NCBI GenBank assembly: GCA_905178155.1
Contig: CAJINV010000003.1
Location: 2,623,065-2,687,064, forward strand
DNA: 64,000 nt
Reading direction: 5' to 3'
From: Amoebophrya sp. A120
Taxonomy: Eukaryota; Protista; Dinoflagellata
In this document: one piece after another, positions 1 through 64,000 of the stretch
How positions within the stretch are numbered: the first letter of the stretch is position 1
Layout: the number at the start of each line of letters is the position of its first letter
Position numbers and translations under genes: made by a program
The notes under the pieces: generated by a model
The model's input: the letters and a program-made list of their open reading frames with translations, nothing else
Told to the model about the DNA's origin: nothing
Database searches by the model: none

Positions 1-3000
1 TGAACGCGCGCCGGAGAACGTCGGCGTACTTCTTCTCGGGCAGGAGAACGAGTTCGGGACACAAATGCCGGATCGAAAACATCAGTAGCGACGGCAAGGT
101 CGGCGTAACCACAGGCGAAAACAGCCCTGTCCCCGGGGCGAGGCGCGCGGACACGGTGTGGGGGGCGTCAGTCTTTTTATCGTCCATGAGGAAATTACTA
201 AAAATATGAGGCGTAGAAGTACTGGTAGAAGCAGGTCCGACGGAGTCGTCGACTCGTTGGGCCTTGGCCGCGAGCAACGTCTCGAGAGTGTGCTGGTCGA
301 GCAGGCGTTCCGTGTGCGGACCTTTGGGTAAGTGGCCAGCAGAGACAAACGCTTGGGTCAACTGCTCAAAGCGGCGCAGCCCCGCTATCTGCAGTTCGTG
401 CGTCTCCAGAACCTCCAGCGGGGGACGCAGATGTGCGATGGGTGTGCGGGTGGGGAGATACTCGTAGCTTTCAAAATACTGCGCTACAACAGCTCGGGCA
501 GCAGCAGCTTCCTGATTGGAGTCGAATGCTGTGCTTCTGGCAGCGGTTGCGGCATGTAGTTCTTGCACTGCGGGCGACTGCTGACGCTTCAACAAAGTTT
601 GTCCGGGCTCGCTGGCTTCGTGTGCTGGTCGTGCGAGATGTTGAAACATTGGGCCTCCGGCCTGCGGCATGCATATTCGCGCAACGTCGTTTTTCAGGGC
701 AACAGTCCAGAAATCGTCGAGGGGGTGCCTGGTCGCCAGTCGTTTCCCGTGGTACAGACTCAAGAAGAAGATGCACCGTGTGTCCAGGGCCTGGTCAACA
801 ACGGGGGTGCGAGGCTCTGTGTCTCCGAATACCCTCACCATTCGCCTTTTCTCCGCGTGTGCGGCCTGAAGAATCGTCCGGTCGAGGTCTTCCGCTTCCA
901 CATCAACGTCGTCTAACTTCGCGCGCGCAGCTGCGACGGCCTTGCGCTCCGAGTCGGCCAGGGCTTGCAACTGTTCTCGCCGCGCCGCAGCGTTGATCAT
1001 CGGGCCCGCCGGGGCAGCAGCTCCGTCGAGATGACCCGTCTCCCCCTCCTCGGCGCTCAAATTTCGACTGTCATCTTCAGAGGGCGCGGACTCTTCATCC
1101 TGCTCGACATCTGCCACATCTTCCGGCAGTGCATCGGCGGCTGAAACTACACCAAGCGCAGCAGCTCTCGACGTCGACCTCCCACCCGTACCTACGGCCA
1201 TAAGCTCGTCGACGCCAGCCTGCGTCGCGGACCCGATTCCGATGCGGCTGGGGGCCGCGTCGCCGAGGATGCCGACCGTCTCCTCCGGCCCCTGCAGCTG
1301 CTCCTCGTAGTACAAAACCGGCGGCGGTGGATCGCGGTAATACAGTAGCGCCGCTGCTGCTGGCGCAGCTGCTGTCGCTGTATTTGCAGCTGCGGCGGGC
1401 ACACTCGTCGGCGGTTCCTCCGCGATTCGCTCCACCTCTCCACCAGGTGCTGACTCCGCGGCCCCAAGAACTACTCCAGGAGCCGCCACGGCTCGACCGC
1501 GCGCTTGCCGTTCCCGAAGGCGGGCAGCGCGCTGCTCTCGCTCTTGTCGCTCTTCCTGCAACAAGGTTTCCGCACGGCAGATGTGCGTGCACTCCTGCAT
1601 GGTGAAGACGCGCTGGCCCTTCTCAATGGCTTCGGCACGCTCGGGGCCAAACAGCATGTTGACGTCCTCGAACCCGCCATCCGGCGCAAGTGCCTCGACC
1701 GCAAAGGCTTTCGAAAACAGGCCCGGAACCGGGAAGGGATTCTCTTCGGAACTGCGCTCCGCGACGAGCGCGTGGTCGGGATTCAGTTCGTCTCCGTCCT
1801 GGCGCAGCTGGCGGCGCTCCCGCTTGGTTTTCGCTAGTCGCGCCGACGCGGAAGCAGCAAACGCTTTTCGGTCACCGTAGGCACCGTGGAGGTCGTCGTC
1901 GTCTTGCGGCGCGTTGTCTTCCCTGATGCGCACCACCTTCGCGGCGTACAAACGCCTGCACACGCGCCCGAAATCAACGGTGCGCGAAAAGATCCCGACT
2001 TTCTCGTACCCCAAAGCGATATTAGTAGAGGCTTTCATCATCTTGCCACGAGGACCCTCCTCCTGCGAGAACTTCTTCGTCCCCAGGCAGGGCGCGAGAA
2101 AAGCGCCCCAGTCGGCCGGTTGAAAATCGAACCCCAGCTCGTACACGTAGTGCGTGAGGGCAATGCAGAACGCCTCGAACTCCTCGGGGGAGCTGCGCTG
2201 TCGCCGGTACCACGCACCGATGGCAGCACCCGTGTGGTAAAGGCAATCCAGGAAACAGCGCAGTACCTGCTCGTCAATGAAGACCGGGAAATGTTCGCCG
2301 CCTTTCGCCGCGCGCAGACTCGCAACGGCCTCGGCCCGGGTTTTGCGCTCGGAGCTGGAGGCCGCGGCCGCCTGGCCGAGCGACTGCTTGGCGCGCGCCC
2401 GCACGAAGTGGTCGTGCGCCGTTTCGCGCGCGTGGAGCAGGCCCGTCGCGATTTCCGCACTCACGTTGGACAAGCCGCGAAACACCAGGCGAAAGAGCTC
2501 CTGCGCGGTCACGTAGGTCCACACCGCGACCTCGTGGTCGTCGGACGTCATGGCAACGATGGCCAACAGCGGTTCCAGCAGTGCTAACTGCTTCAAGTTG
2601 CCCCACTGGAGTAGCAGGTGGGGCACGAAGGCCTCCAGGTTGAAGTAGTTGGTTTTCAGGCTGAGGTGCTGCAGTGTGGCGTGCCGCGCGATCCTATTGA
2701 AAGGAAAAACTCCCCCTCCCCATATTGAAAAGGTATGTTTCCGAAGTTTTGTGTTGCTGATTTGAGGTCACAGATCACATTTGTCTTGCAACAAGACAAG
2801 GGCAGAAGCTTCCGTCCCATTATCGAAGCGGTTTGTCATGCTGTTGGGCCTAAAGGGGAGCCGTTTGCCATGCTGAACAACTAGACCCATACGCCCCGGC
2901 CAGCCTGGGGATCTGGCCGCAATGCCTTCCTGCAGCACAAAGCTGATTTGTGTACACAAATCCAGCATCAGAAATTCCGTTTTGATATGGGGAGGGGGGA

Positions 3001-4834
3001 TTTTTCCTTTCGCTAGAACCAGGAACGGTCGGAGTCGGTCGGGGCCGGGACGTGACTATCAAATGTAAAAATGTCTGGGTCTGGAAAATTCTTACATTTG
3101 TCATGTATATTTTCCATGGCCCATGATGTCTGTGATGCATGCCGTAGCATCACAGATTTTTAGAGCGCTTTGCGATGCCTCTTCCGCATGAGAAACGGCC
3201 TCTCCGCGTAGCACAAACTGGAGTCCTCTTGCTGGTCATGCAATACAAAGTTTTTCAGAATCCAGAGACAGCATTACAAGTTTAGAATGTTCCATTTGAT
3301 AGTGACCGGCTAGGAGCAAGATGCGCACCAAGTGCACGCTCTGCTGCTTGCGTAGCCAGGACGGCTCTCGCTTGCTGAAGTAGAGCAGCCGAAATGCCAA
3401 CTGGAACAGGTCCTGGGGCGGAAAGGCGCGGAACAGCCACGTGCAGAGCTGCAACAAGCTCGTCTCCAGGCGGTCTGCGCAACTCCGTGCCAATGGGGTA
3501 TCAGCACTTAATACTTTCGCGTAGGAGCCGCGCAACTGTCCTCGTCGGTCCATAGAACTGGAAGCAGGATCATTCAAATTTTTCTTTTCTCTCGTCCTCC
3601 CCGGGGACGAGAACGGCAGCAGGCTGCGCTGGTCCAAGATTGCTTCGTTCTTCTCGAGGTCCACAAGAGTTTGCAAAACCTCGTGGACGAAGGCCTTTCC
3701 AACGCGCAGCCGCGTTCCCTGCGGGAATGCCGCGCGGTCCAGAGCGAGCAGGGCAAGTAAGTCGTCCGCCAAAACCAGTTTCCACTGCATCTCCAGGTTC
3801 GGCACCACAAAAAAATTGACCAGCAGGTTCCACATGCGAAACCGCGCCGAGGCGTTCCGATGCCGGCTCTGGGCGATCGTTTCCGTTTGTAGGCCTGAAA
3901 TGCCGTCACCGGAGAGTTTGTACGCCGTGTCAGGCTTCGTGGAAAGAACCGTCGAGGGCGGAGGATGGATTTCGCGTGCTGCCTCGTCGTCGCCACTCGG
4001 CGTGGCTTCTTTGTTCCCGCCATCCGGCGACGTGAAGAGGCCGCGCAGGAAGCTACCGAGGTTGTCCGCGATGTTTTGCGCGACCGAAGTCACTCGCTCG
4101 ACCAGCGTTTCCTCGCGTGGCGGCAAAAACACGCCCGGGGGGTGCTTCTCCCACCGGGACAGCAAGCGGGTGGGTTCCTCGCCCCAGGCGCACCGCACAA
4201 TGGCGGACGCGAGCAAAAAGCACTCCCACAGTAGGGTGCGCGCTATCGGGGAGCCCCTCAGCGCGGCCAGGTTCCAGGAAGCATCCGTCTGGTTATTTGC
4301 GCTAGGTAGTTCTTGTTCCGTGGAAGGATGAAACGCCGCAGCGAAAAAGCCGTCCTCGCGCTCTAGCGTGAGTGAAGCGCGCAGCAGTGGTTGCAGGGTC
4401 GCGAACAAAGTGAGTAAGGCACACTGTGTCAGGGTCTCGCCCGAACGCGGGGGGATGAAACTGAATGCGGAGGCTTCTTGACCGCTCTCCGCAAAAGCCT
4501 GCGTCGCAGGAATGAAGCGTCGCTTCTTCCGGCGGACGTAGTAGTTTTTGGCGACTGTGAACACGTCCAGCGTACACGAAGATGCGGGCTTCGGCGTCGA
4601 ACTTGTCGGAGCGCTGCCGTGTTTTTCTGGCTGCAGTTTCGCGTCCTGGTTCTCGGTGGTTGGTTCGGCATTCCCACGACCTCCGGTTGTCCCGGGAGGA
4701 GCATCTTCGGTGTGTGGCCCAATCAAGCGTCCGGACCAGTTGCGTTCATGCCAAACAATGTCGAGTTTGCCATTGCCCTCTACGTGGGAGGCGCCGTCGG
4801 AGAATATCAGGTTGCGCGCCGCAGCCTTCTGCAC
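1..4834 (-). CDS. Large hypothetical protein (>1400 aa, runs off the left edge), 3 exons split by two introners
   Basis: ORF 3236..4834 joins via micro-exon 3016-3056 to a frame that reads as protein at 2690, ~1200 and position 2 (..LLLAGH|VPAPTDSDRSW|IARHATLQHLSLKTNYF..). Start is uncertain; not every codon of 1-2690 was checked. Confidence 0.75.
2695..3015. mobile_element. Introner, family B (321 bp)
   Basis: TIR tattgaaaggaaaaactccccctccccatat / atatggggaggggggatttttcctttcgcta; TSD gatcc/gaacc; close reverse-complement relative of 36155-36476. Confidence 0.9.
3057..3301. mobile_element. Introner, family A (245 bp), right TIR internally deleted
   Basis: Starts tatcaaatgtaaaaatgtctgggtctggaa and ends ttccatttgata; perfect TSD gtgac; excision restores frame. 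Confidence 0.9.
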
Positions 4835-5090
4835 TCTGCGCTTCGCACGTTTATCGGACAGACCGTCCGCGCGCGCTTGGGCTTTTCCTGTTCCAATTTT
4901 GCGTCATTCAATTCGATCGAGACAACTAAAGTAGAGGAACATGTACATGTAGTAGTTTGCCAGACAGCAAATGCCATCGCGATCATCTGCCAGGCTTGCT
5001 TAAGCCATTCTCTCAAGGTTTTATATGGCTCAAAACATCATGCTCATGGAAGTGAAAGTGAAAGAAACCTTTTTCGAGATCAAAGCATCA

Positions 5091-8000
5091 CTATACACCC
5101 TGGAGCGCTGCTGCTGCTGATGCGGGAACTGGTGTGCCGTTTGCTGTCCGGTCCGTAGTAGTATCCGGGTTTATTTCCAGAGGTGGCCGTTCGTCAGCAA
5201 GCACCTCAAAAAAGGCGGCGCGGCATGCGAGGGAAACGTTTACCAACACGTCTTCGATGTCGAGACCCAAGTCCGCTAGTTCGTCGTCGGAGAGGTCCAC
5301 GAGTTCTCCCAAAAACCGACGTCCGAGCAGCCTCAGTTTCATCACCTCTGCTTGCCGCTTCATCTCCTCTTCCTTGTCCGCCAGAAATTGCTCCAGCTCT
5401 TCAGCCCTTTCCGCCTCGGTTACTTGTGTTCCAGAAACCGCTTCGACCTCACCTGCTTCTACTGCGGCCCCGCCCGCCGCTTCGGCAACTTCTTCGCCTG
5501 GTTGCTGTCGCAGTTCCTGTTGCCTGGCCTTCTCCGCCTCGACCTGCTGACGTTTCTGGTCCTCGAAGGATCGGCGAAAATCGCGCTCGATGGCGTTGAT
5601 CCGCGGCTGGAACTCTGCCTCGACGTCCAGGCAAAATTGCACGCACTTCTGGACCAAATTTGCTTCCTCGCTGTTGTCAGCAGTAGATGCGTTGTTCGTC
5701 GTGTTGTCCCCGTGCAAGGCTAGACACTGAGTCATTGTCCTAACAATCGGCTGCGCCACTTGGAAAAAACTCTCTGCTGGCGCCGAAAAGTCCGTTTGTT
5801 TTGCATTCGTCCCCTCCTGCTCGTGACTAGCAGAAGCAGCGGCTCCACCATTTGTGCTTCGACGTTGATTCTTCGTGCCTTTCGTTCTTTTTCGCCTGCT
5901 GGCACTCGACATTTTAGGCCCAGAAAAATTATCGTCGTTGCTCATGCTCTCCTCGGACTTTTGCAGCTTCGCCGCATAGGTCCCGGCGGTGCGCCAGAGC
6001 GACACCGCCAGGTTTTCTATCTCCACATTTCGCAACCCCGGCTGCGCCAGGAAACGCCGAACCTTGTCGGCATACACATCTTGGCGTTTCCGGGTGCGCT
6101 TCTCCTCTTCCCGCTGCTGCTCTGCCAGGAGCTTCTTCGCCTCGACGTATTTCTGTTGTACCTCCTTGTCTTTCGCAAGTTCTGCATTTCGCTTTTCCGC
6201 GTCCTCTGTCTGACCCAGTCCGTCTCGCAGGTATGCGAGATTCACGGGAGCCAAATACGGAGTAGATGAATCTCGATAAAAATAATTCCCAGAGGACCAC
6301 ATTGGGCTATTCATTTTCCGTGCTTGCGAAGTAGATGCGTCATCGACAGCAGTGCTCTCCACTGCGTGGGGCAGGCCCGGCAAGTTCTGTCGCTGGAAGT
6401 AGTTCTTTCCACCAACTGCAGCAAGTCGATTCGCTCCAGGGTGCGTCAGGTAGAACTGCGCGTCAGCTAACTTGTAGAAAAGAGAATACTCGCGCAGCGC
6501 CGCCTCGTCAATGGTGCCCTCACTCTCGTCGTCTCGGGCGGATTCAGGGTGGGAATTTTGGATCGATGTGTAGTTTTCATAACGGTCCAGCTCAAGAAGT
6601 AGGGAACTTTGCCAGTTTCTCATCCTTTCCTTCCTGTTTCCTCCGAGAGCGGTTCGTAAAAAGGGACTATCCAGAGCAGACATGCGGCGATCTAGAAAAA
6701 ACTGTGCGGCACTGCGGCGGTTAACCGCGCCAAAGAGGTTCCGTTCTAGAAACAAACTCCCTTTCCAGCACTGTAGCTGTGATTCTAATGACATCTCCGC
6801 ATTTGTAGTTCGTGGTTCGTGCTCCAGTTCTCTTTCCACGCCATCCGGACTAGCAGTTTTACCAGCGGAAGTCGCGAGTTTGTTCCTCAGAGTCGTGAGT
6901 TCAGAATGCAGAGCTACCGTCCGACGGGACCAGTGAGACGGCAGGGGGCACTTCGTGTCCACCTCAAATTCCCGTGCGCTCGGGGGAAAGTCGCCTTCTA
7001 CCCGACGCACCAACAGATGCAAGGGGCGCTTTTCGTACTTGCCACACAAGACGTCCAAGTTTGTGTCGTTCTCGAGGTACGCCTTGTTGCCCCTCGCCTC
7101 TACTTCACCGCTCGCGGTCTGGTGCCCCAGCGCCGACATTTTGACGGCTTTTTCCGCAAAAATGTCATTCGCCACCAGCACCTGGTCGCCCTTTTTGAGT
7201 CCGACCCTACTGCCCCAACTTTTTGGCTTGACCGCCCGCACTTTCATCCCGTGCACGGACAGACCAAGGTCCGACTCATATGCGGTCAGCTGGAGGTAGC
7301 GCGTGCTGTATTTCTTCCGCAGAAAAGCAAAGCCGACAGTCTCATGATTTGACGAAGTAGAGGCGGCGCGGACGATAAAACGCAAAAGCGCGCCGTCCGG
7401 ATGGTTTCCCGGCCAATTCGGCAAGTCCGAGATGAAAGTGCCGGACACGTTGAGTAGCGTGTCGCCCGCTACCACACCGTTCTGGTACGCTTCCGATTTC
7501 ACTTTTGTCGGCTTTATCTGAAGATGGGTCATCTCGGCAAGCACATCAGTGGTCGCCAAGCCAGAGGGCTTCGCTGCAGCAATTTGCAGCAAATCCTCCA
7601 GTTTGTACAAATACTTGTCCACCTGGGTAACGGTAACCGTCGGAAAATCGCGGTACTCCAGCACAAACCCGAACAAAGCGAGCAAGTACGCTTGCGCGAC
7701 GGCTGGGGACATAACCGGGAGTGGTTTCACTTTCATCTCGTCTGTCGGTGCGTCATTATTTTCAACATGCGCGGAAGTTCTCGTGGGGCTTCGGTTATGT
7801 AGTACATGATCTTGAACTACATCAAAGTACCGTCGCAAAATCTCGAGGACTTGCTCAGGTGCGGCGGTGGAGAATTTCATCTGCCAACCGGTCAGGCCGT
7901 AGCTTTTTATTTTCGCCGCGGAACTCAAATGCGCCAGCAAGAACGGAGCAGCACCACTCTTTGCAGCTGCATCGACTTTCATTGAATTTTCAGCAGGAAG

Positions 8001-8210
8001 TTCCTCTGCTCCCGCTCCAACCACTCCTGCTCCACTAGTATCGTTGGTAACATGCATTTCATCCAACGCCACTTCCTCACCATCCGCGCCCGCCCGAGTA
8101 GTGTGCTTGCCGTTCAAGTATTCCTCTCGCTGTCGCTGCGCTATCGCGGGTTCGATCTCCGCGCGCTTGGCGCTCTTGGCCAAGTTGCCAATAGACGTGA
8201 GTAGTGCCAT
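5091..8210 (-). CDS. Hypothetical 1039-aa protein with two PDZ-like segments and coiled-coil C-terminus
   Basis: Uninterrupted ORF; motifs IKPTKVKSEAYQNGVVAGDTLLNVSG and LGLSVHGMKVRAVKPKSWGSRVGLKKGDQVLVAND resemble PDZ (inference). Confidence 0.75.
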   Translation of the reverse strand: MALLTSIGNLAKSAKRAEIEPAIAQRQREEYLNGKHTTRAGADGEEVALDEMHVTNDTSGAGVVGAGAEELPAENSMKVDAAAKSGAAPFLLAHLSSAAKIKSYGLTGWQMKFSTAAPEQVLEILRRYFDVVQDHVLHNRSPTRTSAHVENNDAPTDEMKVKPLPVMSPAVAQAYLLALFGFVLEYRDFPTVTVTQVDKYLYKLEDLLQIAAAKPSGLATTDVLAEMTHLQIKPTKVKSEAYQNGVVAGDTLLNVSGTFISDLPNWPGNHPDGALLRFIVRAASTSSNHETVGFAFLRKKYSTRYLQLTAYESDLGLSVHGMKVRAVKPKSWGSRVGLKKGDQVLVANDIFAEKAVKMSALGHQTASGEVEARGNKAYLENDTNLDVLCGKYEKRPLHLLVRRVEGDFPPSAREFEVDTKCPLPSHWSRRTVALHSELTTLRNKLATSAGKTASPDGVERELEHEPRTTNAEMSLESQLQCWKGSLFLERNLFGAVNRRSAAQFFLDRRMSALDSPFLRTALGGNRKERMRNWQSSLLLELDRYENYTSIQNSHPESARDDESEGTIDEAALREYSLFYKLADAQFYLTHPGANRLAAVGGKNYFQRQNLPGLPHAVESTAVDDASTSQARKMNSPMWSSGNYFYRDSSTPYLAPVNLAYLRDGLGQTEDAEKRNAELAKDKEVQQKYVEAKKLLAEQQREEEKRTRKRQDVYADKVRRFLAQPGLRNVEIENLAVSLWRTAGTYAAKLQKSEESMSNDDNFSGPKMSSASRRKRTKGTKNQRRSTNGGAAASASHEQEGTNAKQTDFSAPAESFFQVAQPIVRTMTQCLALHGDNTTNNASTADNSEEANLVQKCVQFCLDVEAEFQPRINAIERDFRRSFEDQKRQQVEAEKARQQELRQQPGEEVAEAAGGAAVEAGEVEAVSGTQVTEAERAEELEQFLADKEEEMKRQAEVMKLRLLGRRFLGELVDLSDDELADLGLDIEDVLVNVSLACRAAFFEVLADERPPLEINPDTTTDRTANGTPVPASAAAALQGV

Positions 8211-8489
8211 GGATTCCTTGGAACAGTTGCGGCTGGGCAGATTGAAGGCACGGCTGCGCTATGGGCGGGTTCTCAAACGGCACAATCTCAACTGTTACAT
8301 GATTTCATCTCATGCAGAAAGAACAACATCACCATCGCGCTTCACGCGATCAAACTTCTTCTCGTGACAATCTTCCGGCGTGGGCGCGCAAAATAGCATC
8401 AGAATCCGTTCCATATCTGTAGATGCAAACCGCGCAAGGATGTTCCCCTTAGTTTCACTTTCGCTACTAGGTATTCTTGCATCACAGAC

Positions 8490-11400
8490 CTACTTATGTA
8501 ACAGTTGAGAGTGTAACGGGTGAGAGAAGCGCCATAAGGTCCACGGAAGGATTCGGGGCAGCAGGCCGAGACTGAGCTCGAGGATTCGCGCCCGCCGCCA
8601 GCGGTACTGGGCGAAAAACAGTTCCTCCTGCTTTTGCATGCGTTTGTTGCGCTGGCCAAGGGAAAGCCGCCCCGTTTTCCGGTTCACGTGCACCGATTTT
8701 CGCTGGTGGTAGATCTTTTGCAGGTAGTCGTCCACCTTCTTCCAGTGCTGGGACATGTCCCGCAGGTGCGCCAGCGTCAAATTCTGGCGCAGGCCGAACA
8801 CGTACTCCAGATGTCGCGCGTAGTAGTCGTCCTCGCTGAACAACTGCAGGGAGCAGTGGGCCGAAAACCAATAATCAAGCGGCCGCCAGTGGGCGACAAT
8901 TTTGTCTTGTTTCCGCGCTTTGCGGATGTAGTGTTGGTCCAACAGCAAGTCATCGGCGTTGTCTTCCTCGTCCTCCGCGGCATCGTCTGGGAGGAGCTGT
9001 TGTTGCACGTTGTCGGCGAGGGTCGCGGCATTTACCACTTCCGCTTGTCGTTCGGGAGATATCACTTGCGGTGCCGCGTCCTCTCCTTGTGCAATTTTTT
9101 CGTCGGACAGCCCGTCTTTCGGCGAACTCTCAAAGACTGAGACTGCAGTGTTGACAAACGAAGCTAGCTGTCCGAAAAACGAACTCTTCGGCTGTTGTTC
9201 CCCTGCGCCTTCTGGTGCCTCCATACTGTGCTGGCCCTCGAACGTCATGCCGTGCGGTTTCATGTTTAGTTTTCCTTGTTGTCCCTGCTTGGTCGCTGGC
9301 TTTGCATTCAGTTTTCCTTTTCCCTTTGTAGGGGTTCCAGCTCTCTGTTCTGGGGTGCCTTTTTTTGATGTTGGCGACGAAACATTCAGGCGGCCCTTGG
9401 ATGTAGCCTTTTGTGGCGCTGCTTTTGGACTTCCCGGGGCGGAAACCGGTTTTTTACCTTTCTTGCTCTTGCCTTTCTTTTTGCCTTGTTTTCCCTTGCC
9501 TTTCTTGCCCGCGTGTAACTGCAGAAGCTGATTTCCAGCAGCCTGCGCCATAGCAGGGTCTTCTGCACCCTCCAGGGAGGGTTCTCTCACCCCCGCGGTG
9601 ACAGGACCCTCTTTTCCTTTCAGTATGTCTTGCTGCATTTGCTTTCGGCGCTCGCGCGCGCGAATGCGATTTGCCGCGACCTGCTTCTCGTGCTGAAAAT
9701 CTGTTCCCAACTGGTCGGGATGTTCTTCCGTTGTATTCTGGTCGACGATTCCCTGGCCGGGTGCGGTCGGCTCCAAATCGGAATAGTCCGAGGACGACGA
9801 GGACGCTAAAGTTTCACTCCCTACATGAGGCGCCATGCCGGTAGCAGTACTAGCCGTTGATGTTCTTCCTCGTGTTTTCATCTTCCCGGAGGTACTAGGA
9901 GCACGGTCACGGAACCTATTCGGACTATCCGCCTGCTGGGGTGCTTCAATATTTCGCCGTCGCTTTCGCTTGAGGAGCACCGCGTCTGGCACATTTTGCA
10001 GCAAAGAATCCGGGTAGATAGCTCCGAAAGTCTCGCCCTCGCCACCGACAATGTCGGAGATTTGCAGCACCAGCCGCAGAATCGCGGGGCCGAAGACTAC
10101 GCGCTCCAGCTCGAGTTGCTCTCGCAGCAAACGGTCTCGTTGTTCCAGAAGGGTCGGGTCGACGGCTTTTTGCGCGTCTCTATCGATTGAACCCTCCTCC
10201 TCGTCCTTACCGTTCACTGCAGCCTTCATCTCGAACACATCGACACCCTTGGGCACTGGCTTCGATGCCGGTGCCGGCGTAATCCCGAGCGCTTCGTGTC
10301 GTAGACACTCATCGTACAAACGAGTCAGCACGGCCAGCCCATTTTCCAGGTCCCCGGCGCGCAGGTCGCACGATATCAGCAAGCGACGCTTGAGGTTCAC
10401 CGCGATCAAGTTCTTGAGCAGCAACTTGTCGGTGAAGCTGCGCAACACCAATTGCACGTCGTCTAAGCGCTGGTCCTCGAAAGCCGCGGGAAGAGGCCGC
10501 GGGGGCGACGTAAAAGTTGATTCCCGTCCTCCCGTTTTGCTCCGCAGATTCGCCACGTACAGGGCGTGGTGCAGCACGACAACGCACTCGCGGCCGTGTG
10601 CCGTGGGCTGCGCCGGCAAAAATTCGTCCTCCAAGAAGTCCGAAGTAACACGAATGTGTGGGCGGGACAGCAAGAGCAGCGTTTCCCGCCAGCGCTTGAA
10701 CAACAAAAACTTCACCGTGCTGAAGGGCAAGCCAATCGGGCAGTCGAAGTGCGCCATGGAGTGGAGGATCCAGTAGTGCAGCTGGGGCACGTTGATTCGC
10801 AACAAGACGCATAGTTTCGCGAAAAACGGCAGCAGATTCACGGTCGCGCTCGCGTTTCGAATCGCGTCTTGTTCGCTTCGCTCCGGTTGATTTTCCAGGT
10901 CTTTTGCATTCGGGCGTGGAACGAAGTGCCAGATGGAAATTAAAAAAGCAAACTCAGCGAGCTGAGCGATCTTGTGGCAGATTTGCTTAACCCGCTTGCG
11001 TCGCAGGCGACGAAGGACAATCACGATTTGTACGTTCGCATCTGTAGTAGTTCGTGCTCCAGATGGATTTTGTGTCGAATTATCCTGTTGCGGTCCCGAT
11101 GGATCCACCTCGTGGAAAGCGCGAACGGCATCGCGCTGCGCGGTCCGCAGCTCTCGAAGACGCTTGGACTGCTTCTTCGCGATGAGATTCAGTAGCAGCT
11201 GGAATCGTTGTTGCTGAAGCTGTGCCGCCTCTTCTTTTTCTGCGACCGCCTGCATCCAGCCTGCGTCATCGTCCTCTGCGAGTTCCGCACTTTTCACCGT
11301 CCGCTCCTGAAATCGGTCCTCCGACTCTTGTCCGCTGCTGTACTCGTCTTCGTCGCCGGATGACATCTCATCTTCGCCGTTCGCGGGACGAATGGGCTTT

Positions 11401-12341
11401 TCGTGTGCTCGGCTCCGCAGGATCTCCACCGCGAGTTTCTCCGCGTTCGTGCGAAAGTTCGAATCGTCAAGGAGCAGCTCCGCCGCCGGGAGCTCCTTCT
11501 CGTCCAGCCCCTTGACGAGCCCTTGCTTGAACACGTGCAACAGGTCCCTCTCGAAGTCCAGGGGCTCCGCAAGGACGGCGGCAGCCGCGACAAGCACTTT
11601 TGGATCGGGAAACTCCAGGGCGAAGTCACTCAGGGTCTCGGCGCAGGTGCGCGCGACCCCGCTCTGGTCCAGCAGCCACGCAGAGAAAAACCGGTTCCCA
11701 CCATAGAGCGGTATGATATTCGTTCGCAGGTCTTTCAGTAGCGGGTCGAGGAAGGTGTCCTCGAAATGCAGGCAGAGCTGCAACGCCTGCAACGGTGTCA
11801 GGCACTTCTGCACAAAGGTCGCCACCTCCGGCGACAGAAACTCGATCTTGTCCTCAGCATGGCGAAAGTCGGCGTCCCCGCCACGGTCTTTCGTTCTGTT
11901 GCGCTGCAACGTCCGGACGCGCCGCGACGGGGAGTCTGTATCCTGTTCCAGCGATCTCGTGTCGAAGTCGTCTGCCTTTGATGTAGTTCCCTGCGGAGCA
12001 CCATCTTCGTTCTCCAATATTTCGGCGTTTTTATTTTTCGCTTGTTGCTCCACGGTTTGGGTTTTTCTTCTTTCTTTTGTAGTATCAGTTTCATCTTCTT
12101 CCTCGGCGTCGATGTCGTCGTCCTCGGCTTCCGCGTCCTCGGGAAACGCACCGTTGCGAGCGAAGAAACGGCCTTCGAAGATCTCTCCACCGACCTTTGG
12201 CGGTGCACCGTTACGCTCGATGAGTAACCCACGTTCGACCCGAAAGCGGTCCCACAAGGCAGATTCATGCTCGATCGTTGCTAGCTCGTGCAGGGTTTCA
12301 ATCTGCGTGTTTGCGAGCGGGTCGCAAGGGAGCAGCTTCAT
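8490..12341 (-). CDS. Hypothetical 1283-aa protein
   Basis: Long uninterrupted ATG-initiated ORF with acidic and Lys-rich low-complexity tracts; no family recognised. Confidence 0.8.
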   Translation of the reverse strand: MKLLPCDPLANTQIETLHELATIEHESALWDRFRVERGLLIERNGAPPKVGGEIFEGRFFARNGAFPEDAEAEDDDIDAEEEDETDTTKERRKTQTVEQQAKNKNAEILENEDGAPQGTTSKADDFDTRSLEQDTDSPSRRVRTLQRNRTKDRGGDADFRHAEDKIEFLSPEVATFVQKCLTPLQALQLCLHFEDTFLDPLLKDLRTNIIPLYGGNRFFSAWLLDQSGVARTCAETLSDFALEFPDPKVLVAAAAVLAEPLDFERDLLHVFKQGLVKGLDEKELPAAELLLDDSNFRTNAEKLAVEILRSRAHEKPIRPANGEDEMSSGDEDEYSSGQESEDRFQERTVKSAELAEDDDAGWMQAVAEKEEAAQLQQQRFQLLLNLIAKKQSKRLRELRTAQRDAVRAFHEVDPSGPQQDNSTQNPSGARTTTDANVQIVIVLRRLRRKRVKQICHKIAQLAEFAFLISIWHFVPRPNAKDLENQPERSEQDAIRNASATVNLLPFFAKLCVLLRINVPQLHYWILHSMAHFDCPIGLPFSTVKFLLFKRWRETLLLLSRPHIRVTSDFLEDEFLPAQPTAHGRECVVVLHHALYVANLRSKTGGRESTFTSPPRPLPAAFEDQRLDDVQLVLRSFTDKLLLKNLIAVNLKRRLLISCDLRAGDLENGLAVLTRLYDECLRHEALGITPAPASKPVPKGVDVFEMKAAVNGKDEEEGSIDRDAQKAVDPTLLEQRDRLLREQLELERVVFGPAILRLVLQISDIVGGEGETFGAIYPDSLLQNVPDAVLLKRKRRRNIEAPQQADSPNRFRDRAPSTSGKMKTRGRTSTASTATGMAPHVGSETLASSSSSDYSDLEPTAPGQGIVDQNTTEEHPDQLGTDFQHEKQVAANRIRARERRKQMQQDILKGKEGPVTAGVREPSLEGAEDPAMAQAAGNQLLQLHAGKKGKGKQGKKKGKSKKGKKPVSAPGSPKAAPQKATSKGRLNVSSPTSKKGTPEQRAGTPTKGKGKLNAKPATKQGQQGKLNMKPHGMTFEGQHSMEAPEGAGEQQPKSSFFGQLASFVNTAVSVFESSPKDGLSDEKIAQGEDAAPQVISPERQAEVVNAATLADNVQQQLLPDDAAEDEEDNADDLLLDQHYIRKARKQDKIVAHWRPLDYWFSAHCSLQLFSEDDYYARHLEYVFGLRQNLTLAHLRDMSQHWKKVDDYLQKIYHQRKSVHVNRKTGRLSLGQRNKRMQKQEELFFAQYRWRRARILELSLGLLPRILPWTLWRFSHPLHSQLLHK

Positions 12342-14099
12342 GCTGTTGGTCTACCGTGGCTGCAATAGCACATCTTTTTTTAATAACAGACACCTGGCAC
12401 AAACGGCAAACCTCTAATTATTGTGATTGCTGCTAAACGGACCACAGCGTCACTACAGGTACAGCACTTCTTCGCTCTCGATTCGCTCTCGGGATTAGTC
12501 GGCAGCAACGAAGCCTCCTTTTCACGACGTGCTCTTGTCATGTACCTTTATTATAGCCGTTCAGAGTGTAAACATCAAGTGAACTTCCAGGTCTAGCTGC
12601 AAGAAGATCTCTGCTCGCTCATGCTGGGCATAGTAGAAGTAGAACTGATACTCACCTGCCGCGCTTTCTAAGTACCTGTGGATGGGCAGGCGCACGGCCG
12701 GGAACACGATCACGCGAGGTATGCGGGAGCCAAGGCTGGAAGGGTGCCGTTCTCTTTGGCTCATCACCACGGTGAGCGAAAAAAGAAAAAGTTTCGTTCA
12801 ATTAGTTCCACCTCAAATACAGGCAAACTTTGAAGTACATTGTTGTTGTCGTCACCATCAAACAAGAACGACGAAAGTTCTGCATGGTCGTGTGGTCCAC
12901 TTTCTTCTATATATACACACAAAACGATAACCATAGCACCGCTCTGTTTCTTTTTGTTGGCAAAAACAAGAGAAGCAAAATAGCTTTCTTCTTGGCGATC
13001 AACATCGCTCGCTGGACGAAGGTACAACTTCTAGCAAGATCCAAAACAAGTCCTGGTCTGTGGCTGGATCATGTGTGTTTGGATGTTGCTAAATGCCACA
13101 CCAATCTTCATAATGCTCCCGTGGCGACCAATCGCCCCAAATATTGACAACTCAAGTAGTTCTACGACAACACTACTTCGTAAAAATCCTTGTTCGCAGC
13201 CGAAGCCGTTTCGCAAGGGTACAACTGTTTGCGAGGATCAAACCAACCGTGCTAAATGTGAATGGTCAGAGCGGGTGGACCATTGTGGTATTGTAAAGTT
13301 ATTGGATTTGGTGTATTAAGTTAGTAAGTTCTTCTCTAGTATCATTACGACAAAGTTGTTCTTGATGCGTTTCTGTTTCGTCTTTCCAGTGCTCGCTGTA
13401 GTCGTTCATTTTCGAGAACTAGCTTCTCAAATAATCCGGAAACGGGGCCTGGTGACCGCGAGGCACCACCATCATTCTCAAACGATGAATTGTAGTAAAG
13501 GGCGAAACATTTATTTTTTGGCATTAAAGTGACACTCGAATCGTTCATTGCGTTTGTTGCGTACGATGAATCCTACTGAAACGGAGAGGATGATGTAGAT
13601 GAAGGCCATATTACTCGAAAAGTCAGCTCGACACGGGCGTAAATTGAACCAGCACAGGGAGCGCAAGGGGATGAAGCTCAGTAGATGTCTAATAGTGTAC
13701 TGGGCAAGCTCATTTCTGGAACAACTTGTCAAGCGTGCTATCATTTTCTTGAAAAAACAGGTACTTACTTACACTGGTTGGCATTGCTAGGCTCAGCTCG
13801 TTCTTCTCGTCTGGGGGGCGAAATTGTACGATTTCTTGCTCCCGGTCTGCGTCGATGACTTGGAGCTTGTCACTTGCGAGCTCGACATCGCACTTCGTTG
13901 CGCCATAGCAGCCCGCGCCAGCGCTTTTTCTGCAAAATTAAGTTTTTTCTTCATTGCAATCGCCAATTAGAATGACATTCTTAGTCATCATGTGGCAGAC
14001 CATAAAGATAGAAGCTGTCCTTTTTTTCAGTTTCACATTATCATGGACAACTGCAGGAGGGCCACGTACAAAATCAATATCATCGCGCAGTGAAAAAGC

Positions 14100-16190
14100 A
14101 ATACTTCGTTGCATGTCATAGACGGATTCCGGAGCGTAGGCGCCTGGTCCTGGAGTTTCTTCCGACCTAAGTTCGTTGTTTTTTCCGCTTTCGTCAAAAC
14201 ATTGGTGTTTGACAGACGGTATACGATGAAAGGGCCGCTAAGTATAAGTTCTACGCATGATCGGCACCTGAAATTTTATTAAACAGGCACTGCATGATAC
14301 CCATTGACTGTGATTGCATTGCGGGATGCAGCAGAAGCAGAAGCAACAGATGTAGAAAAAAAAACGTAGAAAAAGCGGGCCCCGACTGTGGTAGTTTGCG
14401 GCCTGTGCGGGCGATTCGGACGCCCTTTTTGAGGAGCGGATCCTGTGGCACGCGGGGAGAATACGCGGCTGGACCGGGCGTGGCCTCGTTCGCCGCGCCC
14501 ACAAACCGTGGACTTCGGGACCCCAGAAAAGCCGTCGAGTTTACTTTCAAGGTCGATTCTGGGTGTGTTGTATGCATCATGGTGAATAGAAATTGTAAAA
14601 AATATCAACATGAGACCGTAGTTCGTCTATGTTGTGATATCGCTGTCACTCAAGTCGCTTTCTTGTCATTTTATTTTTGTTTTCTTTGAATTTCCAATTC
14701 CATAATAAGTACGTGCGCTCCTGCTCCTGAGCAGAAGAAATCCGACAACTCACAAGTAGAACTAGTACTCAAACAGTTTGCATACACTTACGCGGTGTGT
14801 AGAATTGCGCAGTGGTAGATGCGTGCTCTCGCTTGTTCATCCATGCTATGGTGCGGTTAGCCTTCCCAATCACGCCTCCACCGGTCCGATTGCGTTTGTC
14901 TCCGAATGTTGTGAGTTTTTCGTAGAATCCGGCACCGTTTCCGGCATCTGTTTATACATCATCTCTTGAGATGCGTGCGTTGAAGATTTCATCCAGGATG
15001 AGTGGGCAACTCAGCTGCGCTGGTCTGTCTCTCTTCATCGCCGAAGTGCAAATTCGCCAAGTTAGAGTTTTTTTTTGCGCAAGGTGACAAAAGAACGCTG
15101 AATTTTATTGGGTGAGCAACGCAATCGAGTCGTTCTCGTTCGTGCATGTTGATTAGCCTACGACCCGATTCGGCGTATTCGCTAAAGAATGCTCTCTTTG
15201 TAATCGTACATCTACATACACATAGTACTTGCTTAAGATCGTTATTTATATACCATCCTTCAGCTTTTGCGGCCAGTGTGTTGTGGTGTCGCGAACGGGA
15301 GCGCGTTTCGGACCACCCTTGATACTGACACCACTCGAGGTGGCGGGCCGAAAACTGCTCTTGACGACGTTGTATGGATTGTAAAAATGTCTGGGTCTGG
15401 AAACTTGTGATGCAAGGAAGAGAACAGTGAGCTCACTGAAATGCGCCGCCAAGCATGACAAGTTTTTTGTATGGTTCTGAGTTGCGTATTCCGCATGAGA
15501 AACCGCGTTTTTGCAACACAGGGAGGAGGAGCTCTTTGCGGCCACGCAATACAGAGTTCAGAGTCATGCCAGATTTGCATGACAAGTCTCGCAATCTTCC
15601 AGACCCAGACATTTTTACATTTGATACGTTGTAGGCTCCTGGACCCGGGGTCTCTTCGGGTGCACCAGAAAGCAACTTTGCTGGTTTTTTGTGTTTGATT
15701 CGCCTATCTATCAAAAAGTAGCTCCACAAAACGAGATCAAGATCACAGAGAAAGATGACAGCTAGATCCGATAGAAGTCGCAGAGCGTAAGTTTGTTCGC
15801 TCATCACAGTGAGATGTCCATGTCGGCATAGTACGCATTTGTAAGCCCGAAGAAAATAAACGAAAATTATGCAATACATCTGCTTCCGACGTTCGCCTTT
15901 GGTATGCTTGCGGGCTGTGCCGTACTCAGAGTTGATTTTTGCACTATGAAGTTGGTCTGGGCCGTGGGGGCTTTATCAATCTTGTTTGCACCGTAGAGCC
16001 AAGAGTTGGTATCGCGCGACGCGGTGGGCATTGCATGCCCCTCATGGTACCGGAAGCGGGTCCAGGACATACTTACTCGAAGGTTCTGCCAAGCTTGCAC
16101 GTCTGCCCGAAGTAGGTACCAACGAACAGGACAGCAGAAACAGGGAAGAAACGGTACGGCTGACTTGTTACGGCATTCTTGAGGCAACTA
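14100..16190 (-). CDS. Multi-exon PGPGAY (SHIPPO/ODF3/STPG-type) repeat protein; boundaries approximate, may extend to ~12560
   Basis: Minus-strand motifs TPGPGAYNV (~15640), TPGPAAYSP (~14470), TPGPGAYAP (~14145). Confidence 0.6.
15373..15626. mobile_element. Introner, family A (254 bp)
   Basis: TIR ..gtaaaaatgtctgggtctggaa / ttccagacccagacatttttacatttgata; TSD cgttg; excision gives PGPGAYNV|VKSSF. Confidence 0.9.
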
Positions 16191-16783
16191 GGAAAACCCC
16201 TCGTGATTCAGCTAGCGCTAACGCCAGATGTCTCTTTCCAGTTGCGGATTCGACAAACCGTTGCAGAGTCGTGGTTTTCATCATGTAGCTTTTTTCGGTC
16301 GTATCTGCTTCGATACGAAAACGAGGGCTAATACTATCTTCTCGAATATTACGAATATTTCTCGACTTCACTTGGCATACTGTTTGGTCAACATGATTTC
16401 TGAACGCAATTTAAGACGCAGGCGCAGAGATGCAACTCGTCCATCTCGCATTTTCCGCAAAATCATTCTCTCAAACGCTATAACGAACTGTGGTGCGAGC
16501 GCGAGAGATGAACAACGACTACTTATGTTGTCAAGACACCGCGTCTTCAGAGTCACAGTTTCTGGTCTGGTGCAGTTACGAAGTGACAAGAAGCTGTCGA
16601 GGTTTTCATAGCCTCTTGCCCTCCTGCGCTAGAGACAGGAAATGCAAACGTACAAAAAGAAAAAGTGACGGGCACTCAATGAATAGGTTATATGAAGATG
16701 GAGTGGTGCATTTTCGTTAGATGTAAGCGGATATTGATAAATATTAATCAATGCAGCGCTCGCAATACCAATAGACGTAGACC

Positions 16784-19700
16784 TTAATAATTTGTCCAGA
16801 TGCGATTCCCCTTCCCACGGACAAAGCGCGGTGCAAATCCAGGCGGGGAGTTGGTCGATGCTTTCGGGTATGCATTGCAAAAGTATCGTACTCGTGATCC
16901 TCATTGCATTTGCAATCTAATCATGCATGACACATCTTCGATCTTAGGTACTTAAATCAGCAGCACGCGTTCTATTTTTTCTTTGGAGAAAATTTGTCAT
17001 ACTTACGACCACTAGGACGATATTTTTGCGATGCGTATTGGAAAGAGCTCCGTTCCCGCGGCAATCATCGGCAAGTTTTCGGCTGGCTCGTGCGCCTCGA
17101 TGAGTTTCGCTTTCGGGAACATTGGACCAAAGATTTTGTCCCGGTGGCGAACTTCCAGTGCATCGTTCTCCAGTAGGCTCCGCAACACCCGCTTCCCACG
17201 GAAAAACTGTTTCACTGTGATGATTTTGCTAGATCTGCATCACAAGTTTGTTACACATGACACTGGAAGTCTGTGATGCGCGCTTTCCAAGGGAAAACAC
17301 GCTTGAAAATCCAATGTGTTGCAGGTGTAGCAAGACAAATAGTTCCGTGTTCCATTTTCTGCATCACAAGTTCACAGTGAAACAGTTTTTTCTTGCGATA
17401 ACCCGGGCCAGCGGCGCGATCCCCAGCCCGAACCGGGCGGACACTCCCATGACGTCGGACCTACAACTCTCGCGGTGTGTGGCAGCAGGAGAACGACCAC
17501 GAGAGGTTTTGTCCTCGCCGGTTGCAGTAGTTGCATCTGTAGTATGTTGTTGAGCAGCAACATCTTCACCATCGACGTTCCCGCCCAGTCTTGCCCCTCC
17601 GAAGCGCGCGCGCCATCGGAAAAAAACGGAATCCAAGTTGTAGAGCGCGTCCTCGTGCAGGCGGTCACACTTGGTGCCCACAATCAGGAAGGGCTTCTCT
17701 GCATTCAAGGGGTCATACCGAATCGCTTCCCGGCGGAGCGTGAGAAACTGCTGGAACGCATCCAGGGCCTCGTGCGAGTAGTGCGCGGGTTCTGCCGTAC
17801 TTCTTGAGAATTGTTCATTTGTCGTCGGCGCAGAGGCGGCAACTTCGGTGACGCCTTGTGCAGCTACCGCCGCGCCGTCAACAAAGCCATCTTCAGTCGT
17901 TACCCCACTTTCATCATCGCGGTCTCCTGCGTCACGATGAGTCTCGGTAGTTTCATCTGAGTCTGAGTCTGTGTCTGTTTCAGATTCATCTCCTTTTTCT
18001 ATCTTTGCGCAATCCACTGTTCTTGCTGTCTTTGTGCTGTCGACGGGGCGACTACTGGTATCGGATTGCGATTGTGGAGACTGCGCCTCGACCTGGCGCT
18101 GCAACGAATCCAATATACTGTTGCGATCTTCTACGCTCAGGTTCTCGTCTCCAGTTACCATGCGCGGCTTTTCTCCTTCACGCAGATGAACCTCTGCACC
18201 ATAGTGAGAAAAGGTGTGGCGTGTTTCCTCTTTTTCGCGGTGATAATGCGGGTCTCGGCACTTCTTCTGTTCACTCAGGATGTTATTTGCAGCACGGTCA
18301 ACATCCAGTGGCTCTCCACTTTCATCTGTGAGCATTTTCAGACCACTACAGTCAGCTGTGTTGTCATCTTCGCTTACTGTTACTGGAAGGGCTTTTGTTA
18401 CGACAGTGTCCTCTGACACGCTTTCACCGCTACAAAAATCTGATGCAGGTACGGCTGGCAGAAGCGGTTGCCGCAGCCTTCGGTTCCTTTCAAGCTCTTC
18501 GCGGATCCGCTTTTATGCAATGCAAAAGCATCGCACTTCTAGTATAAATTGCATTACAAATTAGCCCCCCAGCATTACAAATCAAATTTGTAATGCTGAT
18601 TTACCTTGACAAAGAGATTTGTAATGCATCAATGCAATTACTACGAGTACGATTCTTTTGCACAGGATAGCTTTTCTTGCACAACGACTTCCCCGCGGCG
18701 CAGATAGTCTGCTATTCTTGCGTGAGCAGGGACTGGGTGAACAGATTCATCATCTTCGGTCGACCACAGATCCCCGCAGCTATGGTTTTCTTGTTCAACA
18801 CCCAACAGCTGCGCGCTCTTCGTGGCACCGAATACTGCTGGCAGGTGGGTTGTAGTACTTGAAGAATTACTTATGGCTGTCGGTTTAGTATCAATATTGG
18901 GCTTCCGGGACATGTCGACGACAAACACCAGGACCCGTGCACGGTAGGTGTGACGCAGCACCCGACGACCCTGCTTGGGATGGTCCGCCGCACCGTGCAG
19001 GAGGCCCGGGAGGTCGAGAACTCGCAAGCTGACGCCGTCTTTGAACTTGAGCACACCGGTGTGGGGCCGTGTGGTGGAAAAAGCTTCCGGGCCGATGCGG
19101 GTGTGCGCACGCGTGAGCGCGGCGGCCAGAGCCGTCTTGCCGCTGTTCGGAAAGCCCAGGAGGCAGACGTCGCAGGGCACGCGGTACTCCAGCTCGAGCA
19201 TCCGCTTTTCCCCCTTCGCGCCCTTGCGCCCGTCGTGCAGGCGGAAGTGGCTGGGTCCAATGCCCCCCTTGCCGCCCTTGCAGATGCGAATCTGGTCGCC
19301 GTGCTGCAAAAACTGGTACACGAACTCTGGCAGGTAGACGCGGCGCTTGCCCTCCTCGGTGCGAAAGGGTTCGTTGCTCTCCGGCGCGCGGTACAACTTG
19401 CGCTCGCGCACGATGGTTCCCACCGGTATGGGGGTGTCAGGATTGAAATCGATAAAGTTGAAATAACTTGCAATGCCCAAAATCAATACCAGTTGCAGCC
19501 CAATTCCTAAGCGGCGCATGAGAAATTTCGGCACCGGCTAAATCCAGTTTGTCATGCTCTTTAGGGACAGAAGGCGTCTTTTGTCATGCTACTTTAGCAA
19601 TAGACAATAGACACCCAAAATAGCTCATAGAGCCCTGTCATGCTACTTTAGCAGCTATATCGCAGACCCCAAACAGGCTGACAGTCGGCCTCACTTGCCA

Positions 19701-21207
19701 CCCCTGCAAGAGAGACACTTCATGCCTTGCAATGTATGCATGAGAAATTATTTCAACTTTGTCGGTTTCAATCCTGACACTTCCATAACCGGTACGTGCA
19801 GGGTTTCCGCCTTCTGGTTCCGCCCGCGCTCCGTGTGGTGGCCGCCGCCCCCGCCGTCGCCCCCATTGCGGGCTTTCTTGACCCGGGGCAGCGCGTTCAG
19901 GTTCAACACTGCGCACTATGAGAGTGCACAACTCCCCCTCCCCCTCATTTGTAATGCAAAGATGCCAATAAATCCAGCTGCTGCCTTGTAGCACCGTCTG
20001 CATGACAAATCCTGGAAGCCCAAACAGCACTACACTCCAGTGCAACTTTGTCATGCAAAACCGGCATTCTTGCTGATGTTTGTATTGCTGCTCATGCCAT
20101 GCAAATGTAATGAGGGGGAGGGGGGGTTGTGCACTCTCATACGCGCGTGCACTTGATCCACACGTCGGCGCCGTGGCCGCCGTACGCGGGGCCTCCGTGG
20201 TTCGAGAATTTTCGGTAGGTTCCGGGTTCCGGATTACCGCCGTCCCCGCTGCGAACCGTGATCCACAGCTTATCCACAAAGGTGTCTTGGAAGCGCGGAA
20301 AGGACTCCACCGATGTGTCGGTGAGTCGTTCCATCACCCGACTATTTTCCGTGCTGGCGTTTCTGTCGCAGGCGTCGACGCTTTCAGATTCCGCCACTTC
20401 CGACGCGCCACCAACATCTTCCTGGGCGAAGTCTTTTCCAACAAATTTTTCGTCTTCGTGCGGCACAGTAGTACTTCTTGTAGAAGCTACAACGTTGGTC
20501 GTGCCCTCCAGATAGTTCACTGTCGAGTTCGCATTTTTCCCAACGACCGACGTCGTGGACCGCAGTTGTTCCCTTTCGACGAACTTCTGTCTCTTGACCG
20601 CCCTCTTTTCTTCGGCGGCCTCCTCGATGCGGCGCGCTAGGGTCAGACTTGTGATTTTATCTTCGGTGAAACCATTTCTTCCTTCCGCAATGTCCGCGTG
20701 AAGGGCATGATCTTGTTCTTGTTCGACAGGGTAGCTCGTCGAAAACACATCGTCGCTTGGCGGTACTTGTTTCAAATCAGCCTTATAACCGCCATGCTCG
20801 CGCAGGATTCGGCGAATCCTTTCCTGGAAGCTGTTGTCGGCTACTGTTGACGACGAGGGGGAGCTGCGGCTGTTTTTTTCACCGCTCGTTGGGCCCCCGT
20901 CTTCAGCCTTGAGTGAGTCCGCTTGTAGTTCATGCTCACCCCGTGATCCCGAGAAGCCGCGTACCGAAACTGAGCGACGAGATGCGGGATAATTGAAACA
21001 AGAGGAGACAAATGCAGTAGATTTGACGTTGGCCCGAGCTGCAATGCCGTTGGGGTACCAAGAAACACAGACAGCTGAACCACTACCACGGCCGCGGAAA
21101 AGAACGCAGGTAGTTCCCCGATCAAGACAAGCAAGGACGCCTCCGGTCAGGAGGCTACGCGTCGTCAGTAGAGTGGATGAGGCTACACATGATGACAATT
21201 CTTGCAT
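16784..21207 (-). CDS. Obg-family GTPase (ObgE/MTG2-like, probably organellar), 6 exons split by 5 introners
   Basis: FVDKLWITVRSGDGG, HVPV|GTIVR, GGKGGIG, G1 GFPNSGKT, FSTTRP, G3 DLPG, G4-like TKCD; frame is continuous across all five junctions to stop 16784-16786. Confidence 0.9.
16869..17037. mobile_element. Introner, family C (169 bp, diverged, reverse orientation)
   Basis: TIR tatgcattgcaaaagtatcgtact / aggacgatatttttgcgatgcgta; TSD tcggg/ttgga, both mismatches at synonymous positions (LFP|KAST). Confidence 0.8.
17192..17400. mobile_element. Introner, family I (209 bp)
   Basis: TIR core aaaaactgtttcactgtga / tcacagtgaaacagttttt; TSD acccg; left terminus eroded; excision gives LARV|LRSLL. 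Confidence 0.85.
18514..18669. mobile_element. Introner, family C (156 bp)
   Basis: tatgcaatgcaaaagcatcgcact ... agtacgattcttttgcacaggata; TSD gcttt; excision gives VQEK|RIREE. Confidence 0.9.
19427..19787. mobile_element. Introner, family H (361 bp)
   Basis: ~50-bp TIR tatgg..gtgtcaggattgaaa.cga.aaagttgaaataa; TSD accgg; splits the conserved Obg VPVGT motif. Confidence 0.92.
19917..20141. mobile_element. Introner, family G (225 bp)
   Basis: TIR tatgagagtgcacaac.cccc.tccccctcatt; TSD cgcac/cgcgc; excision restores frame. Confidence 0.9.
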
Positions 21208-21670
21208 TTTTCAAAAAGGATCCGACATCGCCTCGTCGTCTCAGGCTTCACGACCTACTTACAGAGGCAGAGGGCAAAAAATGCGTAACTGTGTCTTCTA
21301 CTTTTGAAAAGGCGCTGGAAGCCACTTCGAGCGAGAGAAGTCGTCTTTTCCTTGAGAAAGAAGCGCTTTCGTCCTTCTGTGTTGAAAAGGAAATCTTGTC
21401 GGTTTTCTGCTGCCACCGCAGATTCTGATTTTGATTACAGAGCAATAATTGTGAACACGTACACGGGTAACACGTCTGCTCTGTTCCTTCAGCAAAAAGC
21501 TTGCTTCAGAAATTTTGTTTTTTTTCACGCAATTTGTCATGCATACCCGACTGCACCTCATCAAAAACCTTTGCACCGTCGCCGCAAGCAGCTTCGGACG
21601 CAATTTGTCATGCGAGGCAGAGGCTTTACTGCTTTCTTTTTCGACCCCGAGGCAACAACACTCGAGGTGA

Positions 21671-22821
21671 TCAATTCTCTTTTTCGCGCACCAAATCGGA
21701 CACGTCCGAAAAGTATTTGATATCAGTCTTGATGGGAAGCGTGACCGACAGAACGCCCTTGAGTTTGTCCCACTTGGCGTTTCCCTCGTCTTTATACACG
21801 GGATGTGGCAGCGCCACATTAAGTTTGTACAGTTTGGAGCTGCAGTATGGAAAGAAAAAAGTTCGTCACAATCACTAACGTGCAGGTTTTGCATGAGAAA
21901 TTTTTCCAGCATCACAGGTTTTTCTTGTATTGCAGAAACACTAGGGAAATCCCTTATGAAATTTGGCTGTGATGCATTTTTACGCATGACAGCCAATTTT
22001 GTATTGCAAAAATGCGCATGAGTGATCGTGACGAACTTTTTTTGTTTGATATGCAGAGCACCCGCTGTTCGAGTACGTCCAGGGTTATGTCCTTCAGCTC
22101 CGTGTTTGGCAACTTTATCTTCACCACTATCTCGTGGCAATGGTCGGAGCTCCCGTCCTTCTGGCCTGAGAGTTTTTTAAGTGGCGAACGTAGAAGATTC
22201 TGATATGGTGATATGGTTATGAAGAACGACAATCAAAACGAAGAACTACTGCTGTGTTGAACATAGTACGGAACTACTCAACGAAGTATGTGAGCAAGAA
22301 AAAAGCTGTAGTAATAACTTTTATACCAAGGTTCAGAAAGACGTCTTCGCTTCCAACATCCTGCTTAAACAATATGTCGTAGTCGGGAACTTTCCGGTCG
22401 TCGCCGTCGTCCTTTATTACGACACCTGCGTTCTCCTTGAAGTCTGTGTCCGCCCAAATGGGCTCTGCTTTCTTCTCCACGACCTTTGGCTTTTGTCGGA
22501 CACTCACCTATGTGTTCGTTGTCGAAATGTCGCAGATGAAAGTGTTTCTTCTTGTTCTTTGCGCTGAGACTGTACTTTTGCTCAAGCTCATGCGCGTAGG
22601 CATGTCGATGGCGATGCCAGTTAGGAAGTAGTGCAGGGAAAAAGCAAAACAATGACCACAAATATTACCTTCATGTTTGGTCGTGCCTGGCTCCGAGGCT
22701 TATATCCCATGGCTGTACGTTCCGCAGCGACGGCGTTGGGTGGTAGAGTGCTGGTCTCTTGTTCTTCCTCGTTGCCCACACCGAGCAGGCCCATCAGGCC
22801 GTGTATTTGTTCCGCGTTCAT
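21671..22821 (-). CDS. PIH1D3: PIH1D3/DNAAF6 (Twister) dynein assembly factor, multi-exon
   Basis: PDYDILFKQDVGSEDVFLNLG, KDGSSDHCHEIVVKIKLPNTELKDITLDV, then after the introner YKLNVALPHPVYKDEGNAKWDKLKGVLSVTLP. Confidence 0.85.
21846..22051. mobile_element. Introner, family E (206 bp)
   Basis: TIR tatggaaagaaaaaagttcgtcacaatcact / agtgatcgtgacgaactttttttgtttgata; TSD tgcag; homologous to 26693-26916. Confidence 0.92.
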
Positions 22822-23611
22822 TTTCGAATGAGAATGACGGCAAGAGTTTTCTGGCTACCTATTACTATGCGCTTTGTTACTTAGCTACTTCCACGGCTGC
22901 CAGGAGCAATCTTTAATGCTACTGGAAGTATATCAGTGGCAATGTTCATCTAGAGACGTCCACGAGTGAGATGCGTTCCAACAAGGTTGCGCGAACGAGA
23001 AGGAACTCCGTGGCCTCTTCTTGCTCTCACAGAAGTACTAGAAGTCTTCGGCAGTGAGGTATGAAGATGTACAAAGCCCCAAGTGTGTTGTTCAATGCAG
23101 AAGCGATCTGATAACACACAAGAAACCACCTGCCATCTGTCAGCACTTTCACTTTGGGTCGACTTCTCAGGTATGAACTCTAGAAGGAACGCCAAATCTC
23201 TTCGTCGCCAACTCCACACTCTCTTCCGCGGTCACAGTTCCCGATGGCCCCGCTCCCATTCCTTCCGTGTATGTCCACCTGCTCTCTAGTCTACGCACAT
23301 ACACGACACCTGCGGCCTGCAGAAATAACTTGGAAAACGATTGACGCAAGAGGAAGAGCGTAGCAGACCTAGCACCTCATTCACTGCACAGTGCTGGCAG
23401 CTGACCTCGTTAGTACACATCTATCACAATAGGTCGCTTTTGAATTTCCATTTCATCTTGCATGCGCATCCGGTAATAGGACACCAGAACTCAGCATGTT
23501 TCGTCGACCTCGACGAGACAATTAGTTACAAATGCAAATCGCATTCTTGTTCAGGATCACAACTATTTGTTCCGAGAAAAGGGTGACTCAAAAGCGCTAC
23601 AAGGTCAAGGA

Positions 23612-23663
23612 CTTAGGTTGTACAATCACCACGACTTAGCCTTAGGTTGTACAATCGCCACGA
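23612..23663. repeat. Short direct repeat, 2 x 23 bp
   Basis: cttaggttgtacaatc(a/g)ccacga at 23612 and 23641, intergenic. Confidence 0.7.
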
Positions 23664-24424
23664 TTTGATTATTCCTTCGGCTTCGCCAGGGTGGCCGTCA
23701 CTAAAATTCTTACAACAAAAACAAGCTAGACAGCTGCTGCGGCGGTGTCGTGCCACAACAAGCACAAGCCATGAAGAACTTTACTTCATAAAGTTGGCGG
23801 TGTCTGACTTCCTGTTTGCTTCCCCCAAGCAAAAGTAAGAGGTAGTTGGGTTAAAAATAGACGCACGGACTACAGGTAAGAAGGTCGTGCATACGTACAC
23901 GTAGGCTCATGAATCACATCCGAAATGATACTACGTCAGTACATCGACTGGCTTGCAAGGTAGCTATTGACGGCGGGCTATCAATAAAGTAGAACTTCGT
24001 GCAATGAAGCGAAAATCTTCTTCTATTTCAAGTATAAGTGGATAACAACAAACAAATCACAATATTCAATGAATAACTCTTTCTCTTTCTACGTGTATTC
24101 TGCATGCATAATCGAACGAATCCAAAGCGGTCTTTTTCTGAGGTCGGTTTTCTTTCTCCGCATTCCATTTCGACCCTAATTGTGGAGATTAACTCTATTA
24201 ACGCTAACACTGAGTTGTATCGAAACAAGCATAAAAAAACCGGGAACTGCGGCGATGGAGTAGTTCTTGCAGCAGCAAGATAGAAAAGCTAAAAGTGAAC
24301 AGGGAACTACAACTACTATAACTCCCCGAGGCTTCATCTTGCCGCGAAGGTTGTGAATAGCGTCATATTAATCACGGCAAGGCCCTTCATCCTGGCCTAT
24401 GTACCCGATCTTGACTCCACTAAA

Positions 24425-27400
24425 CTACCCCCGCCCCAAATGCATCTGGAAGAAGGGCGAGGTGCGGACGTCCCTGAGCTGGATCCGACGCGCGGGGTCC
24501 TTTACAAGCATCTGAGAAATCAAGGATGCACACTATTACAGTGAAAAGTGCCCCCCACCCCCAAAGTTGCAAAAATTTGTGATGCGACGTTTCCAAATGA
24601 AAACTTTTTGTCATGCAAGAAAGTAGTACGAATCTTTCTGATGCAGAGTCCAGTCGTGTTTCGCATCGCTTGCATGACAAACACCGCTCTTGCTGGGATC
24701 TTTTGCGATACAAATTTTTGCCATTCACGATCGGAAATCTGTGATGCTGATCCATGCAAGAGGGCGAATGTTTCATTTGGAAAGGTTTGCAATACAAATG
24801 CTTTCAAGTAGTTCGGGGGTGGGGGCATTTTTCATTGTAATACACACGCGTCGGACATGATCCGCTTGTCGATCGGGAACTTCGGCTCCTTGCGAAGGAT
24901 GCGTTTGCACGTTTTCTCCGTGCTCTCGTCCTCGAACGGCGGTTTCCCGAGGAGCAATTCGTACAGCATGATGCCCAGCGCCCACACGTCGGTCAAGTTT
25001 CCCTCGTACTCCCGGCGGTGCTGCACGATTTCCGGGGCCAGGTAGTCCAGAGTGCCGCAGAAGGTGCTGCGCTTCAAGCTGACGGACTTGCACACCGTCC
25101 CGAAGTCCGCAATCTTGACCAGGCCGTCCCGCCCAACCAAGATGTTTTCCAGCTTTATGTCCCCGTGCAGGACGCTGTTCTCGTGCAGGTAGGTGAAGCC
25201 GTCGCAGATCTGGTACATAAACTCCGCGGCCTCCCTATGAACTGCAAAAGTATCGCACTAGTATAAATTGCATTACAAATTAGCCCAACATTACAAATTG
25301 AATTTGTAATGCTGGCTTCCCTTGAGAGAGAGAGCTGTAAATGCAGAAATGCAATTCCAATTACTACGAGTACGATACTTTTACGCAGGATACTCCCGCT
25401 CGGAGAACGCGCTGGCGCCGTTGGTCCCCGTCAAGCGCTCCTGCAGCTTGGCGTACAGATCTACGTCGCACAGTTCCAGAAGTAGGTATATTTTCCGGTC
25501 GTCTGTAAAGTAGTCGTAGAACTTCAGCACGTGGGGGTGGTCGAGCACACTGTGCACCTCGATCTCGCGCAGCAGAAAATCCTGCATACGCAACTGCTTC
25601 ACCTGGAGTTTTCATGTTGTCATGTGGAACATCATCATCATGCAGATGCACGTTACGACCGATAGAAGAAATACGTCGGCGTCGGTGAGATTCTATCTAT
25701 CACAAAGAAAAACAAAGAGGACGCAAGTCTCTTCGACAGTTTTTTAGACGGAAATAATATCAGGCACGCAACGACCTACCCCTACGAGACAAAAACTACA
25801 TCCAGATCCACGCAAGGAAAACGAAGGAGGTCAAAAAGAAACCTTCGACTTCCGGATGATTTTCAGGGCGTACAGATCAGGATTTCCCTTGCCGGCAGAG
25901 AAGAAGGCGGGTGAAGGGGTGAAGCTAGGACGTGGCCGCACTTTGTACAAGTGCCCCGAGTATCAGTTGCAAACGTAATTATACCGCACTCGTACCAATG
26001 GCAGGACTGCATGACGAATCGCTTAAACTGAATTATCATTATTCATACAAACTCCATTGATTTGCATATGCATTTCTCCGCTTTATACAGGTATACGATA
26101 CTTTTGCACTGCATACCGAGGTACCCTGGCCGATTGTTTCGAGCACGTCGAAGTCCTTCAGCGTGTTCGGGCTCTGGTAAAAGTTTAAGCGGTTCAGTAG
26201 CGAGTTGGTGAAATCGCCGGGCGAAGGCTGCTGCTGACTCAGCGCAGTGGACACGGAGTGGGAGTTCTCTTCGGACAGGGACTTTTGCGCTACTTCGACG
26301 ACCAAGCGATCGCCAGGCTGCGGTTGGAGTTGGTCGGGACTGGGGAACACCGATTGCTGTTGGTGAGTCGCCGTAGCAGGCGACTTCATTTTGCTACTAC
26401 TCGACGAGGACGTCGTCGCCGCTCCGCCTCCAATTCCACCCGGGGGAACCACTTTGATCAGATGCTGCGTTTTGGCCACATGGTTTTTTAACTTGGCTTG
26501 AAAAGGATTTGTGGAAGTTGTAGACACGACGACCGAGGAAGAAGAGCAAGAACGACTCGACGGTCCAACGCCAGCAGGGCCGGTCATGGCGGTGGACGGC
26601 ACCACCTGTGCGGCCGGCTGGGGCACCATTTGATGGTGGAAACTTTTAGGTACCGCGAGCGGCTTCTTCGGCGAACTGGTCGGACACTTCAGTATGGAGA
26701 GAAAAAAGTTTGCCACAGTCACTACATCACCAACGACACTTCAACTTGCAGGCTTTGCATTACAAATTTTTCTAGCATCACAGCGTTTTCTTGTATTGCA
26801 GAAACATAGGGGAATCCCTTATGAAGTTTCCCTGTGATGCATTTTTACACATGACAGAAAGTGCTGCATTGCGAAAATGCGCATGAGTGATCGTGACGAA
26901 CTTTTTTTGTTTGATATTCAGCTGGAAGTTGTTACTCCAGGTCTGCGTCTTCCCCGGCGTGCGGGGCTGCAGGTGCTGCGAACAAGCTTGCGCACTGCTA
27001 GAGGCCGCAAGATGTTGCCCGCGGCCCTGTTGGTGGCTCACCAGATGGCCCACTTCCAGCGGACTGGCAATCCGCGGTACGGACGCCAGAATAGGCGTTG
27101 CCACGGACGGGGTGTTTGCGGTGGAAGTGGCGACGGGCGTCGTTACCGGTCGTTGCACCATCACAGAGGCGCTACCGCCGAGAGCCGCTGCTGCACCCTT
27201 GTTGCCGTGCATGCTGAGGGGCGAAGACGCTGGCGGCGCCTGTGAAGTTGTTGTGGTCCCGCCAATCGAGGACGACCCGTTGGCCGGAAAGGTTTTGTAG
27301 TACGTTGGCGTGCTTGCAGAGCCGTCGCGGACAATCCCGCCAGTTTTTGATTCCGTTCGGGTGGAGGTGGTAGAGGGCGGTGGGAAGTAAGATAACGCCG

Positions 27401-30400
27401 TGGGCGCAGGCACTGTTTGTCCGACCCCAACCAGCCGGCGGGATGAGGATGCTGCCGAATTGTGCGCGTTCACGCTAGTCGTTGGTGTGTTCACACCGGA
27501 ATGGGCCGTGCGTGTCGCCAAAATCGCGGTCGCCGGGGTGATGGCGCGGATGTACCCTGCGGCGCTCATCGACCTCGCCGTACTAGAACTGCTCGTCGAG
27601 GGATGGACACCAGGCGCCGCGGCCTGAAGCACCGGGGACGACGAAACTACAGCTCTCCCTGTGACTGGATTCGCACAAGTGCTGGTCTCCCCTACCCCGG
27701 ATGACTCAGTGTTCTTGCCTCCCCGGTCAATACTGGAGGACATTATGGAATACGGATGATCAGCACCGAGAACTGGACTCGCGATCTTGTGAGGAAACGG
27801 GAACCGGCTGAGGGTGCCACCTACGGGAGGACCACCAGTGGGGGCCACACCTCCGGGACTGGCGACCAGAGTTGATGTACCCGATGCCGTAACCGGAGAG
27901 GAGCTTGCTAGCACCGGACTGCCGAACACCGTTTTTGGCTTCGACGATGACGAGGTGGACGGGTGCGGCGCTGCTGCAGAAGGTGCTGTCGCCGTGGTCA
28001 CAAGTGGCTTTGCTGTCACCACGACATCCTCGGCATTCGCGTTTGGTTTGCTGCGTGTCTTTGTGCTTCTTTCACCACTACCAGAAGAAGTAGTGCCTGG
28101 AACATCAACTGCAACGCCAAAGGAAAGACAGCCGTCACTCATGATGCTTTTGCTTTCCTCAACGGAACAAACGGATTTGCTCTTGCTGCCCTGCTGTCTT
28201 ACGGACGACCCATCTTCGACTGGGAAAAGTCGGGGCGCTGCAAATTCGGGGGTCGATCTGGGGTTTGTGTCCGCAACTTCTGTTGCTTTGCTCGTCTTGG
28301 GCGTGCTAGCAACGATCGTCCTCGGCGATGTGCTGGACGTGGCCGCGCCGTCACCTACAGGCCGCTGCATCATCTGCGGAGTGACATGCCCGCTCCGCGA
28401 GGTGGGAGTTGCTTTTTTACTTCTATCTTCCGCGCTTGAAATAGATGCACCTGGTGCGCTACTCGTAGTTCCACCAGGGGCTCGCTTGCGATATACGTTT
28501 TTGTCGGCCGCGGACTGGCGTAAGGGCGTGATCTTCCCCACTAGCGGTTGGAGGTTCTTTGTTCCATGCTGATCCTGCTCTCGTGAATTGCGAGGGCGGA
28601 CAATCGCACTTTCGGTTGCTGAAACGGGACGCTGCTGTGCATTTTGATTGATGGAGAATGATCTCGGCGCCGCGACCGTGCTACTTGATGGAACGGTGAT
28701 AGAGCTGGCTCCTGCTGCCTTCCGAACCGTTGTTGTTGTACTATCAGCAGCACCACCAGTTGTCGCTCGTGGGGACACCGAGCGCTGCATTTGCTCCCGA
28801 ACCGAGTGGGCACGCTCTTTGCCGCGCTGCACCAGCTCCTGCTGCCTCGAACGCACCGCCTCTTTCTTGTCGTGTATTTCGCTGACCTTTTGGTTCCAGA
28901 TATCCTGTGTAAAAACGTCCCCCTGTGAACAGGATGAGCAGATGAAAGAATCTGTGATGCGGCTGCACTTGCTAACGTGCACCACACTGCAGAGTGCAAC
29001 TTGTCATGCGTGACTCACAAAACTCCTAGGTTTGTGTTGCAAAATCCCCATCCTGACTCTGGTGTGGGTACGTTTTTACTCAGGATATCAGAAGTCTTGC
29101 AAAGCTCGCACTGGAGTGCGGTCACGTCCTTTTGAGCCACCTGTTGCATTTTTTGCCGAGCGTGTGCTGGTAGTGGTGGCGCAGGCGGTAAGGGCGGACA
29201 CCGGCAACGCGTCGTCCTGCTGGTCCGAGGATTTTTCTTTTTCAGCCACGGGCATATCAGAAGCCTTCTTGTCGTCTGATGTTCTGGAGCTCTCGGAAAT
29301 TCTTCGGTTCGTCAAGACTGGCTTAAACTCCCGGGGCGTTCCCAGAAGATTGCTTGACCCGCTTGGCGCGCCCGCGCCACGTCTGTTCTGGTTCACAAAG
29401 TTGCGTTTTTTCTCCGAGCTTTGCGGCAGCTGATCGGGAGAGTCTGCTGTCTCGTTGTTCTGCGAAATCCGAGACGCTGGTCGGTAGATGTGTTTCTTCT
29501 TTGGCGGCGACTTCTTCACCGCCGAAGTTCCCGATCGCTCCTGTACGCGCGGCGCACTGGTCTGCGAGCGCTTATTCGTTTTGCTTGGCGTGCCACCTCC
29601 CGCAGGAGAGGCGCCGGGTGCTGCCGATGCAGCAACTGCTTTTCTTTCCTTAGAAGTGACCACGGAGCCGCTTGTCAAGGAAGTGCTGGTACAACTGTGG
29701 TTCTTTCTACTTTGCGAAGAAGTCACTTCTACTCCTGCTGCCTTCTGCAGTGGTGACACGACATTTTTTGGTCTTGGGACGCTCGCAGCTTCAGCCCTCG
29801 CTCTCATGGACATCATTGAAGCAGATACCCCGCCGCGTCCATTCATAGAAAATGACAGGAAAGGATTCTTTCGACTCCGTGACGGCGCAGGATTTCCTCC
29901 GCCGCGGGTGTTTATTGCAGGGGTCGTGCGCCCGCTCTTTGCCGGGCTGCGCGGCTTGGTTGGCGTCCGCTTCTTCGGCGAGAATCTTTGCAAACCGCTT
30001 TTTTGCATCAAACGCTTCTTCGTCGCGGAAGACGGATTCACATCACGGGTTGCTTCTGTCTCGGCCCTGCGTTCGGCAAGAACAGGTTTGTAGCTAACAG
30101 ATTGATCCACAGTATAACAACCCGAGCTGCCCTCGAGCCTGTTCGTGTTTCCGCGAGCGTGCTGGTCCCCCTGCTCAGCTATTGGCTCGTCTGGAGAGCA
30201 GAACAAGACCGCTGCTGTTACGTTGTTCTTTTCTGAGATTTTTCCTGACTTTATTCGACTCGCCGCGGCAGCGAATTCCCGTGGAGGCATTTTCACGGAA
30301 TAACTCCGGAGGTTCTCGTTCTCCTGCTCTTGAGCGGAGGTAGTAGCGTCGTCCTCGATTGCGTTCGTCGTCCAAGCGCGTTGCGTCCGCGTCGCAGATC

Positions 30401-33251
30401 CGGCTGCGACATCGTGTCTGGTCCCAGGTGGGGACGCTCGAAACTTCTCCCGCAGATCCGAGATGGCACCAAGAGCACTGCGGATGATGCTTGCGTTCAC
30501 GCTCTTGCTACCAGGTCTGATGTTACTCTTCTCTTCGACTTCGCGCAAGGTTTCTGGTTGTTCTCCCCCATACAAAGTTCTTGGCGTTCGTGTGGTCTCC
30601 ACTCCTTCGCCTGGTGGATGGACCATGATAATGCCTGCTGCTCCCGCAGTACTAGGGGCACTGGTATTTATTTTTGGCTTCGTCGAGCGAATGCGCAAGG
30701 AATCCTGAGTTGCACTTCTGGGACTGTGTGTGCTGGTCTCGAGGAGCGAAGAGGAGTTGATATGCGCTTGGTCTTCTACCTCCTGCTGCACTCCTTCAAG
30801 GTCGTCCAGTGCGGGACTTGCGGGACTGCCGTCGTACAAAATCGAAGCCGCTGCATCCTCCACTGACATTCGCGCCAGAGCCTCCATGCGCGCGGAATGC
30901 TTTCGACTCGCAAGACCACTAGTTGCTTCTTCGTTTATTCCCCTTTTGATGATGTTGTCCCTCACGACTCTACAACTCGGCCTTTGCGGCTCAGCATCTG
31001 GCACTCCGGCGGGATGTGGCCGGCCGTGTAATTGTACCGCGTCATCGGCGCCTTCAGCGCGAGCAGAAGCCACGTCGGCATGATGAAGAGTCGCGTCGTC
31101 GTCGTAGTCAACGTCATCGAGCCCAAAATCGTCTGCCAGTTGTGTTCTTTTGTTAGCTTGCTGCTTCTGCCTCATCGCCGCTTTGCTCTTCAGGGGGCTC
31201 ATGCGCTTCATCTTCGCGTTGGGACTGCGAGCAACAGCTGCAACTGCATGAGCTCCACCACCCGAAGAGCTGCTTCCTCCGGCCTGTAGTTGAGAGGAGA
31301 ACATGGCCACCAGGGATCGCACACGCGAGCTGTTCGAAGAAGCCGAAGTTCTACTGTCCTGCGGACCTGCGGTGGTTGCGGTTTGTTCACCGGCAGCTGC
31401 GAGGTCTACTTCTTTGATGCCCTCGTGGAGGCCCTCGGGTGGAGGTGCCGTTTTACTGCCAAGAAGGGACGAGGTTGTTCTTGAACTCGGTCGAATTTCT
31501 GCTTCTTGCGCAATCAATGGCTGCGATTCATCTTGCACCACTGATGATCGTGTTCCACCAACACCTTGGTGGGTGCCAACTTCTACTTCTTCGAAGGGAG
31601 ATCGCAAAGCGGCGCCGATGGGTTCGACGGGTGAAATCAAGGACGTGGGGCGAATAGGAGGCGAGGACCTGCCGCTGTCGTCATCGTGCGACGTGGAGAA
31701 ACCGGGGGTGTCATCCGAGGATGACGGAGATTCTCGCCGCTCTTTCATCTCCGTCAGGTTGCGCATGTTCATGCAAAAGTCATCTTCGTTACTACGCCCA
31801 AACCGGGCTGTCTTCGGCTCCTCCTCTTGCTGTGAAAGTTCTAGATTTTTGTCCTGTTCCGCTTCTTGTCCTTGTCGTATCGGAACGGCCAATGAAGATC
31901 CACCCGAGCAGGCCCTGAGCTGCACTGCCAATTTAGGAACTACCTGGTGCTGCGCCTGGGGAGGTCCTGGTGCCGGACTACGACTACCATGCATCCTCGC
32001 GGCGTCCCCGTCCTCCATAGAAGTACTGGGCTGTGCCTGCACTGCCGCCTTGTCGTCGGCCAACAGGGGTTGATCAAGACCAAAGGGGTCATCTTGTTGG
32101 TGCTCTGCTGCCGGCTGATCGCCGGTTAACAAAGTTGCTGTTGCAGAGCAGGCCACACTGGACGAGGACGATGCTGCATCGATTTTTGTGACAGCCTGCC
32201 GGACGAGGTCGGAATCGCTTTGCCGCGCACAGTTGTTCTTGTCGGAGCGCGTTTCCCTGTTTTGCGCGGACGCGGACGACGGGGGGCAGATCTCCAAGCT
32301 CTGTCGAGCGGACGCAAAAACGTCCTGGCTAGAAAAGGTGATGTCAATCAACTCCGGACTGTTGTAGTTGACAAGATCTACCTCCGCCGCCCGGTTCAGG
32401 TCGCCTGCTGGTGGTGGATGTTCCCCGCCGGTTGTTGATGTTCTGCGCTTTTGTTCAATATCTCCGGAAGCACAAGCACCACTCGCTGGCGTCTGCGCTT
32501 CCTCGGAGGCGACAGACTGGAAATCGTCGTCTGCAGTGTCCCGCCTGGCGACGTGCCGCCGGCTTGATGTCTGATGCCGTCGATTGGGGCTCGGGCTCAG
32601 TCGGAGCGCCGTTTTAAGACTCATCGACTCGTTCTTCGGCCGCCGCATCGGAGACAATTCTAAGGACGACGGTTTGCTGTGCGGAGAGTGGACGAGGTCC
32701 TCCGAGATGAGCTTGGTCGTTGTCAAAACGCGAGAAATTATGATCTCAGCACGCGGTGCGCGCGCCAGAAGATCGTCAAATGTTGACCTGCTCGTCTGGC
32801 TCTCAACATCGTCTTCCTGGAGTTCTTGTGCGGCGTCAGCAAAGAGGCTGTTTTTCGGGTGTCCCAGGAGGGCGCCCCATGTTTCGCTGCTGTCTCCGTG
32901 GAGAAAGGATCGCAGTTCGTCTGCGCCTGCGTCGTGTCGTCGCGCAGCTGCCTCCGCTGCAGGAGCCCCCTCCAATGGCCGGAGAAAATCAAACAGCCGA
33001 ACGAGAAACTCCTTGTCGCGAGTGTCAATGATTGATATTTGATGCGAAGATGCGGTCTCTTTATCCTCTCCATCGCCTCTGGAAGATACACCCAAAGATG
33101 GCGCCACTGCTTCTTCGCTCGTCATTTTTTCACACGACGCTGAAAAAGCGAGCAACTTGGCTCGTTCCCGCCCGTTCTTCGAACTTCGATCCAGAAGCAC
33201 ATGCTGCGCGGGATCCAGGTCTGTACGAACGCTTGCTTTCCGGCTGCGCAA
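24425..33251 (-). CDS. Aurora-like Ser/Thr kinase with ~2200-aa low-complexity N-terminus (~2500 aa); 5 introners + 1 GT-AG intron (25603-25842)
   Basis: LKDFDVLETIGQGTS|GHLYKV, YALKII, LLREIEVHSVLDHPHVLKFYDYF, HGDIKLEN, DFG, RSTFCGTLDYLAPE, DVWALG, LISQMLVKDPARR. Summed exons = 7530 nt (divisible by 3). First ATG at 33125. Confidence 0.88.
24534..24842. mobile_element. Introner, family D (309 bp)
   Basis: TIR tattacagtgaaaagtgccccccacccc / ggggtgggggcatttttcattgtaata; TSD cacac; reverse-complement relative of 42563-42871. Confidence 0.92.
25236..25392. mobile_element. Introner, family C (157 bp)
   Basis: TSD ctccc; excision gives FSERE|AAEFMYQIC in the kinase domain. Confidence 0.92.
25961..26115. 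mobile_element. Introner, family C-like (155 bp, diverged)
   Basis: tatcagttgcaaa ... cgatacttttgcactgcata; TSD ccgag; sits in the kinase Gly-rich loop GQGTS|G. Confidence 0.85.
26693..26916. mobile_element. Introner, family E (224 bp)
   Basis: TSD ttcag; excision joins ORFs 26778..28985 and 26039..26722 (NFQLK|CPTSSP). Confidence 0.9.
28901..29087. mobile_element. Introner, family J (187 bp)
   Basis: TIR tatcctgtgtaaaaacgt / acgtttttactcaggata; TSD ccaga/tcaga; excision joins the 1387-aa and 735-aa ORFs (QDFW|NQKV). Confidence 0.88.
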
Positions 33252-35745
33252 GGAATGCAGCCCCGTTGCAATGTCGAAAAAGCACCTGAAGGGGCGTGTG
33301 CGTGTGTAGTGCTACATATTCAACTTCGAAAATATATCGCACTCGGACATAATCCCAATCAACACTTTGTCATAAATTTGACTGTTACACTTCATTTGAG
33401 AAGTAGGTGGTTCCAGAAACAAGTTACATACGTAGTACAGCCAGAGCTATACAAGTACCCGATCGCTTTTTCGTCTGTTGTGCAGCGCACTGCCCCCACC
33501 GCAGCCAGTTCCGCAACACACAGCAATGTTTTTTCGTCATCACTCAGAAAGCAACAAGCTTGGCGCACCAACGAGGGTTCTCGTGCTTGGTAGTGCTGGC
33601 GGTACGCATTTCCAAGCAACGTTTCAAGAGAAACTTTGTTCGAAGACCCCGGTGATGAGCAACTACTGCTGGTGCAAGAAGCTTGCAACTGCTGCCTCGT
33701 CTTGGCAATATCGACTGAGCGCACAGCAAAAGCCTCCCCTGTCTTGCGAAGCCGCGCAGCTCGCCAAGCAGTGTTCGCGCCAAGCGGGGCACCGAAATCA
33801 AAGTCGGCTTCGCTAAGGACCTATGACAGTAATATCATCATGTAAAACACGTCATGTGAGTTTCATTTCATTCTTGCGAAGGCCTGCTTTTTTGCAAATT
33901 ATCGCTATCCAGCAGGAACCGAAAATATAGTGTCTCTCCTGCGCTATTTTTACGCTTCGATGAGGTCGCGATCTCACTTACCAGTTCGTCCGGTCCAGCA
34001 TCTGAGGACCCTCCTTGGCCCATGTTCGTCCCCAGCACAATAGAAGTCAACGGAGGAGCAAAAAAGCGCCGATGTGAAGAGTCGATTCTTCAAAATGAAA
34101 ATGCTGCGTAATTGAAGATTTCGTGGCGAATACAAGACGAAGACATGACGGCGGCTGTCAGCGTCCTGCAGACTTCTTCAATCCATCGGGTCGAGCAACA
34201 TCGCCGCACCATGAGCGTAAGTACTCGTGTCGCTGTCGTCACAAACAGCGCAATTAACATACTTCAGAGAGTGCTCTTCACGTACCATTTTGTTGCTGCA
34301 ATCGGTCGTGTGGTGCTACACAATTCAAAGACCGGTATTTCTATACTATTACTCTAGTTGTCTACCGAAACCGATCGATTGATGATGATGCGAATCTAAT
34401 AACTGACATTAATAAATTATGCCAAGTTTTAGTACGTGTACCCGTGGTATGCCTGCATGACCAGGGCAGAGCCAGGAACGCGACTCGGCCAGGAAGGTAG
34501 GCAAAGGCATCGAACCCAATAGGGTGGATGCTTTCGCAGCCCTGTCTCAAGAAGAGTTCTTGGACGTCAAAACAGAGTGAATAAGTACTACTAGGGACTT
34601 CTTGGTCTCTACTCTCATCTCAGGAACACCATGCCACTATCATGACTGCAGCTCGACATCGACGTGTAGATAAACGACAAAAATGGATTAGCGTTATGCG
34701 ATCGAAGGGAAACAAGAACAACTCCAAGCTCCAACTCAAAACATCTTTCAACACACGCACCGACCTGACCACATCGATGAAGATGAACTTGAACATGATG
34801 AAAGCTGCATTACCACGTCACATCGATTCATGAACCATTGCCATTGGAGCAGGACTGCCGATAGAGTTGTCCTATGCACACGTCTAGTTTTCCTTTTCAG
34901 ACCACCTCGTACAGATGTCTGCTGGCCACCATCTTTTGGCCAATATGCAGTTCATAAAAAGTGTACGTACAACCTTGACAATCTTTTGTTCACGTTCGAC
35001 CTCGAATCGAGCCAGCGATCTCGCACTGCGACAAATATCCATATCACGATGAAAAACTTTGCTCTTGCTGCAAGAAGATGTTTACGGAACCCCACCAGCT
35101 CGCGGTATTTGGCTCTGCAGCCTCCATGTCTGCACGCTCCCACTGCGATGTCCGTCGTGCGAAAAAGAAATTATATCGCGTACTGAAAAGACTGATGAGT
35201 CACATTTGAGAACAACAGTTGTTCATCAAGAATTTGAGAAAAATTCTTTGTTGCTTCAAGACTGCCCACCACGGAACCTTCACTTCCAGACTTTTACTTT
35301 CAAAACTAAAACCGGTTTACGTTTAGTACTAAATATGACGCTTTATTTGCCGGGGTCGTCCCATGATCCCACCATCGCAAGCTTTCGATTTCGTGGTCAT
35401 CAAGTTGCTCCGACTTGACACTGATTCAGGTAGAGTTCAGTTCTTACTAAGCCATAGCTACTCAACTTGTGTCAAAATAAAAGATTGCGCTAGGTATAAA
35501 ACTTTCATAAACTGCCTTTTGTGTGGTTCTGGAGTTATTTTGTCAGCCTCGGGAAGTAAGTACTGCTACTTACTTGATGAAAAGAAAGAGTAACGAGCGG
35601 CTGATATTTTCCTCCGCGAGGATTTTTACGATTACCGTCAACTACCTAGAAGGCGGACAAGCTAGCACACGGTCCTCGCGTTATTTCCCCGGCGACAAGA
35701 AGAGCAGGAAGATGTGGCTCTCTCTTCCGCTTCATCATTCCGTGC

Positions 35746-38700
35746 TCAGGTGCCATTGGTTGCAGGATCGGTCGAGAGGTACTGCAAAAACTGCGTCCAG
35801 TCCTCTATCAAAGGGAAAAATCCCCCCTCCCCATATCGAAACGAAGTTTCTGATGCTGGACGTGCGTAAACAAATCACGTCTGTCCTGCTGGAGAGGACT
35901 GCAGGCATATGCAGAGCCTGGGTCGTGAGGTTTTGACGTAGGGGACTAGCATGACAGATGTCGGCTCTGTAAGCCCAGCAGCATCACAAACCGCCGGCAT
36001 AACGCGGCGGACTCTCTGGCTTTGTCTTCTTGCAAGACAGACAGGATTTGTGACCTCAAATCTGCATCACAAATTTTCAGACGAATGCGGTTGCAATATG
36101 GGGAGGGGGGATTTTTCCTCTCAATATCCTCCTGCGAAAATTCCTCGTTGCTGTTATCACTATGAAAAATCCCCCCTCCCCATATCAAAATGGAAATTTC
36201 TGATGCTGATTTGCGTACACAAATCAGCTTTGTATTGTAGAGAGGCACTGCGGGCAGATCTCTAGGCTAGATAGGGGCGCACGTGTCTAGTTGTTCAGCA
36301 TGGCAAACGGCTCCCCTTTAGGCCCAAGAGAATGACAAATCGCTTCCATAATGGGGCGAAATCTCCTGCCCTTGTCTTCTTGCAAGACAAATATGATTTG
36401 TGACCTCAAATCAGCAACACAAACTTTCGAAGTCATACCTTTTCAATATGGGGAGGGGGGATTTTTCCTTTCAATAGCTGTTAAAGGAGCTGTTAGGTCC
36501 TGCAACCATGGAGTCGAAAATACTGGCCAGCGAGTTTGACGAGTTTGCCCCTCCTGCTTTGTTTCCGTTGCCACCACCGAGCAGGGAGCCGAAGACGGAA
36601 GTCGAGGACGTCGCACCGCCAAGAAGGCCTCCGCCCCGACCCGTAGTGGTGGCTGCCGTGGTCTCACTGTCCGACGTGAAAAATCCGGACGGGCCTGTTT
36701 GGCTTGTGGGCGTGGTGCCAGCGGCCAGCAGTTGCCGCAGTGCTTCGCCGAAATCGCCTTCTTCGTCGGTCCGGCTCCGATCGCGAGGCCGGGCGGGCCA
36801 ACCTTAATTGACACGAGGTATTAAAATGGATATCAAAAGCAAAACTCTTTTGCCAGTATCAACAACGAGCCAGGATTTTTCGTTTATTTCTAACGGATGA
36901 TTCCTTTTCGTTTTCCCGCAACATTTTTGCATTCGCAAAACAATTCCTCGTAGAACAAATACCTATCGCCGGTGTCCCCCCACCGCCTCCAGGGGTGGGA
37001 CCACCTCCGCCGTGGCTGCCGGCGGACGGCGTTCCGCTGTTTCCATTTAATGCGGAGGCCGCTTGTATCAGCGCGGCGGTCTGCAGCATAGTGGGGTTGC
37101 TCGCCAGCAGGGCGGCCGCGTGGACCATCTGGTGGTGCTCGTTCGCGGGGAACCCGATCGGGGGCGGAGGCCCGAAGGGGTTCGGCATACCGGGCGGCGG
37201 AAGTCGCGAAGAGGATGAACTGGAGGAGCCGCCTTTAATATTCCCCCCGCTGCCCCGCCAGTAATTGTCCACTACGTGGTGGTCGCGCCACTGGTCTGCA
37301 CCACTGGTCTGATGCTCAGATATCAAATGTAAAAATGTCTGGGTCTGGAAGAATGCAACTTGTCATGCTGTCTTTGGAAGGTAAAAAAAATCTGTATTGC
37401 ATGACCAGCAAGAGGAGTTTAGTTTGTGCTACTTGGAGCGCGCGTTTCTCATGCGGAATACGCATCAGAAGGCCCCTTAAAAATCTGTGATGGTCGGCCA
37501 GGCATTACAGACATCATGGGTTATGCAAAATATGCATGACAAACCTGGCAATCTTCCAGACCCAGACATTTTTACACTTGATATCAGAACCACGCCATCG
37601 ACTGCTCGAGGAGGCGGAGGACCCACCTCCACCGGAGCCGTTGTACAGACCGCCCCCATGGTGATGATCGCGAAAAAAAGACCCGCCACTATTTTCGATC
37701 CGGCGCCGCTTTTGCTCGTAGAGCGGATCTGGGACGGGGAGCATGTCCCGCCCGCTGCCACCGTTCCCTTCCGTTTTGCTGCGCGGACCAAAGGATCCTG
37801 TGCAAAAGTATCGCACTAGTATAAATCGCATGACAAATTTCCTCAGCATGAGAAAGAAAATTTGTAATGCGGATTTAACCTGAGAAAGAAACTTGTAATG
37901 CATGAATGCGATTAGTACGAGTACGAGACTTTTGCACAGGATACAAAGTTGGTTTCCCGGTCCCGGCGCTGCTCCATACTGGCCATGCGGCGCAGTGTAT
38001 CAACTGTAAAAATGTCTGGGTCTGGAAGAATCCAACTTGTCATGCTGATTTTGGATTCTAAAAAAATCTGTATTGCATGAGCAGCAAAGCGAGTCCAAGT
38101 TTTGCTACACGGAAAGAGCATTTGTCATGCGGTATAGGCATCAGGAAGCCCTCACAAAATCTGTGATGCTAGGGCATGCATCACAGACATCAGGAGTCAT
38201 GCAAAATGTGCATGACAAACCTGGCAATCTTCCAGACCCAGACATTTTTACATTTGATACAGTGCCACCTTGTAATCCTCCGTCTCCTGGCCGTCCGGAG
38301 GCATGAGGTCGATGGCCTGTGGTTTACCCTCCTTGGACAGGTCTAGAAGGAAACTCACCTGGATTTTTGATAATTTGGATATACAGTGCGGCAGGGTGCG
38401 ATTACAAATTTTGATTTTCGCACTGAAGAAATAGTAAATTTGGAATTTTTACCGACAACAACAAGACCACCATCAAGAAGTAGATGTTTAAGTTGTACCT
38501 TATCGCCAACTTCGAAACATTCGAGGTATTGGTCCTTGCGCAGAAACGCGTCTCCACCGTATTTTTTGTGTATTTCTGGGCACTCGGGTATGGTGGGGAC
38601 AAACTGTAACTATTCTACTTCTGTGCGTTTTGACCCGTTCGTTTTGTTAGTCGTGTGCGCTTTGCCGATGCAGGTGTACTATTCCATCCATGCATCATTC

Positions 38701-39639
38701 AGCTTTGCGTTTACGAGCACGTGGGGGTCAAAAGGAACAGAATGTAGTTCTACAGGTTTGGATTTGCGTATCCACGAAACCGTAACTGTTGTTCCTGATT
38801 TGTGTGATGAAGTTCAGCAATTCATCTTACCGACTCTGTAGGAGTAGGATGAATTGTTGTTGAGACGAATAAGTAATATCACCATTGTCAGTGGCAGTGA
38901 AAAAAGTTTCTGTGCAAGTAGCTTCTACTTACCCTCGATCCTTTGCGTAGCTTTTTATCCTTCCGATGTATCTTAGCTGGCCCTTGGAATCTGTGAAGCT
39001 CGTAGCCTCGTTATTGATTCCCACAACGCCTGCATTCGTCTTGGTCGCATGCATGATTATCGGTTGCAGAGCCATGCGTAGGACGTCACCTGTTCAAACT
39101 TTTGTAATTTAATTTTCTACATACATACAACTCGCGTACGGTTCAAGTTCTACAAGCAAGAACAATGTCAATTCCTCTTTTCCTCCTGTTAATGTTTGTT
39201 AGACACGACCACAGGCATCGCGTGGCAATCAAAATTGTGCAAGTGGCGTGGTTTTCCAAAAAATGTACTTATGAGTACCTTTTCTCCGGTTGATTATCAG
39301 CTCTCTCAATTGGGCTTTCTGCTGGTGTTCGGGGAGCTTATCAAACTCGGTAAGTGCGGTGCGCAATTCCAGTGATATCTTCTCTGGCGCCACTTCCAGG
39401 AGCGACTCGTAGTGGGAAAAGAAGTCTCGACTGGGGCCGGCCTTAGCGCCGCCCCCCTCCGCGCCCGGGGCTGCGGCCGGGTCAATGGAGGACGACGAGC
39501 CGCCGGCAGCTCCGCCTCCAGGGGCTGCGGCTCCACCAGGAGCCACCTCGCTCAAAGGATCATCCCCCGTCGAGCCACTACCTGCGAGCGCCTGCAGAAA
39601 GTCCTCCATTTCGGCGGTGCTCGTATTAGGCTCCACCAT
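35746..39639 (-). CDS. Cold-shock-domain (CSD) nucleic-acid-binding protein, ~11 exons
   Basis: Assembled exons read YIGRIKSYAKDRG|YGFV|ECPEIHKKYGGDAFLRKDQYLECFEVGDK|VSFLLDLSKEGKPQAIDL, then a Gly/Ser-rich tail to stop 35746-35748; mix of GT-AG introns and introners. Confidence 0.82.
35806..36126. mobile_element. Introner, family B (321 bp)
   Basis: TIR tatcaaagggaaaaatcccccctccccatat; TSD tcctc; excision gives FSQE|DWTQF. Confidence 0.92.
36155..36476. mobile_element. Introner, family B (322 bp)
   Basis: TSD gctgt; only 28 bp from the previous element; excision gives SFNS|NEEF. Confidence 0.92.
37321..37583. mobile_element. Introner, family A (263 bp)
   Basis: Full ~31-bp TIR; TSD tcaga; excision gives RGSE|HQTS. 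Confidence 0.93.
37794..37943. mobile_element. Introner, family C (150 bp)
   Basis: TIR atcctgtgcaaaagt.tcg.act; TSD caaag; excision gives TNF|GPRSK. Confidence 0.9.
37998..38259. mobile_element. Introner, family A (262 bp)
   Basis: TSD cagtg; excision gives YKVAL|RRMAS. Confidence 0.93.
38589..38770. mobile_element. Decayed introner-like non-canonical intron (182 bp)
   Basis: tat...gta termini, residual inverted match caaactgtaactattc / gaatgtagttctacaggtttg, flanks tcggg/tccac; removing 182+5 bp restores the CSD motif GYGFVEC. Confidence 0.55.
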
Positions 39640-42007
39640 CGACGCGCGAGCTACAGAAAAACAAACCCAGGAGCGTCAAAGCTGACAGTGAAGACCACCC
39701 GGTCGTGCACTCGCGTATCAAGGAACGAATCAATCAGCGTACAGGAAGAAGAAGAAGAACAAGGAGCGAGTCACAATTTTACGAAAATATTAAGGGAACA
39801 GGCAGAATAAAAAATAGGAATCGACCAGCACACGCCCGTTGGCAGCTTTGCTTGAAAAAAGAAAATTTTCAAAAAATGAAGACTACAACTGAAATATACT
39901 ACTGCGTTGCCCAAATAGAAAAAGTGTTTTACTACTTGTAGTTATTTTTACGAGAAAGAAACAGACGCAAGAAGTTGTAGCTCAGCCGCAAGCCACGGCC
40001 ACCGCTACGAGCACTTCTTGCAAAACAAAGTAAGTTTTGTATTTGTTGTTTGTCTTTGTCCAAAATTACATTGCAGGTGGTAAACTGTTGTTCGTTCTTG
40101 CTCCCCTCAAGGGAGAAGAAATAACGAGCTCGAAAAATTCTAAAGGGAGGAGAGGTGTCACAAGACTTGTATCATGTAGAGATGCGACGAAGACGTGCGT
40201 CCAGGGTTCATCCTGCTGAAACAACCTCTTCTATCTAACGATTGGCAGTCGCAGCTCGAATAAAAATTTGCACAATATGTAGCCTATTAATTTGTGCTTG
40301 TGCGTGTGCACGCTTGATGGCAGTCAAAGAAGGTGTAGTCAGCTTCTCCAACTCCAATTTAATATCATGGTGTTTCATACTGTCATGCAATTTGCAACAA
40401 CGACTTCCTCGTGTCCTTGAAGCTATCTGGGTAGACAGAGATAAACCTAGCGTCCCATGTCTATAGAAGAACTAGGAAGAGTGGTGCAACGCAACCTGCT
40501 GTATCTTCTTTTTCTAAATAGTCGAGTTTCCAGTTTAGCATGCCGACTGTATGTAGTAGAGACGGCAACAGGTTATGCGTATGCCGCAGCTGCAGCATAT
40601 AGCAAAGCCCTTACCCCTTATTCTTGTGAGCAGCATACGTAAACCTAGACTCACTGACCGGCTTGATGTGTCGGGAGAGAAGCAAAATAGCTAGTAGAGA
40701 TCCTAGGCACACTCATACACTGCTCCTTATTTTTTACATGAGGTACTAGAACAAGAAAGTTGTCGTAGGGTAGTCAAAAAAGTATTCAGATGTATCAACT
40801 TGTCGGTAAACATTGATGTAACGCGCGACGTCGAGGCGCTAACGCGTTGCCCACCGTGCCGGCGCCGAATGCAAACCCTTTCTCCTGCTCGTCGTCGTCT
40901 GGCACTTACAATTACAACAAGCAGTCCCACTTTGTGTTTCTCTTTCTAGTGCAAATTCCACTACTATGATTCAGAAGCAACGCAATCTTCGCTCGTTTTT
41001 TGCAAACGTCGTTGTTGAATTTTATACCTATTCGAGAGCTTCTTGTATGTCACTCAAGTCGTTTCTTTTTGATCGCAGATACAACATAGCATTTTTGCAA
41101 TGCCCGGACGCTTCCAGAAAAAAATGCTGGCTACTTGAGGATGAAAATGAAGAGCATTTGCGATTGTCATTCAAAAAGAACGGGATAGAGCCGCGAAAAA
41201 CGAAAATGCGACCGCGTCTTTCATCACTAAGCATATCAATATGGGGAAGGTCAATATTTTTAAGGGTAACCGCACACGCATGTGTTGTAGGCTGCAAGCA
41301 GAGCTACAAGATTAGAAGCGAAACATCAACTACACGCGATTGGGAGTAGAAACGCACACCACACGGAGCCATAAGACAGGAGAAGAACAAGATGATTTAG
41401 TACATTGTGAATGATTTTCTCTTCCTGACAGGACGCTCGAGGGAGTGACTCAGAGATTCCGCTCAGAAGTTGAGGCAGCACCACGACAGGAAGTTTTATT
41501 TGAAGGGTTCTCACGCCATGACAATGGCTATCAATCTAGTATCTATGCTGTTTTGTAATTGTATGTGAAGTAAGAATAAGAAATCGAAACGTGTAATCGC
41601 AACTATACTCGACGAACACTTCGGAAATATTATCGGCGGTGACATCACATTGCTGCATGCTGGCAGACTATGCGATGAAATATTCTCCATACTCGCGGCA
41701 GCGCAGCAGGGCGGCAGGAGATGTGCGGAAGGGCACTAGATCAGGATTTGCACCTCGTCGCGCACCAAGTTTTGATCGTCACCAACCCTGACAGAGGCGC
41801 GCATGAATGTGCCTTTACAAGAATCAATGTAAGTAATTCATAGAATAGTACACAAACACACGCTTTTCCTTTTGCGAACTTTCAGCTTCAGGCGGCGTCT
41901 AACGCTTTCACGACCGTTCTTGTTTCATCCGGGTAGGGTGAGTATCTCGGCCACTGCTCGAAGATACAAAAAAAAAATCTACGTTGAAATTCTGTTAGTT
42001 TTTCTTT

Positions 42008-45000
42008 CTATCGGCTAAAAATGCTGCGACCTGACTCATATGCGTTGCAAAAGTATCGCACTACAGTGTACCTTTAGAAACAACATCACAAATTTTTATT
42101 TTGGCAAGAACAAAAGTAGTACGTACTTCATGCATTATGCTGATTCAACTTCAAACAGCTTAGAAAAGAAAAGGACGGTTTTATTCATGATCACGCATGA
42201 CTGCAAGTGCAATTTAATCATACGAGTGCGATACTTTTGCAGAGCATAACTCACACTCCCGGTCTATGGCCTTCTCAAGTGTTACATTCTCAACTGTTGC
42301 ATGAATTTGTGATGCAAGAATGGCAAAAGTCAAAGGGGTGACCTTGCGCGTCTTGCATGACAGATTCGGCGCAGATTCTCAGCCTGTTTGGCTCTTCGAG
42401 AATTTGTCATGCAAAGCAGCTTGACCGTGTCAATGCTGATTGTAATTCTGCATGACAAATCTAAATCATGTCACAGTTGAGAATGTAACATTTGAGAATC
42501 CCATACGGTCCAGCACGACAAAAACCGACTCCGCATCGCGGCCATGAAGGATTTGCGCGAGCTATTACAATGAAAAATGCCCCCACCCCCGAACTTGGGA
42601 GCATTTGTGTTGCAAACCTTTCCAAATGAAGCATTCGCCCTCTTGCATCTATCAGCATCACAGGTTTCCAATCGTGGATAGCAAAAATTTGTATTGCAAA
42701 AGACCCCAGCAGGAACGGCGCTTGTCATGCAAGCAATGCGATACACGCCTAGAATCTGCATCAGAAAGATTCATACTCCTTTCATGCATGGCAAAAAGTT
42801 TTCATTTGGAAACTTCGCATCACAAATTTTTGCAATTTATTCAGGAGTGGGGGGCATTTTTCACTGTACTACGAGCGACTTTTTCACGTACGCTGGCTCG
42901 TGCTGCAGTAGCGCCGCCAGGGCGTAGTCGCGGCGGTCAATCGAAGTCAAGCCAGCTTCGTGCGCGACGAGCACATCGATAATCTGTTGTGCCAGGCGCT
43001 CGGAGTCCACACCCAGCGCCGGCAGCCGTTCGGCGATGAGTTCGGGGCTCTTCTGGAGGTGCACAGCATTTTGGCCACCCAGGTGCACGTGCTTGGCCTG
43101 CCACGGATGGAGCAACCCGCTCTGCAGCGTTGGTGCGCCCGTAAAGACCACCATCCCGGCTTCGTCCGGAAAGTACAGGTTCCAAGTTTCCGAGCGTGAT
43201 CTACTTCCACCAAAGTAACGAGGCTCCTGCGGCGAAGTTGTGGCAGAGCTGCTCGTCGTGCTGGTCTCCTTATTTCCACCTGCCGTAGTTGATGTTAGGG
43301 CGTTTATTGCCATCGCAGTGTTGACGGTTGTGCTGTTTGTTCCTTCTTGTGAGCTTCGTTCCGCTTCGGCGTCATCTTCCACGAGTCTACCATCGACAAA
43401 AACTTGCCGGGACAAAATACTGATAGCAGGCATGTCTATTTCACCCGAACTTGGTGGCCGTGAAGATGTAGTCGGGCGTATAATTTTTTCCGTCGAGGAC
43501 AACTTAGACTTTTTCACCGTCAGGTCGTGCGCGGTAGAGGACACCTCCTCGGAGGAGCCCCCTGAAAAAAGAGATGTTCTTGCGCCGCCGCCCTTGTTAG
43601 CAGCCTGTAAAGAGAGTAGGGCTGCGGTCAGCGTTCGATTGTTCAGATTCAAATGCTATCCAATGTAAAAATGTCTGGGTCTGGAAGATTGCAACTTGTC
43701 GTGCTAAATCTGCAGCATGCAAAAATCTATGTTGCATGATTACCAAAAGTCGCCCAATTTTGACCAAGTCGGGAGGTAGTTTCTCATGCAGGATAGGCAT
43801 GAGAAAGATCGCACAGAATCTGTCATGCTAGGTCCGGCATTCCAGACCTCATGGGTCATGGAAAAGCAGCATGACAAATCGCGCATTCTTCTAGACCCAG
43901 ACATTTTTACATTTGATACATGCTGAAACAACAGGTTGCTCTCCTGGTCGACCACGTCGTGGGCATTATTATTTCCAGACTCAGTAGGGAGTACAACAGT
44001 CGGAGCTGAAGTTGTTCTACTATCGTACCGCCACAGGACCGTGACGTTTCGTTTAGTAGTGGGAACGTGATTCGCCAGGGCGGACCGCACAAATAACTTC
44101 TCGAACTTGTCTGCGGATATGCTTTCGCCTTGTTGCAGGTCGAAAGCCACACAGGAAAATCTGAAGTTCGTTTGTGCCAAGGAATCCAACACGCCCTGCT
44201 CAGCGTTCTTTGTTACAACTTCACGTCCGGCGCGGTCCTCTCCGCGCAGCACGACAGGTGGTCCTGCTCGGGAACCCGGCGGCGGGTGACTGCTTTGCTG
44301 GTCGACGTGTGGAGCAAAGTTCAGGAAGTCGTCCCGGGGCCATTGATGCAGAACCAGAAAGAGGGGAATGTCGCTTTCAGCGATTATCTGGTTCTGCTGT
44401 TGCAGGTACCGTGCGGCGATACGCTGTCGCGTCAGCGTCACGTAATAATCCAGCGACGGAGTCGTGGCAGTCGTGTCCCGAGCAGCTCCCTGTCGTGGCG
44501 GGCATGCGACCGCCGGACCTGCGACGGCGACCGTCAACGACCTTCGACTGGCCAGCTGCAGCCACATGGCATCTTCGCTTCCCCCACCACAATCGCTGCA
44601 AACCTGCGAGGGAGGAAAAAAGTCCCGCGCCCGCAGTGTGGTGAGTAGGCTGGTGGTGGTGGGTGCAGCTGCTACGGGCGGCCGCACATGGACATCTTGT
44701 TCAAGTGAGGTGGCTGCTCCGCTGTTACTTGTTGAAGACTTCTGGAGAGGCCCAGTAGACGAGGGAGCGCTTGTTCCACCGCATCCCACAACTGACAAGA
44801 GCACCCCTCGTGGAAGTGCATCTGCGGTTGGTGGGAGGCGATTGGGGTCCGGATGCTGAATGAGAAAGTCCTCTGCAAGCGCTTCGAACAAATTTTCCGC
44901 GCTATCAACCACGTTGCTGCGGCCCCACTTTCCCGAGCCAAAAAAGCGCTTGTTCGAGGCCGACGAGTCGTTGTATGCAGCTCGGGAGCTGCGAGCTGGA

Positions 45001-45068
45001 AGATCGTCATCGTCCTGAAGTAGATCTAGAGCCTCGCCAACGCCGGCGACCAAGTATCCCTTTTCCAC
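42008..45068 (-). CDS. Hypothetical protein split by 4 introners; ORF 45285..45620 may be its 5' exon
   Basis: ORFs 43740..45068 and 42861..43652 join in frame, then KKSL|AQILHGRDAESVFVVLD|RECE|SGRSIFSR* (stop 42008-42010). Confidence 0.7.
42039..42248. mobile_element. Introner, family C variant (210 bp)
   Basis: TIR tatgc..tgcaaaagtatcgcact / agtgcgatacttttgcagagcata; TSD actca. Confidence 0.9.
42265..42505. mobile_element. Introner, family F (241 bp)
   Basis: TIR tatgg..ttctcaa.tgttacattctcaactgt; TSD cggtc; homologous to 61832-62064. Confidence 0.92.
42563..42871. mobile_element. Introner, family D (309 bp), inverted relative to 24534-24842
   Basis: TIR tattacaatgaaaaatgccccc; TSD cgagc. 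Confidence 0.92.
43657..43918. mobile_element. Introner, family A (262 bp)
   Basis: TIR as family A; TSD aatgc/catgc; excision restores frame. Confidence 0.9.
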
Positions 45069-45284
45069 AGACGGAGGGAGGCGCTCTTCGTAGCTTTCGT
45101 GGTCTCAATATGCGATCAAAAAATTACCACTGCTGCACTAGAAGTGGTGAAAAACGTATGACCTAGCACGTCTACCTTGATGCTCCAAGGGCTACATGTA
45201 AAAAGTGAAGCAAGCAGTGACATGAGTGATCGTTTATGTTCTTGGGCATGATCCACATTCGTTTATAGGTTATTATCCACCTTT

Positions 45285-45620
45285 TTAACCTTCTGATTCT
45301 GAACCTGTTCTACTTCTATCATTCATACACCTAATTATTTCATTCCCCGTTTCTTCTACCTGCGAGTAGTTCACCACCTCGTCGGCATAAAAAAACCCTA
45401 AACACCTTGTTTTTACAGCGCTTTTAGAGCAGTGGCACATTGATTGTCGTCCTCGTACTGGATTCACATACTTCTGCCCTTCATCGAATGCAGCAAGATA
45501 GCGGTGGTACACGTAAAAGATCTGAAACACACCGTACGCTACTGCCACTCCCAAGCATGCCGCGAGAAGGGTTACGCGTCGTTGCAAAAACAAGAGAAAC
45601 GCAGAAGACGACGACTGCAT
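45285..45620 (-). CDS. Small ORF with one hydrophobic segment (probable first exon or signal anchor)
   Basis: ATG start, VTLLAACLGVAVAYGVFQIFYVY; junction to downstream exons not resolved. Confidence 0.4.
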   Translation of the reverse strand: MQSSSSAFLLFLQRRVTLLAACLGVAVAYGVFQIFYVYHRYLAAFDEGQKYVNPVRGRQSMCHCSKSAVKTRCLGFFYADEVVNYSQVEETGNEIIRCMNDRSRTGSESEG

Positions 45621-46112
45621 CGTACATGGCTCTTATATTCTCAAACTAGCGTGAGCGTACAGTACATAGAGCGTAGCTTTCTTTTTCACATTGCGCTTCA
45701 GATGCGGAAAAATTTCGTCCCAAGAAGAACTGCGCGCAAAAAAAGATTCCCCGAAGAAGGCCAGAAAGATTTTCAAATTAATATCGCTTCAAGAATGAAC
45801 CCATAAACAGCTCACGAAGTGACTAATTCTCGGTTGATATCAGATTTTGCATTGTACATCAGGACAACTTTTTTTTTCTGATTTTTGATACCGTAGGTAA
45901 GTGTTCCCCTTTTTTTCCTTGCCTACTTCGTAGTTCTTTTTCGACGAGACGAAAACTTCACCTTCGACAAGGCGAAAACTTCGTGGTTCAATCTCACAAG
46001 ACAGACCAGCTGAACAAATGATGTTCCTTTGGACAAGTGGAGCTGAGCTTCCCGATTGTTCATACCAGACACGACATCCTCCACTCGAAAAACCTGGGTC
46101 CTTCCAGCAGCC

Positions 46113-49100
46113 TCATTGCCGCTTGAGGTAGTTGTTCCAGTCGTCTTTTGCGGACGCCCTATCAAATGCAAATATGTCTGGGTCTGGAAGGATCCAAACT
46201 TGTCATGCTGTTTTTCTACTCTAAAAAAATCTGCATAGCATGACCAGCAAGAGCAGGAGCCCCGATTGTGCTACGCGGAAACGGCATTTGTCATGCGCAA
46301 TAGGCATCAGGATCAGGAAGCCTTCCAAAAATCCGTGATGCTAAGCCATGCACTACAGGCATCGTGGGGCATGTAAAATATGCATGACAAACCTGGCAAT
46401 CTTCCAGACCCAGACATTTTTGCAGTTGGTACACCCCAAGGCGGTACCACTGCGTCGCCGTGGTCTTGAAACCCTTTAACACCGGACAGGCACTGTGGAA
46501 GGAGAGGGACGCGGGGTCCGGATTGTAGGTGAACAGGAGGAGGCTGCCCTCTTTTGGGGTGTACTTGATTCGGTCTTTTGGGAACACGGTGGCGCCCCCG
46601 CGCTCCGGCTCGTTGCAGTACAACAGCGTGGTGCAGACCCGCATGCCCTTCTCCAGCTTCGGCAGGCCGCAGTTGCCGTCGCAGTGCGGGCGGTACTCGT
46701 AGCCCGCCTTGTAGTAGAGCCAGTTGATGGGTTCCTGTCCGGGCGTGTGCACGGGGTACTTGGTGAGCTGCCGAGTGACGTTGAAGAAGCGCAGCCCCAG
46801 TGTCCGCAGCAGCTTCTCTATCGGAATGAAAAATCCCCCTCCCCATATCAAAACGAAACTCTGTGATGCAGATTTGTGGCCACAAATCAGCTTTGTGATG
46901 GTAGAAGGCAAAAGATGCGGACTGTAGTGCTGCCTAAGGTGGAAAAGCCTTGCAGCTCCAGGATGACAGGAGGCAACTGGAAGTGGGAAACAGCATGACA
47001 GATTACCTGCAGTTTAGGCCGCAGCTTCGTCTCTTGGCCTTCGAGCAATACAAGTCGACTTGTGTACTAAAATACAGCATCACAAATTCGCGCATCTTCC
47101 GTTTCCGATATGGGGTGGGGGCTTTTTTCACTTTGATATTCTCGAAGTCGTCCGACAGCGCCGTCTCGTCCTCCACGTACTGGGGGAACATGTTGCGGCT
47201 CAGCGTCTATCAAATGCAAAAGCGTCTGGGTCTGGAAAGTTGGAACTTGTGATGCTAACTCTGGACTCTAAAAAAATCTGTATTGCATGACCAGCAAGAG
47301 GGGCCACGTTTGTGCTACGCGAGGAGGGCATTTGTCTTGCGGAAATGGCATCAGGAAGCCTTCCAAAAATCTGTGATGCTGGGTCATGCATTACATCAAG
47401 CATCATGGGTCATGCCAGACAAGCATGACAAGCCTTGCATTCTTCCAGACCCAGATATTTTTGCATTTGATAGCGTCCGCCGCGCCTTACTGTATCCGCC
47501 CTTGCTGGTCACGCTGGCGCGGGTCAGCTGGCCCGGCCCGCCGCGCGCGATCAGGGGCGCGCACTCGGCGCCGGTACCCTATTCACTGGAAAAAATCACA
47601 TGCCCTCTAGGTCGTGGTCTGCATATAAAGTACGCGCATTGAGGTCATCTTCATCTTCATGCCGAGTCGCGCATGCGCATCACAGCGCGCCGGCCTTCTG
47701 TGCAGCGTGAACAACGCATCGCAAGTGGTTTTTCGGCTGGTAATATATAGTTCGCGATGCGACGCTACTTAGTCTTACCATATCTATTTTGCACACTATT
47801 CCTGAAGTTGTTTGTGTTTCCATCGTCCACTAGCTGCACGACAAAAATGAAACTCACAAATCCTTTTACTGCAGTTCACAGATCCTTGCCGACGTATCCA
47901 CACAACGCATCTTCACAGATCCAGACCGAGACGTACATATTTTCCATGCATATGCCCACATCCTCGACGACAAACACGGACGGGTTTTCCCGCAACACGT
48001 GCACCCGCGCCGTGCGTCCGTCCGGCAGCGTCAAGGGGTCCGCTTCGCGAAGCGGGGTGGTGTCCGGCTGCACATTGCAAAGACGGAAATGCGACACCGA
48101 TTCCCACAGCTGGGGGAACCAGGTTCGCACGAACCCGGGCGGCATTCGAAACCGCGTGTCGGGAACGAGATCGGTAGTTTCGGTGTCATCGAGAGTGGTC
48201 GGTACCCTGCTGCCTTCTTTTGCACTAGTACTACTACCGACGGTTTTATTGGCCACATCGGCCTCGACGTCCTGAGGTACCGCTTGTACTTTCATCGGCA
48301 AGTACATGTTGTCCCCCAAGCATTTGTGAAAGTTCGCCAGGTCGTCCTCGTCGCTGCTAGAGCTCGTGCCTTCCGGGGCGCACTCGTTTGCAACGCCCGT
48401 GTTGGCGAAGAACACTTTCATTTCGTCCTCCATGAAAGTTCCCACACTCTTTCCATCGGGCGCAATGACGAGGAGAAAAAGCTCCCCCGGATAGGAAAAC
48501 TTGTGCTCCAGCAAAGGAGAAGGTGCAGCCACGCCGCCAAACCAACCGGACGAGGAGTCGTCATTTGAAGAGGATTTTTCGATTCCTGTGGACAAGACAA
48601 AAGCCGTGTTCGCGTCGGCCTTTACGCGAACCATACTCAGTGGCGCTTGCTGTGGTAGTCCTTCGGATGCGGGTGCAGCTGCTGTCGGCGCTGGCGGGAT
48701 AGCGAAGCGGACCGATCCCACCTCCGCCACCAGCTCCGCGGGCTGGCTAGCCAAGTTGAACACCACCATCTCGTCTGGCGCGTGGCTGCCCTCAGCGGGT
48801 TTCATCTTGGCAAAATCGCTAGAAGACTTCATCAAAACCGGGAGTCCCTCCGAAACCGCAGCAACCAGCTCCCCCCACTGCTGTCCGGGAATCTCGCTTT
48901 CCAGTTGCGCGATTTGTTGCTCGCTGAGGCAAGAAGAAGAACTTGCCCCAGCAGTCGCTCCATGATCCTCGTTCTGAGCATCTGCGCTGCACTTTGCGGA
49001 CGTGGCCGACGACGAGGATGTTAGTGCCCCGCGGCTGAGAATATCCCGCTTCAGTGCGGAGAAACGGAAGACCTCGGTCACGACCTTTTGCTGCTCGTCC

Positions 49101-49471
49101 AGGTCGGGCGCAATGACAAGCACCCCGAACTTACCAGCATCTCGGACAAAAACGTCGGAGGTGACCGCTCCATTTTCCGCCCACACGAGCCGGAAGGCGT
49201 CGTTCTCGTACGTATTCATGGAGTAGAAAACCGCTTGATGACCAGAAATCGCAGGTGGGACGCGCCCGACCTCCACACCGTCCACTGCGTCTGACGCGCG
49301 ATCTCGTGGAAGCCATCGCAACACAAATTCCCGAGGGCTTCGGTTTATGAACCACCATGGCAGGCTCACCGCCCTCACGAATGTGTTGCTTGATGGTGGT
49401 GATCCGAACAGGAAGAACACGCAAGCTGCGACGAAGATTCTTGGAGACATCGTCACTGTGGGCAAAAGCAT
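46113..49471 (-). CDS. Prolyl 4-hydroxylase alpha-like 2OG-Fe(II) oxygenase with signal peptide; 4 introners
   Basis: NPSVFVVEDVG|TGAECAPLI, LTRASV, RRT|LSR, QEPINWLYYKAGYEYRPHCD, RVCTTLLYCNEPERGGATVFP, HSACPVLKGFKTTATQWYR. Confidence 0.9.
46160..46431. mobile_element. Introner, family A (272 bp)
   Basis: TIR as family A; TSD cgccc/caccc. Confidence 0.9.
46819..47138. mobile_element. Introner, family B-related (320 bp)
   Basis: tatcggaatgaaaaatccccctccccatatc ... gatatggggtgggggcttttttcactttgata; TSD ttctc; excision gives DDFEK|LLR. Confidence 0.9.
47208..47472. mobile_element. Introner, family A (265 bp)
   Basis: TSD gcgtc; excision gives ARRT|LSRNM. Confidence 0.92.
47580..47952. mobile_element. 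Introner, family K (373 bp, short diverged TIR)
   Basis: tattcactggaaaa ... ttttccatgcata; TSD taccc/tgccc (synonymous mismatch); excision gives EDVG|TGAEC. Confidence 0.8.
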
Positions 49472-49731
49472 CTGGTCGTATCGGAGAGAGGCACCGAAAC
49501 CAAGTCGTAAGCACTGGCACTGGCCGAGGACTGTAGCTCTTCGCCGGTTTTTAGCGTGTTGATGCGCGTTCCAACTTCAGGGCCATCCTTTGAAGGAAAA
49601 GACGAAACGACGCGCGTTCTTGGACCTATTTCAAAGTACGCAGCGCTCGTAGGTAGGTAGGTAGGTTTACTCAACTACGGAGTTATAATAGTCTATAGAG
49701 CTAATTTTTTGTTTTATAGACTGCGCTCTGA

Positions 49732-50720
49732 CTATTCAGCCAGATCATCCGCATCTGCCTGCTCCGGTGGCATTGCGGCTTTTTTCCCTTTGCAGCTCGC
49801 CTCGTGCTTCTGCATGTCGTCCACTTGCTTCATCATCAAGCGGGTGAGTTCGGTCATAGCGTCCTGGTCGTCCTCTTGTAGCTGCTTCTTGAACACGCCG
49901 CATTTCCGGCATTTGATTCCGAACTTGCCGCCCCGCGTCGTGTAGCATGCATCTGCAGGAACGTGGCACCGCGTTACGTAGGCGTTGGAGCCCATGAAGT
50001 ATCGCCCCTGGTTGCTGTCCCATATGTGCTCGCTCGGTACGAACTCGTTCGTTTTGATACGTTCCCCATTTTGATCATATCGCCAAATTTGACCATACTT
50101 GACATAGTCCCCCCGAGCATGTGCCATGGCATGCAGCTCCATCGCGCCGGCGCTCGACGTAAAGTGCTCGCGACAAATTTCACAGGTTATTTGCGGCACC
50201 GGCCCTGCACGCCTCCGCCCAGCCGGGGGCCGGCCTTTTCTTGCTTTCTCCTTGAGAATGCCAGGGTGGCGCGCGATGATCTCTGTCCGCATAGTTTTGG
50301 CTCGCTCCTCGTCGTCCTCTTCGTTTCTCTCCATCAGCGCTGCTTTGTGCTGAAGGTCGGGCGGTGGCATCGTGTGGCTGTTTTTACAGTGGGCCGCGAG
50401 TGCTTCGGGAAGGCGAAGGCTCTCCAAGTCTACTGCGAACTCACTGGGCTCCTCAAAGCACGGGGCGTTTGCAGGGCACCACAGACATCGTTTCTGTGTA
50501 AATACTTCAGGCATCAGCTCGGTCGGTGGCCGCTTGTAGTCGTCTAGTGCGGCTATGGTGTCCACCGCTGGATCCAGTCCGCTTGCTACCGCGTCCCGCT
50601 TGATCTGCGCCCTTGTTCTTTTTTCTCCGCTGCTTGAGCCAAAGTACTTAATTGCTAGCTTGTCAAGGTATTCTTCCCGCAGCTCCTCTCTCCGCTCCTG
50701 ATTCTTCTCAATCGCTCTGC
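49732..50720 (-). CDS. Zinc-finger-containing hypothetical protein; 5' exon unresolved
   Basis: CEICREHFTSSAGAMELHAMAH (C2H2-like) and CRKC..HEASC; frame stays open upstream of ORF 49732..50565 to ~50720. Confidence 0.65.
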
Positions 50721-51145
50721 AGTAGAAATCGCAGCGTTGTAAATGACGTCATTGCTGTTCCTGTTTCGTACCAATCAAACAAAGACAGGCAAGAGCTTCG
50801 GCTACTTCTCTCGATAACATTGCAACCCGCATCATAAATTAATTTAGACCTCCTATCCACGCACTTGATGAGGCTCTACTCTTGTTACTCTCAACCGCAA
50901 TCCTTCGGCATCTTCAGTGAACACACATAGGTTTTCTGGTCTGGAAAGAAGTCGATGTCAGCTTATAGTGCTTGCGACATGAGACACGATGTGAGACGAC
51001 CATTTGTTGATCCAGCATGGTACTTCTAGCCGCCATCATCACAAACCCCTGCCACGACAGGATTCGTATCTTGTGGTTCGTTGTGTACTTCTTTACTTAT
51101 GTTCCAAGTGAAAGTCGGCATTATCGGGAGGTCAGCTTGCAAAAA

Positions 51146-54100
51146 TCAAGACTGGAACCGGCGCGCAGCCGCATCAGCTGCCAGTTGGCGCTGGTGTGCT
51201 TTGACACAATCGGCAGTGTCGTAAATGTACTCGAGTCGGCGAAACCACTTATTCGAATTTGGCCCGCACCCCTTTCCGCAGTAGGCACACGGGGGCCCCT
51301 TCAGGGCCTCCTCTTCCCGCCGCTGTCGCTCTTCGGCTTCTTTTCGCTCGTGCTCCTGCTTTTCCTTCTGATCCTGCTTGTTGGCCTTCGCGTTCTCCTT
51401 CTGCCGCTTTTTCTTCTCCTTCAGTTTTTGCTTCTTTGCGTTTTCGGACTCCTCTGTGATGGCTGGAGGGACCAAGCCTTCATCCCAATCGAGCGCTTCC
51501 GGATACAGGCCCCGAATTCGGCGAAACGCGTCGCGCACCGTCTGGTTTTTGGCCAAGTAGAAGGGAACGCGGCCCTTCGAATCTCGGGACGCGGGTCCGG
51601 CGCTACGGTTCCGCAGATTTTGAATGGTTTTCTTGATCTGCACGAGTCGAAGGCCATCCGTCTGCTGTGCCGGGTCCAACTCGTCTGGGTGAGAGGAACC
51701 CACGATTGGTACTGCGGCGGGAGAAAAACTTTCACTTTTCACTTTATTTCCGTCGCACTTGATGTCGTTATCGCCAACATGAAGATTATCATCTGCAGAT
51801 GGACTTCTGCTTGTGATCTCTTCCACCCTGATGTCGTTCTCAACCGCAGCAGGTCCTCTCGGTAGTACGCCATTGTTGCTTTGCTGCATCTCTTGATCGA
51901 CATGCTCCGCAGTCTCGTTCGTTTTCTTGCTTGTTTGCTCCGAAGGGTACACGAGCTGCCGCACCAGAGACGACGCGGCCGCAGTCAGCCCGAAGGGCAG
52001 GCGGGAGGGCGTAGCCGCGTTGGGGTTCTGTAGTAGGCTTCCCACTGACTGGGAGGTTGTTGTAGTATTTGGCATGATATTAGGCTGCTGGGGATTCATG
52101 ATGGCCCCGGCGGTCTGATAGTGTTGCGGATCGAAGTCAGTAGTGTCTGATCCGCCCGCAGCTGCGTGCGCGGACCAGTTGCTTTCAACTTCCCAACTGA
52201 CACTCCGCGGTGTCTTCTGCTCGGAAACCGAGGACATGGTGGTGACATTTTGATGCGGCTCTACTATCAAACCGTGGGCACCTCCAGAAGTGGTACAGTT
52301 ATTATTTCCCGTTCCGCCCTGGCTCAGTCCACCAAGCGTGCCCGTGGCCGAAGACGAGGCGGACGATGACGCGGGTGCGCCGGTCTCCGTGTGCAGCTTG
52401 TTAATACCCAGCGTCGCCAACGTGGACAAGTTTGCTCCGGGAAGCAGCGGCCCGCGGGTCGTGGTAGCCGTTCCGGGAAGTGTGGATTTTGGCGTGCTGC
52501 TAATTTCGCCTAACAGGCTAGCTTCCCTTGCCTCCTCGATGTTGCTGCGGAGACACATTTCGGTGAGTAGCCGCTCCACATCCGCGACCAGGCCCGCTTT
52601 TGCCGCCGCGTGCAGCGGCGTCCAAAGCGGGTCTTCTTCGGAGACATAGCCCCGCTCATCTTCTGGCGGGTCCTCGTTGAAATCCTTGGTGGCGTTTTTT
52701 CCCCTGGTGCCTCCTGTGTCGTGGTTTGTCGTCGCAGACTGGTCTCCGACTCCGGCCCGCAGATGCCCATACAAACGCTCGTCCGCGGAGCCGGTGCGGT
52801 TCCTTGTGCTGGTGGTTGAGCCACTGCTAGTTGTACAACCCGCCGACCCACCAACTCCAGCAGCGGCCGAAGCAGATTTCCGCAGAAAACCCGTGGAGGG
52901 AAACAGGTGCACGGTGCGGAGCTGCAACGCGAGCGCTTCCACCTCCGCGAGCGTGGATTTCTTCACCTGCAGGGGCAGTTTTCGGTACCCCTTCGCCTGC
53001 TTCGTACCGCCCGCAGCGGCGCTGCGGGGAGACAGTGGTTTTGGCTTGGCCCCGCGGGGGGAGGACACTTTATTCTGTTCGTCCGCGGCGCCGCCACAGA
53101 GCCCGGTGGGGAAGCACTTTACCAGTGTGGCGATCTGGTCGTGGCCACCGGACAGAAACAGGTCTCCCTTGCACTGGCGGAGGTCGCCCTCCCAGTCGCG
53201 AAAGAGAGTGCGCATGCTGTTCTCCAGCTGCTGCTCGCCGTACCGCCGCAGGGTGCTTCCCGCGGACTTGATGCTTTTTCCCGTGTTGTCTTTCGCGGAT
53301 TGCGAGCCCCCGGCCTTCGCGCGGACCGTGTACCGGCGGAAGGTCTTGTGCAGCAGGCAGCGGCCGTCCGCCGCCGAGAAGATGGCCCCCGAGAACCGGC
53401 CGCTGCGCAGAATCAGGATGGCGAAGTTGCGCGTTGCATCGGCCTGCGACAAGCGGGACGCGAGCTCCTCGTCTGCCTCCGCATCCGTCGGACGCTTACT
53501 CTCGAAAAACGCGGCGCACAGGGCCAGACCGGCGTTTTCGAAACACGTATCCAGCCGAACGAGGAAGGGAACCTGGTGTATCTGAATCTTTCGCCACTTG
53601 CTGACCACAAGGAATTGGTCCTCGTCGTAGGAATTTTGGGTTTCCATTTCCTCCCGGTGCCGTGTTTGTTTGTTCCTCTGCTGCCCACTCGTCGCAGTGA
53701 GTAGCTCCTCGTCCTCGGCCACCTGGGGAAGTCGGTTCATGCTTGGCTTAATATTCTGCTTCAATGCTCGAGAACAAACAACCGCCCCTGTGCCCGAGGT
53801 CGTGACCACACCACTGGCCAGCACGGTTGTAGTTCCAGTCGCCGAGGATTCGGCTATCCTCATCGCCACGTATTCATCGTCGGAGGAGCTCAACGGCTCA
53901 ACATTTTCGTCCTCGTCGTCGCCACTAGAGCTACCCGAGGACAACTCGTCCTCCCTGTTGTCATTCGTGGCGCGGCCTAGTATCGCGTTGCCACCAGCTG
54001 CTTTCAACATTTTCCCACCGGTCGTGGCCGCACCCATCAGGGAACTACTCGCGCCGCCAACTTGTCCCGAGCTCGTGTACTCCGAACGCAACTGGGCCAG

Positions 54101-54859
54101 AAACGCACGGCGTTCTTCCGGGCTCGCGTCCAGATTCACTGTGTCGCCAACCACGACGCGCCCCAGAACCGTGGAGACTCGGAGGTCGCTGCTGCTGGCG
54201 GAAGATCCATCATCCACCGTAAGACCCTGACCTTGCTGCTCGCTGTTTGATATAATTCCACGACCTTCTGCGGAGTTCTTCCCGAGCTTTTTTTCTTGTT
54301 CCAGGTACTCCTCCAACGCGCTTCGCGCCGTGGTGCACTTGCGTAAGCTGGCCAAGCTGGTGGTGTAGGTGTTGGACGATTTGGCGAACCGCACCTCGAG
54401 CCCGAACTTCTCCCGCATTTTCAGCGTGAACTCGTCTGGGGCCGCGGCTGCAGCACGCTTCGCGTCAAGAATATTCTTGTTCGGATTGTTTCCTCGCGGT
54501 GATTGGGTCGTTCTTTGGGCACTTGCTGCTGACGACGAAGATTCAGGTGTATTCATCTGCTGGGTCCCGGTCCTCGTTGTGCCAACGTCATCGGTAGTAG
54601 TTGTGCCAACCTGGTTTACAACAACTTCCGACACCGCCTCGAGAAGGGAGTTTTCGGGTTCATCGGGGGGTTCTACTCCCGTAGTTGGAGATGTTGACGC
54701 CGCGGTACCGACGGCCGCGACCAGCCCGTCAGAGGCGGTGATCTCGGAAAGCGGCAACGGCGGAGCGCCAGTGTCGCTGTCGGGGGCGATAGTTGTCACC
54801 ATATCCGTGCGCGAAAGCGAGGACGCCGACAGAGATCGCGGTGTAACCGGAGAATCCAT
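51146..54859 (-). CDS. ANKZF1: Vms1/ANKZF1 homologue (VLRF1 + ankyrin + coiled coil + C-terminal treble-clef domain)
   Basis: LRSGRFSGAIF..HKTFRRYTVRAKAGGSQSAKD..KSAGSTLRRYGE; WTPLHAAAKAG; RDSKGRVPFYLA; CAYC..DTADCVKAH. Confidence 0.9.
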   Translation of the reverse strand: MDSPVTPRSLSASSLSRTDMVTTIAPDSDTGAPPLPLSEITASDGLVAAVGTAASTSPTTGVEPPDEPENSLLEAVSEVVVNQVGTTTTDDVGTTRTGTQQMNTPESSSSAASAQRTTQSPRGNNPNKNILDAKRAAAAAPDEFTLKMREKFGLEVRFAKSSNTYTTSLASLRKCTTARSALEEYLEQEKKLGKNSAEGRGIISNSEQQGQGLTVDDGSSASSSDLRVSTVLGRVVVGDTVNLDASPEERRAFLAQLRSEYTSSGQVGGASSSLMGAATTGGKMLKAAGGNAILGRATNDNREDELSSGSSSGDDEDENVEPLSSSDDEYVAMRIAESSATGTTTVLASGVVTTSGTGAVVCSRALKQNIKPSMNRLPQVAEDEELLTATSGQQRNKQTRHREEMETQNSYDEDQFLVVSKWRKIQIHQVPFLVRLDTCFENAGLALCAAFFESKRPTDAEADEELASRLSQADATRNFAILILRSGRFSGAIFSAADGRCLLHKTFRRYTVRAKAGGSQSAKDNTGKSIKSAGSTLRRYGEQQLENSMRTLFRDWEGDLRQCKGDLFLSGGHDQIATLVKCFPTGLCGGAADEQNKVSSPRGAKPKPLSPRSAAAGGTKQAKGYRKLPLQVKKSTLAEVEALALQLRTVHLFPSTGFLRKSASAAAGVGGSAGCTTSSGSTTSTRNRTGSADERLYGHLRAGVGDQSATTNHDTGGTRGKNATKDFNEDPPEDERGYVSEEDPLWTPLHAAAKAGLVADVERLLTEMCLRSNIEEAREASLLGEISSTPKSTLPGTATTTRGPLLPGANLSTLATLGINKLHTETGAPASSSASSSATGTLGGLSQGGTGNNNCTTSGGAHGLIVEPHQNVTTMSSVSEQKTPRSVSWEVESNWSAHAAAGGSDTTDFDPQHYQTAGAIMNPQQPNIMPNTTTTSQSVGSLLQNPNAATPSRLPFGLTAAASSLVRQLVYPSEQTSKKTNETAEHVDQEMQQSNNGVLPRGPAAVENDIRVEEITSRSPSADDNLHVGDNDIKCDGNKVKSESFSPAAVPIVGSSHPDELDPAQQTDGLRLVQIKKTIQNLRNRSAGPASRDSKGRVPFYLAKNQTVRDAFRRIRGLYPEALDWDEGLVPPAITEESENAKKQKLKEKKKRQKENAKANKQDQKEKQEHERKEAEERQRREEEALKGPPCAYCGKGCGPNSNKWFRRLEYIYDTADCVKAHQRQLAADAAARRFQS

Positions 54860-55568
54860 TGCTGTACGTAAGTTGTGCTGCTGTACTATACAATCAGAGA
54901 AGACTCTTGAGGACTCGAAAGACCAAACGCGTAAATAGAAGCTTGTCTAATGTGTAGTTCTTGGCGGGTATGTATGTCGACAATGAGATGGTATACAAGG
55001 TTTATGCGTGCTACTTCAGATCAAGATGTATGTGCGTACGATAATTTGTTCGTTGAAAGACAAAGAATGTCATCAATAATATGTCGCTAAATGAGACATA
55101 GTGCTGTACAAGGAAAAAGAAAAACTTGATTTTTGGTAGTACTAGATTTGGCTGCATCTCATGCTCATGCTCGTCATGAGCCGCGTTCGCGTAGTGAGTT
55201 GCGTTTCGAAGAAAACACACCAGCAACATTTCTTTGCACAATAATTTTCTTTTGCGGTCAACACCGATTTTTGGGATCTTCGTCAATGTCAATTTTATTG
55301 ATTTTCATTTTGGGTAAATCTTCTTGTTCTCATCCGCGGGTCCAAGAGAGTTTTTGCTTCAAGCTCAACCACGTAAATGCGTACGGTACTTGTTTTTCGC
55401 GTGCTACTCGAGAAAATTGATCAGTCTTGTAAAGCGATAATGCTTCTAAGTCACTGAGCCACCTGATGATGAATGATAACGTTGATGTCTGTGATGCAAA
55501 GGCCTACTCAGAGGCCACGACGCAGAATGTCACTTTCAGAGAATGACGATAAACGTGCTTACGCAACA

Positions 55569-58364
55569 TCAGTGCGGCGATTGTTGCGTCGCCGGTGAGC
55601 TTGCTATTGACGCCGGAGTCTGCAGAAACCTTGAGAGGATTCTGAAACGCTCCCCGCCCGCTCCTAAGGCACTGCTGGGTCGTTCGCATTGGTATTGCTG
55701 CTCGCCGCTGTTGATATCATCGCCTGCATCCACAACAGGTGCGTCATCCCTGTTCGCTTTCATTTGTGCATTTTCCATCGCATCTTCAGGAGGAGCGGCG
55801 ACAGGAACAGCCGCGTTGCCACCATCCGTAACGTCAGCCACTACTTCTTTTGCGGTAGGTGCGTGCAGTTCATTAGTACCTTGCACTTCTTCATCATCAA
55901 TATCTGGTGAGCGTGTTGTACCGAATCTTCCGTTGGCCTGGTCCAATTCTGTAGCTCTCGTCGAAATCACCTCCTCAGCCGGCCCGTCGCCCTCCATCTT
56001 TTCCAGCTGCCATGCGTCACGTAGGTCAGGCTCCATTTTCGTTCCATGGGACAGCTGCGTGTCCTGTTTCGTACCGCCTTGCGGAACCGGTAGTCCGGGA
56101 TCTTCAGCGGGGGGAAGGTCCAAATCTGTCGTGGGCACGAAGGCCGGACGAGGAGGACCATCTGGGTTAATAATGGACCCTGCTTCTGGTTCTGCGATTG
56201 GCTTCTGCGCGAATGTGAAAGCATACTTCTTTTGCGCGTCCACAATGGGCAGAAACATCATCTGCGCTCCTTTCTCCGAACACGACCTGCGCGGAGACGA
56301 CGGTCGTTGCGCTTGCAGAGCCGGATCAGATTCACACTCTTTCTGTGGACCGGCACAAGAACTACTCACTGTGGCAGCTTCTCCAGTAGTACCGGACATG
56401 ATTGCATTTTTGTCTTCCGCATTCATAATTTCCGCACCGCTTCTTGCATCTACTTGTTCGCGCATCGTCTGCTGCCCCGGCGGATAAGAGGGTCGTGACA
56501 CCATCGAAGGAGATGTGTGCTGCTGTACAAGATATGTACTAGGAGACGCAACTTCTACCGCGCGGTGTGCCCCCACCCCTTTGAACGTCGCTTCGCTACC
56601 ACCGTCGTCGTCGTCGTCGTCCGCGCTATCCTCATGATCTTGCTCAAGTGTAAATGCTGGTCCTTGAAAATGCAGAATTCGGTTTGTTTGCGGAAGACGA
56701 GGGTGTTGCAGGCCGCCTCCTGTTCCCACCGCGTTGCTCACCATTCGAGCGATTGGAGAGTTGGTAGTAGAATCGTGCAGGAGCCGAGCGTTCGTGAAAA
56801 ACCTGTTGCCCTCGCGGCCTCTTTCCAATTCTACATTCATAGGACCACCTCCGCGGCGGTCTGTGGGAGGTAGCCAGAAGTCGCGCAGGCCAAACTGTAA
56901 CTCAGTGGAGGTGTATCAAATGTAAAAATGTCTGGGTCTGGAAGAATGCAACTTGTAATGCGTATTTCAGAACACAGAAAAATCTCTCATGCATACGTAG
57001 CAAAAGCTCCCACCTTTTGTCAGCAAAATAGGGGGCTTGTCATGCGGATTCGGCATTGCGGAAGGTTCTAGAAACCTGTGATGCTAGAGCTTCCATGCCA
57101 GACCTTCTGTGTCATGCAAAAACAGCATGATTCTTCCAGACCCAGACATTTTTACATTTGATAAGGTGAGGGTCCAGCTGTACTTGCCCGTCAAAAGCTG
57201 CAAGAGTCCACGAATGACGAAGTAAATTATGAAGCAGAACAGCGCGGTTTGTTGGTCTTCAAAATGCTGCTCAAGCTTTTCCCTTTGGGCTAAATTCATT
57301 GTGCGCAGCTGTGCCTCCAGCCATCCCGGTGACTTTCTATGCCGCTCCAGCCACTGCGCCGAGTGCGCGAATCGCAGTCGGGGATCGTAGCCATAGACAG
57401 CTTGCCACCGCGTTGCCGTTTTTGTTTTTGCGGCGTTTTGATGTGCAGCTTGACCTTGTTCTGCGCTGCTGTGCTCTCCAGGGGTACGGCCCACGGTATT
57501 ATCATCGCGAACTCCATCTGCATCTTTTCTATTTCTGTTTTCTTCAGCAACCTGAGCTGGGTCGCTTTCTATTGGCCCAAGAAATTTATCGGCGGCGGCC
57601 GTCTGGGGGACTATTTCCCCCACTTCATCAACATCGTGACTCTGACTCACTGGTGTGTGCTGCATTTCTTGTCGCACGAGAGTTGCTGCGCTCGCAGATG
57701 AAAGTCGTTCCGCGGTCTCAGCACCGCGCACTTCCCCCGAATCTTCCGGTTTTTTCTCTGTTCTAACATCACTTTCATCCTGCTCAGGAGCCGTTCCATA
57801 ATCTTCCCCGTTGTCCGCCACCACAACGTAATGAAGAAGCTGCATGACGGGCTCTGCGTCATCAAGTTCTTTGTGCTTCTGGTGCTCCTCTGCGATAGAA
57901 AGCCTGATGAAGGTCAACCCTTCGGACACGTTCGTGTAGGCTGGCTGCATGGTGCTCACCACCAGTTGTAGGTTAAACATGAACCAGCAGCCGCAGATGA
58001 CGAGAGCGAAAAAGTAGCCGAACCACGCGGTGAAGGGGCAGAGGAAGTGATTCAACTCCCGCGGAGTCCTCCGCGGACAGCTCAAAGACCGGTGGCAGGG
58101 CCTAAAAAACGGATCCTGCTGCATGAAGAAAATCCCGCACACGAAGAAGAACAGGTCGAAATGAACGTTGAACAGAAAGTAGTCGGCGCGGAGGAGCAGC
58201 CCAAGCAGCACGCCGGAGAAAGCATACACCAGGACCCCGACCAGCAGCCACCGGACCGTTCGTCGATGCTTTTCCACCGGGTCATGCCCCGCCGGACCAC
58301 GAACAAAAGCGCCCACACACAGCAGACACTGCATCCGGAGTCGCAGACACAATGGGGTCATCAT
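55569..58364 (-). CDS. Hypothetical multi-pass membrane protein, 2 exons
   Basis: ORFs 57084..58364 and 55569..56840 join in frame after introner removal (WTLT|STELQFG); several hydrophobic segments. Confidence 0.75.
56914..57163. mobile_element. Introner, family A (250 bp)
   Basis: Near-perfect ~32-bp TIR; TSD aggtg. Confidence 0.93.
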
Positions 58365-59038
58365 GTCTTTTTGGGTTTTTTCTTCGCGTCATGGGTTATA
58401 CTTATATTCAATCTTCGATTTCAATATACCGGCGGAGACAGGAGTAAATCAAATTGAAGTGGAGGAAAGCGCTGATAGATCGGTCTGTGCGATTGTTGAA
58501 TGATGGTGCGATGTTCGGTATCTTTCACTATGCAACTGCAATGTAATTCTGGTCACTTCTACAGTGTCGGAGATCATCAGACGCAAACAAAGTCCATGCT
58601 TAAGTAATACTAGAGGCGCGCAGCAAAACGCACCGTGTACGTTCTGAAGAGTGAATCAAGCACGACGATAGCAGGAAACATGCGGGGCGTGGACACAGCC
58701 ACTACTCTACCTGTCTTGCTGAGCTACTTGGGTCTTCGCTAAAACGCTATGTGCGTATCACGACTTTAGACGACGACAACGACGAGATTATCAGCATGTT
58801 CTTATATTACACAACATAAAATTTGCGGCAGCCGATTGGTTTTGCGTATCAACCAAATATTGCAGACTTCGTTTTCTCGTTCCTCTTCCTGCCTGATGAA
58901 GTGAAAGAAAAATGAGAGGTTTACTGCGATCATGTAGAGCCGCCAGCTCCACAGCTACAAAGCGAGGAGGGCCTGTATGCATTTTATACAGAATCAGCCA
59001 GAGATAGATCATCCTTTGGATGATCGTAGGCTTCCAGT

Positions 59039-59144
59039 GGGAAGCCGTCTTCACCGGAAGGGCATGAGCGCCCGCGATGGGGCACCCCGCCGGGAAGCCG
59101 TCTTCACCGGAAGGGCATGAGCGCCCGCGATGGGGCACCCCGCC
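59039..59144. repeat. Perfect tandem duplication, 2 x 53 bp
   Basis: gggaagccgtcttcaccggaagggcatgagcgcccgcgatggggcaccccgcc at 59039 and 59092. Confidence 0.9.
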
Positions 59145-61055
59145 ACCGCCGAAGGAGCCACGCGCCGAAGCAACCCCAAAGAACCCGCAGGAAGCGAAGC
59201 GACCCAGCGATGAATTTGGGGGACAACACGCCCCATCGAAAAGGCCGCGGAGCCCTGGAAGGCGGGAAAGAAACATAAGTCCAAGCCAAAAAAACACAGT
59301 GAGCACCGTAAAGCGGGATCGGAAGTTTTCCTCAGCCTGCAAGGCAGGCGATATAGCCGAAACCCGTAGCACCCCCAAAACAACGCGCAATCAATGGCGC
59401 CAAAGACGCGAAATAGCGCCGACCTTGGTCGTTTTATCCGTGACCTTTCTCGCAACGTAAAACTGGCAAAGGCCAGACACGCAAAGCCCTATGGGAGCTC
59501 AAAAACCTCAACGGAATACAACAAGCCCCCGGCTTTTCTTATCCCAGTCTCCCCCTCTGCAAGGGTAACGGATTGGGCTCGGAGCCCGTTTACCGCCAGT
59601 GCCAAACAGCCGAGAAAGGTCAGGATAAAAACAACCAAGGTCATTGAGACTGGCCGCGAGATGAAACCAAATATAAAAAGAGCAAAAGCCCAAAATCAGC
59701 GACCGAACGGGTCACCGGCGCGGAAAATAATAAGACCAGCCCGGGTTTAATTTCAAACCCACAGCACCAGAAAAAGCAAATCAGGCTGCCGGCCCCGGGC
59801 AAGCTACCCGGTTTGAAATTGGTGTAAAAAAGCACTAATCTAAAAGCGGGAAGGGGGCAAAAGAAGCGCGCCAAAGTGCCGGCGCGAATGGCCAGGGGGA
59901 AGGCGCGGCGCGTGGTCCAAACAGACAGGGGGCGAGCGCAGGCATTGGCCGTGGGCCCACGAGGACAGCCAAGGCCACACGCCTGTGGGCCCATCGCGCC
60001 CCCGGCTTCTGCACCAGATCACGAAGCGGAAACAGGACCCGGCAAAGGAATGGGAAAAACCAAGCCCCCCACGGGGCCCTGTCTACCGTGTGCAACACAT
60101 TGGGCGGCGTTGGCATAACACAAACCGGAAACCAAGCACAAACCTTGCCGAAGATCAAAAGAAACCACTGCAAGTGGCCCGCAGGCTGCGCCAAAAAGGC
60201 CTACACCCTAAAAATTCCGCCCAAAAACAAAACCCTGGGCCCCCCCGGTTTCTTGGCAACCCACACCCAAAACACTGCGACTTTTGCGCTTTCCCCAAAT
60301 TGGGTTTCCGCTGGGATTATTGTGTTAATTTGCGTTTTAAATTTTTTTTAATTTGTGGTTTAATTTTGCATTAAAATTTGCATTAATTTATGGGAGGCGC
60401 GATTTCCCTCATGTTTCGCCTTGTTTTGAAATTAATGCAAATTTTATTGCAATTTTTATTGCATAGATTATTGCAAAAGTTATTGCAGAGGTCAGGCCGC
60501 GGGACCATGCGAAAAAAGTCGCAAGTCCTGCCGCCCCCTCTGCAAAAACCCTCGACCCCCGTTGGCTCACAAGAGCGCCGCTTCCAGCAAAGGGCCACGC
60601 GCTTGGCCGGGGCCGGCTCCCAATGTCTCGGCGGGCGACGTCCTACCCCCTGAAGCCCCGGGGGAAGAGCCGCGGCAAAATCAAGCCCCCGGGCCGAGCA
60701 ACACGACCACGAAAACACCGCCCGAGAAACAACCCGACAAGGCCCGCCCCCGGCGAGAAGCCGGGGAACTTCGGCACGGCGCAGGGCAGGGCTACACCCT
60801 CGCAATGGGCACGGAACCCAAACACGGCACCCGCGGGCCACACACCAAAAGAGCAGGGCTTCCGGGCAAAGTTTCCCCCCCCGCGGACTCCGCGCGACGC
60901 TCTTCGGGAATTCCGGCAAAGCCAACCCCTGGCCAGCCAATGCCCAAAACCAACGAGACGAAACCCGGCCCCGCTTTTACATTAATGCTGTTTTACGCTG
61001 ATTTTATTGGCCCGAATTTGCCCGGGGCTGGCTGACTGAAGCAAAGCCAGAAACT

Positions 61056-61511
61056 GTGGCCGAAATGGGTCAGGGCTTGCAGACAAACCATCCGGCCAGG
61101 GTTTCATCTTAACCCTGTGTCGCCGAACAATCTCAATAAAACATCTGGCCAGGGTTTAATCTCAACCCTGTCTCACCAGATAAAACAAAGCCCGGAATCA
61201 GTGACCGAAACGGGTCACCGGGGCGGAAAATAACAAGTCTGGCCGGGGTATAATTCCAACCCCGTCTCACCAGACAAAGCGAAGCCAGAATCGCTGACCG
61301 AAACGGGTCAGGGCTCGCAATAATACGTCCAGCCGGGGTATAATTTCAACCCCGTCTCACCGGACAAAATCGATAAACCATCTGGCCAGGGTCTAATCTC
61401 AACCCTGTCTCACCAGATAGAATAAAGCCCCTAATCAGTGACCGAAACGGGTCACCGGGGCGGAAAATAAAGTCTGGCCGGGGTTTAATTTCAACCCCGT
61501 CTCGCCAGACA
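61056..61511. repeat. Higher-order hairpin repeat array (~2 x 238 bp; six 37-bp stem-loop monomers plus four tgaccgaaacgggtca-type hairpins)
   Basis: Monomers tctggccRgggtNtaatYtcaacccYgtctcaccaga at ~61091, 61144, 61238, 61328, 61381, 61473; degenerate copy at ~59690-59770. Confidence 0.85.
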
Positions 61512-61726
61512 ATAATACTCCTCACTACCATGGCAGGGGCGTGACTCCCTGGGACCTGAGAATAATAGAAATACAGACGGAAATAGAATCTCACAAGCGA
61601 AATGGCTTGCCGTCTCTTAATTGGGGGAATGTTCTCAGGTCCTGGCTACCAATGGCCGAAGGGCTGGGGTCTGTATAAAATACCGACCGACCAGCCTCAG
61701 CCTAGACTCACAGGCTCGCTAGACTT

Positions 61727-63147
61727 CTACTGCCCGGTCATACATTTAACAATTACGAAGAGGACGAAAAACACCACCGCGGTGATTTTGAATCCGTGAG
61801 CAGCCCAGTAGAGCCCCAGAAGCTGCTCGATTATGGCGTTCTCAACTGTTAAACTCTCAACTGTTGCATGATTTGCCATGCAAATTTACCACCAAGAGCG
61901 CCACGATTACGCTGCTTCGCCTTCGCGTGACAAATATCTAAACAGCATCGAAATCCAGATGTGTTACGCAGAAGGCGCAATCTTCCCCCTTTCTTTTCAC
62001 TTTCGCCGCTCTTGCATTACAAATTAGCGCTACAGTTGAGAATGTAACATTGGAGAACGCCATATGGATGTACTCTATGTTCTGTTTCGCGGAAAGTTTG
62101 GATTCCCCGTGCAGCCGCTCCTGGAACATGATTGGCACGTCCTGGACCGAACACCGACAGCGTGCCATGATTTCCAGCCCAATCTTGAACCCGATCGGAT
62201 TAATTTGGTCGATGCCACGCTGCAGCGTGCCTTTCCGCACGCAGAAGAACCCGCTCATGGGATCTCTCGAGCTACACAACCCCCACGCGAGCGCTGTTGC
62301 CCCCAAACCTGTTTTTGAATGCAGTTGTCATATTACATGGGGACCAGAAGCGAAGCGGAAGTATACTGCAAAGAAGGCTTTCCTGCATCTGTATATTGCA
62401 ATTGTTCCAAGTACGTAGCAGTGAGCGACAAGCGCATTACTCAAAACTTGCCGCTTGACGCTCCAATTGAATGCGATGCCACCCTGCTTCATATAGCGGC
62501 AGCCAACTGTGAAATCAACTTTGCGGTCCAGAACCGGGGCCGCTACTGCTGGGACTGACTCTGGCTCGTGTTGCAGATCGGCGTCCATGGCTGTATGTAT
62601 GAGTTGGATGTCGAGGATTGATCTTGGGTTTCCACCATCATTCGGTGTTGTTTTTTACTACATGCGGTGCACGCGGCATGTGCCCGAAACAGATACTACC
62701 TTGTAACGCGATACCAAAGTCAAACAAAAACAAAAAAAGTGCATTAGATCACGAGCAGGATATGTAGTCACAACAGTGAGGTCGTAGAAAGCAAGCCGTG
62801 ACGCGGCACCAGTTGTAGTTACAGTTAGTACATAGCATCACGTCATATTTCGCTTTCTGGAAACCCAGCATGACTGCGGAAGACAAACCCCGTCCCTCTG
62901 ATCGGTAACGCCTGTGAATTCGTATGGGATACTTTTTGGCCGCCAGATCCGTGACCAGTTTCTCCGTCTCCTCTGAGCCAGCCGACTCGTCGTCCACAAG
63001 CAGCAGCTCTGCCGGAAGCTCGGGGAGCTCCTTGCGCAACGTCGCGAACAATCTTTCGCACAATGGCACCACGTTCTCCACCTCGTTGTACGTCGGAATC
63101 ACTACGGAAAGCCCGTTCACAACCGCAACAGAGGAAGAACTCGACAT
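61727..63147 (-). CDS. DPM1: Dolichol-phosphate mannose synthase (yeast-type, C-terminal TM); 2 GT-AG introns + 1 introner
   Basis: LSVVIPTYNEVENV, LLVDDES, GRGLSSAVMLGF, MDADLQHEPE, DPMSGFF, GFKIGLEI, FQERLHGESKL, EYI|QQLLGLYW + TM. Confidence 0.92.
61832..62064. mobile_element. Introner, family F (233 bp)
   Basis: TIR tatggcgttctc.a.tgtta.a.tctcaactgt; TSD tcgat/tggat. Confidence 0.9.
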
Positions 63148-64000
63148 ATTCACGGAAGTAGTCAGTGGCTCTGCCAAGAGACGGGAAAAAGCCAAGCGAG
63201 TCCGAGTGTCCAAAATCCGCTCAATCAAAAACAACTACGCCGCACTCGGTTTCAATTGGTAGATCTTTATCGCTGACGTGACATGGGCTCGGGCTCAATT
63301 TTTTTTGTATTGCAGGTTGCTACAGCCAAAAAGCAAAAAAAACTTACTTACAAGATCATTGATCATGGATACAGAAGACGAAGAGTGAGCGTCAAACTCT
63401 CGTATAGTGGAAACTACGCTTGATGATCGCGACTTTCGTTTCCAGATCGGCGCTGAAAGACTGAGCTGCAACGCATATGCAAAACACGTCCCGTAGGTTA
63501 ACTGAGCAAAACTGCATGTCTGATGTGGATCTCAAGTGCTGTCTGAAAGCGAGATGTCGCTGATACGGTGATCGGTGCTGGTTCGGTCTTCCTTTGCGTT
63601 TGGAAACGACTGCTTTTGAGCTTGTCTGCCAAAAAAAGTGTCTTCATCAACATTCGTAAAGTAAGCTGAAAAGATTTGGGATGATCAGCACGTTGAAGAG
63701 ATTTGCTCCAATGGAAACAACTACAGGAGCACGACGGTCCAGTGCACCGGCACGCTTGTGAGAATAACGTGTGCCATCTCTGGTGTTGCTTTGGTTTGCC
63801 GAATCGCTCAACTTGTGTGTCATCGTTCACGGTTGTCTTGTCCATCCAGCATCGGCACTTTTCGATTCGGAACCAAAATTGCGTCAAGAACTGTTCTCCA
63901 AAAACGCACTTGTACAAAAAACGATTAAAGTCAAAGAGATAATACCGTAATGGATTGTCACTATAAGCACTTGAACTAAAGTAGAAAAACAAAGTACGTT

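What the first reader, a model, noticed from the sequence alone, without database searches (positions are those of the whole stretch)
2695..62064. One transposon-intron system behind ~11 TIR families: TA(T)...(A)TA ends, invariant 5-bp TSD, exact frame restoration
Seen: 29 clear elements (150-373 bp) fall into ~11 families with dissimilar TIRs. All have a 5-bp flanking duplication (21 perfect, 8 with 1-2 mismatches), and nearly all begin TAT and end ATA (a few eroded). Every one lies in a CDS, several within conserved motifs (kinase GxGxxG loop, Obg VPVGT, P4H domain). Removing the element plus exactly one TSD copy restores the protein. No register gives GT-AG for most of them. Established: inverted-repeat introners with short direct repeats and non-canonical ends were reported for Amoebophrya genomes, so their existence is not new; as far as I know the mobilising enzyme and excision mechanism are unresolved. 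Inference: one transposase clade mobilises all families, and a dedicated, end-structure-guided removal pathway makes the insertions nearly neutral.
Basis: partly seen in the sequence, partly recalled or inferred. Interest (0 to 1): 0.9.

Follow-up and report, generated by a model that had tools for sequence, protein, structure and literature searches.

The report
Transposon introns cut at fixed register
In the marine parasite Amoebophrya A120, dozens of small transposon-like elements sit inside genes and are cleanly absent from the messenger RNA; the elements were already described, but here the cuts likely fall at one fixed offset from the element ends, which would make their unexplained splicing directly testable.

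Summary
The window is Amoebophrya sp. A120. RNA contigs show removal of element plus 5 nt for 19 of the 27 elements in the laid regions; no listed joint disagrees. In 545 kb from a related population, 244 of 309 elements have an exact 5-bp repeat, 4 a 4-bp, none a 6-bp one. The elements are the published A120 introners (PMC7789003). Not found in print: where TSD copies differ, five RNA junctions agree on one cut only, N|TAT...ATA-NNNN|. The intron would start one base before the TIR (always U at +2) and end four bases after it. Support is moderate (chance fit to this register 0.039, to any shared register 0.35), backed by a stop codon and two conserved residues. TSDs show no GT or AG enrichment, both orientations are equally common, and a TSD with 2/5 identity is still removed exactly. 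Best reading: a relaxed spliceosome using the TIR stem as ruler; a non-spliceosomal nuclease-ligase is the main rival. No transposase was found, so 'one clade' is unproven.

The parts
2695..3015 (-). TIR element, TSD 1 mismatch; 5' end TAG; only sense GT-AG register in the set
   Evidence: not in a laid region
3057..3301 (-). TIR element, largest family, perfect TSD
   Evidence: not in a laid region
8260..8536 (-). old TIR element, TSD 2 of 5 identical; removal of element+5 joins 1271 and 1054 open codons
   Evidence: homolog keeps Trp-Thr at the junction
15373..15626 (-). TIR element, largest family, perfect TSD
   Evidence: joint not listed
16869..17037 (-). TIR element, TSD 2 mismatches, 5' TAC
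   Evidence: joint not listed
17192..17400 (-). TIR element, perfect TSD, eroded 3' end (AAG)
   Evidence: RNA contig piece starts at 17401 (one-sided)
18514..18669 (-). TIR element in Obg gene, perfect TSD
   Evidence: RNA contig 18508|18670, skip 161
19427..19787 (-). TIR element in Obg motif, perfect TSD
   Evidence: joint not listed
19917..20141 (-). TIR element in Obg domain, TSD 1 mismatch
   Evidence: RNA piece starts at 20142 (one-sided)
21846..22051 (-). TIR element splitting a PIH1_CS domain, perfect TSD
   Evidence: profile 27-60 then 65-100
24534..24842 (-). TIR element in kinase gene, perfect TSD
   Evidence: RNA length accounting 711=711
25236..25392 (-). TIR element splitting Pkinase, perfect TSD
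25961..26115 (-). TIR element in kinase GxGxxG loop, perfect TSD
26693..26916 (-). TIR element, perfect TSD
   Evidence: RNA contig 26687|26917, skip 229
28901..29087 (-). TIR element, TSD mismatch at position 5; limits the cut to 4 or fewer TSD bases
   Evidence: RNA joint 28896>29089; the other register gives TGA
35806..36126 (-). TIR element, perfect TSD
   Evidence: RNA joint 35800>36127
36155..36476 (-). TIR element, perfect TSD, beside a 23-nt exon
   Evidence: RNA joint 36149>36477
37321..37583 (-). TIR element, largest family, perfect TSD
   Evidence: RNA joint 37315>37584
37794..37943 (-). TIR element, perfect TSD, eroded 3' end (ATC)
   Evidence: RNA joint 37788>37944
37998..38259 (-). 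TIR element, largest family, perfect TSD
   Evidence: RNA joint 37992>38260
38589..38770 (-). old TIR element, TSD 2 of 5 identical, still removed as element+5
   Evidence: RNA joint 38583>38771 in both runs; fold z -3.4
42039..42248 (-). TIR element, perfect TSD, beside an 11-nt exon
   Evidence: RNA joint 42038>42506 with the 6 unique micro-exon letters between (table 5c)
42265..42505 (-). TIR element, perfect TSD
   Evidence: same joint
42563..42871 (-). TIR element, perfect TSD, 5' TAG
   Evidence: RNA piece starts at 42872 (one-sided)
43657..43918 (-). TIR element, TSD mismatch at position 5; limits the cut to 4 or fewer
   Evidence: RNA contig 43652|43920, skip 267
46160..46431 (-). TIR element in P4H gene, TSD mismatch at position 4; cut at 4 or more
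   Evidence: RNA joint 46153>46431; Gly-Val conserved in 7 of 7 aligned proteins; fold z -6.2
46819..47138 (-). TIR element in P4H gene, perfect TSD
   Evidence: RNA joint 46813>47139
47208..47472 (-). TIR element in P4H gene, perfect TSD
   Evidence: RNA joint 47201>47472
47580..47952 (-). TIR element in P4H gene, TSD mismatch at position 4; cut at 4 or 5
   Evidence: RNA joint 47574>47953, run X3 only
56914..57163 (-). TIR element, largest family, perfect TSD
   Evidence: 408+446 open codons; not in a laid region
61832..62064 (.). TIR element, TSD 1 mismatch; host strand uncertain
   Evidence: not in a laid region

Best explanation
These are short TIR elements with TA ends and 5-bp flanking repeats that are removed exactly from the mRNA, likely spread in trans by integrase-type DDE transposases and likely cut out by a relaxed major spliceosome at one fixed offset from the TIR ends. 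Shown: TIRs, TA ends, uniform 5-bp duplication, removal of element plus 5 nt in RNA. Inferred from mismatched TSDs (about 0.7): the 5' exon keeps four bases of the upstream TSD copy, so the intron reads N-TAT...ATA-NNNN. Inferred (about 0.5): the long TIR stem brings the ends together in place of U1, which was not detected in this strain; the TIR supplies U+2 and A+3 of the donor; G+1 and the AG acceptor, which read each other in the yeast active site, are both ignored; the acceptor is set by distance. Predicted: the branch is the first A of the terminal ATA, 7 nt before the 3' cut. Inferred (about 0.45): the mobilisers are IS3/integrase-like, one clade with several TIR specificities.
For: RNA removal for 19 of 27 elements in the laid regions, in the same contigs as GT-AG introns. 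The allowed registers at five mismatched junctions overlap only at 4. The alternative at 28901 is a stop in a 744+659-codon frame. Conserved Gly-Val at 46160 needs 4 or more; conserved Trp-Thr at 8260 needs 3 or more. In related loci the A/T-bearing TSD copy is the one predicted intronic at 20 of 28 mismatches (p 0.036). 4 of the 5 canonical donors seen read GTA, matching NTA. The nine commonest A120 motifs in Table S4 of PMC7789003 all have T at +2, and the nine A25 ones are all TT. U2, U4, U5, U6 and 83 of 89 spliceosome proteins were found in A120, U1 was not. In the yeast P complex G-1 pairs with G+1, while U+2 pairs with U6. TA..TA ends are the IS3EU/GingerRoot signature; an A120 TIR introner with an integrase-like ORF is reported.
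Against: Only five two-sided informative junctions, from two runs of one study; random registers would fit some common register 35% of the time. The 20/28 test is post hoc and assumes AT-biased decay; by hand count, register 5 scores 18/28 and register 3 15/28. No enrichment of G at +1 (30%) or AG at the end (22 of 258), which a partly relaxed spliceosome might still favour. No G-U excess in the stems. The 5'/3' asymmetry of the terminal base was 2 vs 10 in one detection (p 0.04) but 3 vs 6 in another (p 0.5). U+2 is forced by the TIR, so it may be coincidence. Table S4 depends on the aligner and lists CT-AC, the reverse of GT-AG. No lariat, knock-down or transposase was observed. The TSD is 5 bp, not the usual 6 bp of IS3EU.
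Confidence: 0.45

Rival explanations
1. Same fixed cut, but made by a non-spliceosomal, structure-guided endonuclease and ligase that reads the end of the TIR stem, as proposed for euglenid nonconventional introns.
For: No GT or AG preference; no orientation bias in the largest family (52 vs 53); strong hairpins; exons of 11 and 23 nt handled; U1 not detected; euglenid TIR introns leave as circles (review PMC11282704).
Against: The cut keeps U+2 and A+3 as canonical donors do; no G-U versus A-C signal; TIR-bearing non-canonical introns of Fritillaria are spliceosomal; no candidate enzyme was looked for.
Confidence: 0.3
2. Removal is exact in length, but the cut can slide within the TSD from site to site; the apparent single register is chance.
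For: Some common register arises by chance in 35% of draws; PMC7789003 calls the splice sites variable relative to the hairpin.
Against: All five junctions, one one-sided junction, a stop codon and two conserved residues fit register 4 with no editing; 38589 is cut at element+5 with only two matching TSD bases.
Confidence: 0.17
3. The elements are excised from DNA in the transcribing stage, like TA-bounded ciliate IESs, so the mRNA never contained them.
For: TA ends; both groups are alveolates (IES end features are recalled, from no call).
Against: DNA-type run X1 holds the elements in place: one contig covers 8100-15399 unchanged across the 8260 element and others run into TIRs. Element sequence is abundant in the RNA-type runs. 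Only one DNA run was laid and its joint table was cut.
Confidence: 0.05
4. The junctions are reverse-transcriptase template switches across hairpins with short direct repeats.
For: Hairpin plus direct repeat is the usual setting for this artefact (recalled).
Against: Retention would break 30 of 31 reading frames, including kinase, Obg and P4H domains; 38589 is skipped exactly with a 2/5 TSD; elements sit in RPB1 of the related population.
Confidence: 0.03

Closest known systems
Amoebophrya A120 introner elements (Farhat et al. 2021, PMC7789003)
   Same: Same strain; IR ends starting TAT plus an A-run, direct repeats of 3-5 nt with a 5-bp example, RNA-seq support, 29,850 copies in 1,954 families.
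   Different: The paper gives variable repeat length and unknown or variable borders. Here the repeat is uniformly 5 bp and the cut likely has one register. Its figures could not be seen.
A120 introner families of Gozashti et al. 2025 (PMC12130899), incl. family 38
   Same: Mostly TIR DNA elements of unknown superfamily; family 38 has TIRs and an integrase-like ORF.
   Different: Their automated TSD calls range from 2 to 6 bp in the 32 of 58 rows I read, and families are assigned to several TE classes; the one manual call is 5 bp.
IS3EU/GingerRoot DNA transposons (PMC10045372)
   Same: TA..TA termini, TIRs, integrase-related transposase class.
   Different: Usually 6-bp TSD; 0 of 309 here. No transposase in hand.
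Euglenid nonconventional introns (review PMC11282704)
   Same: TIR stem joins the ends, non-canonical borders, TSD-like repeats, MITE origin proposed, mechanism open.
   Different: Pairing starts at +4 and -6 with CAG/CTG and a pyrimidine|purine border; here the TIR would start at +2 and end at -5, and the border bases are free.
Fritillaria borealis MITE-derived non-canonical introns (review PMC11282704)
   Same: TIR and TSD, non-canonical ends, species-specific sites.
   Different: Those have preferred AG-AC and AG-AT ends and were tied to the spliceosome; here the first and last two bases are unconstrained.

Membership tests
Amoebophrya A120 introner element | Located in the A120 genome | tested here: met
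   Exon 100% identical to a named A120 protein
Amoebophrya A120 introner element | Inverted repeats at both ends and a 3-5 nt direct repeat at the borders | tested here: met
Amoebophrya A120 introner element | IR starts TAT, 7 variable bases, then 3 or more A | tested here: met
   TAT in 13 of 13 multi-copy families, A-run in 9 of 13
Amoebophrya A120 introner element | Repeated and removed from RNA at non-canonical borders | tested here: met
MITE (non-autonomous TIR transposon) | Short, TIRs, constant TSD, many copies | tested here: met
MITE (non-autonomous TIR transposon) | Autonomous partner with the same termini | tested here: inconclusive
   None in 545 kb; 150 of 301 ORFs scanned; no genome held
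IS3EU/GingerRoot | TA..TA termini | tested here: met
   217 of 240 exact 5-bp repeats flank TA..TA
IS3EU/GingerRoot | 6-bp TSD | tested here: not met
   0 of 309 at 6 bp, 244 at 5 bp
IS3EU/GingerRoot | IS3-like DDD/E transposase | not testable with these tools
   No autonomous copy in hand
Ginger2/TDD | 4- or 5-bp TSD | tested here: met
Ginger2/TDD | TG..CA termini (recalled) | tested here: not met
   TA..TA
U2-type spliceosomal intron | GT donor and AG acceptor | tested here: not met
   At register 4: GT in 11 of 31, AG in 3 of 31, both in none
U2-type spliceosomal intron | U at +2 | tested here: met
   31 of 31 if register 4 holds; forced by the TIR
U2-type spliceosomal intron | Lariat with branch A; dependence on U2/U6 | not testable with these tools
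   Only assembled contigs of the host strain were available
Euglenid nonconventional intron | Terminal stem from TIRs | tested here: met
Euglenid nonconventional intron | CAG/CTG at +4/-6 and pyrimidine|purine borders | tested here: not met
Euglenid nonconventional intron | Excised as full-length circle | not testable with these tools
   Needs RNase R or back-splice reads
Ciliate-type IES | Absent from the transcribed DNA | tested here: inconclusive
   One DNA-type run holds the elements in place; life stage unknown

The most novel reading that the evidence does not exclude
A120 has a splicing route that ignores G+1 and the AG acceptor entirely and uses a transposon's terminal stem as a ruler, cutting 1 nt before and 4 nt after the TIRs of any of about 2,000 families in either orientation. 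Every insertion by one 5-bp-TSD, TA-ended integrase-type transposon clade would then be born as a perfect intron. This would be either the most relaxed spliceosome known (branch at the TIR's own A, no U1) or a second nuclear splicing system.
Probability: 0.35. Interest if true: 0.85.

Novelty: already known. Interest (0 to 1): 0.5.

Why it matters
How Amoebophrya removes tens of thousands of non-canonical introns has been open since 2021, partly because the borders were thought variable. One register turns this into sharp predictions: exact intron ends, a candidate branch A 7 nt from the 3' cut, and which bases may mutate freely. It would also correct intron annotation for this genome, and the uniform TA ends with a 5-bp TSD narrow the search for the missing transposase.

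Tried and rejected
No whole genome was held, so no genome-wide scan. The TIR core had 0 matches in viral contigs. No exon of the window matched the 148 metagenome loci, so no empty alleles could be compared. Eleven longer TA-ended candidates (457-6,197 bp) showed no obvious transposase; several appear nested or composite. Pfam on 150 of 301 ORFs of 170 aa or more found host genes only. Adding DNA run X1 filled the joint table with repeat cross-matches, so joints for 8260, 15373, 16869, 19427 and 21846 were not listed; 6 joints were also cut. Two protein searches for spliced products found nothing. The SNF2 junction in L014 lay in a variable position and said nothing on the register. The stop-codon test in the loci gave one convincing case (L028:4431, register 3 or more) among 8 rows. 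G-U excess, orientation bias and GT/AG enrichment were all negative. The terminal asymmetry did not repeat. The strand classifier was right for 14 of 16 RNA-checked elements. 59421-59642 was rejected as an element. Three look-ups of earlier findings returned nothing.
Full report
Identity. An exon at 46432-46818 is 100% identical to a named Amoebophrya sp. A120 protein. No whole genome was held. I used the window, public runs and 148 metagenome loci (545 kb, overlapping in part) fetched with a 20-base TIR core. These come from a related population: 26 of the 31 candidates then on my list had matches there.

The observation. A TIR scan, self-comparison, RNA joints and reading of the kinase gene gave 31 elements of 150-373 bp. 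TSDs: 21 perfect, 7 with one mismatch, 1 with two, 2 with three. In transcript orientation all 31 start TA and 29 end ATA. One has a sense GT-AG register. Pfam domains are split at elements: Pkinase 41-90 then 100-212, PIH1_CS 27-60 then 65-100, GTP1_OBG 1-47 then 100-153. Retention would disrupt 30 of 31 frames.

The TSD is uniform. Among 420 TIR pairs found in the loci without assuming ends, 240 exact 5-bp repeats lay on the TIR diagonal against 16 expected off it; 217 flanked TA..TA. Anchoring on inner TIR sequence, 244 of 309 elements had an exact flanking repeat of 5, 4 of 4, none of 6; 29 and 8 matched at 2 and 3, lengths that arise by chance. All 13 multi-copy families share it. Removing element plus 5 leaves longer open frames than plus 4 or plus 6 (210 elements, p below 1e-12). 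The sample is biased to the family used as bait (165 of about 350 elements). Published automated TSD calls for A120 range from 2 to 6 bp in the 32 of 58 rows I read (PMC12130899 supplement 8).

RNA. Runs X3 and X5 are labelled RNA by guess, but they skip GT-AG introns; both are from one study. Of 15 joints listed (6 more were cut), 4 are canonical and 11 skip an element plus exactly 5 nt. Two more elements are removed around an 11-nt exon (table 5c), three are shown by adjoining contig pieces, and three by exact length accounting, 711 = 711. That is 19 of the 27 elements in the laid regions; 3 more are one-sided, 5 were not listed, and 4 lay outside. No listed RNA joint used another site. DNA-type run X1 holds the elements in place, with summed depth of up to 1e5 on element bins against about 28 on unique DNA (not a copy number).

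The cut register. Where the two TSD copies differ, the RNA shows which was kept. Counting bases of the upstream copy left in the 5' exon, 28901 and 43657 allow 4 or fewer, 46160 allows 4-6, 47580 4-5 and 38589 3-5. Only 4 fits all; 19917 (one-sided) needs 2 or more. Random registers would fit 4 with probability 0.039, and some common value with 0.35, so this alone is modest. Further support: register 5 at 28901 gives TGA in a 744+659-codon frame; register 4 or more at 46160 gives the Gly-Val conserved in 7 of 7 aligned proteins; register 3 or more at 8260 gives the Trp-Thr kept in a homolog. In the loci the A/T-bearing copy is the predicted intronic one at 20 of 28 mismatches (p 0.036, post hoc). 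The intron would read N-TAT...ATA-NNNN.

What the machinery ignores. TSD composition is flat across the five positions: G at the predicted +1 in 30%, AG at the predicted end in 22 of 258. The largest family lies 52 sense to 53 antisense. A TSD with 2 of 5 identity is still removed exactly (38589), so repeat identity is not needed. Two elements folded give long stems (z -6.2 and -3.4) whose outer 7-11 bases are open; across elements pairing is 95-97% at positions 1-3, 45-79% at 4-8 and mostly 83-97% from 9 to 22. G-U and A-C mismatches are equal (264 vs 268), so there is no sign of fine selection on RNA pairing. A 5'-over-3' conservation of the terminal base appeared in one detection (2 vs 10) and not in another (3 vs 6).

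Mechanism. I favour a relaxed major spliceosome. The register keeps U+2 and A+3, and 4 of 5 canonical donors here read GTA. In the yeast P complex G-1 pairs with G+1 and A-2 with the branch A, while U+2 pairs with U6 (bioRxiv 10.1101/212811, passages), so losing G+1 and AG together while keeping U+2 is coherent. A120 has U2, U4, U5, U6 and most proteins, with U1 undetected. The branch at the first A of the terminal ATA is a prediction only. A nuclease-ligase route like that suggested for euglenids is nearly as compatible. For mobilisation, TA..TA ends match IS3EU/GingerRoot, whose TSD is usually 6 bp (PMC10045372, passages), and an A120 TIR introner has an integrase-like ORF (PMC12130899, passages). 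I found no transposase. Nine of 13 families share an A-run at 11-13 and four do not, which suggests more than one specificity.

What is known. PMC7789003 (sections 10, 11, 12, 16, supplement legends and part 3) describes these elements in this strain: TAT starts, 3-5 nt repeats, a 5-bp example, RNA support, borders called variable or unknown, and no transposase in A120. [quoted passage not shown] Its figures 3 and S19-S25 could not be seen and may already show a 5-bp peak. I also read section 6 of review PMC11282704 and passages of PMC11453091. Five searches showed no paper stating a fixed register; most subscription journals are outside the library, and Roy et al. 2023 and Henriet et al. 2019 were seen only as cited.

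Verdict. Real, RNA-confirmed and already described as a system. The uniform 5-bp TSD and the probable single cut register are additions that make the open splicing question testable. Interest 0.5.

Noticed in passing
window 42249-42259 and 36127-36149: Exons of 11 and 23 nt between adjacent elements are kept exactly in RNA contigs.
   Followed up: yes
L071-L073: The RPB1 gene region of the related population carries several elements, and a 972-bp TA-ended element with perfect TIRs lies at L071:6014-6985.
   Followed up: partly
L018:505-1608: A 1,104-bp, GC-rich TA-ended element with a perfect 5-bp TSD and internal simple repeats; its longest ORF has no Pfam match.
   Followed up: partly
L064:4991-6021: A 1,031-bp element of the largest family appears to contain other elements, so insertion is not limited to exons.
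   Followed up: no
window 15593-15626: Raw RNA run X9 has about 100 reads that match only the TIR end of the largest family and run on into foreign sequence: an element end retained in a transcript elsewhere.
   Followed up: no
window 59421-59642, 59685-59780, 61039-61512: A 32-bp inverted repeat without TSD next to dispersed and tandem repeats of another kind.
   Followed up: partly
whole window: Nearly all recognisable genes lie on the minus strand, and self-comparison shows no decayed element copies between genes or in canonical introns.
   Followed up: no
window 51149-54946: A 1,266-codon minus-strand ORF with a bVLRF1 release-factor domain and VATC (Vms1-like), free of elements.
   Followed up: no
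L015:1-1080: A C-5 cytosine DNA methylase domain in the related population.
   Followed up: no

Follow-up and report, generated by a model that had tools for sequence, protein, structure and literature searches.

The introners of a 64-kb window of DNA from Amoebophrya sp. A120 (the window being the whole stretch of 64,000 nucleotides analysed) share an internal site, approximately RRAYY-TGTNATGC-W with a free middle base, which is enriched in the elements, conserved, set in pairs at a fixed spacing and placed in helical steps from the element end. Probably one mobilising protein, shared by the families, binds double-stranded DNA at this site; the protein itself is predicted, most plausibly a transposase or its cofactor, possibly of integrase-like kind.

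The elements are of the Amoebophrya-A120 type: they have TAT...ATA ends and a 5-bp target duplication (TSD), and are missing from spliced contigs. Their borders were set from inverted ends and target duplications, independently of the motif. Detection in the window demanded only TA at the ends, and TAT emerged freely there; in the out-of-sample set, 386 elements of 19 families drawn from non-redundant metagenome loci (633 kb), detection demanded TAT. Of 287 strong TIR pairs in those loci, 217 have a perfect 5-bp duplication and none has one of 6 bp. A TAT(C/G) start is common to the ends, and positions 11-15 are A-rich (A at 0.63-0.83, family-weighted); this A-tract, following TAT and some seven variable bases, agrees with the A120-type description and is missing in some families. 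Bounded by TIRs and a TSD, 109-496 bp long and reaching 177 copies in the most numerous family of the 633 kb, the elements are MITE-like. Those of the window are listed here without strand; entries bearing no remark are delimited by their ends and duplication and carry profile sites.

2695..3015, introner, family B; TIR, 4/5 TSD; joint skipping 326 = 321+5, one contig; motif centres 2754+, 2786+, 2838+, 2870+, 2935-, 2968-, three pairs at 32-33 bp
3057..3301, introner, family A; 5/5 TSD; orientation opposite to the copies from 37321 onward
8260..8536, decayed introner, family H; duplication 2/5; approximate ends
15373..15626, introner, family A short-end variant; 5/5 TSD; joint skipping 259 = 254+5, 4/4 runs; first site centre 38 bp from end
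16869..17037, decayed introner, family E; 3/5 TSD; joint skipping 174; one strict site
17192..17400, introner, family G; 5/5 TSD; joint skipping 214
18514..18669, introner, family E; joint skipping 161; sites face outward, spacings 18 and 31 bp
19427..19787, introner, family I, inside Obg GTPase gene; joint skipping 366, 2/4 runs
19917..20141, introner, family J
21846..22051, introner, family C
24534..24842, introner, family D; centres 24582+ and 24613+, a 31-bp pair
25236..25392, introner, family E
25961..26115, decayed E-like introner; 5/5 duplication; no strict site, one strong degenerate site; found late, outside the enrichment counts; RNA removal inferred by length arithmetic
26693..26916, introner, family C; contig pieces skip 26688-26916
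28901..29087, introner, family L; contig pieces skip 28897-29088
35806..36126, introner, family B
36155..36476, introner, family B
37321..37583, introner, family A; strict sites start 37361+, 37393+, 37502-, 37534-, one inward 32-bp pair at each end
37794..37943, introner, family E
37998..38259, introner, family A
42039..42248, introner with E-like ends; no strict site, one profile site
42265..42505, introner, family H
42563..42871, introner, family D
43657..43918, introner, family A
46160..46431, introner, family A
46819..47138, introner, family B
47208..47472, introner, family A
56914..57163, introner, family A
61832..62064, introner, family H

The best named relative of the Obg GTPase gene is from a dinoflagellate. 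A further repeat at 59422-59641, set apart by the initial annotation as a motif-poor 'family K', is indeed devoid of the motif; as it also lacks TAT ends and a duplication, it is another kind of repeat. Removal occurs without GT-AG: six of the 11 joints listed skip an element plus 5 nt, and the same contigs, which come from one sample and are presumed to be RNA, skip five GT-AG introns. With the element plus 5 nt taken out, the reading frame is open in 251 of 338 cases, against about 175 out of frame, in what is a noisy test. A raw RNA run (X10) matched one element end only.

Strict TGTNWTGC matches are concentrated in the elements: 97 of 119 lie in 29 window elements totalling 7,200 bp (13.5 per kb, against 0.39 per kb outside and 0.76 per kb in AT-rich stretches free of elements), and 27 of the 29 have at least one. 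In 1000 dinucleotide shuffles of these elements the mean was 4.3 and the maximum 12; with one representative per family, 39 matches remain against 1.8. The excess over shuffles extends to the out-of-sample elements, which hold 1454 matches against about 65, with at least one in 383 of 386 elements and a density of at least 8 per kb in 17 of 19 families. For degenerate sites a profile was built from 41 homologous consensus sites; an oriented EM drifted off its seed and was unused. Seven of the nine positions originally quoted are exact TGTNWTGC; 2866 and 37425 are degenerate, and the profile calls the first and misses the second, so that the '32, 32' triplet of family A (37361, 37393, 37425) is unsupported.

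Two kinds of regular placement were found. Same-strand pairs 31-33 bp apart number 25 against 3.7 expected (p=0.0005 after best-window correction) and occur in 14 of 20 family-level units. The proposed spacing of three helical turns thus survives as a discrete pair and fails as a 10.5-bp ladder: there are no pairs at 10-11 or 62-64 bp, two at 20-22 and one at 41-43, and periodicity apart from the 31-33 bp peak gives p=0.058. The second regularity, new here, is the helical-step placement of the first inward site relative to the element end, at 37-41, 46-51 or 59-61 bp. Phase concentration at 10.5 bp is R=0.84 (permutation p=0.0002) over 12 clan-level points, which are not independent, since families have common ancestry. 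The steps also separate variants within families: 38 bp (44 copies) from 46-48 (81 copies), and 49 (5) from 59-60 (18). Outward-facing first sites are not phased likewise (11 cases; 42 vs 46 in S01).

The motif was also said to diverge less among copies than its surroundings, and the excess conservation is seen in 8 of 8 alignments. Relative to the interior, the core changes at 0.16 on internal branches and 0.44 on tips, the terminal repeat at 0.37 and 0.58, and the free N position at 1.1-1.3. In subfamily S03, where every site lies on one strand, mismatches are 30/497 and 43/648 in the two transcript orientations, with 22% in the interior. Older copies lose identity jointly in motif (0.026 to 0.070) and terminal repeat (0.030 to 0.078), with excess ratios of 0.80 (0.41-1.42) and 1.11 (0.68-1.88).

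What best unites these observations is a protein that reads the elements as DNA. That part of the initial proposal is supported by a motif conserved around a free middle base, in either transcript orientation and in helical phase with the end; its more specific version, subterminal sites of a transposase, is the best fit, although no such protein was found in the scanned ORFs. Repeated, conserved internal sites do lie near both ends, as in subterminal repeats, and their binding by a transposase is predicted. The protein would bind at 3.5, 4.5 or 5.5 helical turns in from the end, and also at the partner site 31-33 bp further in, and would thereby position a catalytic domain on the TAT terminus for insertion with a 5-bp stagger. 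Only copies with intact sites would spawn new copies, so selection would act at mobilisation and sites would decay after insertion. The terminal repeat could drift between families, its arms staying complementary, because specificity would lie inside; pairing of the arms, rather than the motif, would serve splicing. The strict duplication, core conservation, end phasing, conservation of S03 in both orientations and joint decay count for a mobilisation site, as do the published annotation of family 38 and the subterminal sites of other elements described below; the lack of a transposase domain, a motif that is no copy of the terminal repeat, the slow decay of the motif relative to the interior in older copies, 26 motif clusters outside elements, unphased outward sites, 32-bp intervals without special length constraint and the common ancestry of families count against it. 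The motif may also resemble the sites of bacterial tyrosine recombinases; the 5-bp duplication argues against that chemistry.

Transposase or recombinase domains were absent from 24 window ORFs and from 263 locus ORFs (those scanned with Pfam among 329 selected ORFs of at least 150 aa), and patterns for integrase, recombinase, hAT and Tc1 proteins gave nothing credible. Seven long TIR pairs (697-4208 bp), considered as autonomous copies, proved to be adjacent elements or nested insertions. In viral contigs the family A end pattern had no matches, and the motif-pair pattern had four, all taken as chance; two of these are the same stretch with a local repeat, adjoining what by eye is a phage-terminase-like gene.

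Literature searches returned no earlier account of this motif; described systems resemble the elements in part. The A120 introners of Farhat et al. 2021 (PMC7789003), split into 1954 families, share the TAT start with A-tract, inverted ends, short direct repeats, non-canonical splicing and co-oriented genes; the text available there describes only ends and direct repeats, and no internal motif was found in it. That source detected no A120 transposase and rules out general mobilisation by one. Gozashti et al. 2025 (PMC12130899), where most of the A120 rows considered (38 of 58) are classed 'TIR DNA, Unknown', describe family 38 of the same lineage with an integrase-like ORF and '5-bp TSD, TA/TA Termini'; compared by description, this TIR element agrees in TSD and termini and differs in its length of ~808 bp and its ORFs resembling Copia/Gypsy. 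IS3EU and GingerRoot elements (PMC10045372, PMC6839031, PMC12730594), which have an integrase-related transposase, also have TA..TA termini, those of fungal IS3EU being TAYGG, but their TSD is 6 bp rather than strictly 5; the word 'subterminal' is absent from the GingerRoot paper in the text available. The TG..CA termini of Ginger1 and Ginger2 differ from those here. hAT5 makes 5-bp TSDs, as here (PMC12730594); a hAT transposase with a BED finger was absent from the scanned ORFs. Both MITEs and hAT elements include cases with subterminal sites for the transposase (PMC1636448, PMC10368747). Hermes, a hAT element, carries short internal sites beyond its TIR, repeated in both orientations (PMC10368747); those are 4-bp cores in asymmetric arrays, whereas the introner site spans 8-13 bp and keeps its pair spacing and its phase with the end in families whose TIRs differ. 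In the Emigrant / Lemi1 system, a MITE has subterminal motifs bound cooperatively by transposase protein (PMC1636448), but they copy half of the TIR, the main determinant there; in the introners the internal site is constant while the TIR varies by family, and the motif copies no part of the terminal repeat, unlike in Emigrant or Sleeping Beauty.

A second perspective, which we regard as possible though rather improbable, assigns the motif to a host protein that binds double-stranded DNA, still matters after insertion and may also assist mobilisation; for example, a chromatin mark on the element could lead to co-transcriptional splicing in either orientation. Extra motif decay in older copies, relative to the interior, is 0.66 (0.39-1.00), 0.53 (0.24-0.97) and 0.65 (0.20-1.29), point estimates below the interior rate, a hint that some constraint persists once an element has inserted. 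No window element with RNA evidence lacks a strict or strong profile site, insertion sites show no base preference in transcript sense (193 elements), and A120 is reported without detected transposase or U1 snRNA (PMC7789003). Outside recognisable elements there are 168 strong profile matches against 39-54 in shuffles and 26 clusters against 0-3 (19 of the 26 without a detectable terminal repeat), with 8 of 32 same-strand spacings at 31-33. Those clusters, however, would be explained by neutral decay if there were some 120-170 old elements: in simulation, 11-16% of elements become TIR-less clusters at 15-30% divergence. The joint decay of motif and terminal repeat and the strongest constraint on internal branches also speak against a host role, and motif divergence is 0.090 in non-coding against 0.089 in coding copies, the eight non-coding ones being too few to decide. 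That one host or domesticated DNA-binding protein does both jobs, copying introners and marking their DNA for splicing, we consider unlikely.

Common descent or module shuffling might have left motif and spacing as relics without binding function. The families had been called otherwise unrelated, which is wrong in part: interior modules are common to several, and 23 of 190 family pairs are alike beyond the motif at z>4 (a lenient null of 30 shuffles); within families, moreover, the length of 32-bp intervals is constrained no more tightly than that of other intervals (p=0.46). This account is largely refuted, and very improbable, as motif columns change 2-6 times less than the interior within families, for every base type and with one free position, and end distances step by the helical turn inside single families.

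Equally improbable is action in RNA, by a long intron hairpin zipped from complementary copies or by a splicing factor site. Interiors do form more stable folds than their shuffles (family mean z -0.05 to -5.9), as expected from inverted copies alone, and motif-motif pairing has a mean probability of 0-0.76. Yet motif positions do not co-change (0.67x at N, 0.93x in the core), whereas terminal repeats do (1.88x, 60% compensatory), and outer-pair complementarity at N is 0.27 against 0.44 expected. With no covariation in motif pairs, and with S03 conserved in both orientations without complementary partner sites, the zipper suggested at first is unlikely. GTATTGC occurs in two of five canonical donors, but mimicry of donor sites was rejected; outside elements the two strands carry GTATTGC equally often (11 vs 11). 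Composition or decay of CpG in a TG/CA-rich motif can practically be dismissed, for although de novo EM shrinks the motif to a pseudo-palindrome, TG-N5-CA, the excess is ~22-fold over dinucleotide shuffles, C>T is 0.041 at CpG and 0.044 elsewhere, and spacing and phasing are fixed.

How introners move and how they are spliced in Amoebophrya are both stated as open in PMC7789003. A dual-role protein, if real, would amount to a DNA-encoded system of intron definition, in which an insertion is spliced whichever way it lies and needs neither a splice-site consensus nor U1. For the mobilisation site, the motif offers bait for isolating the mobilising protein and a sensitive marker of old non-canonical introns, and the element divides into parts open to separate tests: the internal sites, for recognition of the DNA, and the complementary arms, for splicing. 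A constant interior with variable ends inverts the arrangement usual in MITEs, and a conserved, phased site common to the families suggests a single mobilisation system behind many nominal families.

The window is eukaryotic, its long minus-strand ORFs are interrupted by AT-rich repeats, and its Obg GTPase has its best named relative in a dinoflagellate. The repeats fit what PMC7789003 says of Amoebophrya A120 introners, a match that points to this genus. Inverted ends and flanking duplications, with no use of the motif, delimit 29 elements, 28 of the TAT...ATA type. The 29th, an inverted repeat only, is probably the family K that had been grouped with the introners; it lacks TAT ends, duplication and motif, and if it is K the grouping falls. 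The same three features are missing throughout the different repeat region (59040-61560) that holds it.

Further features of the window
59422-59641: inverted-repeat unit, 220 bp, the 29th delimited element
near 60360-60460: AT-rich palindrome, in the same repeat region
61039-61512: roughly 237-bp tandem array, in the same repeat region
25961-26115: extra decayed element, outside the set of 29
51149-54946, minus strand: Vms1/ANKZF1-like ORF that carries a VLRF1 domain and matches VATC weakly

At 6 of 11 listed joints (contigs from four runs of one sample, guessed to be RNA) exactly the element plus 5 nt is missing, and two further such skips are deduced from contig pieces; the other five joints are GT-AG introns, and the motif is absent from all five. 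Where duplication copies are unequal (16864-17038, 2690-3016), the transcript-downstream copy is lost with the element, according to the joint. Flanks of 193 elements show no GT/AG preference, and insertion orientation is mixed (131 vs 144 elements, coding strand inferred via open frames). GTATTGC, which overlaps the motif, occurs in two of the five canonical donors (14104 and 15877, minus strand); it has no strand bias in the metagenome loci.

The motif observation is real. Inside the 29 elements lie 97 of 119 exact TGTNWTGC hits, against 4.3 in shuffles. An independent set of 133 loci (633 kb non-redundant; no unique locus in common with the window) was retrieved from one metagenome assembly with the family-A end pattern; it over-represents family A, and its strain may differ. 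It yields 386 elements in 19 families, with 1454 hits against about 65 in shuffles; the motif is present in 383. Of the 287 strong pairs, 217 have a 5-bp duplication and none a 6-bp one.

De novo EM from its 15 best starts returns TG-N5-CA, and the consensus over homologous sites is RRAYY-TGTNATGC-W. In eight subfamily trees the rate of change in core columns, relative to the interior, is 0.16 along internal branches and 0.44 at tips, the N position being unconstrained; terminal repeat positions 11-30 change faster than the core (0.37 and 0.58). The excess conservation proposed in the initial annotation is significant in all eight tests. Introners show no CpG hypermutation, despite a C5 DNA methyltransferase gene at L008:2628-6083.

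Private indels of the locus copies comprise 253 insertions and 50 deletions in subfamily alignments, with a strong mode at 3 bp (n=104; 6 bp, n=29; 1 bp, n=55); tandem duplications account for only 11 of the 104. This frame-multiple insertion bias within introns may be a repair signature. Nested foreign sequence, several hundred bases long, is present in four introners (L040:9994-10965, L046:11765-12912, L052:18659-19584, L069:765-1461); the insert in L040 has an approximately 19-bp duplication at its flanks and an A-rich tract at its end.

The families had been called otherwise unrelated; that description is partly wrong. Interiors are similar beyond the motif in 23 of 190 unit pairs (lenient null), and subfamilies S04 and S07 visibly have a module in common. 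The families form one mosaic group, which makes cross-family counts less independent; such kinship cannot account for conservation within families.

One proposal was that complementary motif pairs zip the intron RNA. Some motifs are paired in predicted folds, but inverted copies necessarily pair. Terminal repeat arms co-change at 1.88 times expectation (60% compensatory), whereas motif positions show no excess (0.67 and 0.93; random pairs 0.96), which argues against the zipper. In subfamily S03 every site lies on one strand and is equally kept in either transcript orientation. We infer that recognition of the motif takes place on double-stranded DNA.

The claimed spacing of about 32 bp survives as a pair, not as a ladder: over 20 family-level units, same-strand motifs 31-33 bp apart number 25 against 3.7 expected, and none lie at 10-11 or 62-64 bp. 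Convergent pairs at 14-15 and 45-48 and divergent pairs at 17-18 are also enriched; within families, the 31-33 bp intervals are no more stable in length than others (p=0.46). Distance from the element end is the stronger signal. First inward sites lie at 37-41, 46-51 or 59-61 bp (26 ends), phased on the helical turn with R=0.84 (p=0.0002, 12 clan-level points), and both steps occur inside single families (38 vs 46-48; 49 vs 59-60). Outward-facing first sites (11 ends) depart from the pattern, one family having 42 vs 46.

Copies were aged by duplication and terminus defects (530 profile-found copies). Extra motif decay is 0.66 (0.39-1.00), 0.53 (0.24-0.97) and 0.65 (0.20-1.29) against the interior in three versions, and 0.80 (0.41-1.42) and 1.11 (0.68-1.88) against conserved terminal repeat columns. 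A further 26 motif clusters lie beyond recognisable elements, and in 19 of them no terminal repeat is detectable; simulated neutral decay can yield such clusters given about 120-170 old elements. The data favour decay of the motif after insertion and are also compatible with partial protection. At 21520-21620 in the window, two sites 71 bp apart lie in a repeated stretch with high DNA-contig depth.

No transposase was found in the 24 ORFs scanned from the window, in 263 of the 329 ORFs selected from the loci, or in seven long candidates; the ORFs scanned cover well under 1% of the genome at the size known for the lineage. Subterminal transposase sites are an already known kind (PMC1636448, PMC10368747). 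A description of the motif was not found in the literature searched, including, by term, the searchable parts of PMC7789003, PMC12130899, PMC11282704 and bioRxiv 2024.09.05.611473 (figures, theses, subscription journals, bioRxiv supplements and one PMC12130899 supplement file aside). IS3EU/GingerRoot elements share TA..TA ends with the window introners but make 6-bp duplications rather than 5, so the introners are not assigned to that group; hAT5 resembles the introners in duplication length only. The best lead to the putative mobilising protein is A120 family 38, for which PMC12130899 gives a 5-bp duplication, TA/TA termini and ORFs like LTR-element sequence.

Follow-up and report, generated by a model that had tools for sequence, protein, structure and literature searches.

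Introner elements with inverted ends work as introns in either orientation in Amoebophrya sp. A120

Introner elements of Amoebophrya sp. A120 work as introns in both orientations, as a sequence-only reading of the same DNA had claimed. RNA contigs without the element and 5 nt were obtained for both orientations, and a DNA-like run retained the elements. The elements themselves have already been published (PMC7789003), and the available text of that study counts 29,850 repeated introns in A120. It describes an inverted repeat that starts with TAT and continues with seven variable bases and then As, 3-5-nt direct repeats, hairpins and non-canonical ends, and an alternative splicing mechanism was proposed (Farhat et al., 2021; PMC7789003). 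The elements studied here agree with this description in their ends, border repeats and repeated, RNA-supported non-canonical introns. The available text gives the border position as variable or unknown and does not mention orientation, whereas here both orientations, a single best cut register and polar constraints were found. Tens of thousands of A120 introns are concerned, and a fixed register with named positions makes the mechanism of their splicing testable. If it is non-spliceosomal, it would be the second case, after euglenids, of genome-scale mRNA splicing without GT-AG, and it would account for the spread of transposons through exons at small cost.

Elements, host genes and orientation in the window

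Amoebophrya is a marine parasite, and the window, that is, the whole stretch of A120 DNA that was analysed, was 64 kb long. It contained 30 curated introner elements inside minus-strand genes; of the 36 rows of an end scan, 25 were kept after 11 overlapping or weak ones had been discarded, and a further five elements were placed manually. The elements had TAT...ATA inverted ends and a 5-bp target duplication (TSD), were 150-361 nt long, and had interiors unrelated between families. TAT was present in 25 of the 30 5' arms, A occupied arm positions 11-14 in 24-28 elements, and the TSD was intact (5/5) in 21. Their terminal inverted repeats (TIRs), target duplication, many copies and lack of coding capacity are those of MITEs. 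Elements at independent loci were oriented with a strand caller trained on the window exons, which called 26 of the 30 window elements right and one wrong and left three uncalled; of 195 loci elements, the 140 that received a call were analysed and the other 55 set aside. A 6-bp target duplication was rejected, since a sixth base beside the duplication matched in 44 and 21 of these 140 elements, near chance.

The claim that all host genes lie on the minus strand was borne out by frames, protein domains and canonical introns. After element removal, the longest stop-free frame was on the minus strand in 8 of the 9 gene regions tested; the exception, g46 (197 vs 211 aa), was due to its canonical introns having been left in. 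Two of 16 exon pieces scored above the Pfam cut-off on the minus strand, with an Obg-type GTPase and a 2OG-FeII domain. The canonical introns of the same genes were GT-AG in 9 of 9 cases, and the contig that skipped the element A15373 also skipped five canonical introns, which read CT..AC on the plus strand. The annotated A120 proteins P0001 and P0022 were 100 and 99% identical to window exons, respectively.

Two of the four inversions claimed between close relatives were clear throughout. B2695-3015 and B36155-36476 aligned in inverted orientation with 87.9% identity over 315 nt (blastn, E 1e-107), and their interiors with the ends trimmed gave z 37 inverted vs 10 same. D24534-24842 and D42563-42871, each 309 nt, were inverted with 87.8% identity (E 3e-108) and an interior z of 41 vs 9. 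In family A, A3057 was clearly inverted against the six other copies (interior scores 66-194 inverted vs -8 to 20 same). Against the six majority copies, A15373 scored 45-58 when inverted and -2 to 39 in the same orientation, and against A3057 50 same vs 6 inverted, which weakly assigns it to the minority orientation. C16869 likewise appeared weakly inverted relative to C18514, C25236 and C37794: identity was about 61%, interior z ranged from 4.5 to 9.2 for the inverted and from -0.2 to 2.5 for the same orientation, and blastn missed the relationship. Interior comparison gave a further inverted set, E42265 vs E8260 and E61832.

Removal of the elements from RNA

Runs X3-X6 were taken as RNA, which is supported by their skipping of GT-AG introns; the raw RNA run X9 gave seven reads. 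Between 2300 and 20400, the joints equalled the element plus 5 nt in seven of nine elements, and the element and 5 nt were dropped in both orientations. Coordinates are given without strand, and the TSD was 5/5 unless another count is stated. B2695 (2695..3015; TSD 4/5), inverted relative to B35806 and B36155 in a minus-strand host gene, was removed at 2689>3016 (326 = 321 + 5; one contig of run X3, depth 3.4, side 36), with a cut after at least TSD position 3. The joint of A15373 (15373..15626), 15366>15626 (259 = 254 + 5), was found in all four runs. In the Obg GTPase gene, the C-like element C16869 (16869..17037; TSD 3/5) gave the joint 16863>17038 (174 = 169 + 5) in 4/4 runs, with a cut after at least position 4. 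The other joints were 17186>17401 (214; 2/4 runs) for J17192 (17192..17400; 3' ATA decayed), 18508>18670 (161; 4/4 runs) for C18514 (18514..18669), 19421>19788 (366; 2/4 runs) for F19427 (19427..19787), and 19911>20142 (230; 1/4 runs) for G19917 (19917..20141; TSD 4/5), the last with a cut after at least position 2. A3057 (3057..3301) and the old element E8260 (8260..8536; TSD 2/5; inverted relative to E42265) were without RNA cover and were assigned from frame and sequence. Removing B2695 and A3057 gave a stop-free frame of 1442 aa vs 922, and removing E8260 opened a frame of 2326 aa (the end used was 3 nt short, in the same phase).

The removal of 11 further elements was supported by pieces contiguous in the record, by the points at which pieces began or ended, or by counts of letters. 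The protein kinase gene contained D24534 (24534..24842; inverted relative to D42563), C25236 (25236..25392) and, in the glycine-rich loop, K25961 (25961..26115). Removal of D24534 restored the kinase C-terminus, and removal of the other two restored the frame. The X3 and X6 contigs had 1821 letters left of 26116, exceeding the 1273 bases before D24534, and no X3 contig covered position 24566, 24588 or 24681 inside it; the letter counts and missing cover suggest that D24534 is absent from RNA. RNA pieces began at 26116, directly beside K25961, and the DNA-like contig 25365-26722 crossed this element whole. At H26693 (26693..26916), the RNA pieces 26116-26687 and 26917- were contiguous in the record. 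At I28901 (28901..29087; TSD 4/5), the pieces ending at 28896 and beginning at 29089 were contiguous, which places the cut before position 5, and the alternative register would create a stop codon. The basis for another H element (21846..22051) was frame continuity.

Six elements lay between 35801 and 39276: B35806 (35806..36126), B36155 (36155..36476; inverted relative to B2695), A37321 (37321..37583) and A37998 (37998..38259), both in the majority orientation, C37794 (37794..37943; 3' end ATC), and the old M38589 (38589..38770; TSD 2/5; outer stem decayed). An RNA piece ended at 35800, and the 1319 letters in the X3 and X6 contigs equalled the region with these six elements and four canonical introns removed. 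An initial model of the region came to 1399 letters, with the frame broken; frame and count (1319) were restored post hoc by adding M38589 by hand and choosing a different acceptor. M38589 was crossed whole by a DNA-like contig, and so was L42039 (42039..42248; contig 38235-42301), which an 11-nt exon separates from E42265 (42265..42505; inverted relative to E8260 and E61832). Removal of D42563 (42563..42871; inverted relative to D24534) restored the frame, and RNA pieces began at 42872, preceded by 322 or 351 letters. At A43657 (43657..43918; TSD 4/5), the RNA piece ending at 43652 contained the mismatched base, so that the cut, judged from this one side, precedes position 5.

Annotated proteins added two junctions. 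In the prolyl-hydroxylase-like gene, the junction of A46160 (46160..46431; TSD 4/5) was a Val in P0001 and three homologues, which places the cut after at least position 4; P0001 also reads through at the B-like element 46819..47138 and at A47208 (47208..47472). In the dolichol-phosphate mannosyltransferase-like gene, the junction of E61832 (61832..62064; TSD 4/5) was the same Gln in P0022 and its A25 orthologue P0023, again with a cut after at least position 4. Removal of A56914 (56914..57163), which has perfect arms, gave 854 aa vs 448.

In another assembly, family A elements were in the same orientation in 27 cases vs 36 inverted (p 0.31), and across all families 38 of the 90 assigned elements were in the same orientation and 52 inverted (p 0.17). 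Flank frames chosen independently agreed after removal at 22 of 22 testable loci elements (8 A inverted, 4 A same, 10 other), and the length of 15 of these was not divisible by 3.

Cut register, end bases and pairing

The seven imperfect duplications, two of them read via annotation and homology, all fit a single register, in which the 5' end is cut 1 nt ahead of TAT and the 3' end 4 nt beyond ATA. The chance of mutual consistency was 0.15 for the seven bounds and 0.39 for the five RNA-derived bounds alone. They suggest an intron of the form N5-TAT...ATA-N1N2N3N4, whose removal would be scarless because 1 + 4 equals the 5-bp duplication. No earlier description of this register was found in the available texts of the literature. 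An AG acceptor read as ATAG on both strands was rejected, since ATA is directly followed by the first base of the duplication.

Under the 1+4 register, GT..AG occurred in 0 of 30 window and 2 of 140 loci elements, an AG end in 3 and 11, and G at +1 in 11 and 37, respectively. Under any register, GT/GC/GA..AG was possible in only 2/30 and 19/140 and AT-AC in 0/30 and 6/140, so that most elements lack the ends of U2 and U12 introns (GT/GC/GA-AG, AT-AC). On this register the ends of the intron, its first and last two bases, are free, at chance level; I28901 differs from its twin at +1 (A vs G) and was removed nonetheless. The case against an ordinary spliceosome lies in these free end bases, rather than in orientation. 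On the transcribed strand, by contrast with the free ends, T was found at +2 in 169 of 170 elements, A at +3 in 170 of 170 and A at -7 in 169 of 170. The first base of the following exon was a purine in 83 of the 140 loci elements. Each of the nine predominant non-canonical end pairs of A120 likewise has T at +2 (Table S4 of PMC7789003), which agrees with the register; aligner preference may contribute to this.

Recognition had been attributed to a symmetric stem plus the duplication. The role of symmetric ends was upheld, while purely symmetric recognition was not, given polar deviations, an absent G-U preference and weak terminal pairs in spliced copies. The end bases +4 and -5 drifted and +2, +3 and -7 did not (pooled Fisher p 0.003; 4/1 vs 1/4, p 0.21 and not significant, in the independent loci alone). 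Selection for RNA pairing was seen neither in the window stems (G-U vs A-C 19 vs 37, p 0.02; control 35 vs 26) nor in the loci stems (87 vs 81, p 0.70). All 30 elements are predicted to fold, alike on both strands (z -2.0 to -16.5); the probability of the three terminal pairs was below 0.55 in 7 of the 30 predicted folds, several of them of spliced copies. The bases around -7 varied and are predicted to lie within a helix.

Candidate splicing mechanisms

On balance, we favor a dedicated end-reading RNA pathway outside GT-AG splicing, which would resemble that of Euglena and cut at fixed distances from paired ends. Insertion into a coding exon creates a 5-bp duplication around the TAT...ATA ends, about equally in either orientation, and cDNA lacks the element and 5 nt, whereas the DNA-like run retains the element. 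The cuts would lie at the offsets that the imperfect duplications suggest (1 nt on the 5' side, 4 nt on the 3' side), and the arms are predicted to fold into a hairpin that would draw both cuts together. The machine would also read polar motifs, U+2 and A+3 at the 5' end and A-7 at the 3' end; orientation would be irrelevant because the inverted repeat places these motifs on both strands. The putative catalyst would be a cut-and-ligate activity freeing a linear or circular intron, by analogy with proposals for euglenids. Strict GT-AG in the neighbouring canonical introns would not be expected from a relaxed shared spliceosome, and 98.6% of position-conserved A120 introns are GT-AG (PMC7789003). 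The presence of 83 of 89 spliceosomal proteins in A120 counts against a dedicated pathway (PMC7789003).

The directional nature of splice signals had been held against the spliceosome, an argument that proved incomplete. Since inverted ends present identical sequence signals on either strand, orientation by itself does not rule it out, and spliceosomal DNA-transposon introners with target duplications serve as introns in either orientation in Polarella glacialis and Aureococcus (bioRxiv 10.1101/2020.10.14.339549), as the A120 elements do. In the available text, however, those introners bring GT/GC/GA and AG sites with them or recruit them out of the duplicated target, and their orientation is biased, whereas A120 ends are free and family A showed none (27:36). 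A modified U2-type spliceosome without U1 is a serious but rather doubtful candidate. It would use an N|NUA donor, A-7, which could be the branch point, and a 3' cut set by distance, with the inverted repeat giving both signals on either strand. The near-invariant +2T, +3A and -7A and the drift at +4 and -5 speak for it, and 8 of 9 canonical introns begin with GTA, matching +2T/+3A of the elements. In A120, U1 snRNA went undetected, and IR/DR are present in 15% of the canonical introns (PMC7789003). Fritillaria has a conserved U2 spliceosome despite mostly non-GT/AG introns, which like the A120 elements are TIR/TSD-derived (PMC13326754; PMC11282704); they prefer AG-AC/AG-AT ends and show evidence of U2-spliceosome processing, whereas A120 has no preferred end pair. 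Against a modified spliceosome stand the first and last two intron bases at chance level, the variable neighbourhood of -7 in a predicted helix, and the strict GT-AG of ordinary introns.

It is very improbable that the joints are reverse-transcriptase template switches and the elements not truly spliced. The RNA evidence consists entirely of cDNA contigs, and such artefacts typically arise at a hairpin with direct repeats. However, if the elements were retained, long frames and conserved genes would be interrupted, the assembled form is the skipped one, the joint of C16869 was precise in 4/4 runs despite a 3/5 duplication, and the observed register is the one that spares I28901 a stop codon. 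DNA-level excision ahead of transcription, programmed or somatic, had been added as a further possibility and is equally improbable. The elements have transposon anatomy, and the RNA and DNA runs came from different samples, of which the DNA-like one could represent any life stage; but eight listed X1 contigs (depth 21-30) entered element ends by 24-75 nt, two X1 contigs crossed K25961, M38589 and L42039 whole, and no element-free allele was among the 15 of 864 X1 joints listed. The offset 1+4 cut and the polar motifs would also suit an RNA strand. Least probable of all is self-splicing by a ribozyme: the predicted folds are strong and the A at -7 is reminiscent of group II introns, but Rfam gave no match within the window, the interiors of these 150-361-nt elements are unrelated across families, and catalysis would be required of both strands. 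In bulge-helix-bulge introns, the exon tail pairs with the intron tail to form a 4-bp helix; by inspection, the two tails here repeat one arbitrary 5-mer directly and are not complementary.

The dedicated end-reading pathway has a broader form, which we put forward tentatively. A second, non-spliceosomal mRNA splicing machine may heal transposon insertions by cutting 1 and 4 nt from the terminal triplets, erasing from mRNA insertions of any orientation and sequence. The 3+5 spacers of Euglena may have arisen convergently in response to an 8-bp duplication, such as hAT-type elements with their CAG ends produce. If this is true, the excised circle would carry one complete target 5-mer at its junction. 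The nonconventional introns of Euglena resemble the A120 elements in the lack of GT-AG, a likely MITE origin and coexistence with strict canonical introns (PMC12501133; PMC11282704). Their paired terminal triplet, with a short 5' and a longer 3' spacer of fixed length (PMC12501133), would have its counterpart in the predicted pairing and the putative 1+4 register of A120. The lineages are unrelated, and the Euglena signature is N3-CDG...CH'G-N5-6|R, compared with N1-TAT...ATA-N4 in A120; excised circles have been reported in Euglena (PMC12501133; PMC11282704).

Introner elements and their removal from RNA

Two exon pieces of the window matched annotated Amoebophrya sp. A120 proteins at 100 and 99%. 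Self-comparison and an end scan of the window revealed repeated elements, 150-361 nt long, whose inverted ends read TAT...ATA; 30 of them were curated (25 of the 36 end-scan rows plus five added by hand), named here by family letter and start position. A perfect duplication of the flanking 5-mer accompanied 21 of the 30. All 30 lay in reading frames, and no candidate in intergenic DNA or within a canonical intron of the window was accepted. They match the A120 introner elements described in the text of PMC7789003.

The sequence-only reading had held that the same element works as an intron in either orientation, pointing to mutually inverted relatives in host genes on the minus strand. The host strand was confirmed, and with trimmed ends the pairs B2695/B36155 and D24534/D42563 aligned only when inverted (z 37 and 41, respectively; 87-88% identity). 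A3057 was also inverted relative to six A copies, and E42265 relative to E8260 and E61832. The direction claimed for A15373 and C16869 was recovered, but with weak support (about 61-69% identity).

For 2300-20400, the RNA evidence came from contigs of four RNA-like runs, all from one study and covering two samples. Seven of nine elements showed joints lacking the element plus 5 nt (element+5): A15373, C16869 and C18514 in 4/4 runs, J17192 and F19427 in 2/4, G19917 in 1/4, and B2695 in one contig of depth 3.4. The contig skipping A15373 also lacked five GT-AG introns; it is 2169 letters long, exactly as predicted after splicing. In the RNA contigs of 24200-44199, H26693 and I28901 were removed, as judged by record contiguity, and RNA piece boundaries coincided with K25961, B35806, D42563 and A43657. 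Two contigs of one sample held 1319 letters of 35801-39276, which equals the loss of B35806, B36155, A37321, C37794, A37998, M38589 and four canonical introns with the frame intact, two boundaries having been picked after the fact. D24534 was probably skipped as well, since the contigs held 1821 letters left of 26116, compared to 1273 bases before D24534, and no X3 (RNA-like) contig covered three listed places within it. Thus, the two clear pairs, B and D, were removed both ways, B2695 being represented by that one thin contig. Micro-exons of 11 nt (42249-42264) and 23 nt (36127-36154) separate adjacent elements. Although cross-pairing between B35806 and B36155 is conceivable, the 1319-letter count includes the 23-nt exon.

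A scan with a family-A end as the query gave at least 133 loci in JACKZZ01 contigs (204 matches listed, 195 distinct, host strand for 140). Of the listed matches, a family could be given to 90; 38 of these have the orientation of the window reference copy, against 52 in the opposite one (p 0.17), and in family A the split is 27 to 36 (p 0.31). In all 22 listed matches passing filters, separately chosen flank frames agreed after removal of element+5, and 15 of these elements would, by their length, disrupt the frame if retained; removal here is deduced from reading frames, not RNA.

Probable cut register and end polarity

Where the duplication copies differ, the mRNA reveals the copy kept. On the transcribed strand, RNA joints placed the cut after at least position 3 in B2695, 4 in C16869 and 2 in G19917, and RNA placed it after position 4 at most in I28901 (the alternative choice leads to a stop) and A43657 (one side seen). 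In A46160 and E61832, position 4 has to come from the 5' copy for agreement with the annotated proteins of A120, with three homologues and with the orthologue in A25. All seven imperfect duplications fit position 4 (chance of mutual consistency 0.15), and the intron would therefore be N-TAT...ATA-NNNN. Table S4 of PMC7789003 gives T at +2 in 9/9 predominant A120 end pairs, in agreement with this register.

Under the inferred register, the first and last two intron bases are free. GT..AG ends occurred in 0/30 window and 2/140 listed JACKZZ01 elements, and an AG end in 3/30 and 11/140, while all nine canonical introns of the window (five RNA-shown, four inferred) were GT-AG and eight began with GTA. 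In 170 elements pooled from the window and the listed JACKZZ01 matches, the third repeat base deviated 9 times on the 5' arm vs. once on the 3' arm, and the first two bases once vs. 7 times. This asymmetry (Fisher p 0.003 pooled, 0.018 in the window, 0.21 in the listed JACKZZ01 loci) was first noticed in the window, which is part of the pooled test. A single mutational strand bias would be insufficient, since the T-to-C and A-to-G changes oppose each other between the two positions. The element ends are read in a polar manner.

Candidate mechanisms of removal

A120 elements and a proposal of unusual splicing are already in print. A statement on Amoebophrya element orientation or register was not found in the accessible text of PMC12130899, PMC9860276, PMC11282704, PMC12621601 and PMC13326754 or in a wider literature search; subscription papers, PMC7789003 figures and preprint supplements may bear on it. 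Family building in PMC12130899 demanded similarity in the same orientation. With a known system and a measured cut rule, the mechanism becomes testable.

Whichever the catalyst, the inverted repeat accounts for orientation blindness. It is shared with the spliceosomal introners of Polarella and Aureococcus, which work in either orientation according to bioRxiv 10.1101/2020.10.14.339549. We lean slightly toward a separate pathway outside ordinary splicing, with a putative catalyst, because the end bases do not depart from chance, yet ordinary introns are strictly GT-AG. Euglena shows this combination too, and its intron code consists of a paired triplet plus spacers of 3 and 5 nt (PMC12501133). 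Removal by a putative modified spliceosome is a tentative second reading, favoured by UA at +2/+3, by conservation of A-7, by the lack of U1 and by the precedent of Fritillaria.

Recognition by the symmetric stem, as the sequence-only reading had it, was borne out in part. All 30 elements were predicted to fold better than shuffles on both strands (z -2.0 to -16.5; 12 shuffles each). The stems lacked an excess of G-U over A-C in the window (19 vs. 37; control, 35 vs. 26) and in 134 listed JACKZZ01 elements (87 vs. 81), a test weakened by many arm mismatches inherited within families. The three terminal pairs were improbable in 7/30 predicted folds, including spliced C16869, C18514 and H26693. 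The missing G-U excess and these terminal pairs disfavour a pure structure model.

Excision from DNA, also raised earlier, is made unlikely by eight listed contigs of X1, a DNA-like run covering intergenic DNA at depth 21-30, which extend 24-75 nt into element ends; rare excision is possible, since contigs lose rare variants, X1 may be the assembly source and 15 of 864 joints were listed. K25961, M38589 and L42039 were spanned whole by two X1 contigs.

Shared motif and related sequences

The motif TGTNATGC or its complement occurred 74 times in the 7317 bases of the elements vs. 6 times in the remaining 56683; it is spread across unrelated families, and copies commonly lie about 32 nt from each other. 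This pattern suggests putative binding sites of a single DNA-binding protein common to the families, probably the transposase. A remnant at 21480-21680 carries TGTNATGC, has indistinct ends and lies 3' of a stop codon. The intergenic stretch 58980-61681 holds an element of about 2.7 kb with introner-like inverted ends and internal tandem repeats of about 94-240 nt, but no 5-bp duplication. A weak inverted repeat at 40170-40470 (flank repeat 4/5), in an untranslated or intergenic stretch, was retained within the unbroken RNA piece 39277-41127. In addition, an exon of 1266 aa at 51149-54946 (minus strand) carries a VLRF1 release-factor domain, together with a weak match to VATC.
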